Numbered from the stretch's first letter, positions 1 to 64,000 are shown. The stretch: DNA of 64,000 bases from an uncultured Actinomycetes bacterium (GCA_963841735.1 CAWJDT010000001.1:1504001-1568000); one strand, 5' to 3'. Translations and numbers: made by a program. Notes: generated by a model not told the origin, from the letters alone.

Positions 1-503
1 TGGAGCTGGTGGTCATCGACTCGGGGATCCGGCATAGCAATGTGGGAGGCGGGTATGGGGAGCGGCGGGCGGAATGCCGCCGCGCCGCGGATCTCCTCGG
101 CGTGCCTCAACTCCGTGACGCCGACCCGGCCATGCTCGAGCGCGCCGGGTTGCCGGTCCCGTTGGACCGCCGGGCGCGCCACGTGGTTACCGAGAACCTG
201 CGCGTCATAGAGACGGTCGCCGCCCTGCGCGGCGGCGACCTCGAGACCGTCGCCGCCGCGTTCGCCGCCTCACACGCATCCATGCGCGACGACTTCGAGA
301 CCTCAGTGGCCGAGGTGGACCTGCTGGTCTCTCTGGCCGCAGCGGAGCCGCGGGTGCACGGGGCGCGACTGACGGGGGGCGGCTTTGGGGGTGCCATCGT
401 GGCCCTGGCCGAGCGGGGCACGGGCGCGGAGGTGGCGGCCAGGGTCGGCGCGGAGTATGAGGCGCGGACTCACCGGCGGGCGAGGGTGCTACTACCGGTT
501 TGA
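1..503 (+). CDS. galK: Galactokinase, 3' part (gene starts before the window)
   Basis: GHMP kinase C-terminal motifs YGERRAEC, RARHVVTEN, SHASMRDDFE, GARLTGGGFGG; frame is open to the window edge. Confidence 0.9.
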   Translation, partial: ELVVIDSGIRHSNVGGGYGERRAECRRAADLLGVPQLRDADPAMLERAGLPVPLDRRARHVVTENLRVIETVAALRGGDLETVAAAFAASHASMRDDFETSVAEVDLLVSLAAAEPRVHGARLTGGGFGGAIVALAERGTGAEVAARVGAEYEARTHRRARVLLPV

Positions 504-599
504 GCTGAGGGCGGCGCCGCTGTCGGGCCGCCGGCGCGTCCACCCGCCATCTGTGAGAGCATTGCTGGGCGCTGTCGTATCTCTAAAGCCGAGGTGTAG

Positions 600-1190
600 A
601 TGTACTCATTGTTCCGGGCGATATCCTGGGTGCTTCTTCGCGTCTTCTTCAGGATGAAGGTCGAGGGACGGGAGAACATCCCCGCTCAGGGCCCGCTTGT
701 AGTCGCGGCCAATCACGAGAGCTTTCTCGATGGCTTCGCGGTGGGCAGTGTCCTCATGAAGAGGCAGGCTACCTTTCTTGCAGCCCCCTGGCTGTACTCC
801 ACTCCTGTGGTGGGGGCGTTTGTGCGGGCCATCGGGGCCATACCCGCGTACGGTGAGGGAGCCGAGGTGGCCTCGCTGCGAGAGTCCATCCGTATCCTTC
901 AAAAGGGCGGGACGATGGCCATCTTTCCCCAGGGTGGTATCGCCCGTGACCAGATCTCCGGCGGGGCTGTCTTCATGGCCATCAAGGCGCCGGCGCCGAT
1001 CGTCCCCATGCGCATCAGGGGCGCGGGCAAGGCTCTTCCGCTGGGCCGCTGGTGGCCCTCTCTGTTCACCCGCATCACGGTGAGCGTAGGACCGCCGCTC
1101 GCGGCCTCGGAGCTGCGTCCACCGGGCGCGTCCACCAGCGTGGCCGTCGACCAGGGCCGGGAGCTGCTCATGCGGGCGCTGATGTCGTAG
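600..1190 (+). CDS. 1-acyl-sn-glycerol-3-phosphate acyltransferase (PlsC family)
   Basis: NHESFLD (NHxxxxD) catalytic motif and IFPQG (FPEG-like) motif. Confidence 0.85.
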   Translation: MYSLFRAISWVLLRVFFRMKVEGRENIPAQGPLVVAANHESFLDGFAVGSVLMKRQATFLAAPWLYSTPVVGAFVRAIGAIPAYGEGAEVASLRESIRILQKGGTMAIFPQGGIARDQISGGAVFMAIKAPAPIVPMRIRGAGKALPLGRWWPSLFTRITVSVGPPLAASELRPPGASTSVAVDQGRELLMRALMS

Positions 1191-1442
1191 CCGACGCGGG
1201 CCGCGACGCTGCTCCGGGCGACGGGCCACTGAGTCACCGCCGCCTGGTCGTCGCCGTTTCACAGGCCCGCGGCCGGCCGGGGCCGGACTTGAACCTGTTC
1301 TACTGGCCAGGTGAAAGCCTGTCCTGCAGCGCAGTCCATATTCCCGACTCTTGCCCGGTGTGCATTGGCGCCACCGGCCCTAACCTGATAGCAGGCGTGC
1401 GGCGCCGCGAGGTGGCGGGCCGCGAGGACGAAAGCGACGAGA

Positions 1443-3794
1443 ATGGGGTGTTTGATGAGGAAGTTCGGACTTGAATGGATCGCCCGGGTTTGCGCCCGTC
1501 ATCCCTGGAGGACAATGGCAGTCTGGGCCCTCGTCCTCCTCTGTGCCGGCGCGGTGACCGCTCTCTATCTGGGCGGAGCCCTGACCAACGAGGACGGCTT
1601 CACCAACGACCCGGAATCCTTCCAGGCCATGGCGCTCATAGATGAGGCCTTCCCCGACAACAACCAGTCGCCCGAGTTGGTCATCTTGAAGTCGGCCGAT
1701 CTGACCGTCGACGACCAGGAGTTCCGTGAGCAGGTGCAGGCCGTGAGCGCAGGTGTGTTGGCCCTTGGCCCGGAAGTCGTGCAATCGGGCATGGACTACA
1801 CCACCAGCCCCTCGCCGGCGCTCGTCTCCTCCGACCGGCACGGCGCCCTGCTGATCTTCAACCTGACCGATTCCTCCGGCGCTGCCGTCGACGACGCTGA
1901 GGCGCTGGCCGCCGCGGCCCGCGGCGCGGCGGCCTCCTCGGGCTTCGAGGTGCTGGTGACCGGGGCGGCGAGTATCAACGCCGACTTCGGAGCCACCGCA
2001 GAGAAGGACCTGCGCACCGGCGAGATCTTCGGCGTGGGGATCGCGCTGATCATCCTTGTGCTGGTGTTCGGAGCCGTGGTCACAGCCGTCGTGCCGCTGA
2101 TAATGGCGATCGCGTCCATCCTCTTGGCCATGGGCATCACCGCCGTCCTAGGGCGGTTCATGGATCTCTCCTTCTTCATCACCAACATGATCACCATGAT
2201 CGGACTGGCGATGGGCATCGACTACTCGCTGTTCGTGGTCTCCCGGTACAGGGAGGAGAGAACGGCCGGTCTGACCAAGATCGACGCTATCGCCCGTGCA
2301 GCTTCCACGGCCAGCCGCGCGGTGCTCTTCAGCGCTATCGCGGTCATTCTTGCCCTGGGCGGCCTGTATCTGGTGCCGTCCACCTTGTTCCACAGCATGG
2401 CCATGGGGGCGATCATCGCGGTCTTCACAGCCCTGCTGGCCGCGCTTACCCTGCTGCCTGCTCTACTGGGCGCTATGGGCGACAAGGTCAACGCGTTGCG
2501 GGTGCCCTTCATACACAAGTCCGCGGGCGGCGCCGGCCGTACCGGCGGCTTCTGGGATCGACTGAGCCACGGCGTCATGCGCCGCCCGGTCACCAGCCTG
2601 GTCATGGCAGTCGCGGTACTGGGGGCCGTCGCCGGGCTCTATTTCTCCATCGACCTGGGCTCGGCGGGCGTGGACACCTTGCCGGCCTCCATGGAGTCCC
2701 GCCAGGGCTTCGAAGTCCTGCAGAAGGAGTTTCCCGGCGCCTCCATCCAGCCGGTGGAGGTCACCATAGCTGGTGACCCCGCCTCCGCGGCCGTGGTCCA
2801 GGGCAGCGAAAACCTGCGCGCCGCACTGGACGGCGATCCGGCGCTTGTCTGGACCGGAGACACCCGCACGAGCCCCGACGGCGGGCTCACCGTGCTCTCC
2901 CTGGTCGTCCTGGGCGATCCGAACGGTGAGACGGCGCAAGCGGCGGTGAGGACCCTACGTTCCGACTACCTGCCCACAGCCTTCGCCGGGACCGGACTGG
3001 TGGCGGGCATCGACGTACTCACTACCGGCCAGAGCGCGCTCGTGGTGGATTACCTGGACACCATCAGCGGAGCCACCGCTTGGGTGTTCCTGTTTGTCCT
3101 GGGCCTGTCGTTCGTGCTGCTGACGGTGATCTTCCGCTCGCTGATCGTGCCGCTCAAGGCCATCGTCATGAACCTGCTCTCGGTGGGGGCCGCCTACGGT
3201 CTCATGGTGGCGGTGTTCCAAAAGGGATGGGGAGCGGACCTTCTTGGATTGCAGAAGGTGGACTTCATCGAAGCCTGGGTGCCCCTCTTCCTGTTCGCGA
3301 TCCTGTTCGGCACCTCCATGGACTACCACGTGTTCCTGCTCAGCCGCATCCGTGAGCGCTTCGATCAGACCGGCGACAACCGCGAGTCGGTGGCCTTCGG
3401 TCTGCGCCAGACCGGCGGGATCATCACCGGGGCGGCGTTGATCATGGTCGCCGTGTTCGGTGGCTTCGCGGCCGGCGACCTGGTGATGTTCCAGCAACTC
3501 GGCTTCGGGCTGGCGGTTGCGGTGTTCCTCGATGCCACCATCGTGAGGTCGGTCCTGGTGCCCGCGGCCATGCGCCTGCTGGGAACGGCCAACTGGTGGT
3601 TCCCTCGGTGGCTGAGCTGGCTGCCGGACGTGCGGGTGGAGGCGGGTAGATCGGTCGGCGCCGGCACGGCGACCGGTGAGGGCGGGGCTCCGGGCACGGA
3701 GTCTATGCCGCAACCGGTCGGCGGCGCGGGGTGGTCGGTGCCGGCGCCGGCTGAGGCTAGGGCTAGGGTCGTCAACCGCCGCCCCGGCGAGTGA
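1443..3794 (+). CDS. MMPL family (RND superfamily) transporter
   Basis: Two membrane repeats with GIDYSLF and GTSMDYHVFLLSRIRE motifs; start may be 1455. Confidence 0.92.
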   Translation: MGCLMRKFGLEWIARVCARHPWRTMAVWALVLLCAGAVTALYLGGALTNEDGFTNDPESFQAMALIDEAFPDNNQSPELVILKSADLTVDDQEFREQVQAVSAGVLALGPEVVQSGMDYTTSPSPALVSSDRHGALLIFNLTDSSGAAVDDAEALAAAARGAAASSGFEVLVTGAASINADFGATAEKDLRTGEIFGVGIALIILVLVFGAVVTAVVPLIMAIASILLAMGITAVLGRFMDLSFFITNMITMIGLAMGIDYSLFVVSRYREERTAGLTKIDAIARAASTASRAVLFSAIAVILALGGLYLVPSTLFHSMAMGAIIAVFTALLAALTLLPALLGAMGDKVNALRVPFIHKSAGGAGRTGGFWDRLSHGVMRRPVTSLVMAVAVLGAVAGLYFSIDLGSAGVDTLPASMESRQGFEVLQKEFPGASIQPVEVTIAGDPASAAVVQGSENLRAALDGDPALVWTGDTRTSPDGGLTVLSLVVLGDPNGETAQAAVRTLRSDYLPTAFAGTGLVAGIDVLTTGQSALVVDYLDTISGATAWVFLFVLGLSFVLLTVIFRSLIVPLKAIVMNLLSVGAAYGLMVAVFQKGWGADLLGLQKVDFIEAWVPLFLFAILFGTSMDYHVFLLSRIRERFDQTGDNRESVAFGLRQTGGIITGAALIMVAVFGGFAAGDLVMFQQLGFGLAVAVFLDATIVRSVLVPAAMRLLGTANWWFPRWLSWLPDVRVEAGRSVGAGTATGEGGAPGTESMPQPVGGAGWSVPAPAEARARVVNRRPGE

Positions 3795-3836
3795 CCGGGA
3801 CCCGCGGCGGCCGATGGGGTTAGATCCTAGCTCTGT

Positions 3837-6572
3837 TCAAGGAGTGCGACTGCTGTCCAGCGACTTCCTGATCGCGTGAACCAATTCCACGGGCGTGAAT
3901 GGTTTCTCGATGAGACAGAGGCCTTCGTCCAGTCGGCCGTCATGGACTATGGAGTCATACGAGTAGCCCGACATGTAGAGTACGGGTAAGCCGGGGACGA
4001 GGGTCTTCACAGCCTGGGCGAGCTCGGCGCCCTGCACGGTTCCGGGGAGAACCACATCGGTGAGCAGGAGCTGCGGAGGCCGGTTGAGAGTTTTCACCAG
4101 TTCGAGGGCCTCGTCCGCCGCACCGGCGGAATGTACCTGGTAGCCGGCATGCGCGAGTACTCTTGTCACCAGCGCACGGAGCTCGACTTCGTCCTCCACC
4201 ACAAGCACCGTTTCCGAACCGGTATGAGCGGATAATTCGCTTGGAGGTGCGTTTCGGTCGTCGGCGATCAGCGCCGACCGTGGGAAATAGATTGAGACGG
4301 TCGTGCCACTGCCAAGCTCGCTCGCCACAGAGATGTGTCCCTGGCTCTGTCTGACCACGCCGTAGACCACCGACAGACCAAGCCCCGTTCCTTTTCCTAT
4401 CGCCTTGGTGGTGAAAAAGGGCTCGAAGATATGCTCCCGAGTGTCTGAGTCCATCCCCAGGCCGCTGTCGGAGACGGTCAGCAGAACGTACTCTCCGGGG
4501 CCCATGGGGGGCTGGGCGGTCGAATCAGAGCGGCCCCCCTCCTCTATGCGGACGTTGGCGGTGCGGATGTGGAGGCGGCCGCCCGCGGTCATTGCGTCCC
4601 GAGAGTTGAGAGCAAGGTTTATGATCACTTGCTGGAGCTGGTTCGGGTCGGTCTCAACCGGCGCGAGGTCGGGATCGAACTCCATTTGAAGCTCGATGTC
4701 CTCGCCGAGTGTTCGCTTGAGCAGGGGCTCGATTCCGGCGATCGCCTTGTTCAGTGACACCACCGTCGGACGTAGTGCCTGGCGCCTGGAAAAGGCGAGT
4801 ATCTGCCCGGTGAGGGCGCCGGCTCGTTCGGCCGCCTGCTTGACCTGCACCAGATCCTCCCGAGCTGAGGACTCAGCAAAGGTGGGGTTGGCAAGCAGAA
4901 GCTCCGTGTAGCCCAGGATGATGCCCAGGATATTGTTGAAGTCGTGCGCGATGCCTCCGGCCAACTGGCCTATGGCTTCCATCTTCTGGCTCTGGCGGAG
5001 TTGCTCCTCGCTTTGTCGCAGCGCTTCCTCAGTCTCTCGCTGCGAAGTGATGTTGCGGAAGTAGCCGATGACACCGCTCGGTACTCCTTGCTTGTCCAAC
5101 CGGGGCATAAGGACGCCCTGGAAACATTCAGTGTCGCCTTCTCGGTTGAATAGCGACGTCTCAAGCTCATAGTGCTCTCCGGTATCGATGACCTGGCGCT
5201 TTATTGCGGAAAGCCTCTCGGCGTCTTGTGGTTGGAGAAAGTCCAGGTCGGTCTTGCCGATCATGTCGGCCTCTGTGAGACCAAGCTGAGGGTTGACCAC
5301 CAACTCGTACCGCAGATCCCGATCCTGCACGATGATGTGGTCGGGGGTGTGCAACGTGACGGCGCGGAATCTCTCCTCGCTCTCTCGAAGTGCGGCCTCC
5401 ACTCGTTTCTGCTCGGTGATATCGACGAACATGCAGGCGAACTGCTTCGGAGTCGGCTGGAAGGCCGTCACGTGGAAATGTTTGTCGAGATCGGCCGAGT
5501 AGCTCTCGAAGGTCGCCGGTTCCCCGGTGAGGGCCACTGTCCCGTAGGTGTCGATCCAATACCGCTCGGTATTGGGCAGCACCTCAAGCACCGTGCGGCC
5601 TACGATATCCTCCGACTTGAGTCCGGTCATAGCTTCGAAGGCCGGGTTGGCGACGAGAAAGCGGTAGTCGACGGGGTTGCCGCCTTCGTCGCAGATGATC
5701 TCGTGCACCGCGAAGCCGTCTCGCATCTTCTCAAAGAGAGTGGCGTACTCCCTCTCGGTCCTCCGGAGTGCGGTGATGTCTTGCACGGTTCCCTGAAGGC
5801 CGATGATCGTGCCGTCAGGAGCCCGTCTGGCGGCTCCCCTAGCCACGGTTCGACGGATCTCACCGTCGGTGCGGATCTGATCAAGTTCGAGTTCGTAGGG
5901 CTCTCCCTGTGTGAGGGCCCCGGAGGAAGCTACGTTAAGGCGCTCCCAGCTATCGGGGGTATAGAAGCACGCCATTTCGGCGAAGTGGGGAGCGGGTAGC
6001 TGGAGGTCGTACCCGATGATGAGGCGAAATCCCTCCGACCACTCGACGGTGTCTGTGGCCCAATCCCACGTCCAAAGGCCCATCTCTGCTAGGCGCTCCG
6101 CCTCCTGTAGGCGCGCTTCCTTCTCGCGTAGTGCCGTCTCCGCCCGCATGAGTTCGGAGATGGCCTCCGCCTGACGATCTTCGCCCGTCAGCTCGGAGAT
6201 CTCCTGGACGACGGCAAGAACAGAGGGCTCTTCGCTGCCCTCCGCCGCGAGGCGTACGACGAACCCCTCAAAAGTGGGGTTGGGTCTGTTGCCGGTGGGA
6301 GCGAGATATCGCTCGAGCACCCAGGGCTCGCCGGTGTTTAGAACGCTAAGAAGGGCCTCTTCCGCCCCATTCGCCGCTGCCTCAGGAAAGACTTCGCGGT
6401 AGGGCCGGCCGATCATGGGGACATCGGGGGCGATCGCCTGGTAGGCCGGGTTGACGTACGCGTAGACGAGTTCTTGCCCCTTGAGCACCGCGATGCACGC
6501 CAAGGCTCTCTCCATGCCCTCGAAGAGGTCGGCCCCGCGACCCTTGTCGTACTTGGTGCGGCCCATGCTCAT
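3837..6572 (-). CDS. Multi-PAS hybrid sensor histidine kinase / receiver protein
   Basis: Several PAS domains, H-box [25 protein letters not shown]-terminal receiver (VVEDE, LTDVVLP, KPF); ATG at 6572 has a GGAG RBS, so the 7700 start in the ORF track is rejected. Confidence 0.92.
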
Positions 6573-6776
6573 GAGGCTCCGTGTTGGCGCTTGTGAGCAA
6601 GTCAGAAGGTCAACATAGCACCGGCTCAGATGACTGACAACGATTTCTCCTAGCGCCTCAGGCACGAAAGAGCGGTTGCCGGACATACAGGAATAAGGCC
6701 AGGCATCGTTCGTCTTCGCATTCGCAAAGGGGCAGGTGCGGGGCCGGAGTGTCTCGCTGATGTCTAGGAGGATGAG

Positions 6777-7238
6777 TTGGGGATCGAAGAGCTGCAGGTC
6801 GTGGCTGAGCCGGCGTTTTATCGTCTTCTGGGGATGGAGCCCCGCGAACTCTACGAGGAGCTTGGGGCTCGGGCCGCGGCGGTGCGCGCCGTTCCCGAAA
6901 CTGGCGATGAGTTCGACCTCATGATCAATCGCATGGCTCTGAGGGAGCGTCCGGAGACCCTTCGAAAGTCTGGAGAGCGCCTGTTCAATCGTCTTTCGCA
7001 CGTGGCCTACCAGATGCTGTGTGGCGAGAGCGCCGACAACAATGACGCGCGCAAGACGGTATTCGACGTTCTGGGACTGGGCGAGATGGCAACCGTAACG
7101 GTTGTCGCCAGTGTCCTGGTTCAAGATCTTGAGATGGTCCCTGCCTTTGCCGCAGTGGTGGCGGTGCTGCTGTTCAGGCTCGTCTTCGAGGTTTTCGGAG
7201 CCGCGGTCTGCTCTGTTTGGAGGGAGCAGCTGGTGTAG
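6777..7238 (+). CDS. Hypothetical protein with C-terminal hydrophobic hairpin
   Basis: AGGAGG RBS 5 nt before TTG; plausible helical protein; fills the gap between divergent genes. Confidence 0.7.
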   Translation: MGIEELQVVAEPAFYRLLGMEPRELYEELGARAAAVRAVPETGDEFDLMINRMALRERPETLRKSGERLFNRLSHVAYQMLCGESADNNDARKTVFDVLGLGEMATVTVVASVLVQDLEMVPAFAAVVAVLLFRLVFEVFGAAVCSVWREQLV

Positions 7239-7310
7239 TAGCCGCCCGCCATGCTCGTCCCAGAGACCCCGAAGGACGCCGGTTGTGGACTTCCCGTATA
7301 ATCGCGACCG

Positions 7311-9254
7311 ATGGTTATCTGGCAGCAATCGGATGCGCGTATGGTCGCGCGCTTCTCCGACAGGCGGCGGTTCCTCTTCCGCCATGTCATTGCACTCCTC
7401 TGTGTGGCGCTTGTTGCTGCGCTCGTTGCCGTTTTCGCACTCGCGATGTTGCCGGCCGGCCCGGAGGTGGCGGCGGCTGCCGAAGGCGGCGCAGGTGCTC
7501 CTCAGGGCGGCGGTTATGCGGAGCCACAGGTTTCGATCTCCGGCCAATTCCGCGACTTCACCACGGGCCGACCCATCGGCGGCGCTCGCATCACGATTCG
7601 TAGTCAGGACGGCATCAGCGCGGGTAGGGTGCTGGCCACGGCCGTCGCCGACGCGGCCGGTGAGTTCGCCCTGACTGCCGGCGTCGCGACAGGGGTCCAA
7701 CTGACGGCTGTGTACGAAGCCGCCGGTTACCTGCGGGAGGAGTCGGTCATGAGAGCGACGGAGCCTCTGCTGAAACTCAGTCCGCTGCTCACGCCTCGGG
7801 GAGTCAAGGAGGCCGTTCTCTATTCGCTGCCTAAGTCAGGCCTGGTGCGGCAGCCGATCGCCACCGTTTCCACCGCCTTGGCTGCCAACTACAGCCTAGT
7901 CGCGTCGACGCTGTCGCCGCCGGCGACAATCCGGGTCTATCGCAACTCGCTCGGTATCGTCCAGGTGGTCGACTTCAAGTTCTACGTCAAGCACGTGCTG
8001 GTCTGCGAATGGCTGCCTCAGTGGCCGGCCGAGTCGCTCCGAGCCGGGGCGATAGCGGTCAAGGAATACGCTTGGTACTACATAGGCAGAGGGGGCAAAT
8101 ACCCCTCTCTGGGCGCCGATGTCACCGACGGTAGCGCCGATCAGTGGTACGACCCCAACCGCTCCGATGCACGCACCGACAAAGCGGTGGATGACACCTG
8201 GAGCAGCTATTTGCTCAAGAATGGCGCTCTCTTCTTTCTTGAGTACTGTGGGCATTCCGCCCTAAATGCCGCCTACCGCTGTCCGAGCCAGCCCACCCGC
8301 ATGCCGCAATGGGGCACCTACTACCTGGCCCGCGACAAGGGTTGGACCTGGCAGCAGATCATCCACTACTACTGGGATCCTGTCACCATCGTCGGCGAAT
8401 CGGCGAGCGGATCGACCCGTATCCAACAAAACGACACTCGGCTTGCCTACTACCGCACTTGGTTGGGCAACGCCAATGCGCCGCTTGCCTCCGGTGGCAG
8501 CTTCCGCTATGTGAACACTTCGGGGGCTTCGGTCACTGTCAAGTTCACCGGCACTTATGTGGCTTGGATAACTAAAAAGAGCTCCGTGTACGGCAAGGCC
8601 AGAGTCACACTCGATGGGGTGGACAAGGGCACGGTGGATCTCTACAGCGCCAAGGAGATATGGCAGCAGAGGGTCTGGGAGACCAGCTTCGCCACGTCCG
8701 GTACTCATACGCTCACCATCACCTGGACCGGCACCAAGAACCCGGCCGCCGCCGCCACCAACATCGGTGTGGACGCCTTCGTGGTCACCGGCACAGTACT
8801 CCAGGCCACCGCGGTCGCACCGGCGCCGGCACCGGCACCCGCACCGGCCGGCCGTATCGATCGCTATCAGCAGAATTTCTGGCGGGTCGCCTATCGCGGC
8901 ACCTGGTACGGTAACGCCAACGCCCCACTGGCCTCCGGGGGTAGCTTCCGCTACGTCAACACCTCCGGGGCTTCTGTCACGGTCAAGTTCACCGGCACCT
9001 ACATTGCCTGGATCACCAAGAAGAGCCCCTACTACGGCAGGGCCAAGGTGATCCTGGACGGGGTGAACCTCGGCACAGTGGACCTCTACAGTGCCAAGGA
9101 GGTGTGGCAGCAGAAGGTCTGGTCGAAGACCTTCGCCACGTCGGGCGCCCACACGCTTGTCATAAGCTGGACCGGCCAGAAGAACCCCTTGGCCAAGGCC
9201 ACCAACATCGGGGCCGACGCCTTCGACGTCATCGGTAGGCTGACAGGTCCCTGA
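7311..9254 (+). CDS. Secreted SpoIID/LytB-domain protein with N-terminal prealbumin-like domain and two tandem C-terminal beta-rich modules
   Basis: N-terminal TM/signal; YVKHVLVCEW..WPAESLRAGAIAVKEYA..D.SADQWY (SpoIID-like); (AP)n linker; TATAAT at 7297-7302. Confidence 0.8.
   Translation: MVIWQQSDARMVARFSDRRRFLFRHVIALLCVALVAALVAVFALAMLPAGPEVAAAAEGGAGAPQGGGYAEPQVSISGQFRDFTTGRPIGGARITIRSQDGISAGRVLATAVADAAGEFALTAGVATGVQLTAVYEAAGYLREESVMRATEPLLKLSPLLTPRGVKEAVLYSLPKSGLVRQPIATVSTALAANYSLVASTLSPPATIRVYRNSLGIVQVVDFKFYVKHVLVCEWLPQWPAESLRAGAIAVKEYAWYYIGRGGKYPSLGADVTDGSADQWYDPNRSDARTDKAVDDTWSSYLLKNGALFFLEYCGHSALNAAYRCPSQPTRMPQWGTYYLARDKGWTWQQIIHYYWDPVTIVGESASGSTRIQQNDTRLAYYRTWLGNANAPLASGGSFRYVNTSGASVTVKFTGTYVAWITKKSSVYGKARVTLDGVDKGTVDLYSAKEIWQQRVWETSFATSGTHTLTITWTGTKNPAAAATNIGVDAFVVTGTVLQATAVAPAPAPAPAPAGRIDRYQQNFWRVAYRGTWYGNANAPLASGGSFRYVNTSGASVTVKFTGTYIAWITKKSPYYGRAKVILDGVNLGTVDLYSAKEVWQQKVWSKTFATSGAHTLVISWTGQKNPLAKATNIGADAFDVIGRLTGP
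8415..9245 (+). repeat. Intragenic tandem duplication of a ~125-aa module (~8415-8792 and ~8860-9245)
   Basis: NANAPLASGGSFRYVNTSGASVTVKFTGTY and GTVDLYSAKE.WQQ.VW occur twice, separated by APAPAPAPAPA. Confidence 0.9.
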
Positions 9255-9327
9255 TAGGGCTCCGATTGTCGAGATCGGTCCTGTGAGCGGTGGTCCTTCC
9301 GAGCGAGTGTGCGGTAAGGTAGACGGC

Positions 9328-9621
9328 ATGGCCGATGATGAAACAGAATTCGTGCAGCTCGCGCTGGATGCCACCGTCACCGGGCCGGGAATGCGGACCG
9401 AGGACCCCTACGAGCCGGGGACCCAACTCAAGATCAAGGGTGAGCGGGGAATCTACAAGTACAAGTACGCCAGCCTTAGTCGGGCCGGACAGGTGAGCCT
9501 ACATCTGTTGGGCGATTATGTGTCGCGAGCCGTGCGGCCCGACCAGGTGACTCTGGTGAAGAGCAACCGGAGGCCGAAGTGGGCAAGGGCTGAGAGTCTC
9601 TTCGACTCAGACACCGACTAA
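9328..9621 (+). CDS. Small hypothetical protein, possibly SH3-like barrel
   Basis: ATG 9328; PGTQLKIKGERGIYKY...RAVRPDQV pattern; converges on the uup stop. Confidence 0.6.
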   Translation: MADDETEFVQLALDATVTGPGMRTEDPYEPGTQLKIKGERGIYKYKYASLSRAGQVSLHLLGDYVSRAVRPDQVTLVKSNRRPKWARAESLFDSDTD

Positions 9622-9641
9622 GTAGCCGGCCGGCGAGCTCT

Positions 9642-11594
9642 TCACCCGCCCAGCTCCTCCAGTAGCTCCCACCGCGCGTACGTCTCGGCGAGCTCCAACT
9701 CCAGCGCCGCCAACCTGGCATTGGTAGCAGCCACCTGGGCGGAGTCGCTCGCGGCGTAGAACTCCGACGAGCCAAGCGTGGCGATGATCCCGGATCGCTC
9801 CTCTTCCAAGGCCTCGATCTTCTGGGGCAGCGCCTCCAGCTCTTTGGTCTCTTTGAAGGAGAGCCTGCGTTTGGTCAGCGGGCGCCGCTCCGGCGCCTGC
9901 GCTCCAAGCGGCCGTGCCTCCGGCTCCGGCGCCTCGGCGGGCTGCGCCGCGCCCTTCGCCGCGCTCTGCGCGCGCGCCCCGGCCACCGGCGCCTTACGCG
10001 CCTTGCGCTGGCGCAGCCAGTCATCATATCCGCCAACGTATTCCCTCAGTCGCCCGTCGTCCTCGAAGACCAGGGTGGAGGTGACCACGTTGTTGAGAAA
10101 GGCCCTGTCGTGGCTGACCAACAGGATGGTGCCGCTGTAGGTCAGCAGCCGCTCCTCCAGAAGGCCGAGGGTCTCGGTGTCGAGGTCGTTGGTGGGTTCG
10201 TCGAGCACCAGAACGTTCGACGGCACGCTGAAGAGCTTGGCCAGCAGCAGGCGGTTGCGCTCGCCGCCGGAGAGCAGCCGGACGGGCGCCTGGATCTGCT
10301 CCGGGGAGAAGAGGAAATCCTGCAGGTACCCCACCACGTGCCGCGACTTCCCTTCCACCGAGACGGTGTCGCCGCCGTCGGCGATGCTTTCCCTCAGCGT
10401 GCGGTCGTCGTCGAGTTGCGCCCGCAGTTGGTCGAAGTAGGCGATCTTGAGCCCGGCTCCCAGGCGGACCCGGCCTTTCTGGGGTTGCAGCTCTCCCAAC
10501 AGGATCTTGAGCAGAGTGGTCTTACCCGACCCGTTGGGGCCTAGGACGCCCACCCTGTCCCCGCGGATGATGGCGGTGGAGAAGTTGTCGACTATCTTCT
10601 TGCCGTCAAAGGCAAACGATATCTTCTCGGCCTCGGCTACTAACCGACCGCTGCGATTTGCCTCCACGATGGCGATCTGGGCGTTACCCATCCGTTCCCG
10701 GCGTTGGTCGCGTTCCAGTCGGAGCTGCTCCAGCGCCCGCACCCTGCCTTCGTTGCGCGTGCGGCGGGCCTTGATGCCCTGCCTGATCCAGACCTCTTCC
10801 TTGGCCAGCTTCTTGTCGAAGTCCTGCCAGGCCTTCTCTTCGGCATCCAGCATGCCCTGCCGGCGCTCCAGGTAGGTGGCGTAGTCGCAGTCGAAGGCCA
10901 GCAGGCGGCCCCGGTCGATCTCGACGATCCTGGTGGCGATGCGCTGCAGGAAGGCGCGGTCGTGGGTGACAAAGACGAGAGTCTTGTTGAATCTAAGAAG
11001 GAATTCCTCCAGCCAGAGGATGGCAGAGATGTCCAGGTGGTTGGTGGGCTCGTCCAGCAGAAGCACGTCGGGCTCGTGGGCGAGGGCCCTGGCCAGCAAG
11101 ACCCGGCGCTTCAGGCCCGCGGAGAGTGTCCCGAACTCCGCGTTCTCGTCCAGGCTGGTGAGCGAGATCACCTGTTCTACCCGCTGGTGAAAATCCCAGG
11201 CGCCCGACGTCTCCAGCCGGTGCTGCACGTGCTCGAGCTTCTTGAGAAGACTCGCGTCGCCCCCGTGGGACAGTTGCATGGTCAGCTCGTGATATTGGTG
11301 CAGCACGTCGAGATGTCCCTGGCCGCCGGAGGCGACGATGTCATAGGCCGTCCCTGGCAGAGCCTCAGGGACCTCCTGGGGGAGGAGCGAGACACGCACC
11401 TCGGCGCCTTGGACGATCTCTCCCGAATCCGGGGGGATATCGCCATGGAGCATGTTCAGAAGCGTCGACTTGCCGGCCCCGTTGCGGCCCAGCAGGCCGA
11501 TGCGTTCGCCCGCCTCGATGGCGAGCGACGCCCCGTCGAGCAAAAGCGGCCCGCCGAGATTGACCGAGACGTTGTTGATCCATATCTGTGCCAT
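9642..11594 (-). CDS. uup: ABC-F family ATPase, Uup-like
   Basis: Two ABC domains (GRNGAGKST, GPNGSGKTT), EEVWIRQGIKARRTRNEGRVRAL linker typical of Uup, C-terminal coiled coil. Confidence 0.9.
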   Translation of the reverse strand: MAQIWINNVSVNLGGPLLLDGASLAIEAGERIGLLGRNGAGKSTLLNMLHGDIPPDSGEIVQGAEVRVSLLPQEVPEALPGTAYDIVASGGQGHLDVLHQYHELTMQLSHGGDASLLKKLEHVQHRLETSGAWDFHQRVEQVISLTSLDENAEFGTLSAGLKRRVLLARALAHEPDVLLLDEPTNHLDISAILWLEEFLLRFNKTLVFVTHDRAFLQRIATRIVEIDRGRLLAFDCDYATYLERRQGMLDAEEKAWQDFDKKLAKEEVWIRQGIKARRTRNEGRVRALEQLRLERDQRRERMGNAQIAIVEANRSGRLVAEAEKISFAFDGKKIVDNFSTAIIRGDRVGVLGPNGSGKTTLLKILLGELQPQKGRVRLGAGLKIAYFDQLRAQLDDDRTLRESIADGGDTVSVEGKSRHVVGYLQDFLFSPEQIQAPVRLLSGGERNRLLLAKLFSVPSNVLVLDEPTNDLDTETLGLLEERLLTYSGTILLVSHDRAFLNNVVTSTLVFEDDGRLREYVGGYDDWLRQRKARKAPVAGARAQSAAKGAAQPAEAPEPEARPLGAQAPERRPLTKRRLSFKETKELEALPQKIEALEEERSGIIATLGSSEFYAASDSAQVAATNARLAALELELAETYARWELLEELGG

Positions 11595-11648
11595 CAGGAG
11601 AGGGAGTATAGGGCCAAGGACAAATGGTGGTGCTGTCGGGGCGGGCCG

Positions 11649-13148
11649 CTAGCCCCTCCGGTGGCGCCAATAGGCCAGTGCGCCGACGACGACGCCCGCG
11701 GATAAGAGGATCTTGCCGTTGGATTCCCCGCGGGCCAGTTCGACGGCGCCCACCACGACCATGACGCCGGCGACGAGAGCCATAGTGAAGAGGCGCCTTC
11801 TCGAGGACACATCCGTCTGCTTGCGCGGCGCTCCGCGCCCTGGCTGTCCGCGCCCTACCGACTCGCCCACTGTCCGCCCGGTCGCTTCGGACTCGGCCGC
11901 CGGTAGTGTCGGCGCTCCGCGGGTGGACCAGGCCCCGGCCAGCCGGCTCCAGGTGAGTGCGCGCGACGACAGGAGGTTCTCAGCGCGGAAGAGCCGTCCG
12001 GCCAGGAGTGCGCAGAGATATGAGGACACTCCCAAGGCAAGCAGCCCGGCCAGCGACTGCCACCAGGGGACGATGGTCGCTCCCATTCTAGCCACCATGG
12101 CTATGGGTGCCGTCAAGGGAACGAGACTGAGGGTAGTGGCAAGGACCCCGTTGGGGGCGTCCGAGAAGGTGCCGCTGAGGAGCAGGGGGACGATCAGCGG
12201 AATGATGGCGACGAACACGAACTGATTGGCGTCCCGGGCAGTGGGCGCGAGCACGCCGAGCACGGCATAGACCGACGCGTACATCAGGTAGCCAAGCAGG
12301 AAATAGCCAAGCGTCCAGGGGATCGCCTGGGCTGCGATCGCGCCGCCGACGTTGAGGTCGACACCGCCTATGCTTCCTCGCCCGAGCACCACGCCGAAGA
12401 AGACTGCCAACCAGACCACCACCTGCAGCAACCCCACCGCGGAGAGACCGGCGATCTTGCCAAGCATGAGGTCGCGCGGTTTCACGCTCACGAGGAGTAT
12501 CTCGGCCGTGCGGTTCTCCTTCTCCTTGGAGACGCTCTGGAGCATGAAGCCGCTGGTCATCGCCAGCGCCATGTAGAGGATGAACATGAGCATGTAGGGC
12601 AGAAAGTAGCTCGCCGCCGGACTGTCAGGAGCTTGGGCGCCGGTGGGGGCCAGGGCCAGCGACTCCAATCTGGGGGTGGGGTCCAGGAGCAGCCCGGCAA
12701 GCCTCTCGTCGCCGGTGAGGCCGGTGTTGATGACGTACGCCATCAGGTCGGTGCCCTCCAGGGCCCGCAAGGGCTGATATCGAGTCTCGACCACGGTCAA
12801 GCGGCCTGAGGCCACGTAGTCTTGGGGGATGAGGTAGTAGCGGTCGATCTCGGCGCGCGCCAAGGACGCCTGAGCCTGTTGCTCGTCCCCGTAGCTCCGT
12901 ACAAGGCCCCGCGGAAGGCCGGCGGGCGCCGTGCGCAGCAGGCCGCCCGAGTCGACGTACCCCATCGGCTTCATTCCCTCATCAAGGCCGGGTATCGTCG
13001 TCTGCGACCCTTCGCCGGGCGTGAGCAGCTGAGTTAGCAGCACGAGAAGCAGGATCGCGGCCGGCAGGAGGAAGGTGGTGAACCAGAACGACTTCCGCAC
13101 CAACGTAGTGTGTGCCTCGTACTTGGCTGTCAGCCACACGTCGCGCAT
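11649..13148 (-). CDS. ABC-2 type transporter permease (NatB/YhaP-like)
   Basis: EKENRTAEILLVS..GKI motif; six TM segments plus a C-terminal extension. Confidence 0.88.
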   Translation of the reverse strand: MRDVWLTAKYEAHTTLVRKSFWFTTFLLPAAILLLVLLTQLLTPGEGSQTTIPGLDEGMKPMGYVDSGGLLRTAPAGLPRGLVRSYGDEQQAQASLARAEIDRYYLIPQDYVASGRLTVVETRYQPLRALEGTDLMAYVINTGLTGDERLAGLLLDPTPRLESLALAPTGAQAPDSPAASYFLPYMLMFILYMALAMTSGFMLQSVSKEKENRTAEILLVSVKPRDLMLGKIAGLSAVGLLQVVVWLAVFFGVVLGRGSIGGVDLNVGGAIAAQAIPWTLGYFLLGYLMYASVYAVLGVLAPTARDANQFVFVAIIPLIVPLLLSGTFSDAPNGVLATTLSLVPLTAPIAMVARMGATIVPWWQSLAGLLALGVSSYLCALLAGRLFRAENLLSSRALTWSRLAGAWSTRGAPTLPAAESEATGRTVGESVGRGQPGRGAPRKQTDVSSRRRLFTMALVAGVMVVVGAVELARGESNGKILLSAGVVVGALAYWRHRRG

Positions 13149-13155
13149 GGCGCGA

Positions 13156-14335
13156 TCACCCCCGAGCCCGGACGGCGTCGAGGATGTTCCGCAGGGTCAT
13201 CCGACGTCCGTATCGCAACATGCCGCGGCGAAATACCCTAGGCGCGGCCCAGATGCCGAGGCCCGCACACCCGGCCAGGATCGCCCAGCCAGAGATGAGC
13301 TGCCAAAGGGGCACGATGGTAGCGCCCCAGCGAAGGGCCACCGTGAGTAGCGAGGTGGTGGGAAAGAGGGTGAGCACGACCATCAACGTCCCGTCGGGAT
13401 TGCTACCGAGCAGAGAGGAGAAGAACAAAGGGATAAGGAAAAGGAAGCTTATCAATCCCACGAACTGCTGGCCCTGGCGGGTGTCGGTGACCGCGACGCC
13501 AAGAGTGACCACCATCGCGGCCGCCAGTGTGAACAAGGGCACGAAGTAGGCCGCCAGCACCCCGACCAGACTCCAGGAGACTTCCAGCCCGCCTAGAGAG
13601 TCCGTGAAACTGGCGGCCACCGCGAGCCCTCCCACCACCACCAGTGCCCACAGGAGCACCTGGGTCAGCGCCACCCCCACGAGGCCCGCCGCCTTGCCTG
13701 CGATGAGCTGCCCGGGCGAGACCGAGGTGGTCATGATCTCTATGGTCCGGTTCTCCTTTTCGTCGCTGATCGCTCGCAAGAGGTAGCCGCTCGCGCTCAT
13801 GAGGGCGAACGAGATGAAAAGGCCGAGGGCGAAGGGCAGGATGATCGTGACCATGCCGCGACTGTCCATCTGCCGGCTGGCGTCGGCGGAGCGGACCACG
13901 AAGTCGCTCGGGCCGCTGAGGGTGCGCGCGGCCAAGTCGGGGGGCAGTTCGGCCACCAGGTTGGCCTTGAGAAACGAATCGAAGCGCTCCTGGAGCTGGA
14001 CTGCGGGCGGCCGTTCCCAATAGAAGAGCTGCGTCTTTCCAGAGGTCGGGTAGTCGGGGGAGATGACGTAGAAACCGCGGATCTCGCCGGTCTCCAGGGA
14101 GGCTCTTGCGGCGTCTATGGTCAGGAACGAGCGAAATCCCGGATCATCCCGTGCCGCTGCCAACAATCCGCTCTGGTCAACGTAGCCCAGGGTGGGCGCG
14201 TCTCCGCCGCGCCCGTTTGCCAGTGCGCTCACGGCTATCAAGGCGATGATCAGCAAAGGCATGCCGAAGGTGGCCAACAGGAAGCTGCGCCGGCGGACAT
14301 TCTTCAGATACTCGCTCTGGGCTATGAGGCGGAAC

Positions 14336-14343
<8 letters not shown>
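13156..14343 (-). CDS. ABC-2 type transporter permease
   Basis: DEKENRTIEIMTTS..GK motif; GTG at 14343 with GGGAG RBS overlaps the ATPase stop. Confidence 0.88.
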
Positions 14344-15286
<943 letters not shown>

Positions 15287-15533
15287 GGCCGTGGCTCCTC
15301 CTGGATGCGGACTGCTGGGACCGTCACATTATAATCGGTGGTCAGCGTCGGAGCGCCGCGGCTCCGGCATGGCGGCCATGCAGCAATTGATACAGCACCA
15401 GAGACAGCGCCGCGACGCCGGCCATGACCCCGTCCGGTAGCCTATCCAAGGGATCACGCTTACGCTCACCTTATCCCTAGTAACTAGGATGGAGGGCGAG
15501 CAAACAGGGATTGGCATTGAGCATGGAGGTGTC

Positions 15534-16778
15534 ATGGCAAAGACCAAACGCTTCAGGACGAGGCGTAGCCGGGTGACTTTGGCAGTCGTCGCGATCGCGG
15601 TACTCGCGCTGGTTGCGTGGTTGGTCTATCGGGGGATGGCCGGTGACGCCGTAGCCACGGTGACCTATACCACCGGGACCGTGCAGAAGACCACGCTCGT
15701 GTCTTCGATAGACGGCACCGGCAACATCGAACTGCCGGACACGGCCTCCGTGGCACCCACCGTATCCGGCGAGGTCTCCGATCTCCAGGTGAAAATGGGG
15801 GACACGGTGGAGAAGGAGCAAGTCCTCTTCACTCTGATCAACCCGCAACTGGACGTGGCGGTGGCCGAAGCGCAGAACGCCTACGACAAGGCGGTGCTTG
15901 CCGTCGACTCGGCCCGATTTGACCTCACCTCGGCGCAGACCAGCCTGGCCAGTTCTTACAACTCCGGCTCCACCGCGCTCACGATAAGGCAGTCGAAGGC
16001 CAGTGTCACCAGCGCCGAACTCGCGATCACAGCGGCGCAGACCGCGGTGACTTCGGCTCAAATAGCGCTTGACCAGGCCAAGGACGACGCAGCCGCACGC
16101 ACCGTGACCGCTCCCCTGGCGGGGGTGATCACGGCCCTTTCGGTCGAGGACGGCAGCACGGCCGGTGGTTCCGGCGGGAGCGCCGCCGTGACTATCACCG
16201 ACCCAGACGTCTACCAGGCCACCATCACTCTCGCCGAGTCGGACATCAGCACGGTGGAGGTAGGCCAGAGGGCCATGCTCACGTTCGACGCGCTCCCCGA
16301 CCTCAACTTGATCGGCCAGGTGACAAGGGTAGACACCACCGGGGCCAACGAATCGGGAGTGGTCTCGTACGGCGTGGTCATCACCCCCGAGGTGATGGAT
16401 GCGTCCATCAAGGGCGGTATGACGGTGTCGGTGAGCATCATCACTGCCACGGCGCAGGATGTGCTCGCGGTGCCCAGCGCGGCGGTCAAATCGTCGGCGG
16501 CCGGCAAGTATGTGCAGATCCTGGAGAACGGGCAGCCGGTCAAGGTTACCGTCGAGGTGGGGATGTCCAACGACGCCTACACGGAGATTACCAGCGGATT
16601 GACCGAGGGCCAGGAGATCATAGTGGCGACCACGTCGAGCGGCAGCACCGTTACCACCGAGAGCCAGCGCCAGGGGAACATGCTGGGGCAGGGCGGTTTC
16701 ATCATCGACGGCAACGGCCCGCCGGCCGGCGGCTTCCCGTCGGGCGGCGGAAGCTTCCCCGCCCCTCAGGGACAATGA
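15534..16778 (+). CDS. Efflux periplasmic adaptor (MacA/HlyD-like)
   Basis: N-terminal TM, lipoyl half-motifs around a coiled coil, LAVPSAAV..VEVG..ITSGL.EG; GGAGGT RBS before ATG 15534. Confidence 0.88.
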   Translation: MAKTKRFRTRRSRVTLAVVAIAVLALVAWLVYRGMAGDAVATVTYTTGTVQKTTLVSSIDGTGNIELPDTASVAPTVSGEVSDLQVKMGDTVEKEQVLFTLINPQLDVAVAEAQNAYDKAVLAVDSARFDLTSAQTSLASSYNSGSTALTIRQSKASVTSAELAITAAQTAVTSAQIALDQAKDDAAARTVTAPLAGVITALSVEDGSTAGGSGGSAAVTITDPDVYQATITLAESDISTVEVGQRAMLTFDALPDLNLIGQVTRVDTTGANESGVVSYGVVITPEVMDASIKGGMTVSVSIITATAQDVLAVPSAAVKSSAAGKYVQILENGQPVKVTVEVGMSNDAYTEITSGLTEGQEIIVATTSSGSTVTTESQRQGNMLGQGGFIIDGNGPPAGGFPSGGGSFPAPQGQ

Positions 16779-17507
16779 TGGCGACGACGGCCGAGCCCGG
16801 CATGAACGGTCATATGATCGAGTGCCGCGACCTGACCAAGACCTATGTCTCGGGCACTGCTGAGACGCCGGCCCTCAGAGGCGTGAGTCTCACCATCGAC
16901 CCCGGCGAGTACCTGGCCATCATGGGTCCGTCGGGTTCCGGCAAATCGACGCTCATGCACATACTTGGCGCGCTCGACACGCCCACTAGTGGGCAGTACT
17001 TCTTCGAGGGTCAGGACGTATCGGAGTTGACCGATGACGAGTTGGCCGACATGCGGCGGACGCGCATCGGCTTTGTGTTCCAGTCGTTCAACCTGCTGCC
17101 CCGGGCCACGGTAATCCGCAACACCGTCCTGCCCTTGGTATACGCCGGTGTACCGCGCGCGGAGCGTCAGGAGCGGGCGGAAGCGGCGTTGCGCAAGGCG
17201 GGCCTGGAGGAGTCGCACTGGAACCATCTCTCCAACGAGCTGTCCGGCGGCCAGATCCAGCGGGTGGCGATCGCCCGCGCGCTTATCAACGAACCCGCGC
17301 TCATCCTTGCGGACGAGCCCACCGGCAATCTGGATACCCAGACGGGCGAGATCATCCTGGGCACGTTCGACGGAACTCAACGAGCGCGGTCATACCATCG
17401 TCCTCATCACCCACGAGCCGGCCATCGCCGAGAGGGCGAAGCGGGCCGTCAGGATCCAGGACGGACTGATAGTGAGTGATAAGCAGAACGGGGGGGTGGC
17501 GGCATGA
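16775..17507 (+). CDS. MacB/LolD-type ABC ATPase, split by one extra base near 17372
   Basis: [27 protein letters not shown] in ORF 16775; the H-loop [15 protein letters not shown] continues in another frame to the stop at 17507. Confidence 0.85.
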
Positions 17508-18736
17508 AGATGATGGACGTCCTCGAAGAGTCGGTCATCGCCATCTCCACCAACAAGATCCGCTCCGGTCTCACCGTCCTCGGCATCGTCATCGGCATCG
17601 CCTCGGTCATCGCTCTCACCGCCGTCGGCCAGGGCAGCCAGGCTTCGATAACGGATAGCATCCAAGCGGCGGGAGCCAACCTTCTGACGGTATCGCCTGG
17701 TGCGTCTACAGGTTCCGGCATGGTGCGAGGGGCGTTTGGTGACGCGAAGACCCTCAAAGTCACCGATGCCGACGCCATAGCTCAATTGCCGCTGGCCGCA
17801 GCCTCGGCCCAGCAGGTGACCGGCCGCTACCAAGTGGTGACCACCACCGGCAACAGCAACGTGCAGGTCATCGCTACGACCACCCAATATCAACAAGTGC
17901 GCAACGTGGAGATAGCGAGCGGCACCTTCTTTTCCGACCAGCAGGTGGACGATTCCTCCAAGGTGGCGGTCCTCGGGTCGCAGGTGGCCACCGATCTCTT
18001 CGGTGACCCCGCCGCCGGCGGCACCGATCCCATCGGCACGACCGTCCGTATCAAAAGCGCTAAGTTCACGGTCATCGGGGTGGCGGCCTCCAAAGGAGGT
18101 ATGGGACCCGACACCGCCGACAACGCCATCTACGTGCCGCTCACCACGGGCCAGAAACTGCTGGCAGGTCAGAGCAAGTATCTGTCGCAGGTCAGCATAG
18201 AAGCGGTCGACGCGAGAAGCATGACGCAATTGGAGACGGATATCACCAGTCTGCTGCTCCAACTGCACGGCATCGCCGACGCGGACTCGGCCGACTTCCG
18301 CGTGATCAACCAAGCCGACCTCACCGCCACTATGACCTCCACCTCCCGCACGCTCACGCTGCTCCTGGCCGCCATCGCAGGGATCTCCCTGGTGGTCGGC
18401 GGAATCGGCATTATGAACATGATGCTCAGCACCGTCACCGAGCGGACTCGGGAGATAGGTCTGCGCAAGGCCATAGGAGCCAACCGTAGGGACGTGAGCA
18501 GCCAGTTTCTGGTAGAAGCCGTGATCCTGACCTTCATCAGCGGCATCATCGGTGTGGTGCTGGGCTGGTTGGTCTCGCTGGGCATCAGGCACTGGGGCGG
18601 GCTGGACACTGTGATAACCGCGCGGTGGGTGGTCATCGCCTTCGGACTGTCGGCGCTTATTGGCATCGTCTTCGGCTTCTACCCGGCGCGCCGGGCGGCC
18701 GGGCTCAATCCCATCGAAGCACTCAGATATGAATAG
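17504..18736 (+). CDS. MacB-type ABC permease
   Basis: [51 protein letters not shown]. Confidence 0.93.
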
Positions 18737-18754
18737 CCAATGGAGGGCAAGGTA

Positions 18755-19576
18755 ATGGCGAAAGGTCAGAAGCAGACACCTACGGGACGGCGCGCGACAT
18801 CCGACTGTCTCGGGAGACGCTCGCCAAGAAGAAGGGCCAGCTGGGGGCTGCTGGGTGTCGCCCTGCTCCTCATGGCGATGATCGCCGCCTCCGTCGCGGC
18901 CTGTGGCTCCGACACGGGGGCCGCCTCGGGCACCACGACGACGAGCGCTGTGGCCGACGCCACCGGCCAGACTGGGCCCCGGGGGCAGTTCCCTGGCGGC
19001 GCTGGGGGACCGATGATGCAGGGTGGCCTCCTCGCCACCACGGACGTCACCACCAGCACCACGCTCGCCCAGACCACCACCAGCACTCCGGCGCCGACGA
19101 CCACGACCACGCTGGCGGAAGGCAGCTACTCCGACGGCATCTATCTGGTGGGTACCGACATCAGCTCGGGCCTCTACAAGGGGACTGTGGATGACGGCGC
19201 CGGCCACTGGGAGATCTCGACCGACGCCAACGGAGAAAGGTTCGTCGCGAGCGGTGACCCGGCAGGCCAGTTCTACGTGAAGGCCACCAGCGGCTACTAC
19301 CTCCGGCTGACCGGAGTCACCATAGCGAAGGCGAGCACCACAGCTGCCGACCCGCTCCCGTCGAGCAACATCGGCGACGGCACCTATCGCGTGGGCTATG
19401 ACATCGCCGCCGGTTGGTATCAGGGGGCGGTGGACGACTCCATGGGCTACTGGGAGGTGACGAGCGACGCAAACGCCCAGAGCCTGGTAGCGAACGACTA
19501 CCCGTTGGCGCCGTTCACGGTGAAGGTGAAGAGTGGGCAGTACATCACGCTGCGGGGGGTGAGCATAGGGCAGTAG
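18755..19576 (+). CDS. Lipoprotein with Thr-rich linker and two repeated DGxYxVGxDIxxGxY domains
   Basis: Lipobox VAAC, Thr-rich stalk, duplicated C-terminal domain. Confidence 0.8.
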   Translation: MAKGQKQTPTGRRATSDCLGRRSPRRRASWGLLGVALLLMAMIAASVAACGSDTGAASGTTTTSAVADATGQTGPRGQFPGGAGGPMMQGGLLATTDVTTSTTLAQTTTSTPAPTTTTTLAEGSYSDGIYLVGTDISSGLYKGTVDDGAGHWEISTDANGERFVASGDPAGQFYVKATSGYYLRLTGVTIAKASTTAADPLPSSNIGDGTYRVGYDIAAGWYQGAVDDSMGYWEVTSDANAQSLVANDYPLAPFTVKVKSGQYITLRGVSIGQ

Positions 19577-19578
19577 TC

Positions 19579-19637
19579 CAAGGTCTGGCGCTGTTGGGAC
19601 GGGGCGGAGCGGGAGCCAGGGGGTGAGTCTGAGACCG
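19579..19637 (+). repeat. Boundary repeat R, copy 1
   Basis: CAAGGTCTGGCGCTGTTGGGACGGGG...GTGAGTCTGAG, 2 nt after the lipoprotein stop. Confidence 0.8.
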
Positions 19638-19652
19638 GACTGCGTGGGACGC

Positions 19653-20570
19653 CTAGGTCCAGGGCCCTCCAGGACTCCAAGTTCCTGTGGACCCGTTCTG
19701 GGCGGCCGCGCCTTCGAGAGCCGGCCACAAGAACGTCCTGATCGCGAGCACGACCTCCCCGAGTTCACGACCGGGGAGTCCGGATCGTTTGAGGAATCCC
19801 TCCCACTGCGCTCGCTTTGTTGCATCCTCGGCAAAGGCGTCGGTCAACCCTGTGGGGACATCCCTGGGGAGAACCGTATCTCTCCGGGCGAACGTGGCTC
19901 TAAGGGCTTCGACAAGAAGCGCACCCCGGAACGTGAACGAGCGTGCCATATCGGCGAGATCGTAGTAGTCCTTCATCCGACTGTTGACCATCCCCAGCTT
20001 CACTATGGTCTGGATCTTCTCCGCGGCGGCCGTTTCTTTGGGATAGCCGAGCAGGCGGGCGGGCCTGAGTCCAAGACCGGGGAGGAGCGCCGGGTAATCG
20101 ATCAGGTTGGCCGCCGGCGTGACGGCGTCGCCCACACCGATGTCTATCTGCACTTGCAGCCGGGCTTTGGTCAGGCTTCCAGAGAGCCTTACCCTGACGC
20201 CCCCATACTCAGTGTCCTCTCGGATCTCTTCGGCCGACACCGACGCGGGTTCAAAGACGATGCCGTCCTCTTCATCATCCAGCGCACAGACTGCTCGGAA
20301 GATGTCCGAGGCCGCCCCGACATTCATCGGCCCAAAGCCCAACAGATCGATGTCCTTGGTCGGCCGGTGGGGTTCCTCGGTCCATACGTAGAACAGCGAA
20401 GCTCCCTTGAGAACGAAACGGTGTCCGTGTTCGGTCCGAGACAGTCGGGATAGTAGGCGCTCTCGGGCATAGCGCTGGAAAACCGCCTCAGGGGTTTCGC
20501 CTCGCGTCCTCGCGATCTTAGTGAGCATCTGCCTGATCGATGCCGCCCGCTCTGAGGTCGCTTCTCCCAC
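19653..20570 (-). CDS. AbiEii-family nucleotidyltransferase toxin (type IV TA)
   Basis: FVLKGA..RPTKDIDL, AEKIQT..NSRMKDYYDL; GTG 20570 with AGGAG RBS. Confidence 0.9.
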   Translation of the reverse strand: MGEATSERAASIRQMLTKIARTRGETPEAVFQRYARERLLSRLSRTEHGHRFVLKGASLFYVWTEEPHRPTKDIDLLGFGPMNVGAASDIFRAVCALDDEEDGIVFEPASVSAEEIREDTEYGGVRVRLSGSLTKARLQVQIDIGVGDAVTPAANLIDYPALLPGLGLRPARLLGYPKETAAAEKIQTIVKLGMVNSRMKDYYDLADMARSFTFRGALLVEALRATFARRDTVLPRDVPTGLTDAFAEDATKRAQWEGFLKRSGLPGRELGEVVLAIRTFLWPALEGAAAQNGSTGTWSPGGPWT

Positions 20571-20577
20571 GATGCTC

Positions 20578-21180
20578 CTACAGCAGCGATTCGAGATAGG
20601 GACGCATGACGTTCTGAACGCGGCAGACACAGGCGAAGCGCCAGAGATCGTCCATAGAGCACTTCTTCTGCCGCCAGCAGTCACGCAGGGCCTCAAGGGC
20701 GACATCGAGGCCGAGCTTGTTGCGATACTTGAAGCAGTCGGCAACAGTCTTGGCTGGTGAGTAGATGCGTACGGTCACTCCGTCGATGACGTGCTCCTCG
20801 ACGCCCTCCGCGTACGCTATCCCCGAGAAACGGACCACCTTGAGCGGTATGCGCCCTTCGCTAGCGGGCCAATCGGTGGGTTGGAGGGCGATCCATACGA
20901 GGTGGGGGACCTGGGTGGTTAGCTCGTGGTACTGCAGCGCCGAGAGCAGGCAGATCACACCTCGAGGCACCAGAGCGGCCGCCTCGGCGAGACTGGCGTG
21001 CTCCGACCGCGAAAGGTCGCTTCGGACGTAGAGGCCCCGAGCCGGTTGCTCCAGCAGGCCAGCGTCGCGTAGACGCGGAAGCTCACGTCGCGATAGGCCG
21101 ATAGCCTCCACGTCACGCGGCCTTAGGACGCCTCTTCGGGCGGCCAGTTCGAGGATACTGTCGACGACCTGTTGCTTCAC
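20578..21180 (-). CDS. AbiEi-family antitoxin / transcriptional regulator
   Basis: RGLY, ICLLSALQYHELTTQ, YSPAKTVADCFKYRNK; GTG 21180 with GAGGAG RBS. Confidence 0.9.
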   Translation of the reverse strand: MKQQVVDSILELAARRGVLRPRDVEAIGLSRRELPRLRDAGLLEQPARGLYVRSDLSRSEHASLAEAAALVPRGVICLLSALQYHELTTQVPHLVWIALQPTDWPASEGRIPLKVVRFSGIAYAEGVEEHVIDGVTVRIYSPAKTVADCFKYRNKLGLDVALEALRDCWRQKKCSMDDLWRFACVCRVQNVMRPYLESLL

Positions 21181-21220
21181 GTCGCTCCTCAGCGAAAGGT
21201 GACTCGTACCAGTTCGTTGC

Positions 21221-21249
21221 ATTCTGCCCATTTCCTATGTACTTGTCAA
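21221..21249 (-). promoter_or_regulatory. Sigma70-type promoter of the abiE operon
   Basis: TTGACA-17 nt-CAGAAT on the minus strand. Confidence 0.7.
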
Positions 21250-21324
21250 TATCTATCAATGAATGGGGCAAGTACGCTCTCACCGTGGTGAGTCGGGGCT
21301 TACGTTCACGCCACTGACTTGTCA

Positions 21325-21486
21325 AAGACCCCGCAGTTCGCTTCGACCGCACGACGAAGCCTACGCCGCCAGGCTCGGTAGTGATGTGCGACTTTGGGTG
21401 GAGGTTGGCGCGCTGGGGTCAGTCCGAGCAACCGAGCGCAAGCTGGTCCGGAGTCCAGAGGGTCAAGCGGAGGGTTGGGGCCTCAA
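21325..21486. repeat. Foldback element family F2, copy 1
   Basis: Ends GACCCC..TTCGCTTCGACC / GGTCAAGCGGA..GGGGCC are imperfectly complementary; similar to 24615-24760. Confidence 0.45.
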
Positions 21487-21645
21487 AATCTTCCCTTGAA
21501 AGCAAAAGGCCCCGGCGCATTCGCCGAGACCCATCGCCGACCGAGAATCCCCAGTCCGTAGCCGGAGCATAGGTCGTGCCGTTGCGAGAGTCAACGCCTG
21601 GTTCGTGAGACTTTGGGTGCGTGTCGGCGCGCGCCCCGGTGCGCC

Positions 21646-22561
21646 TCACTCCAGCCCGAGCCCCGCCCGGATCCACCCGCCAGCCTCCCGCCCCCGCTCG
21701 TCCAGAGGCACCAGCTCCACCTCCGCTGCCGACGCTCGCTCCCACCCCCAGCTCCGCCGCCCGGCGAATCTGGTCCTGCTCGAAGACCGGCTTCTTCATC
21801 AGGCTCGACGCCCCGAACTCCCGCAGGAGCGCCACTCCCGCGGCATCCAGGGCCACCCGGTCGGCGCTCGCGAGCATGAGGCCCGGCTCGACCTCCGTCC
21901 CCTTGTCCGGTCCCCCGTCGACGAACGCCTTGGCCGCGTCCACGATCACGAAGTCCACGGGGTAGGAGGCGTTGATCTCGGCGATCATGAGCCGCTGGAA
22001 CGGAGAGCCATGGAGCTCATACATGTAATCGTAGAGACCGCCGGGCATCTTCTTGGCCACCAAGCCCACCGAGTTCTTGAGCGACATGGTGAAATGCCCC
22101 CCGAACCTGTGCGTCTTGAGGCAGCAGGTCTGGATGACGACGTCCGCCTCGAGCACCACCTTCGCCAGGTAGAAGCCCCTCAGCCAATGGGTGCCGCTCC
22201 GCTCGATGTGGACCCACCGCTCCTCGGGCTCCTCGTTCAGCACGACCACCTTGAAGCCCAGCTCCCCGGCGAGGGCGAAGATGCCCAGCTTCTCCAGGAC
22301 TTCGCGCGTATCGCCCATGCCGCTTCTCTCGGCCAGAGTGATCTCGCGCGCCCCGGCCTCCTTGAGGAGCTGGACGATGGCCCGGAGAGTGTCCGGGTGA
22401 GTGGAGGCCGGAAAGGCATCGGCGCTGTTGAAGTTGGCCTTGAGGGCCACGGTCTTGCCGGAGAGGTCGCCCAAGCCGCCATGCTCGAACAGGCTCCTGA
22501 CGGCCGCGTCTCTGTCCGAGGAGTCGATCAGAAAGACTGGGGAAGTGCCTTCGGGACTCAT
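21646..22561 (-). CDS. DUF362 family protein, with one extra base near 21735 shifting the last ~29 codons
   Basis: LKANFNS..STHP, CLKTHRFGGHFTMSLKNSVG, DRVALDAAG; the natural end SAAEVELVPLD..GLE* lies in another frame. Confidence 0.85.
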
Positions 22562-22702
22562 GGGATCTACGCTCCCTTCTTGCCACCGTGCGACGCCGAC
22601 AGCCAGAGGCCGTTCTGTGAATGGTGGTACCCGGGGCGGTGGCCGGGTAGTCACCGGGGGGGGCACGGGCAGCGGGTCACCGCAGGAGGGACGGGCCTAG
22701 GG

Positions 22703-22762
22703 CAAATCCTGGTGCTGTTGGGACGGGGCGGTGACCGGGCGCCGGGGGTGAGTCTAGGCGCG
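22703..22762 (+). repeat. Boundary repeat R, copy 2
   Basis: CAAATCCTGGTGCTGTTGGGACGGGG...GTGAGTCTAGG. Confidence 0.8.
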
Positions 22763-22873
22763 GGGTGGGCGGGATACATATGAACGGCACCGTCTCGTCG
22801 TCATCATGTGGCATGTTCTTTGTCGAGAGTGTGGTGTGCACAGCAGGTGCGGCCGCGCCGGCCGACAAAACGC

Positions 22874-22908
22874 TTGCTATGACTGTCTGAAACGGTCATA
22901 ATGACCGT
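22874..22908 (+). promoter_or_regulatory. Promoter with palindromic operator over the -10 box
   Basis: TTGCTA-17-CATAAT; perfect inverted repeat ACGGTCAT-A-ATGACCGT at 22892-22908. Confidence 0.7.
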
Positions 22909-22932
22909 GTCACGTGGTCATCGGAGGGAGTT

Positions 22933-23544
22933 ATGTTCGACACGGGCGATACCATAAGGGAGGCTTTCTCCCTCCTCGGCGCCGCACTTGAGTCGCGCGA
23001 GTCCGGGCCCTACGAGATCGTGGTGGTCGGAGGCGCGGCATTGAGTGTCATCGGGGTTGGGGTCCGGGCCACGAAGGACATTGATGTCTTGGCACTGCGC
23101 AGTCATTCCCCAGGTTCACCAGCAACCGGACTCTTCAAGCACAAGCCGCTGCCCAGTGCGTTGCTGGAGGCAGCGGAGGCTGTCGAGCATGCGTTGGGCT
23201 TGGACCATGATTGGCTGAATGCAGGCCCGGCCGACTTGCTTGACCAGGGGATGCCCGAAGGCTTCGAGAGCCGGCTGACCTCGCAGCGCTACGGCTCGCA
23301 TCTCACCGTGTGGTTCCCGTCACGGGAGGATCTCATCTGTCTCAAGACCTACGCGGCGGCTGATACTGGCATCGGTCGTCACACTGAGGATCTGCGGGCT
23401 CTGGGGGCATCGTGCGATGAACTTCTGGTTGGGGCGCTCTGGGCTCGTTCCCAAGACCCCTCCGAGGCCTTTCGAGAGATGTTGACCGGTCTTCTGCGCC
23501 ACTTCAACTGTGACGAGGCCGCCAAGGAGATCGCAGGTGAATAG
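22933..23544 (+). CDS. Nucleotidyltransferase, DUF6036/AbiEii-like
   Basis: VVVGGAAL..RATKDIDVL, DWLNAG, DLICLK..RHTEDL. Confidence 0.8.
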   Translation: MFDTGDTIREAFSLLGAALESRESGPYEIVVVGGAALSVIGVGVRATKDIDVLALRSHSPGSPATGLFKHKPLPSALLEAAEAVEHALGLDHDWLNAGPADLLDQGMPEGFESRLTSQRYGSHLTVWFPSREDLICLKTYAAADTGIGRHTEDLRALGASCDELLVGALWARSQDPSEAFREMLTGLLRHFNCDEAAKEIAGE

Positions 23545-24553
23545 CATCACTTTGATTCAAGAGAATCTGCGTGACAGGGTACTTGATCTTGCGTGGCGGC
23601 AGTGGAGTTCCATAGGGCTCGCTGGGACGAGAGAGGTGTCTCGGACCCTCGTCGACCCCGAAGCACTGCTGGTTGCGTCAATGACTCTGGGGCGTCGCGA
23701 CGCGCGCCTGTTCGATGAGATCCTAGATTGGCTCGTCAAGAATGCATCGCTTCTGGACCTTGCGCGGCTGCGCAGAATCGCCCGCCGGGCTACCTGTGAG
23801 GAGCGAAGACTGCTGACTGCCGCGACGCACTATGCGGCAGAAAGCGGAGGCGCGGCCAACCTTGCCCGGCTTCTTGATGGCCTAGACGCTCAGGCCGGTG
23901 AGCGCGAGATAGGCGAAGAACCTTTGTTTCTGTCCGAGGGAGAACCTGGGAGAAGCTGGACTGAGCCTGATGCGGCATTTGCCGCCATGGGCTTCTTGCG
24001 TTCCCGGGTAGAGCTGCGGGGGATGTCCACGAAACCTCATTTCTCCAATCCTGCCTGCCTGCGTTTCAAGGCGCGTGCTCTCGCGGGTCAGGGGTCCCGG
24101 GCCGAAGTGCTCACCTACCTGCTCACCCACGACTGGACTCACGGCAGACTCATCGCCGAGAGGATCGCCTACGGACAGGCGCCGGTCGCGGCCTATCTCT
24201 CCTCCCTTCAAGAGGCAGGCTTGGCCGATCGCCGAGAAGAAGGTAAGAAGGCGCTGTACCGGCTGGCCGGGGGATTGCGGGCCGGCTTCCCCGACCTGCC
24301 GTTATTTGTAGACTGGGTCCAGCTTTGGTCCACGCTTGTGACCATACTGACGGATCTGGAGCATGCTGAGGCGCCCGAGCAAGTGGTATGGATGCGACTC
24401 GCCGAATCGCTAGAGAAGCACCGCTCCGGACTTCGAGCCGAAGGGTTTGAAGTAGAGGTCGGCGAGCTACGTGGTTGGGCTCGGCAGGGTCCGGAAGTCC
24501 TTGCGTCGGCTGTGGAAAGACTGACGGCCAAGGTGGCGGATCTTGCCGAGTAG
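23537..24553 (+). CDS. Winged-HTH-containing protein, probable partner (antitoxin) of the nucleotidyltransferase
   Basis: GTG overlaps the upstream gene end; AWRQWSSIG..DPEALL..RLFDEILDWL N-domain, ArsR-like wHTH near RAEVLTYLL..YRL. Confidence 0.7.
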   Translation: MNSITLIQENLRDRVLDLAWRQWSSIGLAGTREVSRTLVDPEALLVASMTLGRRDARLFDEILDWLVKNASLLDLARLRRIARRATCEERRLLTAATHYAAESGGAANLARLLDGLDAQAGEREIGEEPLFLSEGEPGRSWTEPDAAFAAMGFLRSRVELRGMSTKPHFSNPACLRFKARALAGQGSRAEVLTYLLTHDWTHGRLIAERIAYGQAPVAAYLSSLQEAGLADRREEGKKALYRLAGGLRAGFPDLPLFVDWVQLWSTLVTILTDLEHAEAPEQVVWMRLAESLEKHRSGLRAEGFEVEVGELRGWARQGPEVLASAVERLTAKVADLAE

Positions 24554-24614
24554 CAGCGTCGGGGTGCCGCCCTTCGCTTGATGCCGGCTTGGCGCCGGGT
24601 ACACCGCTTCGGTT

Positions 24615-24760
24615 TTCAAGGGGCCCGCGGATCGCGTCGACCGCACACGGAGTCTACGCCGAGCCGTCGCATGCGGCCCTAGGTCCTTGGTTTGACCTTG
24701 GCGCACTGCACGAGGCCTGTTCGCGATCCAGAAGGTCGATTGGAGGGTCGGAGCCTCAAG
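24615..24760. repeat. Foldback element family F2, copy 2 (diverged)
   Basis: Shares GACCGCAC, CTACGCCG, TTGGCGC, TCCAGA.GGTC, GGAGGGT.GG.GCCTCAA with 21325-21486. Confidence 0.45.
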
Positions 24761-24788
24761 GCCGCCAGACGGCGCGACCGCCCGAGAG

Positions 24789-25160
24789 GGTGCCGCTCCG
24801 CTCGATGTGGACCCACCGCTCCGCGGGCTCCTCGTTCAGCACGACCACCTTGAAGCCCAGCTCCCCGGCGAGGGCGAAGATGCCCAGCTTCTCCAGGACT
24901 TCGCGCGTATCGCCCATGCCGCTTCTTTCGGCCAGAGTGATCTCACGCGCCCCGGCCTCCTTGAGCAGCGTCACGATGGCCTGGAGACTGTCCGGGTGAG
25001 TGGAGGCCGGAAAGGCATCGGCGCTGTTGAAGTTGGCCTTGAGGGCCACGGTCTTCCCGGAGAGGCCGCCCAAGCCGGCCTTCTCGAACAGGCTCCTGAC
25101 GGCCGCGTCCCTGTCCGAGGAGTCGATCAGAAAGACCTGGGAAGTGCCTTCGGGACTCAT
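24789..25160 (-). pseudogene. Truncated duplicate of the DUF362 gene (5' ~40%)
   Basis: Near-identical to 22190-22561; breaks off after ERSGT; upstream region is duplicated too. Confidence 0.9.
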
Positions 25161-25300
25161 GGGACCTCGCTCCCTTCATGCGACCGTGCGGCACCGGCGG
25201 CCAGAGGCCGTTCTGTGGATGGTGGTACCCGGTGCGGTGGCAGGGTAGTCACGGGGGCGAGGCGGCCGGCGGCCCGTCGCAGGGCGTACGGAGCCAAGGG

Positions 25301-25360
25301 CAAATCCTGGTGCTGTTGGGACGGGGCCGTGAGCGCGCGCCGGGGGTGAGTCTTGGCGCC
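25301..25360 (+). repeat. Boundary repeat R, copy 3
   Basis: CAAATCCTGGTGCTGTTGGGACGGGG...GTGAGTCTTGG. Confidence 0.8.
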
Positions 25361-25434
25361 AGCCTCTCGGGAAACCACGAGGGAGCGCCTTCTCCCCTTC
25401 TCTAGGGCGCCGGTGGCGATTCGCCAGGCTGAGT

Positions 25435-25851
25435 TCAGTGAATCTCGTGAAGCGTTTCGCAGATCCGGTCTAGCGATGCGGATATCCTTGTTGGGGTGCA
25501 CTCGCAGGCCCAGAGCATGACCACGGTCCATCCGGCTGCTCTCAACCTGGCATCGTTGTCCCGGTCCCTCGCAATGTTCGCCGCGATCTTGGGCGCCCAG
25601 TAGTCCTCCCGAGATTTTGGAATGTGGCCGTCGTAGCACGTGTGCCCATGCCAGAAGCAGCCGCGGACCTGAACGGCCGTCTTGTACTTCGGGAAGACCA
25701 GATCAGGCTTTCCAGGAAGATCTGCGACGTGCAATCTGTATCTAAGACCCCTGGCAAAAAGACCTCGTCGGACAGCCATCTCCGGTACCGTGTCTTTGGA
25801 GCGTATCGCTCTCATTACCTCAGATCGCTTCTTCTGCGAGAAGACGTCCAT
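25435..25851 (-). CDS. vsr: Very-short-patch repair endonuclease
   Basis: MDVFS..RSEVMRAIRSKDTVPE, LPGKPDLVF, GCFWHGH, WAPKIAANIARD, WACE. Confidence 0.92.
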   Translation of the reverse strand: MDVFSQKKRSEVMRAIRSKDTVPEMAVRRGLFARGLRYRLHVADLPGKPDLVFPKYKTAVQVRGCFWHGHTCYDGHIPKSREDYWAPKIAANIARDRDNDARLRAAGWTVVMLWACECTPTRISASLDRICETLHEIH

Positions 25852-25855
25852 GTGG

Positions 25856-27010
25856 CTAGAGCCCGAGGGCCCGCCGGATCGCGCAGGCGAGATGCCAGGC
25901 CAAACGGGGAGGGACGGCATCACTCACAAGACGGATTTGGGCACTCATGTTGCCTGTCAAGCGGTAGTGTTCCGGGAAGGACTGCAGACGCATGGCCTCA
26001 TAGATGCTGAGGCGTCGCTGGCCGCTGGGATGTACGTGCACTTCTCTGTGGCCGTATGCAACCGTCCAGCTTGGCCTATCCCAGGCGAGTGTTCGGAAGC
26101 TTCTACCCCACGCTTGACCTTCGACCAACGAATCTTTCGACGCGAATTTGGAGGACCTTGGCACCAGGCACCAGTGGTTTGGGTGAATCGGAAACGTTTC
26201 CGGGTCAAGGCCTGGGGCATTGAGGCGAGGCTCCGGCAGACCGCCGATTGCGTCGCGAACCGTACGGGTGGTGTGCTCTGGCTCAGGCCACTGGAAGTCC
26301 GCGGTGGGGTGCAACTCCTTATTGACCCCCACTATCAGGATTCTCGGTCTCTCCTGGGCGACCCCGTAGTCCGCGGCGTTCAGAAGCCTGTCTTTGACTT
26401 CGAAACCGGCGTCGGCGAACAATTCCTTGAAGCGCTCATATCGCGCGGCATGCTTCCTGCCTAAGAGCCCCGCGACGTTCTCAAAGACGAAGAACGAGAT
26501 CGGACGTCTTCGATTCAGCGCGGTCAGGAGTGCCGCGTAAGCTTCGGGCAGACTGTGTCGGGGATCGTCGTCGCGCTGATGAACATTTGAGACGCTGAAG
26601 CCTTGGCACGGAGGCCCGCCCAGGACGCCAACTGGCTCCATGCGGCGCCCTAGCAGCTCGTCCAGATCTTGCACAGCTAGGTCACTGATGTCTCGCCTCC
26701 ACGCCTTCGCTCCGGGATGGTTGAGAAGAAAAGTGTTGATCGCCTCTTGCTCAACGTCTAAGGCAAGTGCCGTGGAGAATCCTGCCTGTCGGAATCCCTC
26801 ATCCAGTCCGCCCGCGCCGCAAAACAGGCTGAGCACCTTCAGAGATCCGTCTGCATTCGCTACCCGTGGGAATGAATAATCTTGCGCGGCTCGAAGGAGC
26901 TCCATTCTTGCCCAAGCAGCAGTGGTGAGTCCGCGTGTTGCGGCGACTCCATCGAGAAGCTGCTTCTCCTCCTCGTCTGCGCGAATCATAATCTTGTGAT
27001 CTCTGGCCAC
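25856..27010 (-). CDS. DNA (cytosine-5) methyltransferase with N-terminal ribbon-helix-helix-like extension
   Basis: LFCGAGG, GGPPCQGFS, FENVAGL, QERPR, RLQSFP motifs; first ~45 aa look RHH-like. Confidence 0.93.
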   Translation of the reverse strand: MARDHKIMIRADEEEKQLLDGVAATRGLTTAAWARMELLRAAQDYSFPRVANADGSLKVLSLFCGAGGLDEGFRQAGFSTALALDVEQEAINTFLLNHPGAKAWRRDISDLAVQDLDELLGRRMEPVGVLGGPPCQGFSVSNVHQRDDDPRHSLPEAYAALLTALNRRRPISFFVFENVAGLLGRKHAARYERFKELFADAGFEVKDRLLNAADYGVAQERPRILIVGVNKELHPTADFQWPEPEHTTRTVRDAIGGLPEPRLNAPGLDPETFPIHPNHWCLVPRSSKFASKDSLVEGQAWGRSFRTLAWDRPSWTVAYGHREVHVHPSGQRRLSIYEAMRLQSFPEHYRLTGNMSAQIRLVSDAVPPRLAWHLACAIRRALGL

Positions 27011-27148
27011 CTTGGCTCGCTTTCAGGCTGGCGTATAGCATTGCTACCCGGCTCGCCATCACCATACAAGCCAGCTCAACACTGGTCAAGCGGTCTCCGC
27101 CGTAGTTTGATAGGGTGTTAGACACTCGGGTTGAGGGAAAGGCTAGCC

Positions 27149-27946
27149 ATGCAGGGGAAACACCCAGGCAGCGCCGCAGAGAGTATTCTTGCTGTCCTGC
27201 GAGACTACCCTGAGGGGCTGGACATACACCAGATCATGGACTTGTGCCCTGAAGAGGGGAACCAGGCTCATTTCACCCGGCGGCTCCGAGAGCTCTATCC
27301 CTTCCACAGAATAGCCCGGTCCCATGAAGGTCGTCGGTTTGTGTACCGGTACCTGGGGCCAAAAGCGGAGAATGAATGGGACCGGGGAGAGATCTCGGCC
27401 CGAGTCCGGGCGCAGGTTCTTCACCAGGCGGGCGGCAAGTGCCGGATGTGTGGCCGGAGTATTGCTGATGACGGCGTCAAGCTAGTTGTCGACCACAAGA
27501 TTCCGAGATCCTGGGGCGGGCTGGGCGTGGCCGATAATCTTTGGGGTATTTGTGAGGAGTGCAACGCCGGTAAGAAGAACTACTTTGCCAGCTATGACTC
27601 CCTCACAATGAAGACGGTGCTGGCCATACCGTCGGTTCACGAGCGGATTCTTCTGCTGTTGGCTCTCCAGCAAGGGGCTTGGGTAAGCAGCGATCTCATC
27701 GAGTTTGTTGCGAATTTCGACGACTGGCAACAAGACTGGCAGAAACGTCTGAGGGAACTACGCTATTTCGGGCTTGATATCGCTTCGAAGAGGCATAAGG
27801 TCGGAAAGCGTTTCGTGTCGATGTATAGGCTAGATGAGCTGGTTGACAAGCTCCCGCCAGATCTGTCTCATGCCGCTCGCGAGTATGAGCGTACTCGAGC
27901 GGCTATCAACGCACTGGGGGGAGCGGAGGATGGCGGGGCCGGATAG
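27149..27946 (+). CDS. HNH endonuclease flanked by two wHTH-like domains (putative restriction nuclease)
   Basis: CRMCG..LVVDHKIP..NLWGICEECNAGK; RRLRELY and KRLRELR repeats; divergent from the methyltransferase. Confidence 0.85.
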   Translation: MQGKHPGSAAESILAVLRDYPEGLDIHQIMDLCPEEGNQAHFTRRLRELYPFHRIARSHEGRRFVYRYLGPKAENEWDRGEISARVRAQVLHQAGGKCRMCGRSIADDGVKLVVDHKIPRSWGGLGVADNLWGICEECNAGKKNYFASYDSLTMKTVLAIPSVHERILLLLALQQGAWVSSDLIEFVANFDDWQQDWQKRLRELRYFGLDIASKRHKVGKRFVSMYRLDELVDKLPPDLSHAAREYERTRAAINALGGAEDGGAG

Positions 27947-28608
27947 GACCTCGGGCGGTCGCAGCCCTGCATCTGGCCCGACGGCCACGAGCGAAGGTTC
28001 GTGTCGGCTTACCAATCTGGCGAAGTTGTCAGGCAGAGAGAAACCCTCTACGCGCGTGGTTTCCGCGCGCGCGGGTGCGGGGCGCGATAGGGTTGGCCCT
28101 TGTGTGGAGCAACGCCAGAGTCGTCGAGCAATGACCATGGCGGCATTCTGGCTCCTCGGCTTGCTGAGTGGCCAATGTCGAGCAGAGCGGCGAATCTCTG
28201 CCTGGCCCGGGGAGGACAGGCATCAACTCAGATACTTCGACGCTCCTGAGTCACCGGGGAAACTTGGGCCCATCTACCATGCCCCTCTTGCGTAGCTCAC
28301 GGCCCCGATGATACAAAAGCGACAAGTCATGTTTGTGGGTGGTCATAAGCGGGTGGGGATCCGAGCGGGAGGCATATTGGGGGGATCGCGAGAAGGGAAG
28401 TCCAGCAGGGCTTTGGCCGATGTCGGCTGCTGCCATCAGCACCGCTGAGCGGCTCCGAGCCCGCAGGCCGAGCGGATGACAGCTCCGGACGGCTCCGAGA
28501 AGAGACGCAGACCCTTGTGCTGTCCCTTCTGGCAATGGTGGTAGCCTCGAACCATGCCGATTGCGCCATGCGGGATGGCTCAGGACTAGATTACTGGATG
28601 CCTAGCAG

Positions 28609-29901
28609 ATGGTTGCCCAGTTGTCGTTCATAGGAAGGTTGTCCATGCTGAACGAAGATGAGCCCCTCAGTGACTTGGCCGGATGGTCCGCGCTTACCGA
28701 ATTGGAGCGTGGGCAGTTGATGCAGCGTGTCGTAAGCCAGTTCGGTCAAACCAATGATCCCGCCGCCACCGCCGCGCTTGCGATCGCTCTGGCGGGCTCT
28801 GGAGACCATTGGCGCTGGCCCACCGAATGGGTAACGAGTGATGTGCCCTCGACTGGAGGGGCGGGCTCTCTAGTCACGCTGGTCTGCCCGCCCATCCTTG
28901 CCTCCTGCGGAGCCAAAGTACCGAAGCTAGGTGTCCCAGGTGCCACCGCGGGCGCCCTCGATGTTCTGGCCCTTCTCGGAGGCTACCGTGTTGAATTGAC
29001 CTATGGGGAAGCCAGGCTGGCGCTGGAGGACTCCGGCGTCGTAAACTGCGCAGGGACAGATGCACTCTGTCCCGCCGATCGGGACCTTTTCAGGTACAGG
29101 GTGCAGGTTGGTATGAAGTCATCCCCGTCTCTCGTGGCGGCTAGTCTTCTGTCTAAGAAGCTTGCCGTTGGATGTCTCTCCGCCGCCCTAGAGGTTCGCT
29201 GCGGCATGTCCGGCAATGTGGGGCATGGACTTTCGTCTTGCCTAGAGTTTGCAGACCTGTTTCGCTCCTCCGCCAGGCTTGTGGGAGTCAAATGCGGCTG
29301 CGTTATAACGCGGACTGACCCTCCCGCAACTCCGCTCTTTGGGAGACTCGAGAGTCTTCAAGGAGCCGTGAGTCTACTGCGGGGTGATACCACTGACGAG
29401 TGGAATTCGGCTCACGCTGACAATTGCCTGATGTGCTCTGCGGTTGCGCTGCTTGCCGCAGGTCTCGCAGATTCTCAGCGCGAAGCGAATCTGCGCGTGC
29501 GGGAGGCCTATGAATCCGGACGAGCGTACGACACGTTTCTGAGGAACTTGAGGATCCAAGGTTCATCCGAAAAGGAGCTTGGCGCATACCTCAATGCACC
29601 GGTCCGGCATGTTGAGATCGCCGCTTCTTGCGCTGGCTACGCGCATTACTCTGCGATTGTTCTTCGAGAGATGTTGACAAGGGCCAACGGAGTGCACGTC
29701 GATGCCTTCGGACTCCGGGCTGTTGTGATGCCAGATCAGTGGGTGGAGAATGGCGATATCCTGGCGCGGATGCGATATCGGCCGGAGGCATCCTCGACCG
29801 AGGTCGAATCGGCCGTCGACCGGCTCCGACGTTCAATGCTTGTCATGCCTGAGCCAGCCGGGGTCGAAGAAAAATATAGCGCCGTCGTGGTGCGGCCCTA
29901 G
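28609..29901 (+). CDS. Divergent thymidine/pyrimidine-nucleoside phosphorylase-like protein (glycosyltransferase family 3 fold)
   Basis: DVPSTGGAG (cf. DKHSTGGVG), LCPADRDLFRYR (cf. LAPADKxLYAxR), LVAASLLSKKLAVG (cf. LIxxSIxSKKLA), C-terminal DQWVENGDILA hybrid motif. Confidence 0.8.
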   Translation: MVAQLSFIGRLSMLNEDEPLSDLAGWSALTELERGQLMQRVVSQFGQTNDPAATAALAIALAGSGDHWRWPTEWVTSDVPSTGGAGSLVTLVCPPILASCGAKVPKLGVPGATAGALDVLALLGGYRVELTYGEARLALEDSGVVNCAGTDALCPADRDLFRYRVQVGMKSSPSLVAASLLSKKLAVGCLSAALEVRCGMSGNVGHGLSSCLEFADLFRSSARLVGVKCGCVITRTDPPATPLFGRLESLQGAVSLLRGDTTDEWNSAHADNCLMCSAVALLAAGLADSQREANLRVREAYESGRAYDTFLRNLRIQGSSEKELGAYLNAPVRHVEIAASCAGYAHYSAIVLREMLTRANGVHVDAFGLRAVVMPDQWVENGDILARMRYRPEASSTEVESAVDRLRRSMLVMPEPAGVEEKYSAVVVRP

Positions 29902-29918
29902 GATAGGGGGTACGGGTA

Positions 29919-32900
29919 ATGAGTGAGTACGCTTGCTTCTGGCACCCCCAGCAGAAGGGTCCCTCACTGGATGACCGGTGCCCGCTTTGCGAGAGGCCGT
30001 ATCGTCGGCCTATTGAGACGCGATATCTCCCAGAATCAATAAATGGATTCATGGTTGAGAGCGGCTTGGGTCGCGGCTTCTACAGTGCGGTCTTCGGCGT
30101 GCGCCGTGCCAATCGTTCAACCCGGTTTGCCATGAAGGTGATTCCTGTGGACTTCTACCGGCCGCGCTCCGAAGGAGGGATAAAGCCTGACGGAAAGAGC
30201 ATTGAGCAAGAGATAGAGATCCACGAACAGCTGTCAAAACTCCCAGCTGTTGCTAGCTATGTGGATGATGGGGTTGGCACGATTGAGTTCGATGGCGTTC
30301 CAATCGAATGCTACTGGATTCAGATGGAACTTGCTGAAGGGCCTACCCTGGGTGAGTTGCTAGAAGACGCGCCATCATCCGCGAAGCAGGTCGCACAGAT
30401 CGGATTGGATCTGCTGTCAATCCTGTCGATGCTAAATGACTTGGGCGAACATCATAATGACCTTCATCCGGGCAACATCATCGTGACGTCTTTGGGGCAG
30501 GCAAGAAGATTCGGGGCTATCGAGCCCGATACCCAGGTGAAAGTGCTCGACTGGGGGTCAAGTGCGGATGTCTCACGGTCAGATAACGAGCCCGACAATC
30601 CCGGGGACGTGCGGCAAGTCTCGGCGCACATATTGGATCTGCTGGACGCCCTCGCGAGATCAGGGCTCCGTGAAGACACACAGCAGTTGAACTCCGACTA
30701 TCGTTTTGCCTCTAGCCTCTACAGCCTCTTCTTGTCGTACGGCCGCAAGGACTTGATGCACCCGCTGAGCGCCGAAGACGTGCAAGAAGACATGCAGATT
30801 GCCTATCAGCGCTCGAAGAACCCAGGGTTCACTCCGCAGGGCTTGTCCTCAGTTGCTTCCCACTACAATGCGACCACTCTGGATGCGGCACTCGTTCAAA
30901 GGTTGCTGGTCGATCCGGGGGGAGAATGGGAGCGAGTGACGAGCGATCCCGGACCGCTTGTCATCACTGGCATGCGGGGGTGCGGTAAGACTCATCTTCT
31001 CAAGTCCTTCTGGTGGAAGGCACGGCTTCAGGCCTTGACGCCCAGGGCGCGGCACCAGTTGATCTCCCGGAGCGCCTCCTGAAAGATCCATTCGTCGGAT
31101 TCTACGTGACTTGCGACTTTCTGAGCCGCGCGAGAAGCACATCGAGGCTGAGCTTGCTCGTTTTGGCGTATGCGTACGATGCTCTGGAGGCCTTGGATTG
31201 GACCACCGCCCTCGGGGATTCGCACATCGACTACGGACAACTTGGTGGATTGGTGGACACGCTGGTCCGACTCATACCATGGTATGAACCACCACGTCGG
31301 CGTGAGTCAGTTACGGCGATACTGGATAGCATCAAGCGGGCGATATATGTGAGTCCGGCGGATTCGAAAACTGATGTTGACAGGGGAGCTTTTGAGCAAC
31401 TGGCTGCCGCCGTTACGCCACTTGTTGACTTTTGGAACAACAAGAGGGTTTTGTTCTTGTTGGATGATGTATCACGTCATCTAACCCCGACTGAGACCTT
31501 CGAGCTATTCGACCAAGCGCTTGTGCCACATGCGATGTACGCCTTCAAAGTCTCAGCAGAGACTCTGACTATGGAGATACACTCGCCAGGAGGTCCGCCG
31601 GCCTTGAGCGGGCGAGACTATCGCGTATTCGACCTGGGTCAGCTCGTCCTGGACAAGCTCGGTGGTTCTCAAGGGGTTGAGTTCGTTGACACCGTGCTGT
31701 ACGTCCGCGCGACATGCGTTGATGGACCCCAAGAGAGACCACGATACGTTCTGGGCACTAACCCGCTTGTGTCGATTGCGCGTCGTATTGGTGATCCCGC
31801 TGGTAGCCACGACGACATTTACTGGGGTATCAACGCTCTGGCCGCCATGTGCTGCGGGGACATCGGAGACATCATCCTACTGTACTCACGGATCACCAAT
31901 CCAAGGTCAATGGACAAGGCCCCTGAATTGCCGCTTGAGTCCAGGCACCAGCACAAGGTGATCGTCGAGTTTGCCAAGGCCAAGCTGAAGAACCTTTATT
32001 ATCAGCGCGATGGAGAGCGTATGCATCGTCACGCGATTGAGTTCGCCAAAGCGTCGCACTTGAAGCTCGGTCTTGACAAACCCGGAGCGCGACCATCGCA
32101 ATATGGTGAGATACAGCTTGACCTTTCGAAACTCGCGCCAGCAGAGGAGGCTGAGGTCAAGACCCTCGCGACCGAGCTTGTGCAGCACGGTGTGTTCGTT
32201 GTAGAGCCCGAGGTGCAGCGCTCCAAAGCGAGTCAGGCATCGATCGCTTTGGAGGGTCCAAGGACTCAACTCAGGCTGATGTTTACGAAGATCCTGGGAC
32301 TTGGTCACCTTATTCCGCTTGGACGCCGTGGCAGATTCGAGTTACCGTACAGGGGATATGGGATTCTCGAGTGGTTGAAAGAACCCTCGGCCGAAAGACT
32401 CCTGCCTGCTGCTGTGGAAGAGGACGCCGGGCCCGAGATCGGGGAGGACGCCGCAGATTCCTCCGGATCCGAAGGCCGTTCGGAGCTGGAGGTGCCGATC
32501 GGTACACTCAGAAACGCAGACAGACAGCTCATGATGAGTTTCGCCTCGGATCGCTCTCCCGCTTCTTCTTCTACCGCAGATCAGGGGGGGTCTCTTGTTC
32601 CATTGGTGGAAGCTCGGGAATTGCGCGATTGGCTCAAGGAGGTCGACTGGCCGACGACCGGGTATATCGGTGCCTTCGGATTCGAAGACCGCAGCGTAGG
32701 TGTTTGGAGGTACTTCCAGCGCCATGGCGTCGCACCTCTGCGAGCCACTATGGTCGAGTACGATAGGCCCGGCAAACGGGCCGACATTGAGGCCGTCTTG
32801 GCTGAGCTTGATTGCCCGTGGACATCGGCGAAGCGTGATGAAGAACAGGGAGCCGCGGAGAGCTATGCCCTGTTTGCTCGCCGTCTACTTGTCGGCGCAG

Positions 32901-33619
32901 AAAGCTGCGCACATCTCCTGATCGACACCACTGCGCTCACAAAGCCGCTCATATACGAACTAGTCAGACAGAGCCTCTCAATCATGGGCCCCACATTGGT
33001 GCTTCATGCCTCTGCCCAATTCTATCCTCCTTCGGACAGCGATTTGGCTGCTGTCCTGCCTTTGGAGGAAAGCGACGTACGCCGAGAACTTGATCGGATG
33101 GTTGGCGGAGAACAGGGGCCGTTCACTTTTGAAACGGTCGCAGATCAACCTCGAGACCCTGGAGCCCCCAATGTCCTGGTCGCATTCATTCCTCTGAAGT
33201 TTCGGCGTGTAGAGACGATCCTGGCGGACCTCAATCCAACTGTGATAGAAGCCATAGCCAGCATGCACTCGAGCGGAGAAAAGGCAGTCCGTTCGGTGGT
33301 CGGTCGTCTTCTGGCTGATGGGTACAGTACGGCTCATGGAGGTGAGACACACGAGTGCGGGGCACTAGATATCTCGGCCACCTACTCCCTACTGCGAGAT
33401 CTGTATCGGCGTCATGCTCTCGAGCAAGGACACAACTTCGACCTGTCGCTCACTGGCAGCAAATTGCACACGGTTGCGACTGCCATGATGGCTTGGGCGC
33501 AGCCAGTGAGTGGGGTCTACTACAGCAGGCCATCGGACTATAACGAGAGCGCCTTCAGCATGGGTACTGGTGAGATCCAGTGCTATCGTCTGATTCCGTC
33601 CCGCAACGGGACGACCTAG
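29919..33619 (+). CDS. Zn-finger / Ser-Thr kinase / P-loop ATPase / Rossmann (CARF-like) fusion, split by a 1-base frameshift near 31035
   Basis: CFWHP..CPLC; GRGFYSAV, AMKV, HNDLHPGN, LDWG kinase motifs; Walker A GMRGCGKT in ORF 29919-31082 and Walker B LFLLDD in ORF 31013-33619; C-terminal GFEDRS, IDTTALTK, SLTGSKLH. Confidence 0.78.
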
Positions 33620-33694
33620 CTAGGCGGCTCGTCAGGAGCGACGGGGCCGACGAGACAAAGTCCGGTTGAACTTTCCCGAGTTCAGCGGCTAACC

Positions 33695-33957
33695 TGTATC
33701 CCCAGTGGGGCGGTCGTAGCCAGCTTGCCCTCGAAGCGCGATGCTCTGCTCCACCAGGTCGCGGTCGTGTCGCAGATGGGCGAGCAAGGCCCGGCGCCAC
33801 TCCGCGCCCTTCTCATGCGCCGCCTGGGCGGCCGCGTAGCCCACGACGTTCACGCGCGGGACGATCCTCTCATCGCCCGGGCGAAGGCAGCCCGCAGCCT
33901 TGCGTCGGAGATGACCGCGAACGAACAACCCAGCCCCGGCGTGTTGAAGGTCTTGCT
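33695..33957 (-). pseudogene. Decayed internal fragment of the PatB aminotransferase gene
   Basis: Clearly homologous to ~43860-44139 (SKTFNTPGLGCSFAVI...HDRDLVEQS). Confidence 0.85.
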
Positions 33958-34020
33958 GGTCCATCTCCCAAGGTGGGACCCCGTGCCTCATGACCACGCC
34001 CGCCTGGTGCGCGTCGCCAC

Positions 34021-34080
34021 CCGCGCCCAGACTAGCGCCCCGCGCCCCCGCACGGCCGGTCAGAACAGCACCAGATCTTG
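34021..34080 (-). repeat. Boundary repeat R, copy 4 (inverted)
   Basis: Minus strand reads CAAGATCTGGTGCTGTTCTGACCGG...CTAGTCTGGGCGCGG. Confidence 0.7.
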
Positions 34081-34248
34081 CCCCCCGCTCCTAGGGCCCC
34101 TGCTCCTCGGCCCCCTGCCCCTCGCACCTACTGCTCCCGGGCCACCCGACCGTCCGCGGCACCGCCGGTTAGTCCGCCCCCACGACGCGGTATCTAACAG
34201 GTGTCACTGAAGGGCGTCACAGCACCCCGCCGCCTCACGGAGGTCGCC

Positions 34249-34600
34249 ATGCAGACACGCACACTGGGGAGCGCCGGACCGCGGGTATCCGTGGTCGGGC
34301 TGGGGTGCAACAACTTCGGCGCCAAACTGGACCAGCGTCAGACCACCGCCGTGGTGCACGCCGCCCTCGATGCCGGCATCACCCACTTCGACACCGCCGA
34401 GAGCTACGGGGGCGGGCAGTCGGAGGTGTTCCTGGGCAAGGCGCTGGGTGGCAGGCGGGAGTCGGTGGTGGTGGCCACCAAGTTCCAGGATCGACCGAAG
34501 GGCGAGCCCTACCGGCCGGGGATACTGCGCAGGCGCTCCTGCAGCTGCAGGAGCGGGCAAGGTGGTGCAGGTGGGCGGCGCCAATCTCCACCTGTGGTTT
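34249..34600 (+). pseudogene. Truncated duplicate of the aldo/keto reductase gene
   Basis: 34246-34536 is almost identical to 35518-35808, then jumps at AGGCGC to a diverged copy of ~35915-35965. Confidence 0.9.
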
Positions 34601-34803
34601 ATGCTCTCACGGGCGCCTGCCGGCGAGTGGTAATCTGCGCCGCGCGATGGGACGATCACCGTTGGGGACGTGCGTCTGGAGCGCGAGAACATCGGCGACG
34701 CAGAGGCAGATGTCCGAGTTCGACGGGACCCCGAAGCGCAGCGTGACATGTGGCCGATAATCATGTAATCTGATTATATGAGGCTACCGCAAGGAGTTGT
34801 CAG

Positions 34804-35073
34804 ATGCCCGACGTCACCGTGACCAAAGTCGCACGTAACTTCGCCGAGTATGTCAATCGTGTTGCCTACCGGCGAGAGTCGTTCACGCTCGTGCGCGGGA
34901 ACAAGCCGCTTGCCGAGTTGCGTCCGCTGCCGGCTGGGATCTGTCTTTCTGAGCTGCCTGGCTTGTTTGCCTCGCTGCCTCGGCTGTCTGTGACCGAAGC
35001 CGATCTATTCGCTGTCGACCTTGAGACCGCTCGTGGCGAACTCGGCGAGGCGGGCGATGCATGGGAGTCCTGA
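34804..35073 (+). CDS. Phd/YefM-type antitoxin (VapB role)
   Basis: VTVTKVARNFAEYVNRV..ESFTLVRGNKPLAELRP; ATAATCA..TGATTAT inverted repeat upstream. Confidence 0.85.
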   Translation: MPDVTVTKVARNFAEYVNRVAYRRESFTLVRGNKPLAELRPLPAGICLSELPGLFASLPRLSVTEADLFAVDLETARGELGEAGDAWES

Positions 35074-35468
35074 TCGACGCCAGCATCCTCATAGAGGCTG
35101 AGCGTGGACGCCTCGATCTTGGGCCTCACGTCGCTCGCCGCGGAGACGAGGACGCTTTCCTCTCTGTGGTCACTGCGAGCGAACTGCTTCACGGCGTGCA
35201 TCGGGCGACCGACCCTGATATCCGAGCCAGACGGGCCGCCTTTGTCGAGGCGGTGCTTGAACGTTTCCAGTTGCTCTCGGTCGATCTAGCCTGCGCCCGC
35301 GCCCATGCCCGGCTGTGGGCCGAGATGCGTCAGACCGGTGCGCTCATTGGCCCGCATGACTTGTGGCTGGCCGCGAGCTGCTTGGCTCACGGACTGACAA
35401 TGGTCACGGGCAACGTCCGCGAATTCGCGCGCGTGCCGGGGCTCGATCTTGAGGTATGGGCAGACTGA
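35061..35468 (+). CDS. vapC: PIN-domain toxin
   Basis: LIDASILI, VTASEL, GPHDLWLAA, VTGNVREFARVPGL. Confidence 0.92.
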   Translation: MGVLIDASILIEAERGRLDLGPHVARRGDEDAFLSVVTASELLHGVHRATDPDIRARRAAFVEAVLERFQLLSVDLACARAHARLWAEMRQTGALIGPHDLWLAASCLAHGLTMVTGNVREFARVPGLDLEVWAD

Positions 35469-35520
35469 GGTGTGGGTCTCGTCGAACTTGCTCATCGGTA
35501 CTGAGGCTGATCACTAGGCC

Positions 35521-36450
35521 ATGCAGACACGCACACTGGGGAGCGCCGGACCGCGGGTATCCGTGGTCGGGCTGGGGTGCAACAACTTCGGCGCCAAACT
35601 GGACCAGCGTCAGACCACCGCGGTGGTGCACGCCGCCCTCGATGCCGGCATCACCCACTTCGACACCGCCGAGAGCTACGGGGGCGGGCAGTCGGAGGTG
35701 TTCCTGGGCAAGGCTCTGGGTGGCAGGCGGGAGTCGGTGGTGGTGGCCACCAAGTTCCAGGATCGACCGAAGGGCGAGCCCTACCGGCCGGGGATACTGC
35801 GCAGGCGCATCGTCGAGGGCTGCGACCTCAGTCTCGGCCGGCTGGGCACCGACTACATCGACCTCTACTACCAGCATCATCCCGATCCGGAGGCGCCCGT
35901 GGAGGAGGCCCTGGAGGCGCTCATGCATCTGCAGGAGTCGGGCAAGGTGGTGCACGTGGCCTGCTCCAACTTCGACTCGGCGCTCGTGGAGGAGGCGGTG
36001 GCTGTCGCCCGCAGGCTGGGCTTCCCGGGGTTCGTGGCCGATCAGATCCACTGGAACCTCCTTTCCCGCGACGTGGAGGCCGGGACGGTGCCGGCGCTCC
36101 GCAAGCACGGCCTGGGCATCGTGCCCTTCTTCCCTCTGGAGGCGGGTCTGCTCACGGGCAAGTACGTGCAGGGGGAGGAGTGGCCCGAGGGCTCCCGGCT
36201 GGCGACCAACCCCCGTTATGCCGGTTTGGCCACCAGGGAGAACCTCGCGCACGTTCAAGATCTGGTCGTCTTCTCCGCCGCTGCGGGACACAGTCTGCTG
36301 GAGCTGGCCTTCGGATGGTTGCTGGCGCAGGAAGGCGTGGCCTCGGTCATCGCCGGCGCCACCACCCCCGAGCAGGTGCTCGCCAACGTGCGGGCGGGGT
36401 GCGCCTGGCGGCTCTCAGAGAAGGAGATGGCGGCGGTGCCGGCGAGGTAG
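35521..36450 (+). CDS. Aldo/keto reductase
   Basis: [41 protein letters not shown]. Confidence 0.93.
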   Translation: MQTRTLGSAGPRVSVVGLGCNNFGAKLDQRQTTAVVHAALDAGITHFDTAESYGGGQSEVFLGKALGGRRESVVVATKFQDRPKGEPYRPGILRRRIVEGCDLSLGRLGTDYIDLYYQHHPDPEAPVEEALEALMHLQESGKVVHVACSNFDSALVEEAVAVARRLGFPGFVADQIHWNLLSRDVEAGTVPALRKHGLGIVPFFPLEAGLLTGKYVQGEEWPEGSRLATNPRYAGLATRENLAHVQDLVVFSAAAGHSLLELAFGWLLAQEGVASVIAGATTPEQVLANVRAGCAWRLSEKEMAAVPAR

Positions 36451-36597
36451 GGGGGCGCGGGGTACGCGTTACGCGCCGCCCGCAATGTCCGCCAAGGTCG
36501 GTCTTTGGTTTGGTGCCACGCCCCTCGAGTGGGCGGCAGTATGAGTCCCGCATGTCCCAGGACAGACTGCTCTTGTCCACGAGAGCATGCAAGATAC

Positions 36598-36628
36598 TTG
36601 ACGGAAACATCATATGACGCGATATACT
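36598..36628 (+). promoter_or_regulatory. Promoter/operator of the DUF4160 operon
   Basis: TTGACG ... TATACT (19-nt spacer, long) with TCATATGA palindrome in the spacer; same palindrome recurs at 55913. Confidence 0.5.
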
Positions 36629-36638
36629 GGAGCAGTCA

Positions 36639-36890
36639 ATGGCTCTCTTCCGGCTTGTGTGCGGTGGAGTAAGGGTCGAGGTCTGGGAGGTGGATCACGG
36701 GCCTCCGCATTGTCACGTGAGTGGACTGCATCAGGCGGGAACGGTCGTGGTGGATCTCGTCAGTCTGAGAGTCACCAAGCCGCCGGGGCTCTCGCTTCCC
36801 CCGTTGGTCAGGCGTTGCCTGCGGGACCATCAAGAGGACCTGCTTGAAGCATGGACCCGGGTCATCAGCTACCCGGAACAGAAGGAGTGA
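36639..36890 (+). CDS. DUF4160-family putative toxin
   Basis: DHGPPHCHV motif and EDLLEAW C-terminal motif. Confidence 0.8.
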   Translation: MALFRLVCGGVRVEVWEVDHGPPHCHVSGLHQAGTVVVDLVSLRVTKPPGLSLPPLVRRCLRDHQEDLLEAWTRVISYPEQKE

Positions 36891-36897
36891 CCATCCA

Positions 36898-37458
36898 GTG
36901 AGCACGAAGACCAGCCCTGAAGTGAGCTCCGTCGCTTATTCCGAGTTGGCGAGAGTGACTGAGGCTAAGTTCCTTGGACTCGACGCGGTGCTTTACGTCC
37001 TCTTCGGCGACGGGCTCGAGAGAGCGGTCCCTTGGACGAGCCTTCCCTTCGCCCGTGGGCTCGCGATGGAGCCGGCGACTGCCCGGGCGGGTCACGGTGG
37101 AGAGACTGTTGTGCTCGCAGACAAGACCGGCCGCGAGGTGAACGTGAGTGCCGAGAGTCTCAGAGCTGCGCTTGATGATCAGTACCGTGCGGCTCTTCGC
37201 CGCGCAGACGACGGCGAGCGCAGGCTGGTAGGGGCGAGGATACGCTCGGTCAGGGAAGGCGCCGGCTTCAGTCAGCTTGAGTTGTCGCGGCGCAGCGGCG
37301 TCGCCCAGGAGTCGCTCAGCAGAATAGAGACGGGCCACACCGATCCGCGTTTGGGCACTCTCCGGAAGGTGGCTCAGGGCATGGGGCTGTCGCTGAATCA
37401 ACTGCTGGAGCGGCTCACCCAGGACGAGATGGCGGCCACGCCAAAGCCGCTGGCTTGA
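36898..37458 (+). CDS. Putative antitoxin: DUF2442-like N-domain plus XRE HTH
   Basis: GTG with AAGGAG RBS; SQLELSRRSGVAQESLSRIETG..PRLGTL. Confidence 0.8.
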   Translation: MSTKTSPEVSSVAYSELARVTEAKFLGLDAVLYVLFGDGLERAVPWTSLPFARGLAMEPATARAGHGGETVVLADKTGREVNVSAESLRAALDDQYRAALRRADDGERRLVGARIRSVREGAGFSQLELSRRSGVAQESLSRIETGHTDPRLGTLRKVAQGMGLSLNQLLERLTQDEMAATPKPLA

Positions 37459-37485
37459 ACGCACCCGTGCTACGCTGAGTCGAGC

Positions 37486-38685
37486 ATGGGCAACGAAACG
37501 ACCACTCGACAGAAGTACCTCGGCAAAGCTGGACTCGTCATCTTCCTAGGAGCGATCGGCGCATTTCCCGCCCTCTCCACCGACATGTACCTGCCTGCGC
37601 TGCCCGACATGACCGCCTACTTCGGCGTGCCGGAGTATCAGACCAATCTGACGCTGATACTGTTCTTCATCTTCTATGCCGCGGCCCTGCTCATGTGGGG
37701 TCCGTTCAGCGATCGTTTCGGGCGGCGGCCTGTATTGCTAATAGGGATGAGTGCCTACGCGGTAGCGGGCGTGTTCTGCGCGCTCTCGCAGAGCATCTTC
37801 CAGCTCATGGCGTTCCGCGTGTTGCAGGCCATCGGAGCGGCGGCTGCCAGTACGGTGGCCACCGCTATCGTCAAAGACACCTACGAGGGGCGCAGGCGCG
37901 AGATCACTCTGGCCGTTGTGCAGTCGATGACGGTCTTTGCTCCTCTAATAGCGCCCATAATCGGGGGGCAACTCCTGCGGTTCACCTCTTGGCGGGGCGT
38001 GTTCGTCTTCCAGGCCTCCTGGGGTCTGCTGATGTTGATAGGCGCCGTCCTGTATCAGGAGACGCTGCGAGAGAAGCTGGTGGGCGGGGCGCTGGCCTCG
38101 CTCAAACGCCTGGGGGTGGTGCTCCAGAACCGGCACTTCGTGCTGATGCTGACGATCTTCACTTCGGTCAGCATCACTACCATGGCCTTCGTCGCTGCGT
38201 CCTCGTACATCTACCAGGTCACCTTCGGCACAAGTGAACAGACCTTCAGCTTCTTCTTCGCCATGGTCGGGGGGAGCGTCGCCCTTGGCCCACCTTTGTT
38301 CCTGCTGTTGTCGCGCTGGCTGAAGCGCACCACCATCATCACCGGTTGCCTGCTGATGATCCTGGTCGGCGGCGTGTTGGTGATGCTCATCGGCCCGCGG
38401 GGCCCTTGGGCGTTCATCCTGCCCTTGATGCCCGTCGCCGTCAGTCGTTCCTGCATGCGTCCTCCCGCCACATATCTCATGCTCGCGCAACACGAGGCCG
38501 ACGCTGGGTCGATGTCGGGCATCATCCTTTCGGCCCACATGGTGTTCGGGAGTGTGATCACCGTCATCGTATCTCTCAACATCTGGAACCGAGTGGAGCT
38601 GGTGGGCGCGGTGACAGCGGGCCTGGCCTTGTTCAGCGTGATCTTGTGGCTGGTCTTGGGGCTGCCCCGCGCGCGCGGTATCTAG
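37486..38685 (+). CDS. Bcr/CflA family MFS efflux transporter
   Basis: STDMYLPALP, GPFSDRFGRRP, about 12 TM segments. Confidence 0.92.
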   Translation: MGNETTTRQKYLGKAGLVIFLGAIGAFPALSTDMYLPALPDMTAYFGVPEYQTNLTLILFFIFYAAALLMWGPFSDRFGRRPVLLIGMSAYAVAGVFCALSQSIFQLMAFRVLQAIGAAAASTVATAIVKDTYEGRRREITLAVVQSMTVFAPLIAPIIGGQLLRFTSWRGVFVFQASWGLLMLIGAVLYQETLREKLVGGALASLKRLGVVLQNRHFVLMLTIFTSVSITTMAFVAASSYIYQVTFGTSEQTFSFFFAMVGGSVALGPPLFLLLSRWLKRTTIITGCLLMILVGGVLVMLIGPRGPWAFILPLMPVAVSRSCMRPPATYLMLAQHEADAGSMSGIILSAHMVFGSVITVIVSLNIWNRVELVGAVTAGLALFSVILWLVLGLPRARGI

Positions 38686-38830
38686 GTCTACTCCACCACC
38701 ACTCCGCAGCGGGCGACCATTCCTGCATCCACCTGGATCTCGGGCATGTCCGCGTCCCTTTCTGTCTCGCGCCTTGACTCCGGCCAACTCTATCGGGAGA
38801 GTCGCGGGTGGTCAATGACAGGCAAGGGTA

Positions 38831-38860
38831 TTGACTCGATGTATACACTCAGGGTATAGT
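38831..38860 (+). promoter_or_regulatory. Promoter for a probably leaderless padR transcript, with TATAC..GTATA inverted repeat
   Basis: TTGACT-18-TATAGT, ATG 7 nt downstream, no RBS. Confidence 0.65.
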
Positions 38861-38867
38861 GCACGGC

Positions 38868-39401
38868 ATGAGTGTTTCCTACGCATTGTTGGGCCTGCTT
38901 GACCAGCCGCCCCATCGGGGGAGTCACGGGTACGAACTGAAGAGGCAGTACGACCAGTTCTTTGGTCTTGGCAAGGCCCTGCCCTACGGACAGGTCTACA
39001 GCACTCTGGCCAGGTTGGTGCGCGACGGACGCATCTTGGAGGTGGGCAGCGCCCCCGGGGAGGGGCCGGAACGTCGGCTCTACGCTATCAGCGAGCAGGG
39101 CGAGCAGGACTTCGCCTCGTGGCTCGCGACGCCGGTGGTACCCGAGGCCGATCTGCAGAGCTTGCTGGCCATGAAGATGACCCTCGCCCTGCTACTCAAC
39201 CGCCCGGCCGACGCCTATCTGGATGCTCAGCGGCATGCGCATCTCGAGCGTATGCGCGAACTCACCGCCATGCGTCGGGAGGCGCCATTGGTGGACCAAC
39301 TGCTTATGGACCACGCGCTCTTTCATCTAGAAGCCGACCTGCGCTGGATAGACCTGACCACGGGTCGCCTGGACAACCTTGCCAAGGAGTTGAAACGATG
39401 A
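38868..39401 (+). CDS. PadR family regulator with C-terminal dimerisation domain
   Basis: HGYELK, GQVYSTLARL, YAISEQG, EADLRWID. Confidence 0.9.
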   Translation: MSVSYALLGLLDQPPHRGSHGYELKRQYDQFFGLGKALPYGQVYSTLARLVRDGRILEVGSAPGEGPERRLYAISEQGEQDFASWLATPVVPEADLQSLLAMKMTLALLLNRPADAYLDAQRHAHLERMRELTAMRREAPLVDQLLMDHALFHLEADLRWIDLTTGRLDNLAKELKR

Positions 39402-40135
39402 GCCACGCTGCCATCCTGTCGTGTGATGACGTCTATCGGTCGTTCGGCGCGACGCCGGCGCTGCGCGGCGTCGATTTCTGGGCCGAGGCCGGCGAGATAG
39501 TGGCCATCATGGGGCCTTCTGGCTCAGGCAAGTCGACGCTTCTGCATTGTCTGGCCGGCATCCTGGTGCCCGACAAGGGTGAGGTGCACTTCGCGGGTTG
39601 TCGGGTAGACAACCTGTCGGAGACGGCGCGAAGCAAGCTCCGTCGGGAGAAGTTCGGCTTCGTGTTCCAGTTTGGGCAACTGGTGCCCGAGCTTACGGCT
39701 GAAGAGAACATTGCCCTGCCCCTTCTTCTAGCCGACCGGTCTCGGGCCGACGCGTTCTCGGCGGCCGCGCCGTGGTTTGAGCGTCTGGGGCTGGAAGGTC
39801 TGCAAGGACGGCTGTCGAGCGAGTTATCAGGAGGGGAGGCGCAGCGCGTGGCCTTGGCGCGGGCGCTCACAGCGCGGCCCCAGGTGCTGTTTGCCGACGA
39901 GCCTACCGGCTCGCTGGATTCTCTTACAGGCGAGCAGGTCATGGACCTCTTGGTCGGAACGGCCAGAGAGCAAGGCACCACCGTGGTCATGGTCACCCAC
40001 GAACCTCGGGTGGCTGCCTATGCAGATAGGGAGGTCGTGGTACGGGATGGGCGTGCGACCGGACTTGGTCACGTTGCCGCGGCCCCGGGCGCCGGCGGCG
40101 CCGGCGCGCTGCAGTTCTGCGGAGACCCGGCGTGA
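39398..40135 (+). CDS. ABC transporter ATP-binding protein (LolD-like)
   Basis: [27 protein letters not shown]; ATGA overlap with padR. Confidence 0.92.
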   Translation: MSHAAILSCDDVYRSFGATPALRGVDFWAEAGEIVAIMGPSGSGKSTLLHCLAGILVPDKGEVHFAGCRVDNLSETARSKLRREKFGFVFQFGQLVPELTAEENIALPLLLADRSRADAFSAAAPWFERLGLEGLQGRLSSELSGGEAQRVALARALTARPQVLFADEPTGSLDSLTGEQVMDLLVGTAREQGTTVVMVTHEPRVAAYADREVVVRDGRATGLGHVAAAPGAGGAGALQFCGDPA

Positions 40136-42354
40136 TAAGGCTGGGTCTGCGCCTCTCGCTTCGGGGGGCGCGAGAGGGCAACATCAGACTGCTGCTTACG
40201 GCACTGGGCGTCGCGCTGGCGGTAGCCCTTCTGCTGCTGACCATGAGCGGCTTCAACGCACTGAAAGCGCGAGACATGCGCGGTGGTTGGCAGTACACAA
40301 GCGAGAACAATCGCGCGCCCAGCGTGGACGAGAGCCAGTCAGACCCGCTGTTGTGGCGCATGTCGACCGATCAGTACGACGGCCGGCTGATAACCCGCGT
40401 GGAGGTAGCCGCGACCGGGCCCGCTTCGCCGCTACTGCCAGGACTAGACCACCTGCCGGCGCCGGACGAGTACTACGTGTCGCCGGCCCTTGCCGAGTTG
40501 CTAGATACAACGCCGCCCGAACTCCTGGGGGCGCGCTTTTCGGGCACGCGGGTGGGCACCTTGGGCGACGGGATGATGGACTCGCCGGATTCGCTCATAG
40601 TGGTACTGGGGCGCTCGGTGGCCCAGGTGGATAGCGGTTGGTACTACGAAACGGTGCGGAGCATAGAGACTTCTCCGGTGCAGCACGATTGGACCTTCAT
40701 TATGCGTATTGTGCTTGGCATCGGGGGGATCGGGCTGATGTTGCCGGTGCTTGTGTTCGTTACCACTTCCACGCGGCTCGCGGCCGCGCGGCGTGAGGAG
40801 CGGTTGGCGGCGCTCCGGCTGGTAGGGGCCACTCCCGGCCAGGTGAACGTGCTCGCCGCGGTGGAAGCTATGTTGGCGGCCGTGTCAGGCACAGTTCTGG
40901 GGTTTGCGCTGTTCTACGCCTTCCGTCCTCTGGTGGCGCTGGTGCCGTTCACGGGAGAGCGCTTCTTCACCAGCGACCTCGCGCTGGGTCCTTTGGCTAT
41001 CGTGGCGGTGGGAGTGGGAGTGCCGGCGGCAGCTGTGGTCGCCAGTCTGCTGACCCTGCGACGCGTACAGGTGTCGCCGCTGGGCGTGACCCGCAAGGCT
41101 CCGGCGCGCCGGCCGAGCGCTTTGCGGATGCTGGTGCTTGTCATAGGGTTCCTGCTGCTTCTTCTGCCCAACTGGTTCCAGGGCTCTGGCACGCGCTTCT
41201 ATCTGGTGGTAGGGGTGTTCGCGGGTATCGGGTTGGGCATCGCCGTGGCGGGACCTTGGCTGACCTACGTGGGCGGGAGACTCTTGGGGGCCCTTGCGCG
41301 CAAAGACTCCACCCTCATAGCCGCACGCAGGCTGTCAAGCGATCCGCGCCGGGCTTTCAGGGCTATCAGCGGACTGGTTCTGGCCGTGTTCGTGGGCACC
41401 GTGTTTGTGACCATCGTGGCCACCGCTCTTAGAGACTCGAGGGGAGTGCTCGAACCACGGGAGATACCCGCCGCGACCCTGGTCGTGCAGCCCGTGGAAG
41501 ACCAGGAAGGCACGCTGTTGTCGGGACAGGCCGCGGTTGATTTCGTGGCCGGGATAGAGAGTCTGGAAGGGGTAGAGGAGACCGTCCCGGTCTTCGTAAC
41601 GGATGCCGATGGCGGGGGTGCGCCTGTGCCCGGCGAGGAGACGGTGTTGCTTGTGTCCGAGTCGGACTGGACTCGGCTGGGCGGTGCGTCGCAGGATCTA
41701 AATGGCAGCGGGTATGTCGCTATCTCTATCGGCGAGCTCATGGGGGGCCGCCTGAGGACTTTGGGCGGCCCCATCCCGACGCAGCCCATGGGGGAGCAGG
41801 AGGCGATGACCGCGGGCATGATGGCGGAGCTGCTGGTCATCACCGACGGCGAACAAACAAGCGTAGAGAGAGCCAGGACGTTCGTAGAGACGCACTCCCC
41901 GTTCGGCATGGATCCCTACACCATGGGCGAGATGAGCGCCGAGCAGGGGGCCATTGTCAACCTCCTGGGGCGGCTGGTATACGTGGGAGTGATCATAAGT
42001 CTGTTGATCGCCGGGTGCAGCCTGGCGGTGTCGGTGGCGGGAGGTCTGGTGGAGCGCAAGCGGGCCTTCGCCCTGTTGCGGCTCGCGGGCATGCCGCTCC
42101 GCCGTCTGTACAGGTCGGTGCTGCTGGAGGCGGCGGTGCCTCTGGTGCTGGCCGCCGTGATCTCGTCCGGGGTCGGCTTCCTGGTGGCCGCGATGATCAT
42201 ATGGAACACGGGTACCGACCTGCCGGTGGCCCTGCCTGGACTCGGCTACGTGGTCGTGGTCGTGGGCGGACTGGCGGCCGCCCTAGGAGTAGTGGTCGCT
42301 ACGCTGCCCCTGGTGGGGCGGATGACCGCGCCCGGGGCCGTGCGCATGGAGTAG
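40132..42354 (+). CDS. FtsX-like ABC permease
   Basis: Two FtsX domains (RREERLAALRLVGAT, ERKRAFALLRLAG). Confidence 0.88.
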   Translation: MIRLGLRLSLRGAREGNIRLLLTALGVALAVALLLLTMSGFNALKARDMRGGWQYTSENNRAPSVDESQSDPLLWRMSTDQYDGRLITRVEVAATGPASPLLPGLDHLPAPDEYYVSPALAELLDTTPPELLGARFSGTRVGTLGDGMMDSPDSLIVVLGRSVAQVDSGWYYETVRSIETSPVQHDWTFIMRIVLGIGGIGLMLPVLVFVTTSTRLAAARREERLAALRLVGATPGQVNVLAAVEAMLAAVSGTVLGFALFYAFRPLVALVPFTGERFFTSDLALGPLAIVAVGVGVPAAAVVASLLTLRRVQVSPLGVTRKAPARRPSALRMLVLVIGFLLLLLPNWFQGSGTRFYLVVGVFAGIGLGIAVAGPWLTYVGGRLLGALARKDSTLIAARRLSSDPRRAFRAISGLVLAVFVGTVFVTIVATALRDSRGVLEPREIPAATLVVQPVEDQEGTLLSGQAAVDFVAGIESLEGVEETVPVFVTDADGGGAPVPGEETVLLVSESDWTRLGGASQDLNGSGYVAISIGELMGGRLRTLGGPIPTQPMGEQEAMTAGMMAELLVITDGEQTSVERARTFVETHSPFGMDPYTMGEMSAEQGAIVNLLGRLVYVGVIISLLIAGCSLAVSVAGGLVERKRAFALLRLAGMPLRRLYRSVLLEAAVPLVLAAVISSGVGFLVAAMIIWNTGTDLPVALPGLGYVVVVVGGLAAALGVVVATLPLVGRMTAPGAVRME

Positions 42355-42462
42355 GGAGGCTCGCTCCGGGCGAAAGGCCCGCGCCGCGGGCTCGCCTCGC
42401 GCTGCGCCGCGCGGCCCGGCCACCGCCGACGGTCAGCGGATCCTGCGGCTGCAGACCCCAGC

Positions 42463-42513
42463 GGCGCCCTCACCCCCCGAGCGCCACTCTGCGCCCTTCT
42501 CATGCGCCGCCTG
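42463..42513 (-). pseudogene. Tiny deletion remnant of the patB 3' end
   Basis: CCTCACCCCCC.AGCGCC (patB stop region ~43688) joined through GCGCC to CCACTC.GCGCCCTTCTCATGCGCCGCCTGG (cf. 33803 and 43978). Confidence 0.6.
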
Positions 42514-42539
42514 GAATACGCGGCCAAAACTGGTGAGCG

Positions 42540-43151
42540 CTAGACCGGTCCTCCGCACTTGGCGCAGAACTTCGCGCCCGGCACGAGCGGGCTACCACAC
42601 GCAGCGCAGAAGGCCTGGGTGGCTTTGCTCTGCGGCCCCGTCGGCCCGCTTCCCTTGCCCTTCTGGCCGAGCATGTACAACATAGTGCCCAAGCTACCCA
42701 GAGCAACCGCGGCCAAGACCGCTATCAGCGCTATCCACCCGCCCCCAAGCCCGTCACCACCGTCAGCGTCGGTCGCTGGGACTTCGGTGGTCGTCGTTGT
42801 CGTGGGCGCCGCCGTTGTAGTGGGCATCCCGGTGGTCGTGACCGCCCCCGTGGTCGTCGGAGCCAGCGTGGCGGCGGTCTGCGGCGCTGTGGTAACCGAA
42901 GCAGTGGCCGTCGTGGAAACACCGGCGGTGCTGGTTGTGAGAAATGGCGCGAAGATGCTTGGGTCGGTGAACCAGTCCGGGTCTATCGATAATCCTGGGT
43001 CGACGGGTACGGCCGTACCGATGTCGATCGACACCGACGACGGCGGCAACAGGCCCAGGCTAGTACCCGGCCTTAGCGTCATGACAAGGACCGCGAAGGC
43101 AAGGGTGCAGAGCAGAATAGTGACTATCCTACGGCTGTACTCGGTCTTCAA
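42540..43151 (-). CDS. Membrane protein with Thr-rich stalk and C-terminal zinc ribbon
   Basis: Signal/TM, Thr-rich region, TM, FCAACG..FCAKCG. Confidence 0.8.
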   Translation of the reverse strand: MKTEYSRRIVTILLCTLAFAVLVMTLRPGTSLGLLPPSSVSIDIGTAVPVDPGLSIDPDWFTDPSIFAPFLTTSTAGVSTTATASVTTAPQTAATLAPTTTGAVTTTGMPTTTAAPTTTTTTEVPATDADGGDGLGGGWIALIAVLAAVALGSLGTMLYMLGQKGKGSGPTGPQSKATQAFCAACGSPLVPGAKFCAKCGGPV

Positions 43152-43229
43152 AGTAGTACCCTTTCCTCGCTTCTGTCTAGTCTAGCGCTACGCTCGCAAC
43201 ATGTACATCATGCAAAGGCCCTATGGTGA

Positions 43230-43482
43230 TGGAGGGGTCGTGGGGTCCAGATGCCCGCCAAGCAGGGCTCCGCGGGTGTTTCCACCACCATCAGAAAGAG
43301 CCAGCTCTCCCAGGTAGGAACGCAGGTGATATCGGGCCATGAAGCTCTCGGCGGCGGCGATAATCAAAGGCAGCTCCACCGGCGACCGTTCTCCGGTCGA
43401 ATACGAGAAGATGCCAACTGAGAATTGTCCTCAAACCTTTGCGGTCTAACGCGAAACAGTCAACGGAAACGGGGCAACTCCA
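43230..43482. mobile_element. Scrambled IS3-family remnant
   Basis: Minus strand DITCVPTWESWLFLMVV and AAAESF (integrase core pieces); plus strand SPVEYEK and right end GTCAACGGAAACGGGGCAACTCCA. Confidence 0.65.
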
Positions 43483-43689
43483 AGACCAGGTGCACGAACA
43501 TCCTCACCCCATCGCGGATGGTTTCGGCCAACGCCCCGGGCATGGTGTCCAATTCCTGCCTGGTGGAGGTCGCGAGATGGGACGGCTAGACACAGGGCAT
43601 TGGAGTTGCCCTGCACGCTGCGATCTCTACAAAGAACTCACCGCCCTTGGGCCGCGGTCGGCGAGGGGGCACCATGGATGTCCCTCGCC

Positions 43690-45009
43690 TCACCCCCCAA
43701 GCGCCCCGCGCATCCTCTCCAGTGCCTCCCCGAGCAGCGCCCGGCTGCACCCAAAATTGAGCCGCACGTAGCCGGGGGCGCCAAAAGCGGCCCCGTCCGA
43801 GAGCCCCACCCCTGCCGCCTCGAAGAAGCCCACCGGGTCATCGAGCCGAGCCGCGCGGGTGTCGATCCAGGCCAGGTAGGTCGCCTCGACATGGGTCATG
43901 GTCAGGCCCGGCATGGTCGCGACGCTCCGCTCCACCAGGTCGCGGTTGTCTCGCAGATAGGCGAGCAAAGCCCGGAGCCACTCCGCCCCCTTCTCATACG
44001 CCGCCTGGGCGGCCGCATAGCCCATGATGTTCACGTGCGGCACGATGCCGTCCATGGCCCGGGAGAAGGCGGCCCGCAGCGTCGCATCGGCGATGACCGC
44101 GAACGAACAGCCTAGCCCCGGCGTGTTGAAGGTCTTGCTCGCGGCCATCAGCGTGACCGTGCGAGCGGCCATCTCAGGCCCCAAAGTGGCTATTGGGAGG
44201 TGGGTCTTGTCCTCGTCCAACACTAAGCCCGCGTGGATATCGTCCGAGCCTATCACCAGGTCGTGCCGCACCGCGACCTCGGCCAGCGCGGCCAACTCGC
44301 GGGCCGACCAGACCCTCCCCACCGGGTTGTGCGGCGAGCAGAGCAACAGCAGCTTTCGAGAAGGCTGCTGAACGCCGAAGCCCCGGCCGCCAGAACTCAC
44401 TGGGCGGCGCGATAGCACGTCCTCGGTCGCGCCAATAGCGCTGCTATTCGCGCTCCCTGCGTTCTTCTCTCCCGCGTACCCAGCGCGCTCTGGCGGCGAG
44501 GCGTCGCCGTTCAGCAGCCTGGGGCTCCGAGGACTGAGCGACCGCTCCAGAGCCTCCAGATCCATCTCCCAGCGGGAGGTGTTCAAGCGCAGCGGCACTC
44601 TGACCACGGCGCGGTCGGCATACTTGGGCGCGGACAAGAACGGGGGATAGATGGGAGTGAACGTCACCACCTGGTCGCCGCGGGTCCCGACCGCCCGGCA
44701 CAGCACGTTGAGGCCCGAGACGATCCCAGGGAGCCAGACTATCCACTCCGGAGCTACCTCCCAGCCGTAGTCGGCCAGCAGCGAGGCGCGAACGGCCTCC
44801 ACCAGCCCGCAGGGGGCATTGGCGTAGCCGAAGATTCCGTGGGCGACCCGCTCCTGCAGCGCGGCGATGACCGCGGGCGGCGAGCGGAAGTCCATGTCGG
44901 CCACCCAAAGGGGGATGACGTCCGTGCCGCGATACTTGTCCCACTTGTGGCTGGCGGTATCGCAGCGATCGATCACAGTGTCAAAACCGAAGTCGGATGT
45001 GTCGGGCAT
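43690..45009 (-). CDS. patB: MalY/PatB family PLP-dependent C-S lyase / aminotransferase carrying an in-frame 159-bp insertion
   Basis: KWD, PLWVADMDF, CSPHNPVG, SDDIH, SKTFN, TYLAWID, VRLNFG. Confidence 0.9.
   Translation of the reverse strand: MPDTSDFGFDTVIDRCDTASHKWDKYRGTDVIPLWVADMDFRSPPAVIAALQERVAHGIFGYANAPCGLVEAVRASLLADYGWEVAPEWIVWLPGIVSGLNVLCRAVGTRGDQVVTFTPIYPPFLSAPKYADRAVVRVPLRLNTSRWEMDLEALERSLSPRSPRLLNGDASPPERAGYAGEKNAGSANSSAIGATEDVLSRRPVSSGGRGFGVQQPSRKLLLLCSPHNPVGRVWSARELAALAEVAVRHDLVIGSDDIHAGLVLDEDKTHLPIATLGPEMAARTVTLMAASKTFNTPGLGCSFAVIADATLRAAFSRAMDGIVPHVNIMGYAAAQAAYEKGAEWLRALLAYLRDNRDLVERSVATMPGLTMTHVEATYLAWIDTRAARLDDPVGFFEAAGVGLSDGAAFGAPGYVRLNFGCSRALLGEALERMRGALGG
44362..44520. 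mobile_element. MITE-like foldback element M, copy 1 (in-frame in patB)
   Basis: Perfect 13-bp terminal inverted repeat AGGCTGCTGAACG, nested stems, central AATAGC/GCTATT hairpin; 159 bp = 53 codons. Confidence 0.85.
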
Positions 45010-45252
45010 GGTGGACCTCGCTCATCGTTGGCGGGCGGCGCCGACGGTTTCGTCGCGAACCCACGACACACGATACACGCCCCTGGGCCACGTCGCGCGC
45101 GCAGCGGTGCTCGCAGGCGCATAGTCTAGGCCAGTAGATGATGCCAACCGCCATCTTTGGTTTGATACCCGCCGGCTCCATTCCCGCTACGCTGGCTGCA
45201 CAAGCAGTGGCACGAGCAGTGGTGCGATGAGCAAGCCGCGTCGGCCTTGGTG

Positions 45253-45275
45253 TGTACGGTGATATGCCGTACAAT
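45253..45275 (+). promoter_or_regulatory. Operator / -10 box of the DUF1778-GNAT operon
   Basis: TGTACGG-N7-CCGTACA inverted repeat overlapping TACAAT. Confidence 0.7.
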
Positions 45276-45311
45276 CGGTAGCGGAACCTGGATGCATCAA
45301 GGGGGAACACC

Positions 45312-45632
45312 GTGGCTCATCCACTGGCTGGCGCTCGTGGCACCGCCTCCGAAAGCGGCTCGACGACGAGAGAGGCTCGTTTGGAGGTACGACTTACACA
45401 GGAACAGAAGTCGCTGGTCGTGCGGGCCGCTGCCGTGCGGGGAGCGACGGTGACCGACTTCGTGCGCCAGATCGTTCAGGACGCGGCAGCGCAGGTGGTT
45501 GCCGATCACGACCTGCTCCGTCTCTGCGCTGAGGACCAGGAGGCCTTCGCGGCCGCTCTTCTCACCCCCAGGGAGCCGACCGAAGGGTTCGAGACCGCAT
45601 ACGAGGACTACCGGAAGCGAGTGGGAGGCTAG
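45312..45632 (+). CDS. DUF1778 (TacA-like) RHH antitoxin
   Basis: RLEVRLT.EQK..RAA..G.TVTDFV..L..EDQEAFAAAL..P. Confidence 0.9.
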   Translation: MAHPLAGARGTASESGSTTREARLEVRLTQEQKSLVVRAAAVRGATVTDFVRQIVQDAAAQVVADHDLLRLCAEDQEAFAAALLTPREPTEGFETAYEDYRKRVGG

Positions 45633-45635
45633 CCG

Positions 45636-46160
45636 GTGGCCGAGCGGGGCCCTGGGTTTCGGATCGAGTCGCTCGGGCCCGAACACGACCGGTGCGAGTT
45701 CTCGTGCGGGGTCCCTGGTCTTGACGCCTATCTCCGTGAGCACGCCGGCCAGGATGCTAAACGCCACCTGGCGTCGACTTTCGTCTTGCTGGAGTCCGGC
45801 CCCGTAGTCCTCGGGTTCCACACGCTATCCCAGCAGATCATCAGCCTCGACGACCTCCCGCCCGAAACTGCGCGGAAGTTGCCGCGCTACCCAGTCTTGC
45901 CCGCCACTCTCATCGGCCGCCTCGCCGTAGACGGCCAACGCCGGGGGGAGGGTCTGGGGTCGCTCCTTGTCATGGATGCGCTTCATCGGAGTTGGTGGGC
46001 GGCGAAGACGGTGGCCTCGTATGCGGTGAGGGTGGACGCGACTGACGAGGACGCGCGGGGATTCTACCTGCGTCGCGATTTCGTTCCGCTTCCCAAAGAG
46101 CGGCTGAAGCTGTTCTTCCCGATGGCCGACCTCGACCGCCGCTTTGCCCGGGGGCAGTGA
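45636..46160 (+). CDS. GNAT acetyltransferase toxin (TacT/AtaT-like)
   Basis: HDRCEFSCG..LDAYL, LPRYPVLPATLIGRLAVD..RGEGLG, VDA..A.GFY. Confidence 0.9.
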   Translation: MAERGPGFRIESLGPEHDRCEFSCGVPGLDAYLREHAGQDAKRHLASTFVLLESGPVVLGFHTLSQQIISLDDLPPETARKLPRYPVLPATLIGRLAVDGQRRGEGLGSLLVMDALHRSWWAAKTVASYAVRVDATDEDARGFYLRRDFVPLPKERLKLFFPMADLDRRFARGQ

Positions 46161-46420
46161 CCCGACCCCTGTGGGAGTCCGCTCACCGCCGGGTAACCAC
46201 CCATCTCTCGCGAGAATATTCGCGCAAATTGCGCTCTTTTCGTAGAACGCGCGGTCTCCAGAGGCACATCCCGGTAGCTGTTGGACACCTACTCAAGTAG
46301 AAGCGGTGGGACGCCATGGGAAGCGTCAGCTATCCACGCCGCAGACGCGAAAGGGGGGGCCTATTGATCATTCACTCTTAGGGTAAGCAGGCGTGATTGC
46401 AGGTACTAAGCACGGAGTAG

Positions 46421-46855
46421 ATGAGGAAAGAGATGAAGAAGAGACTCTGCTATATTGCTCTGATTGCGGTGATGGGGGTTCTTCTGCTGAGCGGATTGGC
46501 TCTGGGATATACCCGTTCCATCAATCTCTATGCTAGCAACATAGGGGGGGGCGGCACGCTGTACGGCTATCACAACTACTACTCGTACAACACGACTCAG
46601 TGGCGCAACACCACCATGCAATACCGAGTCACGGGGAATACCAGGTCCTCAAACGACGTGTACATCAAGTTGTACAACCAGGGCACACTCGTCTGGACGC
46701 ACTCTCGTGGTGACGTGGTGGGCGGCGCGGCTCTGTTTACCACCGACGTCTCCCGAAGCACCTACAAGAACGCAACCAAGAGTTGGTGGAAGATAATCGC
46801 CGACGTGAATAACTACCCTGATCCGTCTGCTGAGGGCTGGATCGGCACCTTCTGA
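46421..46855 (+). CDS. Small secreted protein rich in Tyr/Asn/Thr
   Basis: Basic N-terminus and hydrophobic signal ending ALG; start could be 46433; stop overlaps the next ATG. Confidence 0.75.
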   Translation: MRKEMKKRLCYIALIAVMGVLLLSGLALGYTRSINLYASNIGGGGTLYGYHNYYSYNTTQWRNTTMQYRVTGNTRSSNDVYIKLYNQGTLVWTHSRGDVVGGAALFTTDVSRSTYKNATKSWWKIIADVNNYPDPSAEGWIGTF

Positions 46856-48003
46856 TGAAGTGCCAGAGAGCCCTTGCCCCTGCTCTTGTGGCCTTCGCGG
46901 CTCTTGTGGGAGTCGGGGCTCTCTGCGCCATTCTTCTTGGGGTCGGTGGGGGGGCCGCCGCTTCTTCCGAGGGCGACGTCTCGGCCCAGGCACCTCTGCG
47001 CCTAGTGCTGTCGGCGACGCAGGACGGATCGTTGATCTTCTCTTGGGACCCCGAAAAGGACAGTGTTGGGGGGGCGCACGTGTTGGCATATGCTCGCGAC
47101 GGGTCCCTTCTCTGGGACATGGCGGGCAGCGAGATCGGCATTGAGGCCGGTCTGCCGTCTGCCGTCGTCGTCCAGGCGGCACTCCCGCAAGAAAGCGGGG
47201 AGCCCGGCGCGCTGAGTGTCCTGCGGGTCGGCACCGGTGGCGTACAAGAGCTTGCTCGGTCTCAAGGCGAAGTGAGGCTCTTGCGCGCGGACTCGAGCGA
47301 GGCGGTGTACGTCGAAACGCTTTGGAACGAACTCGGGGTGCCACATTCGACCATCGTGACCATGGGCGAGAACGGGCGCCAGGACACGGATGTGCCGGGC
47401 GACGGGCAGACCGAAGGCATCGGTATCTCCGGCGACGGCCTTGTGCTTGCCGTTGTGACTAAGAACGACGAAGGCAACAAGCTCGCGTGGTTCAAGAGGG
47501 AGTCAGGCGGGCCATGGAGGCTGGTGAGCAACGCGCCTAGCCCTGCCTACTACGTGTCTCTGTCGGCAGACGGAAGCAAGGCGGTGCTTGGCCCGGAGGT
47601 TCCCGTGCTCGTGGAGCGTGGCCTGGGCGAGTCGGTGGAGCTTCCGGTGGACTATGTCGCCGAGGCCCGTTTTGGCACCTCGCGGCTTCTTCTTCTTGAT
47701 TTCCGGGTTGTGGCAAACACGATGCGCACCGTGGTGAATGCGGTTGGCCTAGGGTCCAACGCCGTGGAGTGGAGTCGCGAATTCACCGGGGAACAGCGCA
47801 TCGCCTGCGACAAGGAAATATCGCAACTGGCCTATGTGCAGGCGGGCGAGAGGGAGATAGTGGTGGTGGATCTGTCTGGGGAAGCAGAGCGCATCTATCC
47901 GGTGGAGCCGGCGGTCGACGTGGCCTTCTTAGACTCGAACACGTTGTTGGTTGTTCTGCAGGACGGATCGGTGACCACCTTGGAGATGGGAGACGGGCAA
48001 TGA
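46855..48003 (+). CDS. Secreted or membrane-anchored beta-propeller-like protein
   Basis: N-terminal hydrophobic segment; blade-like repeats ISGDG, LSADG, FLDSN. Confidence 0.6.
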   Translation: MKCQRALAPALVAFAALVGVGALCAILLGVGGGAAASSEGDVSAQAPLRLVLSATQDGSLIFSWDPEKDSVGGAHVLAYARDGSLLWDMAGSEIGIEAGLPSAVVVQAALPQESGEPGALSVLRVGTGGVQELARSQGEVRLLRADSSEAVYVETLWNELGVPHSTIVTMGENGRQDTDVPGDGQTEGIGISGDGLVLAVVTKNDEGNKLAWFKRESGGPWRLVSNAPSPAYYVSLSADGSKAVLGPEVPVLVERGLGESVELPVDYVAEARFGTSRLLLLDFRVVANTMRTVVNAVGLGSNAVEWSREFTGEQRIACDKEISQLAYVQAGEREIVVVDLSGEAERIYPVEPAVDVAFLDSNTLLVVLQDGSVTTLEMGDGQ

Positions 48004-48764
48004 CTCAGGCAGACCCATCGCTGTCACCTCCGCCGGTGATCGAACTGGATGCGATATCGCTGTCGCGGAGGGGTCGCAAGATACTCGACGAGGTGAGCCT
48101 CTGCGTCACGAAGCCCGGTAGGGTGTGTGGCATCCTGGGGGCAAATGGGGCGGGCAAGACCTCTCTTCTCAAGGTGATAACAGGACTTGTGCGGCCGGAT
48201 GGGGGGACGGTACGGATGCAGGGGGGAGTCGTTTCTCACGGCACCATGCCGGCTCAGGTGGGTGCGTTGATCGAGGAGCCCCGCTTCTACCCCTGGCTCT
48301 CTGGCAGGGACAATCTCTTCGTTGCCGCGGGCGGCAGGAGCGATCGGGTGGCGAAGGTGGACGGCATTCTCGCCGCCATCGGCCTGGATGGGCGCGCCGA
48401 CGACCGTGTGAGGGTGTTCTCACAAGGGATGCGGCAGCGGTTGGGGATCGGCAGGGCTCTTCTCGCCGACCCGCCAATCGTGTTTCTGGACGAGCCCGCC
48501 AATGGACTGGATCCGGAGGGGATAGCCTGGCTGCGCACTCTGCTTGCTTCTCTGCGAGAAAGGGGAACGACGGTCGTCGTTACGAGCCACGTGCTGTCGG
48601 AGGTCCAGCGCACTTGCGACATGGTGGTGGTCATGAGCGCAGGAAGAATCGTGGCTGGTGGAGCCATGGCGGATGCGCTTGCCGGGTTCGCTTCGCTTGA
48701 GGACCTGTATTTCAGTCTTGCCGGCCAGGCGACGGCGCAGGCCACGAAGCGGTGGGTTCTGTGA
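48000..48764 (+). CDS. ABC transporter ATP-binding protein (BcrA/lantibiotic-immunity type)
   Basis: GANGAGKTS, FSQGMRQRLG, LDEPANGLDP, TSH. Confidence 0.92.
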   Translation: MTQADPSLSPPPVIELDAISLSRRGRKILDEVSLCVTKPGRVCGILGANGAGKTSLLKVITGLVRPDGGTVRMQGGVVSHGTMPAQVGALIEEPRFYPWLSGRDNLFVAAGGRSDRVAKVDGILAAIGLDGRADDRVRVFSQGMRQRLGIGRALLADPPIVFLDEPANGLDPEGIAWLRTLLASLRERGTTVVVTSHVLSEVQRTCDMVVVMSAGRIVAGGAMADALAGFASLEDLYFSLAGQATAQATKRWVL

Positions 48765-49573
48765 ACACGGTGGCACCCTCGCGCCGCCGCCCTTTCTTCT
48801 TCGCCAGCCATGTTCCGGCACAGACGCTTCTGACTGGTGTCTACGCATTTGCGCTCGCCGGCGGCGCGGCGGCTTTCGTCTCGCTGCTGAGCGAGCGCAC
48901 CGATTACGGTGCGGGCTATGGGGTTTGGTTTGGAGGTCTGGTTGCTGTGGCTTTGGCTATTGCGGCGGCGCCGATCGCGGGGGCCCGAGTGGGGGGCTTG
49001 GACTGGGACCTTGGAACCATCAAAGACCTTCACTTGGGCGGGCAGAGGGTATTTGCTCTGCAGGCATACGCGCTCGGGCGCGCTGTTGCGGTGGGACTCC
49101 TCCTAGTTATCGCAGGTGTGCTATCGGCGTTGATGGTGTCAGCTCTGGCTACTGTTGGAGGGGCCTCGTGGCGCGGGAGCGCGGGAGTGGTATCGGCGGG
49201 GATGATCGCCCGTCTGCTACTCGCCGGCGCGGTCGGACTACCGTTCGTCGCTCTGATCGGCTGGGCCTTCGGGGCCGTCTTCCGCTCTGCGTTTAGGGGG
49301 GCGCTCGTGGTCGAAGGGACGCTGCTGGTCTACTTTCTGGTGATGCGATGGGTGCTTGATTTTGCCCCTCTCGAATATGTCTATCGCTTCTCGCCGTGGG
49401 GGGCTTTGATGGCCATGGTCGCGGGCGCGTACAAGCATCCCGTGGTTGTTCTGCAGCCGGCCATGGGTCTGGGGGAGTCGGTGTTGGTCATGCTGGCGTG
49501 GACCGCGGTGCTTCTCCTAGTGGTGTGGCTCTCTTCAGTGCGCCGCGATATTGGAGGAGGCGGTGCCTCGTGA
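48761..49573 (+). CDS. ABC-2 permease
   Basis: About six TM segments, DWDLGTIK motif, coupled to the ATPase gene. Confidence 0.75.
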   Translation: MNTVAPSRRRPFFFASHVPAQTLLTGVYAFALAGGAAAFVSLLSERTDYGAGYGVWFGGLVAVALAIAAAPIAGARVGGLDWDLGTIKDLHLGGQRVFALQAYALGRAVAVGLLLVIAGVLSALMVSALATVGGASWRGSAGVVSAGMIARLLLAGAVGLPFVALIGWAFGAVFRSAFRGALVVEGTLLVYFLVMRWVLDFAPLEYVYRFSPWGALMAMVAGAYKHPVVVLQPAMGLGESVLVMLAWTAVLLLVVWLSSVRRDIGGGGAS

Positions 49574-50877
49574 GCTGGTACGCGCTGCTTCCAGGTGAAG
49601 CGAGGGTGGCGCTTCGCCGGCCGACGACCTCGGTTGGCGCCGCCTTGTTTCTCTTGATGGGGGTCGTTTTCGGTCTGGCGGCTTCCGACCCCACAGGCAA
49701 TGGGCCGGCCTCGTTTGTGACCGCCGTGATCTTTGCTTTCGGCGCGGGAGTCGAAGGAGGCGTCATAGTGGCCATTCTCATGGGGGCAGGCGCCGGCGGA
49801 GAGGACCACGACCTTGGCACAAACAGAGACCTGTGGTTGTCGAATATTGGCCCGCTTGAGAACTTGGCCTGCAAGCTGCTGGTTGCAGTGGATCTTGTTG
49901 TTGCAGCGGCGCTTCTGCTGTTCGTTGGTGGAGCGCTTGCGGGTCTGATCAACATCTTGTTCCGCGGAGGGGCGCTATACGCCGAGTCCTTTGCGGGACA
50001 GTCGAGAACCATGTGGCAAGGCCTGGCAGAACTCGTGGTCCTTATGCCGATGGTCGTCGTCGCAGTCGCATGCACGGCGCAAGTTCTTCGGTCGAGGTTG
50101 CTTGGCGGCGTGGTGTGGATGGGCATCTATTTCGTGTACTTGCTTAGCGGTGTCTGGCTTTCGCGGATCGACTCATTGGCAGGTGTTGTCAACTTCACTC
50201 CCATCGGGAGTGCGATTGCTCTGGTCAAGGGCAAGGGGTGGGGTGCCGCTGCTTCTATGCCAACATGGACGGCGCTGGTAGTCACGGTGGGCTGGTTGGC
50301 CTTGTTTCTCACGGCCGCAGTGTGGAGAGAGAAGGGGAGGGGAGCACAAGCAGAACGCCCCGGTGGACGAAGCCGCCTGTCGCGCGCGCGGAGTGCCTTT
50401 GTTCAGGGCCGCGCCACTCGCTCCCGGAGCCCTGTCCGTTGGCCCAGGCATCTCGCCGCCGTTGGCGGCTTGGTATTGCTGCTAGGTGTTGGCGGCTTGG
50501 CCGGAGCCGACGGGCTCGTCCGGGCGGGCGCGAACTTCGACCCTATCCACCAGGTCTTGACCAACAATCTGAGGGCAGACTACCTCGAACACCTCGCTAC
50601 TCTTCTGAACGCGGGTGAGTGGGAGGAAGCGCGCCGTTACATCGGTTCTTCCGGTCGTGCCGGTCTGGCTCTCATTGAGGAATTGCTTGAGGGTGAGGGA
50701 GCCAGCCGTGTCGGTTTCGGGGAGACATCAGTGGGAGCTCGCTCTTACGGCGCCTTGTACGTTGAGCGGACCGTGGTGGACGCCGACGGTACCACGGTCC
50801 ACAATCAGACCTTCGCTGTTGACCTCAGCTACGAGGCGGGGTCATGGCGCTGTGCGGGCATAAGCATGGCCCGATAG
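49570..50877 (+). CDS. ABC-2 permease with extra TM and C-terminal NTF2-like extracellular domain
   Basis: GTG with GGAGGAGG RBS; EDHDLGT motif; ends YEAGSWRCAGI. Confidence 0.7.
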   Translation: MSWYALLPGEARVALRRPTTSVGAALFLLMGVVFGLAASDPTGNGPASFVTAVIFAFGAGVEGGVIVAILMGAGAGGEDHDLGTNRDLWLSNIGPLENLACKLLVAVDLVVAAALLLFVGGALAGLINILFRGGALYAESFAGQSRTMWQGLAELVVLMPMVVVAVACTAQVLRSRLLGGVVWMGIYFVYLLSGVWLSRIDSLAGVVNFTPIGSAIALVKGKGWGAAASMPTWTALVVTVGWLALFLTAAVWREKGRGAQAERPGGRSRLSRARSAFVQGRATRSRSPVRWPRHLAAVGGLVLLLGVGGLAGADGLVRAGANFDPIHQVLTNNLRADYLEHLATLLNAGEWEEARRYIGSSGRAGLALIEELLEGEGASRVGFGETSVGARSYGALYVERTVVDADGTTVHNQTFAVDLSYEAGSWRCAGISMAR

Positions 50878-50896
50878 TCTCTTGACGGTCGGCTCC

Positions 50897-51033
50897 GCGT
50901 CCAACACCAAGCCCGCAGTGCTCTCGTCCGAGCCGATCACCAGGTCGTGCCGCACCGCAACTCCGCCAACGCGCTTAGCTCGTCCGCGAACGACCCCCGC
51001 CCCACCGGGTGGTGTGGCGGGCAGAGGACCAGC
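50897..51033 (-). pseudogene. Decayed internal fragment of patB
   Basis: Homologous to ~44215-44352 (e.g. TCGTCCGAGCC.ATCACCAGGTCGTGCCGCACCGC). Confidence 0.8.
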
Positions 51034-51046
51034 TCTCAGCGAGTTC

Positions 51047-52129
51047 CTAGGCCGACTCCCTCATGGACTGCAACTCCAGCGCCACCTTGATCTGTTCCAG
51101 GGCCTTCGCCTCTATCTGGCGGATGCGCTCGCGGCTGACGTTGAAGCGCGAGCTCACTTCGGCCAAGGTGCGCGGATGCTCACCTTTGAAGCCAAAGCGG
51201 AGCTCCACTACCTTGCGCTCGCGTTCGTCCATGCCCTGGAGGACTTTGGCCAGGTTCTCATTGGCGATAATGCCCGAGACCACGTCGGCCGGATCGGGAG
51301 TGCTCTGGTTTTGGATCAAGTCGCCCAGTTCGGCGTCCCCGTCGTCGCCGATGGGAGTATCAAGCGACGTTGTGCGCCGGGCGATTATGCGTATGTCCTG
51401 CACTTCTTGGGGTTCGATGCCCAGTTCGTCGGCCAGCTCCTCGTCGGTCGGTTCTCTGCCCGTCTCCTGAAGCAGCTTCCGTTCGGTGCGCACCATCTTG
51501 TTGATCTTCTCTATCATGTGCACCGGGATGCGGATGTTTCGGTCCTGGTTCGCGATGGCTCGCGTGATGGCCTGCCGTATCCACCAAGTGGCGTACGTGG
51601 AGAACTTGAAGCCCTTGTGATGGTCGAACTTCTCCACCGCGCGTATGAGGCCGGTGTTGCCCTCTTGGATGAGGTCGAGAAAATCCATCTCCTGGGTGTA
51701 GTAATTCTTGGCGATGGAGATGACCAGGCGCAGGTTGGAGCGGATCAAGTGATCCTTGGCCCGCGTGTCGCCCAACTCGATGCGCTTAGCGAGTTGGATC
51801 TCTTCGCTCCTAGTAAGCAGAGGGATCGTCCCGGCTTCCTTCAGGTACAGTCGAAGAGGGTCCTGAGACACCGTCTGAATCGACAGATCGAGGGTGGGCT
51901 CGATGTTGTCGAGGACACCCCGGGCGACAGGGCTTTGCTCATATATCTCCGTGGACTGGTCAAAGAGCTGCGAGTACAGGTCTTCGATCTCTTCCACGCT
52001 CATGTCGTACTCTTCCACCAGCGCCATGATCTCGTCGCTGGTGACGTAGCCCCGCTCTTGGCCTAGCTGCAGAAGTTCCTGGACGTCTGCGATGGGGCGA
52101 ACGTCTTGTTGAAGATCAACTACGGTCAT
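51047..52129 (-). CDS. RpoD/SigA-family sigma factor
   Basis: [49 protein letters not shown]; ATG 52129 with GAGGGA RBS. Confidence 0.93.
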
Positions 52130-52240
52130 CTCATCTTCCCTCAATCATCGTCATACGCAACTGTCAACTGTGCCCTTGGCATATCCTTGGGCCTTCATAG
52201 AACAGGGTCCGCCACATCTCGTAGCGGGCCCGGGCACGCA

Positions 52241-52268
52241 GAAACGCCGGCCCGAAGGCCGGCGTTTC
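52241..52268 (-). terminator. Intrinsic terminator after the RRM gene
   Basis: GAAACGCCGGCC-TTCG-GGCCGGCGTTTC perfect 12-bp stem. Confidence 0.8.
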
Positions 52269-52303
52269 GTCACTGGTGTGAGGAGTAAGTCGCTGAGCGA
52301 CTA

Positions 52304-52612
52304 CTACCAGCGGTTACCGCCGCCGCCGCCACCGTAGCCGCCCGAACGGGGCTCACGAGGAGCTTGTTCCTTGGCTGAGTCTACCTTGAGGGCGCGGCCG
52401 TCCATCTGGGTGCCGTCAAGAGCGGCTTTGGCCTTCTGAGCTTCCTCGGGTGATCCCATCTCTACGAAACCGAAGCCTTTGGGGCGGCCGGTGTCGCGGT
52501 CGGTGATCAGGGCGACCGAAGTCACTTCGCCGTGAGCCTCGAAAGCGGTCCTGATGCTCGCCTCGGATGTTTCGTAGCTGAAGTTGCCCACGTACAGTTT
52601 TGCTGAATTCAC
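52304..52612 (-). CDS. RRM RNA-binding protein with Gly-rich tail
   Basis: KLYVGN (RNP2), KGFGFVEM (RNP1); GTG with GGAGGA RBS. Confidence 0.93.
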   Translation of the reverse strand: MNSAKLYVGNFSYETSEASIRTAFEAHGEVTSVALITDRDTGRPKGFGFVEMGSPEEAQKAKAALDGTQMDGRALKVDSAKEQAPREPRSGGYGGGGGGNRW

Positions 52613-52752
52613 TAGATCCTCCATGAACGGAGTTATATTGCGACACGCGAGAGGGAAAGACTGGAGACTGGGCGAGGAGGTTTAGAAGCTCGGCGCTTGG
52701 CCTAGAGAAGATTCCTAACGGATGCTTGTTCGCAGTGTAGCACGACTTGGCA

Positions 52753-53094
52753 TCAAGCGGTGAAAGTCAAGGCCGCGCGACAGAAGAGCAGCCTGCGCGA
52801 ACTGGCGACAGCTCGGCTCAACGCCCGCACCAGCAGACGCAACTCCGCCGCAATTGTGACATCTTCGAGCAGGGCCAGCAAGACCCAGACCCACGGCTCC
52901 ACTGTGATCCACGTATGGGAGCCTCGCCCCCAGATCGTCTCGCGATGGTCGGTGAAACCCACGCACGACGCGTAGAGCGACAAGAGGACGGCGCTGAGCA
53001 AGGGGTTGGTTATTAGGTTGACCGCCAGAAGCGCACGCCGCTGCCGGCTGAATGACCCATGCGACGACGGTGGTTGCCGCCGGCAACCCGCCAT
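52753..53094 (-). pseudogene. Possible remnant of a small membrane protein
   Basis: Hydrophobic stretch LLAVNLITNPLL..LLEDVTIAAE; poor start context. Confidence 0.35.
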
Positions 53095-53258
53095 CGATCA
53101 GTAGGCGCGCACGGTCAGTTCCTCCGCCACGCGACCGAGGTTCCGGGCCGCCGTAGTCCCCCGCGTGGTCCCCGCGCAAGACACGCAAGGGAGGTCTGAG
53201 TGTTAGTGTTGATCCATCGCGTCAGTGCCTGTATCCATCGTGTCCGAGGAGGGCCGGA

Positions 53259-54008
53259 ATGAGAAAGCACGCTATGTTCGCCGGTGCCGTGTTCGCGACC
53301 GCGGTCCTGACCCTCCTGTTGCTGTCTACCGCCCTGCTCGGCTGCCAATCATTGGAGACTGCTGCGACGGCATCGGCCGTCGAGACGACCGCGGGCACCG
53401 CGGCAACGCTCACGACCCTCGCGCCCGCCACTACCGAGGCGCCCACCACCAGCCAGTCGCCCACGACGACCGCGGGTACCCCGACCTCCATTGCTCCAGA
53501 GATGATCGCCGGCGTCCCGTCGGTTCTCTACGAGGACGACCTGCTCTCGCTCTATCGGCCGGACACCAGCGCCATCACCAATGGAGGTTTCGAGCAATTC
53601 CTCCCGCTGACCCAGTCGCCCCAAGTGGCGATCGTCCTACCCGAGGAGCTCTTCGACGGTACGAATCTGATCGAGGCGGGTGTCTACATGGGCGTGAAGG
53701 CGGTGGCCGATCTCCCCGGCTTCTGGGAGGATCCGTACGGTCCCCTCGAGGAAGCCGCGGGCAATACCGACTTCGCCGGTCTGACCTGGACCACCTTCAC
53801 GGCGTCGGAGGGGGCCGCGGGCAACACCTACGATCAACGGATATACCGGACGGTCTCGGGCGACCGCTGCTTCGAGGTCGTGGAGTTTCTGCACTCGGGC
53901 CAAATAGGGGCCTACGAGCCGGGAACCGTCGAGGAGTTCGACAGGGCGAAGTTCGAGGGCTACCTGGAAGCTATCGTGCGGTCACTCACACTGCAGGGCG
54001 TGATGTAG
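53259..54008 (+). CDS. Lipoprotein with Thr-rich linker
   Basis: GGAGG RBS, lipobox LLGC, EGAAGNTY..YRT..CFE domain. Confidence 0.8.
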   Translation: MRKHAMFAGAVFATAVLTLLLLSTALLGCQSLETAATASAVETTAGTAATLTTLAPATTEAPTTSQSPTTTAGTPTSIAPEMIAGVPSVLYEDDLLSLYRPDTSAITNGGFEQFLPLTQSPQVAIVLPEELFDGTNLIEAGVYMGVKAVADLPGFWEDPYGPLEEAAGNTDFAGLTWTTFTASEGAAGNTYDQRIYRTVSGDRCFEVVEFLHSGQIGAYEPGTVEEFDRAKFEGYLEAIVRSLTLQGVM

Positions 54009-54048
54009 CGCCCGGGAGTAGCCCTGGTCACCACCGGGGAGATCTTGC

Positions 54049-54105
54049 CAAAGCCTTGTACCGTTTGGACCGGGGCTGACCCACCCCTGAAGCGAGTCTG
54101 ACCCC
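54049..54105 (+). repeat. Boundary repeat R, copy 5
   Basis: CAAAGCCTTGTACCGTTTGGACCGGGG...GCGAGTCTGAC. Confidence 0.7.
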
Positions 54106-54246
54106 ACCCACCGCGGGCCACTAGCAGTTCTCCGTATGCCACCACCACCTTCTCTTGATCGTCCAAGCTCCAACCTTCGTCCGATGCGGCCCTCTGGCAA
54201 CCTCCTACCATGGACGGAGGCAAGAGAGTGCCCCATGGGATAGAAA

Positions 54247-54552
54247 ATGGAGATATTTCATACTATAATTGGATTGAACGGGGACGCGGTCCGCTTCGAG
54301 TTCGATCAGCGCAAGAGCTCGGCGAACAAGCTCAAGCACGGCATCGACTTCGTAGAGGTCCAGAGACTGTGGCATGACATGGCGCTTGTGGAGGTCCCCG
54401 CTCGTTGCGAGGATGAGATGCGGCGGTTAGTGGTCGGCGTGATCGATGGGAAGCATTGGTCGGCGGTCATCACTTACCGCGAGAAGAGGATCCGACTGAT
54501 CTCCGCGCGTCGCTCACGTGAAGAGGAGGTGGCGATCTATGAAGGCCGATGA
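54247..54552 (+). CDS. brnT: BrnT family toxin
   Basis: FEFD.RK..NKLKHGIDF, RIRLISARRS; true start probably nearer 54274. Confidence 0.9.
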   Translation: MEIFHTIIGLNGDAVRFEFDQRKSSANKLKHGIDFVEVQRLWHDMALVEVPARCEDEMRRLVVGVIDGKHWSAVITYREKRIRLISARRSREEEVAIYEGR

Positions 54553-54766
54553 GTTTGACAAGCGCTTCGATGCCGGGCAGGACGTCACCGATGCACTCGA
54601 CGTGGCGGCTGCCCGACGACCCTTGCAGAACATGCGGCGCGTGAACGTGGACTTTCCTCGGTGGATGGTGGAGTCACTCGACAGAGAAGCGGAACGCCTG
54701 GGAGTCACCAGGCAGTCGCTCATCAAGATCTGGATCGCCGAGCGGCTGGAACGGCTGGCCTCCTAG
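54539..54766 (+). CDS. BrnA/CopG-type antitoxin
   Basis: MKADEFDKRFDAG..RVNVDFP..LDREA.RLGVTRQSLIK; GAGGAGG RBS. Confidence 0.88.
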   Translation: MKADEFDKRFDAGQDVTDALDVAAARRPLQNMRRVNVDFPRWMVESLDREAERLGVTRQSLIKIWIAERLERLAS

Positions 54767-55099
54767 GCCGCAGCGGCCGGAGGTTTCGGCAGCGGCCCTC
54801 CACGCCTCATATCAATGTGACGCGCCTCGCGCTTGGTGACCACAGCAGTGAGCGTGCGGCAGGCACTGGAGCGAACGGTCGGTCGAGGGCGGAAAGAGCT
54901 TGTTGGGGCCGACGCGCCAGTCTGAGGGCGCGTCCTCACCCTAGCCTCTCAACCTGGGCGCCATGATCGACGCCGTGGTCACGACCTACAACCAGGCAGA
55001 GCAACCGTTCGCCAATCTCCATCCTCGGGCTGAACTCGCTCCGGCCAACGCCATTCTAGTCTGGGCCTTTGAGGTGCGCGGGCAAAGGCCCGGTGCCTA

Positions 55100-55115
55100 T
55101 TATCACATGTGATAA
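55100..55115. promoter_or_regulatory. Perfect 16-bp palindrome, probable operator
   Basis: TTATCACATGTGATAA just upstream of a toxin-HTH pair. Confidence 0.7.
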
Positions 55116-55139
55116 ACTCCGTCTAGAACGAGCGATAGC

Positions 55140-55345
55140 CTGGGCGAGAAGAGGGTCAGAGGATTCGTGTTTCGGTCCTACGTCGGAGATCATCCGCCCC
55201 TTCACGTGCACATCTTCCGCGAGGGGCGGCAGATCGGACGTTGGGACATTGAGCACCAGTGTCCCCTGGACTCTTTCCCCTTACCAGCAGGCTCGTTCGG
55301 GCCTTGCGAGAGGCCGGATATCTAGACAGCGAGGAGGAGCGATGA
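55140..55345 (+). CDS. DUF4160-like toxin missing from the ORF track (CTG start, one base missing in a C-run near 55280)
   Basis: Reads GEKRVRGFVFRSYVGDHPPLHVHIFREGRQIGRWD; adding one C gives LTSRLVRALREAGYL..* with ATGA overlap to the next gene. Confidence 0.7.
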
Positions 55346-55893
55346 CTGGCACATTCGAGAGCCCCGACACGATTGAGAGTCCCGACACGTTTGAGACCCG
55401 CCTCTCGGACGTTGCCTACGTCGACTCCATGGCTACTCTGGTCGTCAAGTTCCTGGCGGGCCGGACATACGCGGTGCCGTTGGCCGAGCTGGAAGGCAGC
55501 GACGGATCCTCGGTGAGGAGCGTGGCCCTGGGCTCCTATGGGTACGCGGCCGTCGTCGAACAACAGTCGGGCAACCGGCTGGAAGTGCCGTGGGACGTCA
55601 TCCTGTACCACGCCGAGCCGTCGTATCACTTCCACAAGCACGGCAGCGCCGTAGCCGCCGCCGCCGCGGATCGTCAGGAGATCGGAGAACGGGTCCGTCT
55701 CGAACGCCTCGAGCGGTCGTGGACGCTCGCCGACCTGAGCGCGCGCACGGGCATCAAGATCCCCAATCTGTCCCGCCTGGAGAAGGGCAAGCACCTGCCA
55801 TCGCTAGAGACGCTGGAGAAGGTGGGCGGCGCCTTCGGTCTGCCGGTGGCCGCGCTGGTGGCCACGAGGCGCGCGGTCGGCGTCGCCCCGTGA
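55342..55893 (+). CDS. Putative antitoxin: DUF2442-like N-domain plus XRE HTH
   Basis: GAGGAG RBS; TLADLSARTGIKIPNLSRLEKGKHLPSLETL. Confidence 0.8.
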   Translation: MTGTFESPDTIESPDTFETRLSDVAYVDSMATLVVKFLAGRTYAVPLAELEGSDGSSVRSVALGSYGYAAVVEQQSGNRLEVPWDVILYHAEPSYHFHKHGSAVAAAAADRQEIGERVRLERLERSWTLADLSARTGIKIPNLSRLEKGKHLPSLETLEKVGGAFGLPVAALVATRRAVGVAP

Positions 55894-55939
55894 TCATGGC
55901 TCTGACTAAAAGGTCATATGACTTATAGTTGGGGAGCCG

Positions 55940-56319
55940 ATGGCTCTCTTCCGACTCGACTGCGATGAAGCACAAGGAGTGACAGTCTCATGAGCGCGCA
56001 GGTCAGTACCGAGGTGAGCGGCGCCGCATCTGCCGGTGCGGACGGCGAGTCGGTAGTGGTCAGCGATGGCTCCGGCAGGCAGGTGGGAGCGAGGCTCCGT
56101 GCGGTCAGGGTGAGCACGAACCTGAGCCAACTGGAGTTGTCGCGGCGCAGCGGCATCGCGCAGGAGTCGCTCAGTAGGATAGAGACGGGTTGGCGTGATC
56201 CGCGCCTGGGCACCCTCCGGAGGCTGGCTCAAGGCATGGGCCTGTCGCTGGACCAACTGCTGGAGCGCTTGCGGGTTGACAGCGGGCCTGCCCTGAAGGG
56301 TGGCTCCATATCGGTCTGA
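55940..56319 (+). pseudogene. Internally deleted copy of the 36639-37458 operon; HTH-only ORF 55990-56319 remains
   Basis: ATGGCTCTCTTCCG start, AAGGAGTGAC junction, near-identical HTH coding region; GTCATATGAC palindrome at 55913-55922. Confidence 0.85.
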
Positions 56320-56343
56320 AACTCCGGCCTGGCGGAGCGACCC

Positions 56344-56377
56344 TTGAATTGCGCAGGCAGTTGAGTAAAATAACTCA
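56344..56377 (+). promoter_or_regulatory. Promoter/operator of the AAA gene
   Basis: TTGAAT-16-TAAAAT with TGAGT-N6-ACTCA inverted repeat. Confidence 0.55.
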
Positions 56378-56408
56378 TGGCATTGAGTAGCGAGTCAAGA
56401 GGCGGCTG

Positions 56409-57599
56409 ATGTACCAACGCACCCTCACTCACACCCTCGCGCAGCGACTGGCGGGCGAGCGGCGCTTCATCCAAGCCCTCGTAGGCCCGCGGCAGGTAGG
56501 CAAGACCACCAGTGTGATGCAGGCACTCGAAGGTCTGGGTATCCGCCACGTCTACGCGAGCGCCGACGAACCCGGCCTGCGCGGCCCTGCGTGGCTGGAG
56601 CAGCAGTGGGAGCAGGCGAGGCTCCTTGCTCGTTCAGAGACCACCTGCCTCCTGGCGTTGGACGAGATCCAGAAGATCCCCGGCTGGTCGGAGACCGTGA
56701 AGCGGCTCTGGGACGAAGACACGCGCGCAAGGCTCGATCTTCGTGTGTGCCTGCTGGGGTCATCGTCACTGCTCATCACCAGTGGTCTCAGCGAGAGCTT
56801 GGCAGGGCGCTTCGAGTTGCTGAGGGCGACTCACTGGCTGTACCGGGAGTGTCGCGAGGCGTTCGGCTGGGACCTCGACACCTATCTGTTCCATGGGGGC
56901 TACCCAGGAGCGGCGGGCCTCATAGACGATCATCAGCGTTGGCGCGCCTACGTGCTCGATTCTCTGGTGGAGACCACCGTTTCGCGCGACATCCTTCTTA
57001 TGACCCGGGTAGACAAGCCCGCGTTGCTTCGACAGCTCTTCTACTTGGCGGTGGAGCACTCGGGCCAGGTACTCTCGTTCACCAAGATGTTGGGTCAACT
57101 TCACGACGCGGGAAACACAACCACCATCGCGCACTACTTGGAGTTGTTGGAGCAGGCCGGCTTGATCCGCGGCCTGGGCAAGTTCTCCGGCAGCAGGGTC
57201 AGGCGGCGGGCATCTATCCCCAAGCTCCTCGTGTTGAACACGGCGCTGATGACCGCGGTCGACGGCCGGACGCTGAGTGAAGCTCGCGCTGACGGCCGGT
57301 ACTGGGGCAGGCTCGTCGAATCGGCGGTGGGGGCTCACCTTAGCGCGGTGTACGGGACGGCCGGTGCGGGTCTCTACTATTGGCGCGAGGGCAATCAGGA
57401 GGTCGACTATGTGCTGCAGAGCCGCCCGTCCGTCGCAGGGACCCCGGCTCTGTGGGCCATCGAGGTCAAGAGCGGCAGTCGACGCTCGGACGGCTCTGGG
57501 ATGGAACGGTTCTCTCAGGTCTTTGGACCGGCTAGAAAGTTGCTGGTGGGACAAGGTGGGCTTCCGTTGGAGGAGTTCTTCTTGGGCGAGTTTAGCTGA
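56409..57599 (+). CDS. AAA ATPase with wHTH and C-terminal PD-(D/E)xK domain (AAA_14/DUF4143 type)
   Basis: GPRQVGKTT, LDEIQK, ESLAGR, GGYP, YWR..EVDY..IEVKSG. Confidence 0.92.
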   Translation: MYQRTLTHTLAQRLAGERRFIQALVGPRQVGKTTSVMQALEGLGIRHVYASADEPGLRGPAWLEQQWEQARLLARSETTCLLALDEIQKIPGWSETVKRLWDEDTRARLDLRVCLLGSSSLLITSGLSESLAGRFELLRATHWLYRECREAFGWDLDTYLFHGGYPGAAGLIDDHQRWRAYVLDSLVETTVSRDILLMTRVDKPALLRQLFYLAVEHSGQVLSFTKMLGQLHDAGNTTTIAHYLELLEQAGLIRGLGKFSGSRVRRRASIPKLLVLNTALMTAVDGRTLSEARADGRYWGRLVESAVGAHLSAVYGTAGAGLYYWREGNQEVDYVLQSRPSVAGTPALWAIEVKSGSRRSDGSGMERFSQVFGPARKLLVGQGGLPLEEFFLGEFS

Positions 57600-57656
57600 A
57601 GTCTGGCCCCGTCTGGACCGGGGTTCGGGGCGGGCCGGCCTCCGCCAATCTCAGCC
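57598..57656 (+). repeat. Boundary repeat R, copy 6
   Basis: GAAGTCTGGCCCCGTCTGGACCGGGG...GCCAATCTCAGCC, overlapping the AAA stop. Confidence 0.6.
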
Positions 57657-57732
57657 TTAGGTCTGATGCCCCTCTCACGGTCGCGTGGGAGACTGACCTT
57701 GTGTTCCGAATCAACCCCCGAGATACCACTCG

Positions 57733-57761
57733 TTGACATGACAGCAGCGCTCAGGCATAAT
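57733..57761 (+). promoter_or_regulatory. Near-consensus sigma70 promoter
   Basis: TTGACA-17 nt-CATAAT. Confidence 0.8.
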
Positions 57762-57765
57762 CCAG

Positions 57766-57820
57766 GTACTTCCTCCCCGTCGAACACGCCGCAAGGCCTT
57801 CGGCGGGGTACTGTTTTTTT
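57766..57820 (+). ncRNA. Putative ~55-nt leader/small RNA ending in an intrinsic terminator
   Basis: Stem CCCCGTCGAA/TTCGGCGGGG enclosing GCC-GCAA-GGC, then T7; directly after the promoter. Confidence 0.5.
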
Positions 57821-58305
57821 GGGCCCAAACGCGCTTCTACACCGGGGTCCCGGCCGAGAAGGCTGATCCCCACTGGTACGGCTTCTGGACGAGCAAGCTG
57901 GCCATGATGGGGCGGCGTGGCGTCCACGTCTGCTCGCGCGAACTCCAGTATCACGACGAGATGGTCGCGCTGCCCGACGGCACGTCTGTCACGGTGCGAC
58001 TGGGCCGGGAGAAGGGTATCGACGTGCGCATAGCTCTCGATATGGTGCGGCTCGCGCTCTCCAACGCGTACGATGTCGCCCTCGTCCTCAGCCAGGACCA
58101 GGATCTTGCGGAAGCCGCCCTGGAGGTCCGTGACATCTCGATGACCACCGGCCGGTGGATCAAGGTCGCCTGCGCGTACCCGTGGAGCCCGGCCTCGCGC
58201 AAGCGAGGGATCAACAACACCGAGTGGATCCGAATCGATTCCGACATGTACGCGGCATCGGCAGACCCGCGGGACTACCGCGTGTCGCGGTGGCCCGCGG
58301 AGTAG
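57820..58305 (+). pseudogene. NYN-domain (PIN-like) RNase lacking its N-terminus
   Basis: RFYTGVP, EKGIDVRIALD, SQDQDL present; first catalytic DGxN motif and a start codon are absent. Confidence 0.75.
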
Positions 58306-58344
58306 CCTGACCTCGGCCCGCGGACTCGTCGCCCGCAAAGCTAT

Positions 58345-58462
58345 CAGAGTCTGGTGCCGTTTGGACCGGGGGCGACCAACGCCCGGAAGCGAGTCTGAGC
58401 CCACTCTCAGCGGGCCCCGCGGCGTTTCTTCTTGTGCCGCTCCGTTCCCGGTGCTATAAGGG
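58345..58462 (+). repeat. Boundary repeat R, copy 7, with promoter-bearing extension
   Basis: CAGAGTCTGGTGCCGTTTGGACCGGGG...GCGAGTCTGAGCCC, then TTGTGC..TGCTATAAG. Confidence 0.8.
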
Positions 58463-58507
58463 ACGAAGTGCCATGGCGCTATCCAGCGGGAAATCTCACG
58501 GGGGCAC

Positions 58508-59071
58508 ATGAAGAAGCAAGCTCAGGTGCTGTTTCTTTGCGCGATTGTGTTTGTCGTCCTGCTCGCCGGCCTCCTCTTGGCCGGATGCGACAAGGGCCGC
58601 AGTTCTTCTCCGCCTGCTCCGGCGCCTGTCTCCGCGACGACAACGGCCGTGACCTGCCCTGAGGCCATCTACAGGGCTGCGAAGTGGGGAGAGCCGGTGA
58701 CCATCGAGGGGTTGGAGCGGATGACTGTAGAGGCCCCTCAGATCGATGCCGCTGCCACACCTGCGGAAGTGCCTGGGTTTCCCGGACGCGTAGTTGTGTG
58801 TTGTTCGATCACCATCGAGAATCTCGGGAGCCGGCCTCTCCACTACGATGAGTCATGTTTCCAGCTGAGTTCGCGAAACGAGACCTGGATAGGTGGGGGG
58901 GAGGGAATCAAACCATCCTCGGTTCCGGCGCTCGGCTCAGGAGAACTGCCACCAGGGGATGTCGTTCGGGGTGCGATCGCGTTCCAGTTCACCGAGGAGG
59001 CGGCGACCGTCGCCGGGCATCTCAGGTTCTACGACCTGCCATCTCTCACCGTGAGCATCGATTGGAACTAG
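58508..59071 (+). CDS. Lipoprotein with DUF4352-like Ig fold
   Basis: Lipobox LAGC; ITIENLG..F.L..LGSGELPPGDVVRGAIAF. Confidence 0.78.
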   Translation: MKKQAQVLFLCAIVFVVLLAGLLLAGCDKGRSSSPPAPAPVSATTTAVTCPEAIYRAAKWGEPVTIEGLERMTVEAPQIDAAATPAEVPGFPGRVVVCCSITIENLGSRPLHYDESCFQLSSRNETWIGGGEGIKPSSVPALGSGELPPGDVVRGAIAFQFTEEAATVAGHLRFYDLPSLTVSIDWN

Positions 59072-59252
59072 TCGGGCACTTCTGCGGTCACCCCACCCTC
59101 TTCGGCATAGCTATCGTGACCCTCCCAAGGGCAACGAGGTTCTCCATGCCCTCGGTCTTCATGCGCAGACAGCAGGGCCTGATTTCAATAGACGCAGGGC
59201 ATGCGTACTCCTGGGAGCGGTACTCCTCGTCGGCGCGCTCGCGACGCTTGCA

Positions 59253-59543
59253 GTGACAGCGGCTGTATCCCGGTCCTTCTGGTCGATATGGGGCCCGATG
59301 CTTGCAGGGATCGCGCTTGCTGCAGGGGGTGGGTTCTTCTTGTTGGTGGGGAGCGGTCGCCAGGTATCCAGTGCAGCTTATTCGAGCGGCGGCTTGGGAG
59401 CCCTACTCATCGGGTTGGTCCTGACGTTTCTGGGGAGCGTTGAGAGTGGTCCGCCTATGCTGGTTCCTGGAATTGTGCTTTGTCTGGTTGGCATTTCACT
59501 AGCCGCGAGATCCCGGAAACGCGACGACTTTACTCAAGAGTAG
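59253..59543 (+). CDS. Small three-TM membrane protein
   Basis: Three hydrophobic segments and a basic tail; weak RBS. Confidence 0.5.
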   Translation: MTAAVSRSFWSIWGPMLAGIALAAGGGFFLLVGSGRQVSSAAYSSGGLGALLIGLVLTFLGSVESGPPMLVPGIVLCLVGISLAARSRKRDDFTQE

Positions 59544-59579
59544 CGGGACTACCCTTCGGCAGCGCCCGTGCTTCCGGGT

Positions 59580-59697
59580 CAAGATCTGGCGCCGTTTCGA
59601 CTGGGGCTTAGCCACGCACGCGAGTGAGTCTTGGCCCATTCTCAGCGGCCCCCCGGCCTTTCTTCTTGTGCCGCACCGCTCCCGATGCTATAAGGAA
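59580..59697 (+). repeat. Boundary repeat R, copy 8, with promoter-bearing extension
   Basis: CAAGATCTGGCGCCGTTTCGACTGGGG...GTGAGTCTTGGCCC, then the same extension as copy 7. Confidence 0.8.
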
Positions 59698-60458
59698 AGG
59701 TCATCTTCGCCACCCATTCTCCACTGTTCGTTGACCTGGAAGTCTTCGATTCCGTTCGGTACATACGAAAGGAAGCCGATACGGACGGCGGCCCTCCCTG
59801 CTGCCACGTGAATGCGTGCCGGCTAGAGAGCGCTGCCGAGGAAATGGAGCGGCTCTGTGGGCGCCCACGTGGCGAATTCACGGCGAGATCCTTCAAAGCT
59901 CATGCGGCCCCCGTCATGAACGACATTGTGAATGAAGGCTTCTTTGCTGACGCGGTAGTGGTGGTTGAGGGTTTGTCGGAGGTGGGGGTTCTGTGGGCGC
60001 TGCAGCAGGAACTTGGTGAGAAGTGGCTGGAGCGGTCCATTGTTGTGGTGCCGGCTGGTGGCAAGAACAGTATTGATAGGCCCGTGGTGATATTCCGCGG
60101 CCTGGGAATCCCCACGTACTTCATCTTCGATGCCGACAGAGGTCAGAAGCCTGATGTCAACGAGCGCTACCTGCGCATGGCTGGAGAGACGCCAACTCCT
60201 GCTCCCTCAACAGCAGTCGGGCGCAATTACGCGGTCTTTCAAGACAAGATAGAGACTGAGTTGCGACAGGCACTCGGAGAGCCGCTATTCGAATCGCTGG
60301 GACAATCGGTCGCGTCAGAACTGGGCTATGCAGGCACGAGTGACCTTCTGAAGAACCTGGATGGCGCGGCCGTGTTCGTGTCCCGGGCCTATCGCGACGG
60401 GTCTTCAATTCCAGTCCTCGAGGAAGTCGTGCGCGCAATAACTAGGCTAGTTACTTGA
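59697..60458 (+). pseudogene. 3' part of an OLD-family (ABC ATPase-TOPRIM) nuclease
   Basis: Starts at the H-loop VIFATHSP; TOPRIM motifs FFAD.VVVVEG.SE, GGKNS, FDAD; Walker motifs missing; in-frame TAA at 59691. Confidence 0.82.
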
Positions 60459-60493
60459 GACGAGCGCACCAGCAATGTTTCGAACGACCTTTC

Positions 60494-60636
60494 GACGCTT
60501 CGCCGCTAGGACGCGATGCGCGGGGTGAGTCAAGGGGCCAGGGAGCGTTCGTAGCAGCGCTGCGGGCGCGACTGAGGACGAGGGATCGCACCGCCGCGCG
60601 GACTCGGGGGCGAAGACTTCGTTTCGACACGATCTC
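60494..60636. mobile_element. Foldback element M, copy 3 (diverged, with adjacent dnaE-like flank to ~60675)
   Basis: Homologous to 61860-62004; the following sequence matches ~62005-62041. Confidence 0.8.
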
Positions 60637-60794
60637 AGACGTGGGGGAGCTCGTAGCTCATGCGCACTCCCATGTGTCGCCGGACATCCGGTCTGAGACG
60701 GCGCGCCAAGCTGCTACCAAAGGCCGAGTCCGGTCGTAAGATCCGTGGCTAGCCTGAGAGTATGGCACCGAGAGCTGATAACTATGATGTTATA

Positions 60795-61151
60795 ATGAGC
60801 AATGAGGACAGGTGGCGGGTCGAGCTGTTCACTACGGCAGCAGGGCGGTGTCCGGTGCAGGAGTACATCGATGAACTGTCCAGTCAGGAAGCGGATAGGG
60901 TCACTCACGTCCTGGAGCTGCTCCGAGAAGCTGGGACCCAGTTGCAGGCGCCGCATGCCCGAAGTCTTGGTGACAAGCTCTGGGAGCTGCGAGTTGTCGG
61001 TTGCCTGCAACATCGCATCCTCTACTTCGCAGGGTCGGGTCGGCGACTGATACTCGTGAACGCGTTCGCGAAGAAGACAAGATGGACCCCTCGGAGGGAG
61101 ATCGAGACAGCCAGAAGGCGGATGACCGAACTCGAAAGGCGGGCTGACTGA
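60795..61151 (+). CDS. RelE/ParE-family (Gp49/HigB-like) toxin
   Basis: WRVELF..GRCPVQEYI, LWELRV, RILYF, FAKKT..TP..EIETA. Confidence 0.9.
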   Translation: MSNEDRWRVELFTTAAGRCPVQEYIDELSSQEADRVTHVLELLREAGTQLQAPHARSLGDKLWELRVVGCLQHRILYFAGSGRRLILVNAFAKKTRWTPRREIETARRRMTELERRAD

Positions 61152-61477
61152 TGGACGACTTGGACCGTTACATAGCCGAGCGCGAAGCGCGTGACCCAGA
61201 GTTCAAAGCTGCTCGGGAGGAGTCACGGGCGCAGTTCGAGTTCCAGCGGACTCTCGTCATGTATCGGATCGAAGCCGGTATCACCCAGCGGGAGATGGCA
61301 AAGCGGCTTGGGGTCAAACAACCCGCCTTGGCTCGCTGGGAGGCAGGGGAGACCATGCCGACACTGGAGACGCTGTTCCGAGTGGCGAAGGCGCTGCAGT
61401 TGGACTTCACCGTGACCCCCGAGTCGCCTCTTCTTGTGACGCCGCACCGGGTGCAAAAAGCGGTGGCTACCGGGTAG
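61151..61477 (+). CDS. XRE-HTH antitoxin (HigA-like)
   Basis: ITQREMAKRLGVKQPALARWEAG..PTLETL; toxin-first gene order. Confidence 0.88.
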   Translation: MDDLDRYIAEREARDPEFKAAREESRAQFEFQRTLVMYRIEAGITQREMAKRLGVKQPALARWEAGETMPTLETLFRVAKALQLDFTVTPESPLLVTPHRVQKAVATG

Positions 61478-61487
61478 GCACTCGTCG

Positions 61488-62410
61488 CTATCCCACCTTC
61501 TTCGGAATAGCCCGCGTCCCCGCTCCCGGAGCGACGACCTCGGGCGTCGCGCCTTGCCCCCCGGCCTTCCTCCTCCCCAACACCTCCTCCAGATCCAGCA
61601 CCTCCTCGGCCACGATAGCCAACCCCCGTCTATGATTGTTCTGCAGCCTTCCCCTAACCAGGAAGTAGCTGGCCCGGGCCACCACCGGGGCGATCTTGGA
61701 GAGCTTGCTCTCGAAGCACACGCACTCGTAGAGGCCGTAGGCGTCCTCTAGGGTGAGGAACATCGTCCTTTTCCCCGAGCGCATCCAGGGGTTCTGGGCC
61801 CGTTCGTAGACGCCGGCCACCGTCACCGGCACCTCGTCTCCCAGAGCTCGTGTCGGAATGACGCTTCGCCGTCAGGTCGCGATCGGCGCGGGTGAGGCAA
61901 GGACGCAGGGAGCGTTCGTAGCAGAGCTACGGGCGCGACTGAGGACGATGGATCGCACCGCCTAGCGCGAACTGGGGGCCAAGGCTTCGTTTCGACACGA
62001 GCTCAAAGCTGGGCAGCTCGTAGCTCATGCGCACACCCATGCGGCGGAGTTCTTCTTCGTAGAGGGCCAGGGGATGACAGTCACAGTGAGCCCCAGCAGT
62101 TCGAGCTCGGAGCGGACCTTGTCCTCCAGGCTCCAGCGGCGCTCCAGTCCCGCGCGGCTGGGCGGGGAAAAGAATGCCCGCAGTTGGCCGCGCCTCCCTC
62201 CGGACGACCCGGCCAGCGCCTCCAGGCGATCGTGAAGAAGTGGCAGTCTCCAGAGCAGTTCGGTGCGGTCGGGCTCCAGGGAGTCGAAGGCCCCCACCCG
62301 GATGAGGTTCTCGGCCACGGTGCAGTCGAGGCGGGTGCGCAGGTAGAAGTCCTCGAAGGATGTGAAGGGGCCGTGGCGGCGCTCCAGGACGCCTCCAGCG
62401 AGACTGGCGG
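61488..62410 (-). pseudogene. 3' fragment of a DNA polymerase III alpha (DnaE2-like) gene, frameshifted and interrupted
   Basis: GPFTSFEDF..LIRVGAFDSL, ELELLG..HPLA, OB fold FLTLEDAYG; frameshift near 62075; element inserted at 61844-62004. Confidence 0.8.
61844..62004. mobile_element. MITE-like foldback element M, copy 2
   Basis: Terminal inverted repeat GAGCTCGTGTCG(G/A)AA(T/C)GA 16/18; central CGTAGC/GCTACG hairpin; core homologous to 44362-44520. Confidence 0.85.
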
Positions 62411-62722
62411 AGCGGAAGTTGACAGGCGCAGATCGTACTTGATAGGCTGCAATGTGATGCACCAATCGTAACGTCGGATGGGTTGGGACCCATCGGGGGG
62501 GTGACGAATTGGGCGCTTACATATCTCAGTCAAACCTCAGCTCCTTTGTCTGCGGGCTGCGCCCCGCCCTCACTCCCCCAGATCACGTCGCGCCGGTCAT
62601 GGAAGCCCGGCCGAAAACGCGCATGGTGATGGCCGATGGTCCCGAAGGGAGGGTCGCCGCAACAACGTAGGTGCCCATTCCAGCAAGGGGAAGCGTTCCA
62701 AGATCAACAAGGGGGTAAGCGC

Positions 62723-62905
62723 ATGTGGAAACGTCGAATAACGTTCAGCTTCGTGGTCCTCGCTCTGCTGCTCTTCTGTACGGCAGTCTTCCTGGTCACC
62801 CGGTCCGAAGCGGCAGCCACTTCCACGGAGTACCAACAAGCGCAGAGCGTGCAGGGAACCAGCGAGCGTGAACCGGCCGCACCGCAAGCAGCGCGGGTAC
62901 GATAA
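62723..62905 (+). CDS. Short secreted-protein ORF, probably truncated at the IS21 end
   Basis: AAGGGGG RBS, signal peptide; stop lies 6 nt before the first IS end motif. Confidence 0.5.
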   Translation: MWKRRITFSFVVLALLLFCTAVFLVTRSEAAATSTEYQQAQSVQGTSEREPAAPQAARVR

Positions 62906-64000
62906 CCTAATAGTTGACCACTTGGAGGCCGTTCGTTCATCGAAAAGTTGACCACCTTCAAGACAAGTCCTGTACCGTCGTCGCCCGAAGCGATGACGGA
63001 CAGGGGGAAGGCATGTGCTGAAGATGGTCGACGTGGAGTTCATCAAGAAGAAGCACGTAATCGAGGGCTGGCCGATCCGCAAGATCGCCCGGCAGCTCGA
63101 AGTCTCGCGCCAGACGGTGCGAAAGGTTCTGGCCTCCCCGGCCGAGCCACCCCGCTATCAGCAGCACCTGCCTCGTTCGCAACCGGTCATGGGCCCATAT
63201 CTCCCCGTCATCGAACGCTGGCTCAAGGAAGACGAGACCGCGCCCCGCAAACAGCGTCACACCGCCAATCGCGTCTACGACCGCCTGGTGTCGGAATACG
63301 ACTTCCCCGGATCTGAAGTGACCGTGCGCCGGGCGGTGCGTGCCCTGCGGGGCCGGCGTGTGGAGATGTTCGTGCCCTTAGAAGCGGTACCGGGCAAGGT
63401 GGCCCAAGCCGACTTCGGTCAAGCCCACGTGCTGGTCGCCGACGCCGTGCAGAAGGTCTTCATCTTCTGCCTGCGGGCCAAACACTCCAAGGTGCCCTTC
63501 GCCATGGCTTACCCCACCGAGAAGCTGGAAGCCTTCCTGGATGGTCACGTCCGGGGTCTTGAGTTCCTGGGCGGCACCTTCCATGAGATCTGGTATGACA
63601 ACCCCAAGACCGTCGTCACCAAGATCCTTTCTGGGCCGGAGAGAGTCGAGCACGAACACTTCAGCCGCCTGCGGGCCCACTACCTGTTCGATAGCTCCTT
63701 CTGCACCCCCGGAGAGGCTCACGAGAAGGGCTCGGTGGAGAACCTGGTCGGATACGTGCGCAGAAACGCGCTGGTGCCTGCCTCAAAGCCCTTTGCCAGC
63801 CTCGAGGCCCTGAACGCTCACCTGCGCGCCTTCTGCGAGCGGGAACGGGACCGTCATGCTGACGCGTGGGCACTGGAAGAGTCTGCTCTCGGGCCTTTGC
63901 CCCTTCACCCCTTCCGGGCCGCCACCTCCCGGCCGGTCTCGGTCTCTAAGACCGCGCTGGTCCGCATCGACCACAACCGCTACTCGGTGCCGGCCGTTCA
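62905..64000 (+). mobile_element. IS21-family insertion sequence, left part
   Basis: Repeated end motif AGTTGACCAC at 62912 and 62946, followed by istA. Confidence 0.85.
63015..64000 (+). CDS. istA: IS21 transposase IstA (runs off the window; absent from the ORF track)
   Basis: MLKMVDVEFIK..IRKIAR..SRQTVRK HTH, PRKQRHTA, QADFG, YDN, EKGSVEN, NRYSVP. Confidence 0.92.
   Translation, partial: MLKMVDVEFIKKKHVIEGWPIRKIARQLEVSRQTVRKVLASPAEPPRYQQHLPRSQPVMGPYLPVIERWLKEDETAPRKQRHTANRVYDRLVSEYDFPGSEVTVRRAVRALRGRRVEMFVPLEAVPGKVAQADFGQAHVLVADAVQKVFIFCLRAKHSKVPFAMAYPTEKLEAFLDGHVRGLEFLGGTFHEIWYDNPKTVVTKILSGPERVEHEHFSRLRAHYLFDSSFCTPGEAHEKGSVENLVGYVRRNALVPASKPFASLEALNAHLRAFCERERDRHADAWALEESALGPLPLHPFRAATSRPVSVSKTALVRIDHNRYSVPAV

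Follow-up and report, generated by a model that had tools for sequence, protein, structure and literature searches.

The window analysed here, a 64,000-nucleotide stretch of DNA from an uncultured Actinomycetes bacterium, carries blocks of toxin-antitoxin and anti-phage genes with copies of a bipartite repeat, R, located at the joints between them (Table 1), as an earlier note on this DNA had described. Pfam searches of 115 window frames bear out most of the cargo labels given there, with AbiEii/AbiEi, Vsr, Dcm and HNH, BrnT, a DUF4143 ATPase, DUF4352 and OLD-TOPRIM all confirmed; the NYN label was not confirmed, with no such domain found in the 115 frames. The stretch between copies 1 and 4 encodes AbiE, DUF362, a DUF6036 nucleotidyltransferase, Vsr-Dcm-HNH, a kinase/ORC-like gene and an aminotransferase fragment. 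Genes flanking R point in either direction with no consistent orientation, which argues against a role at the level of the transcript.

Table 1. Repeat copies and associated features, in window coordinates
Feature	Position	Strand	Remarks
R copy 1	19577-19654	+	Profile, 59.5 bits; left edge of variable region
Variable cargo stretch	19583-33991		Runs from copy 1 to inverted copy 4
DUF362 5' fragment + R module	22189-22761		Duplicated at 24788-25359
R copy 2	22701-22777	+	Profile; 35 nt upstream of DUF362 (-) start; in duplicated block 22189-22761
R copy 3	25299-25359	+	Profile; adjoins DUF362 5' fragment (24759-25160, -)
R copy 4	34006-34082	-	Profile; inverted; right edge of variable region
R copy 5	54047-54121	+	Profile; between gene 53259-54008 and BrnT/BrnA-like pair
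R copy 6	57598-57674	+	Profile, 34 bits; most degenerate copy
R copy 7	58344-58418	+	Profile; 80% match to G014 over copy and both flanks
R copy 8	59577-59655	+	Profile; upstream of OLD-TOPRIM fragment gene
Orphan dnaE 3' fragment (HHH_6 + OB fold)	61491-62493	-	Pfam; one of several stacked downstream of real dnaE

Seven of the eight window copies lie on the + strand. Copy 1 exactly fills the gap between the stop codon of a + strand gene (18740-19576) and that of AbiEii (-, 19653-20744), and copy 6 starts within the stop codon that ends the DUF4143 ATPase gene (56409-57599), with similarity to one relative (G010) stopping at 57599. Copy 3 duplicates copy 2 at 93% identity, with similarity ending after model position 63; because both lie inside one ~570-bp duplication, they represent one event and are not independent. 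Copy 4 is 94% identical to the copy found at the same place in the closest relative in our comparison (G004). Copies 7 and 8 have a further ~70 nt of right flank in common, including a promoter-like TTGTGC-17 nt-TATAAG.

Architecture of the repeat

R consists of a 22-nt left box (CAAGATCTGGTGCTGTTTGGAC), a G-rich variable middle of ~24 nt and a right box (GTGAGTCT), and its length is ~60-80 bp. The two-box layout agrees with the original description, but the size of ~58 bp given there does not: similarity often runs 5-22 nt 3' of the right box, so the conserved unit is nearer 80 nt. A profile search recovered all eight window copies in the places first reported, at 34.1-59.5 bits, versus 8.4 bits for the next-best match in the window. 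A weaker copy proposed at ~11621 scores 8.0 bits (E 0.16), level with background matches inside coding regions, and is noise. The left-box pattern, allowing up to three mismatches, matches the window 10 times (the eight copies and two three-mismatch matches), compared with 1.55 expected and a maximum of 6 among 100 shuffles.

Information content in the R model is high at positions 3-25 and 51-58 and low between; the middle varies in both sequence and length, whereas the boxes are conserved. The distance between the boxes is approximately four helical turns, and AGATCT and AGTCT, two related words, lie 44-46 nt from each other. Copies are 62-97% alike overall, with nearest-neighbour identities mostly of 0.62-0.88; 26 of 58 copies have their closest match in another genome. 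By sequence comparison the copies are old, yet conserved box by box; decaying relics would not hold two boxes at fixed spacing.

Several known classes of site or repeat were considered and rejected. RNAalifold found no consensus pairs among 20 aligned copies, and 10 copies, folded on the strand as aligned, stayed within the range of shuffles (z -1.7 to +1.6), in keeping with the initial view of R as bipartite and not palindromic. Rfam gave no matches at gathering score over the whole window, and its covariance models none at E<=1 over 53800-59900; together with the folding tests, this rules out a structured RNA or an attC-like hairpin. A CRISPR array is inconsistent with copies only 62-97% alike and 0.65-8.7 kb apart, and a MITE- or REP-type repeat with a unit that has no inverted repeats or stem and is confined, in 20 of 22 copies, to two islands. 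As a promoter, R would place a TTGGAC word 23-26 nt from the right box, and its reverse-strand -10-like AGACT has no -35 (by inspection). Sigma-54, ECF and dif-like sites were rejected by inspection against their consensus sequences. The left box in one frame resembles a clamp-binding motif, but array copies maintain no consistent frame, contrary to a coding remnant, and the frame that dnaE uses through R is a different one. A replication-oriented site of the Ter/KOPS type was rejected because the two + oriented islands occupy opposite replichores (skew minimum near 0.66 Mb in this genome). Finally, G-runs are not conserved between copies, contrary to a G-quadruplex hot spot.

Genomic distribution and synteny breaks

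A profile scan of the genome and its relatives found R clustered in islands, not scattered. The genome from which the window derives (G000) contains 22 copies, in two toxin-antitoxin/defence islands plus two solo copies: island 1 holds 10 in 49 kb (C1 387-436 kb), all on the + strand, and the second island holds 10 in 56 kb (C1 1524-1579 kb). R is present in 20 of 61 family genomes, five R-negative genomes of the genus being fragmented (150-370 contigs), and is absent from all 16 genomes searched outside the family. Short chance-like hits aside, exact-pattern scans placed the repeat solely in seven metagenome contigs and in three assemblies labelled "uncultured Actinomycetes". No relative of R turned up in phage or plasmid records, and no public sequencing run was listed as containing 52501-61500. 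The host lineage consists of uncultured soil actinomycetes. One member, G012, has six copies spaced 0.76-1.2 kb, and most of the annotatable blocks between them comprise one toxin-antitoxin pair or a single gene.

Comparison with G004 places R at the edges of exchanged DNA. Similarity between the two genomes breaks at 19582/19585, at the left edge of copy 1, which had been proposed as the start of the accessory region, and resumes at 33992, 14 nt beyond inverted copy 4; between these same flanks G004 holds a different, 25-kb gene set. At a third locus, shared sequence extends through the right box and gives way directly after it to divergent DNA, 125 nt of it in G000 and 2.8 kb in G004. At the end of island 1, the left edge of R is where between-genome similarity sets in. 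What lies to the left of the AbiE cargo differs between G000 and G004, with the switch point at the right edge of R. A DUF4143 ATPase block with two flanking copies occurs in island 1 of G000 and between glyQS and ppdK in G009, a place filled in G000 by other DNA without R; the ATPase gene is 88% identical between the genomes, but the flanking copies and spacers are not.

Across all comparisons, 30 of 362 ends of between-genome similarity fall within 25 nt of R (chance 7.0; maximum 15 in 1000 random placements), roughly a fourfold excess over chance, although these ends are not mutually independent and 16 of the 30 lie in the dnaE linker. Some of these breaks may merely reflect non-coding DNA that cannot be aligned at 75-90% identity, because R occupies short intergenic gaps. 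Relative to the R model, junctions follow positions 58, 63, 67 and 80 or coincide with the left edge; since breaks occur at either edge, no single fixed crossover point fits all comparisons. In the DUF362 modules R is accompanied by its left flank, and at the end of island 1 by its right.

No recombinase or transposase is visible in the window, as first reported, and none adjoins R in 552 frames around the repeat (11 genomes and seven metagenome contigs). The sole such genes in the scanned loci are IS110 and IstB, 5-14 kb from the nearest copy, and none of the eight PF00589 (tyrosine recombinase) matches in G000 lies inside the islands. The only large serine recombinase gene of G000, on C5, ends 12 nt from an R-like partial copy. 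This enzyme is found in 2 of 15 other genomes of the genus, one of them without R, and no empty site for it was recovered; lacking both co-occurrence and an empty site, it was rejected as the builder of the arrays.

Proposed role and alternatives

We tentatively interpret R, with somewhat less than even confidence, as a conserved protein-binding junction or recombination site for cargo exchange, loosely integron- or tycheposon-like but not attC. Two predicted protein-binding boxes at fixed distance would be recognised by a factor encoded elsewhere in the genome. The edges of R, usually the position immediately past the right box, would be where cargo is attached, and successive events would leave co-oriented copies between cargo blocks, such that toxin-antitoxin and anti-phage blocks are gained, lost and swapped at R in a few hypervariable islands. 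We infer both that a protein binds R and that recombination, not another process, lies behind its link to the joints. The earlier note had read R as a binding or recombination site for a trans-acting recombinase or transposase that builds an integron-like array. A discrete, directional two-box unit, its position at cargo joints and the enrichment of breaks there agree with that proposal in part; the varying crossover point, the passenger status of some copies and the old in-frame copy in dnaE complicate it.

The dnaE and DUF362 copies bring out the first alternative: that R is a passive scar or passenger from the dnaE linker (or from the region upstream of DUF362), multiplied when mobile cargo duplicates gene ends. 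The real dnaE lies 14 kb beyond the window and has an R copy of its own. R is found in frame inside the hypervariable dnaE linker in at least two genera (G000, G001, G012 and G014 of genus g1; G050 and G051 of genus g22), and R-bearing orphan dnaE 3' fragments are stacked downstream of dnaE in G000 and G014. The claim that all copies are intergenic thus holds within the window and fails elsewhere in the genome, where two copies are inside dnaE reading frames. R islands adjoin dnaE in four species of the genus. Four or more G004 copies of the module, a DUF362 5' fragment plus R, share its inner boundary, and the position of R 35 nt upstream of DUF362 is kept in G000, G004 and G014. Copies 2 and 3, the G004 copies by DUF362 and the dnaE-fragment copies were, judging from the alignments, carried along by larger duplications, and these have their boundaries away from R. 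A shufflon of the dnaE C-terminus was rejected: the orphan fragments are co-oriented with dnaE, and their boundaries do not fall at R. The genomes that carry R also contain a true inverted-repeat miniature element, which inserts in frame into genes.

As an account of R as a whole, however, a passive origin seems unlikely to us. The dnaE duplications start 0.8-1.3 kb upstream of R rather than at R, and in those non-dnaE copies that were aligned with their flanks, the likeness to dnaE ends at the R edges, where random deletion would be expected to leave ragged ones. Loss of constraint would also not explain boxes that are conserved around a middle varying in sequence and length, nor would proximity to dnaE explain island 1, which is >1 Mb away from that gene, or the R-flanked cargo beside glyQS in G009.

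We regard as similarly improbable a regulatory or architectural site, such as a roadblock, an insulator or an operator for a nucleoid or global protein, which selection would favour between cassettes acquired independently and whose link to the joints would be secondary. The helical spacing of the boxes and their related words, the constant position upstream of DUF362 and the tendency of R to fill intergenic gaps, sometimes exactly from stop codon to stop codon, are what such a site might show. Its geometry is neither promoter-like nor terminator-like, however, and it forms no hairpin; the mixed orientation of flanking genes and the copy within the dnaE coding region are hard to reconcile with this function, and an insulator role alone leaves the travel of R to new loci with cargo unaccounted for.

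Least probable, and in our view very unlikely, is a small non-autonomous mobile element that inserted itself, once into the dnaE linker, and later served as portable homology: R is discrete with sharp edges on both sides, it shares its genomes with the miniature element described above, and the dnaE linker of other species has received unrelated inserts, but R has neither terminal inverted repeats nor a hairpin, none of the loci compared yielded a site with R alone in one genome and cleanly absent in another, its copies are clustered and co-oriented instead of scattered, and at 62-88% likeness they are too diverged to be good substrates for homologous recombination.

Relation to known systems

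If R is indeed a recombination site, it would explain how a lineage that has neither integrons nor visible integrases builds its defence and toxin-antitoxin islands, and would define a new type of site, bipartite and hairpin-free. The broader proposition, that uncultured soil Actinomycetes possess a cassette-exchange system new to science, with a non-hairpin two-box site, an ancient in-frame copy in dnaE and a recombinase or targeting factor, encoded away from the arrays, for the docking and shuffling of defence and toxin-antitoxin cargo, we consider rather doubtful. The in-frame dnaE copy and the stacked dnaE 3' ends pose the question of how an essential gene tolerates the role of a hot spot. 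The R profile also provides a handle for spotting accessory islands in metagenome-assembled actinomycete genomes; were R merely a scar or an insulator, it would be a useful island marker and little more.

The REP13E12 repeats of Mycobacterium tuberculosis, which serve the phiRv1 serine integrase as attB, are ~1.3 kb long and are not known to bound cargo arrays. R resembles them in being a dispersed host repeat able to serve as a landing site, and in the serine recombinase of G000 that lies near an R-like copy; the genomes with this enzyme are not consistently those with R, however, and the search for an empty site recovered none. Staphylococcal SCC composite islands are another comparable system. 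With tandem integrative elements of the tycheposon or SCC type, R islands have in common direct repeat flanking and a match to a host gene, and they differ in having no adjacent integrase in the 552 frames and no fixed crossover.

The tycheposon islands of Prochlorococcus contain successive cargo blocks split by direct partial copies of the attachment site, including degenerate, integrase-less remnants, whereas intact tycheposons carry tyrosine or serine recombinases adjoining the repeat (bioRxiv 10.1101/2020.12.28.424599). R islands are likewise hypervariable, with blocks separated by direct repeat copies, and in both cases the repeat matches a portion of a host gene, which is a tRNA in Prochlorococcus and dnaE, through its linker, in the present family. 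R islands differ in that no integrase adjoins R in the frames scanned; R is a protein-gene linker or an intergenic unit, not a tRNA end; and copies in the arrays often point the opposite way to the one in dnaE, with breaks at both edges of R.

An attC site of an integron is built of imperfect inverted repeats (R''-L'' ... L'-R'), which let a single strand fold into a hairpin. Like attC sites in CALINs, the integron cassette arrays that have no integrase, R copies are co-oriented, combine conserved ends with a variable middle and separate small cargo blocks, often single toxin-antitoxin pairs, and the arrays hold no recombinase. Unlike attC, R has no inverted-repeat hairpin; unlike those of integron arrays, its cargo genes face both ways, the blocks span 0.65-8.7 kb and no attI/IntI platform was seen. 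To our knowledge integrons are not known from Actinobacteria, and a limited literature search for integron-like gene cassettes in that phylum found no such system. Under the broader proposition set out above, R arrays would represent an undescribed system comparable to integrons in what it does but relying on another kind of site and another enzyme.

A two-box repeat in defence islands

Using a sequence-only covariance model trained on 20 copies from the assembly that holds the window (G000, C1:1504001-1568000; 2.82 Mb, 63% G+C, 8 contigs), we recovered all eight copies of the repeat (R) reported in the earlier note, with scores of 34–59 bits and at most 8.4 bits everywhere else in the window. 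The weaker match proposed near 11621 scored only 8.0 bits, within this background. Matches to the left-box pattern number 10 in the window, versus 1.55 expected. R spans ~80 nt. Its left box (CAAGATCTGGTGCTGTTTGGAC) is well conserved; its middle is G-rich and differs among copies in sequence and, by a few bases, in length; after its right box (GTGAGTCT), 5–22 further bases are often similar as well. No consensus secondary structure was found for R, folding of its copies did not surpass that of shuffled sequence, and no Rfam family matches it. Copies 2 and 3 belong to a single duplicated 570-bp block, composed of a DUF362 5' fragment and its upstream region, and the window therefore contains seven independent copies. 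Copies 7 and 8 have ~70 nt in common past the right box (window 58419-58470, 59656-59700), including a sigma-70-like promoter (TTGTGC, 17 nt, TATAAG) that faces the next gene.

The profile scan detected 22 copies in G000. Both clusters are toxin-antitoxin/defence islands rich in gene fragments, encoding AbiE, PIN/MazE, BrnT, TacAT, Gp49/HTH, HicB, Vsr-Dcm-HNH, TIR, Mrr, DUF4411, deaminase-helicase, DUF4143 ATPases, and OLD. Of the 15 other genomes in the genus, 10 have R; family-wide, it is present in 20 of 61 genomes and 6 of 19 genera. A search of 16 genomes from outside the family gave no copy, and the phage and plasmid collections contained no sequence similar to R. Copies cluster in every genome having R. 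In genome G012, six copies are spaced 0.76–1.2 kb apart, and most annotatable blocks between them comprise a single gene or one toxin-antitoxin pair. Cargo of the same kind as in the islands accompanies R on seven metagenome contigs, and exact-pattern matches led to close relatives that are "uncultured Actinomycetes bacterium" metagenome-assembled genomes. Public sequencing runs containing window 52501-61500 were looked for, and none was listed. Two R copies of inverted orientation bracket a gene for a Schlafen-type helicase in genomes of another genus (G050 L037:11721-14958; G051 L038:14304-16572); the arrangement lies downstream of dnaE, at a distance of a few kb, and in G051 its left copy is weak (E 0.002).

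Locations of R, a second repeat and associated modules (C, contig; L, fetched locus; G, genome)
Feature	Location	Strand	Remark
R cluster (island 1)	C1 387-436 kb	+	10 copies
R cluster	window		8 copies
R copies	C1 1574 and 1579 kb	-	2 copies
R solo copy	303 kb		1 copy
R copy	contig C5		1 copy
~165-nt miniature element	window 61844-62007; 44353-44522; 60523-60600		second inverted, third partial
~165-nt miniature element	C1:435325-435466; L004:5431-5600		
DnaE linker	L009:7924-8394; L004:11101-11571		first in G012 dnaE
Orphan dnaE 3' ends	G000 L004:5326-7132, 1298-1866		C1:1569-1575 kb
Orphan dnaE 3' ends	G014 L017:8280-10357, 12975-14952		
DUF4143/AAA_14 ATPase modules	window 56341-57599; L003:3181-4536; L019:7344-8699; G010:C3:897139-898399		

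Synteny breaks at the repeat

The closest relative (G004; core genes 82–85% identical to those of G000) is colinear with window positions 9641-19582 and 33992-45028. The sequence between these flanks differs, measuring 14.4 kb in G000 and 25 kb in G004. On the left, the break coincides with the opening bases of copy 1; on the right, it lies 14 nt past inverted copy 4. An AbiE pair common to both genomes has different left neighbors, and the changeover falls on the stop codon of AbiEii, where R has its right edge. At the solo locus, the match between the two genomes extends to the end of the right box and is lost immediately beyond it (125 nt versus 2.8 kb), and at the end of island 1, between-genome similarity starts at the left edge of R. 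An R-ATPase-R block found within island 1 of G000 sits between glyQS and ppdK in genome G009; that position in G000 is occupied by other DNA without R. The proposed mapping of breakpoints to R holds as an excess across all fetched loci, with 30 of 362 similarity ends within 25 nt of R versus 7.0 by chance (maximum 15 in 1000 random placements), but it is qualified in that the ends are not mutually independent, 16 of the 30 fall at dnaE copies, and alignments tend to end anyway within short non-coding gaps such as those that R occupies.

Gene-end fragments adjoin inverted copy 4: a duplicated 5' part of an aldo-keto reductase gene (99% identical; window 34246-34536 versus 35518-35808) and a 3' piece of an aminotransferase gene (an 89–90% copy; window 33737-33957 versus 43918-44139).

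Copies within dnaE and recurring modules

R also occurs in frame within dnaE (two copies in G000 and others in G001, G012, G014, G050, and G051). These copies lie in a lineage-specific insertion of ~140 residues that separates the polymerase core from the HHH domain; in DnaE of the genus of G000, this linker is extra relative to solved DnaE structures. This linker is hypervariable, with inserts differing between species; G005, G013, and G010 have unrelated, partly palindromic inserts at the spot of R, and a decayed left box remains in G005. Within dnaE, the DNA boxes are conserved and the encoded peptide poorly so, which suggests that the constraint acts on DNA and not on protein. The main dnaE of G000 (L004:10351-14902, minus strand) is split into three overlapping frames (10351-12570, 11603-13249, 13439-14902), reflecting either frameshifts or long-read assembly errors.

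Orphan dnaE 3' ends of 1.6–2.1 kb are stacked downstream of dnaE in G000 and G014. They run head to tail after the intact gene with 2.4–3.2 kb of cargo between them, and the cargo ends adjoining the fragments have a conserved region of ~100 nt in common; together, these features suggest an element family that would insert into dnaE and supply it with a substitute 3' end. The fragment boundaries lie 0.8–1.3 kb upstream of R; dnaE duplication is therefore a process of its own, in which R is simply a passenger, and the recurrent modules of DUF362 fragment plus R behave likewise. Such carriage is what one would expect were R a scar or passenger of insertions targeting dnaE and DUF362, an explanation we consider unlikely.

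Two further kinds of repeated unit were observed. DUF4143/AAA_14 ATPase genes form sharply bounded modules (88–89% identity) in differing contexts, reaching from the stop codon back to ~70–90 nt 5' of the start; R adjoins three of the four, and two (L003, L019) have four direct repeats of ~18 nt each upstream. A second repeat, a true miniature insertion element of ~165 nt, has perfect 12–14-nt terminal inverted repeats. This element is inserted frame-intact in the aminotransferase gene of G000 and in orphan dnaE fragments; neither the main dnaE nor the aminotransferase gene of G004 contains it, and G004 has an extra copy of its own.

Candidate enzymes and the role of the repeat

Comparison of 552 reading frames around R (11 genomes and seven metagenome contigs) with Pfam yielded no recombinase next to R that could be the trans-acting enzyme postulated earlier. 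The frames include just two mobile-element proteins, an IS110 transposase and an IstB, both 5–14 kb from the nearest copy, and none of the eight tyrosine-recombinase and four rve (integrase-core) matches of G000 lies inside an R island. The sole large serine recombinase gene of G000 (C5:265839-267678; L006:5839-7678) ends 12 nt before the partial, inverted R copy on C5. R may be a landing site of this enzyme; an empty site was sought and none recovered. Among the 15 other genomes in the genus, this recombinase was detected in only two, of which one is R-less; it is not the builder of the arrays. At a distance of 57 kb is another, weak R-like copy (C5:210792-210840), oriented as the partial one.

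The copies of R, old and diverged as they are, retain the two boxes at fixed spacing, which favors a role played by the DNA itself; the flanking genes follow no rule of orientation, which disfavors a role in transcripts. On these grounds we prefer, tentatively, to explain R as a site where cargo would be docked and exchanged, either a recombination site or a junction bound by protein. An insulator-type binding site we regard as unlikely. That R is a small mobile unit is quite improbable. As a putative docking site, R lacks defining properties of both integron islands, in having no hairpin, and tycheposon islands, in having no single crossover point and, in the frames examined, no adjacent integrase; in their working, both kinds of island are somewhat like the exchange we propose at R.
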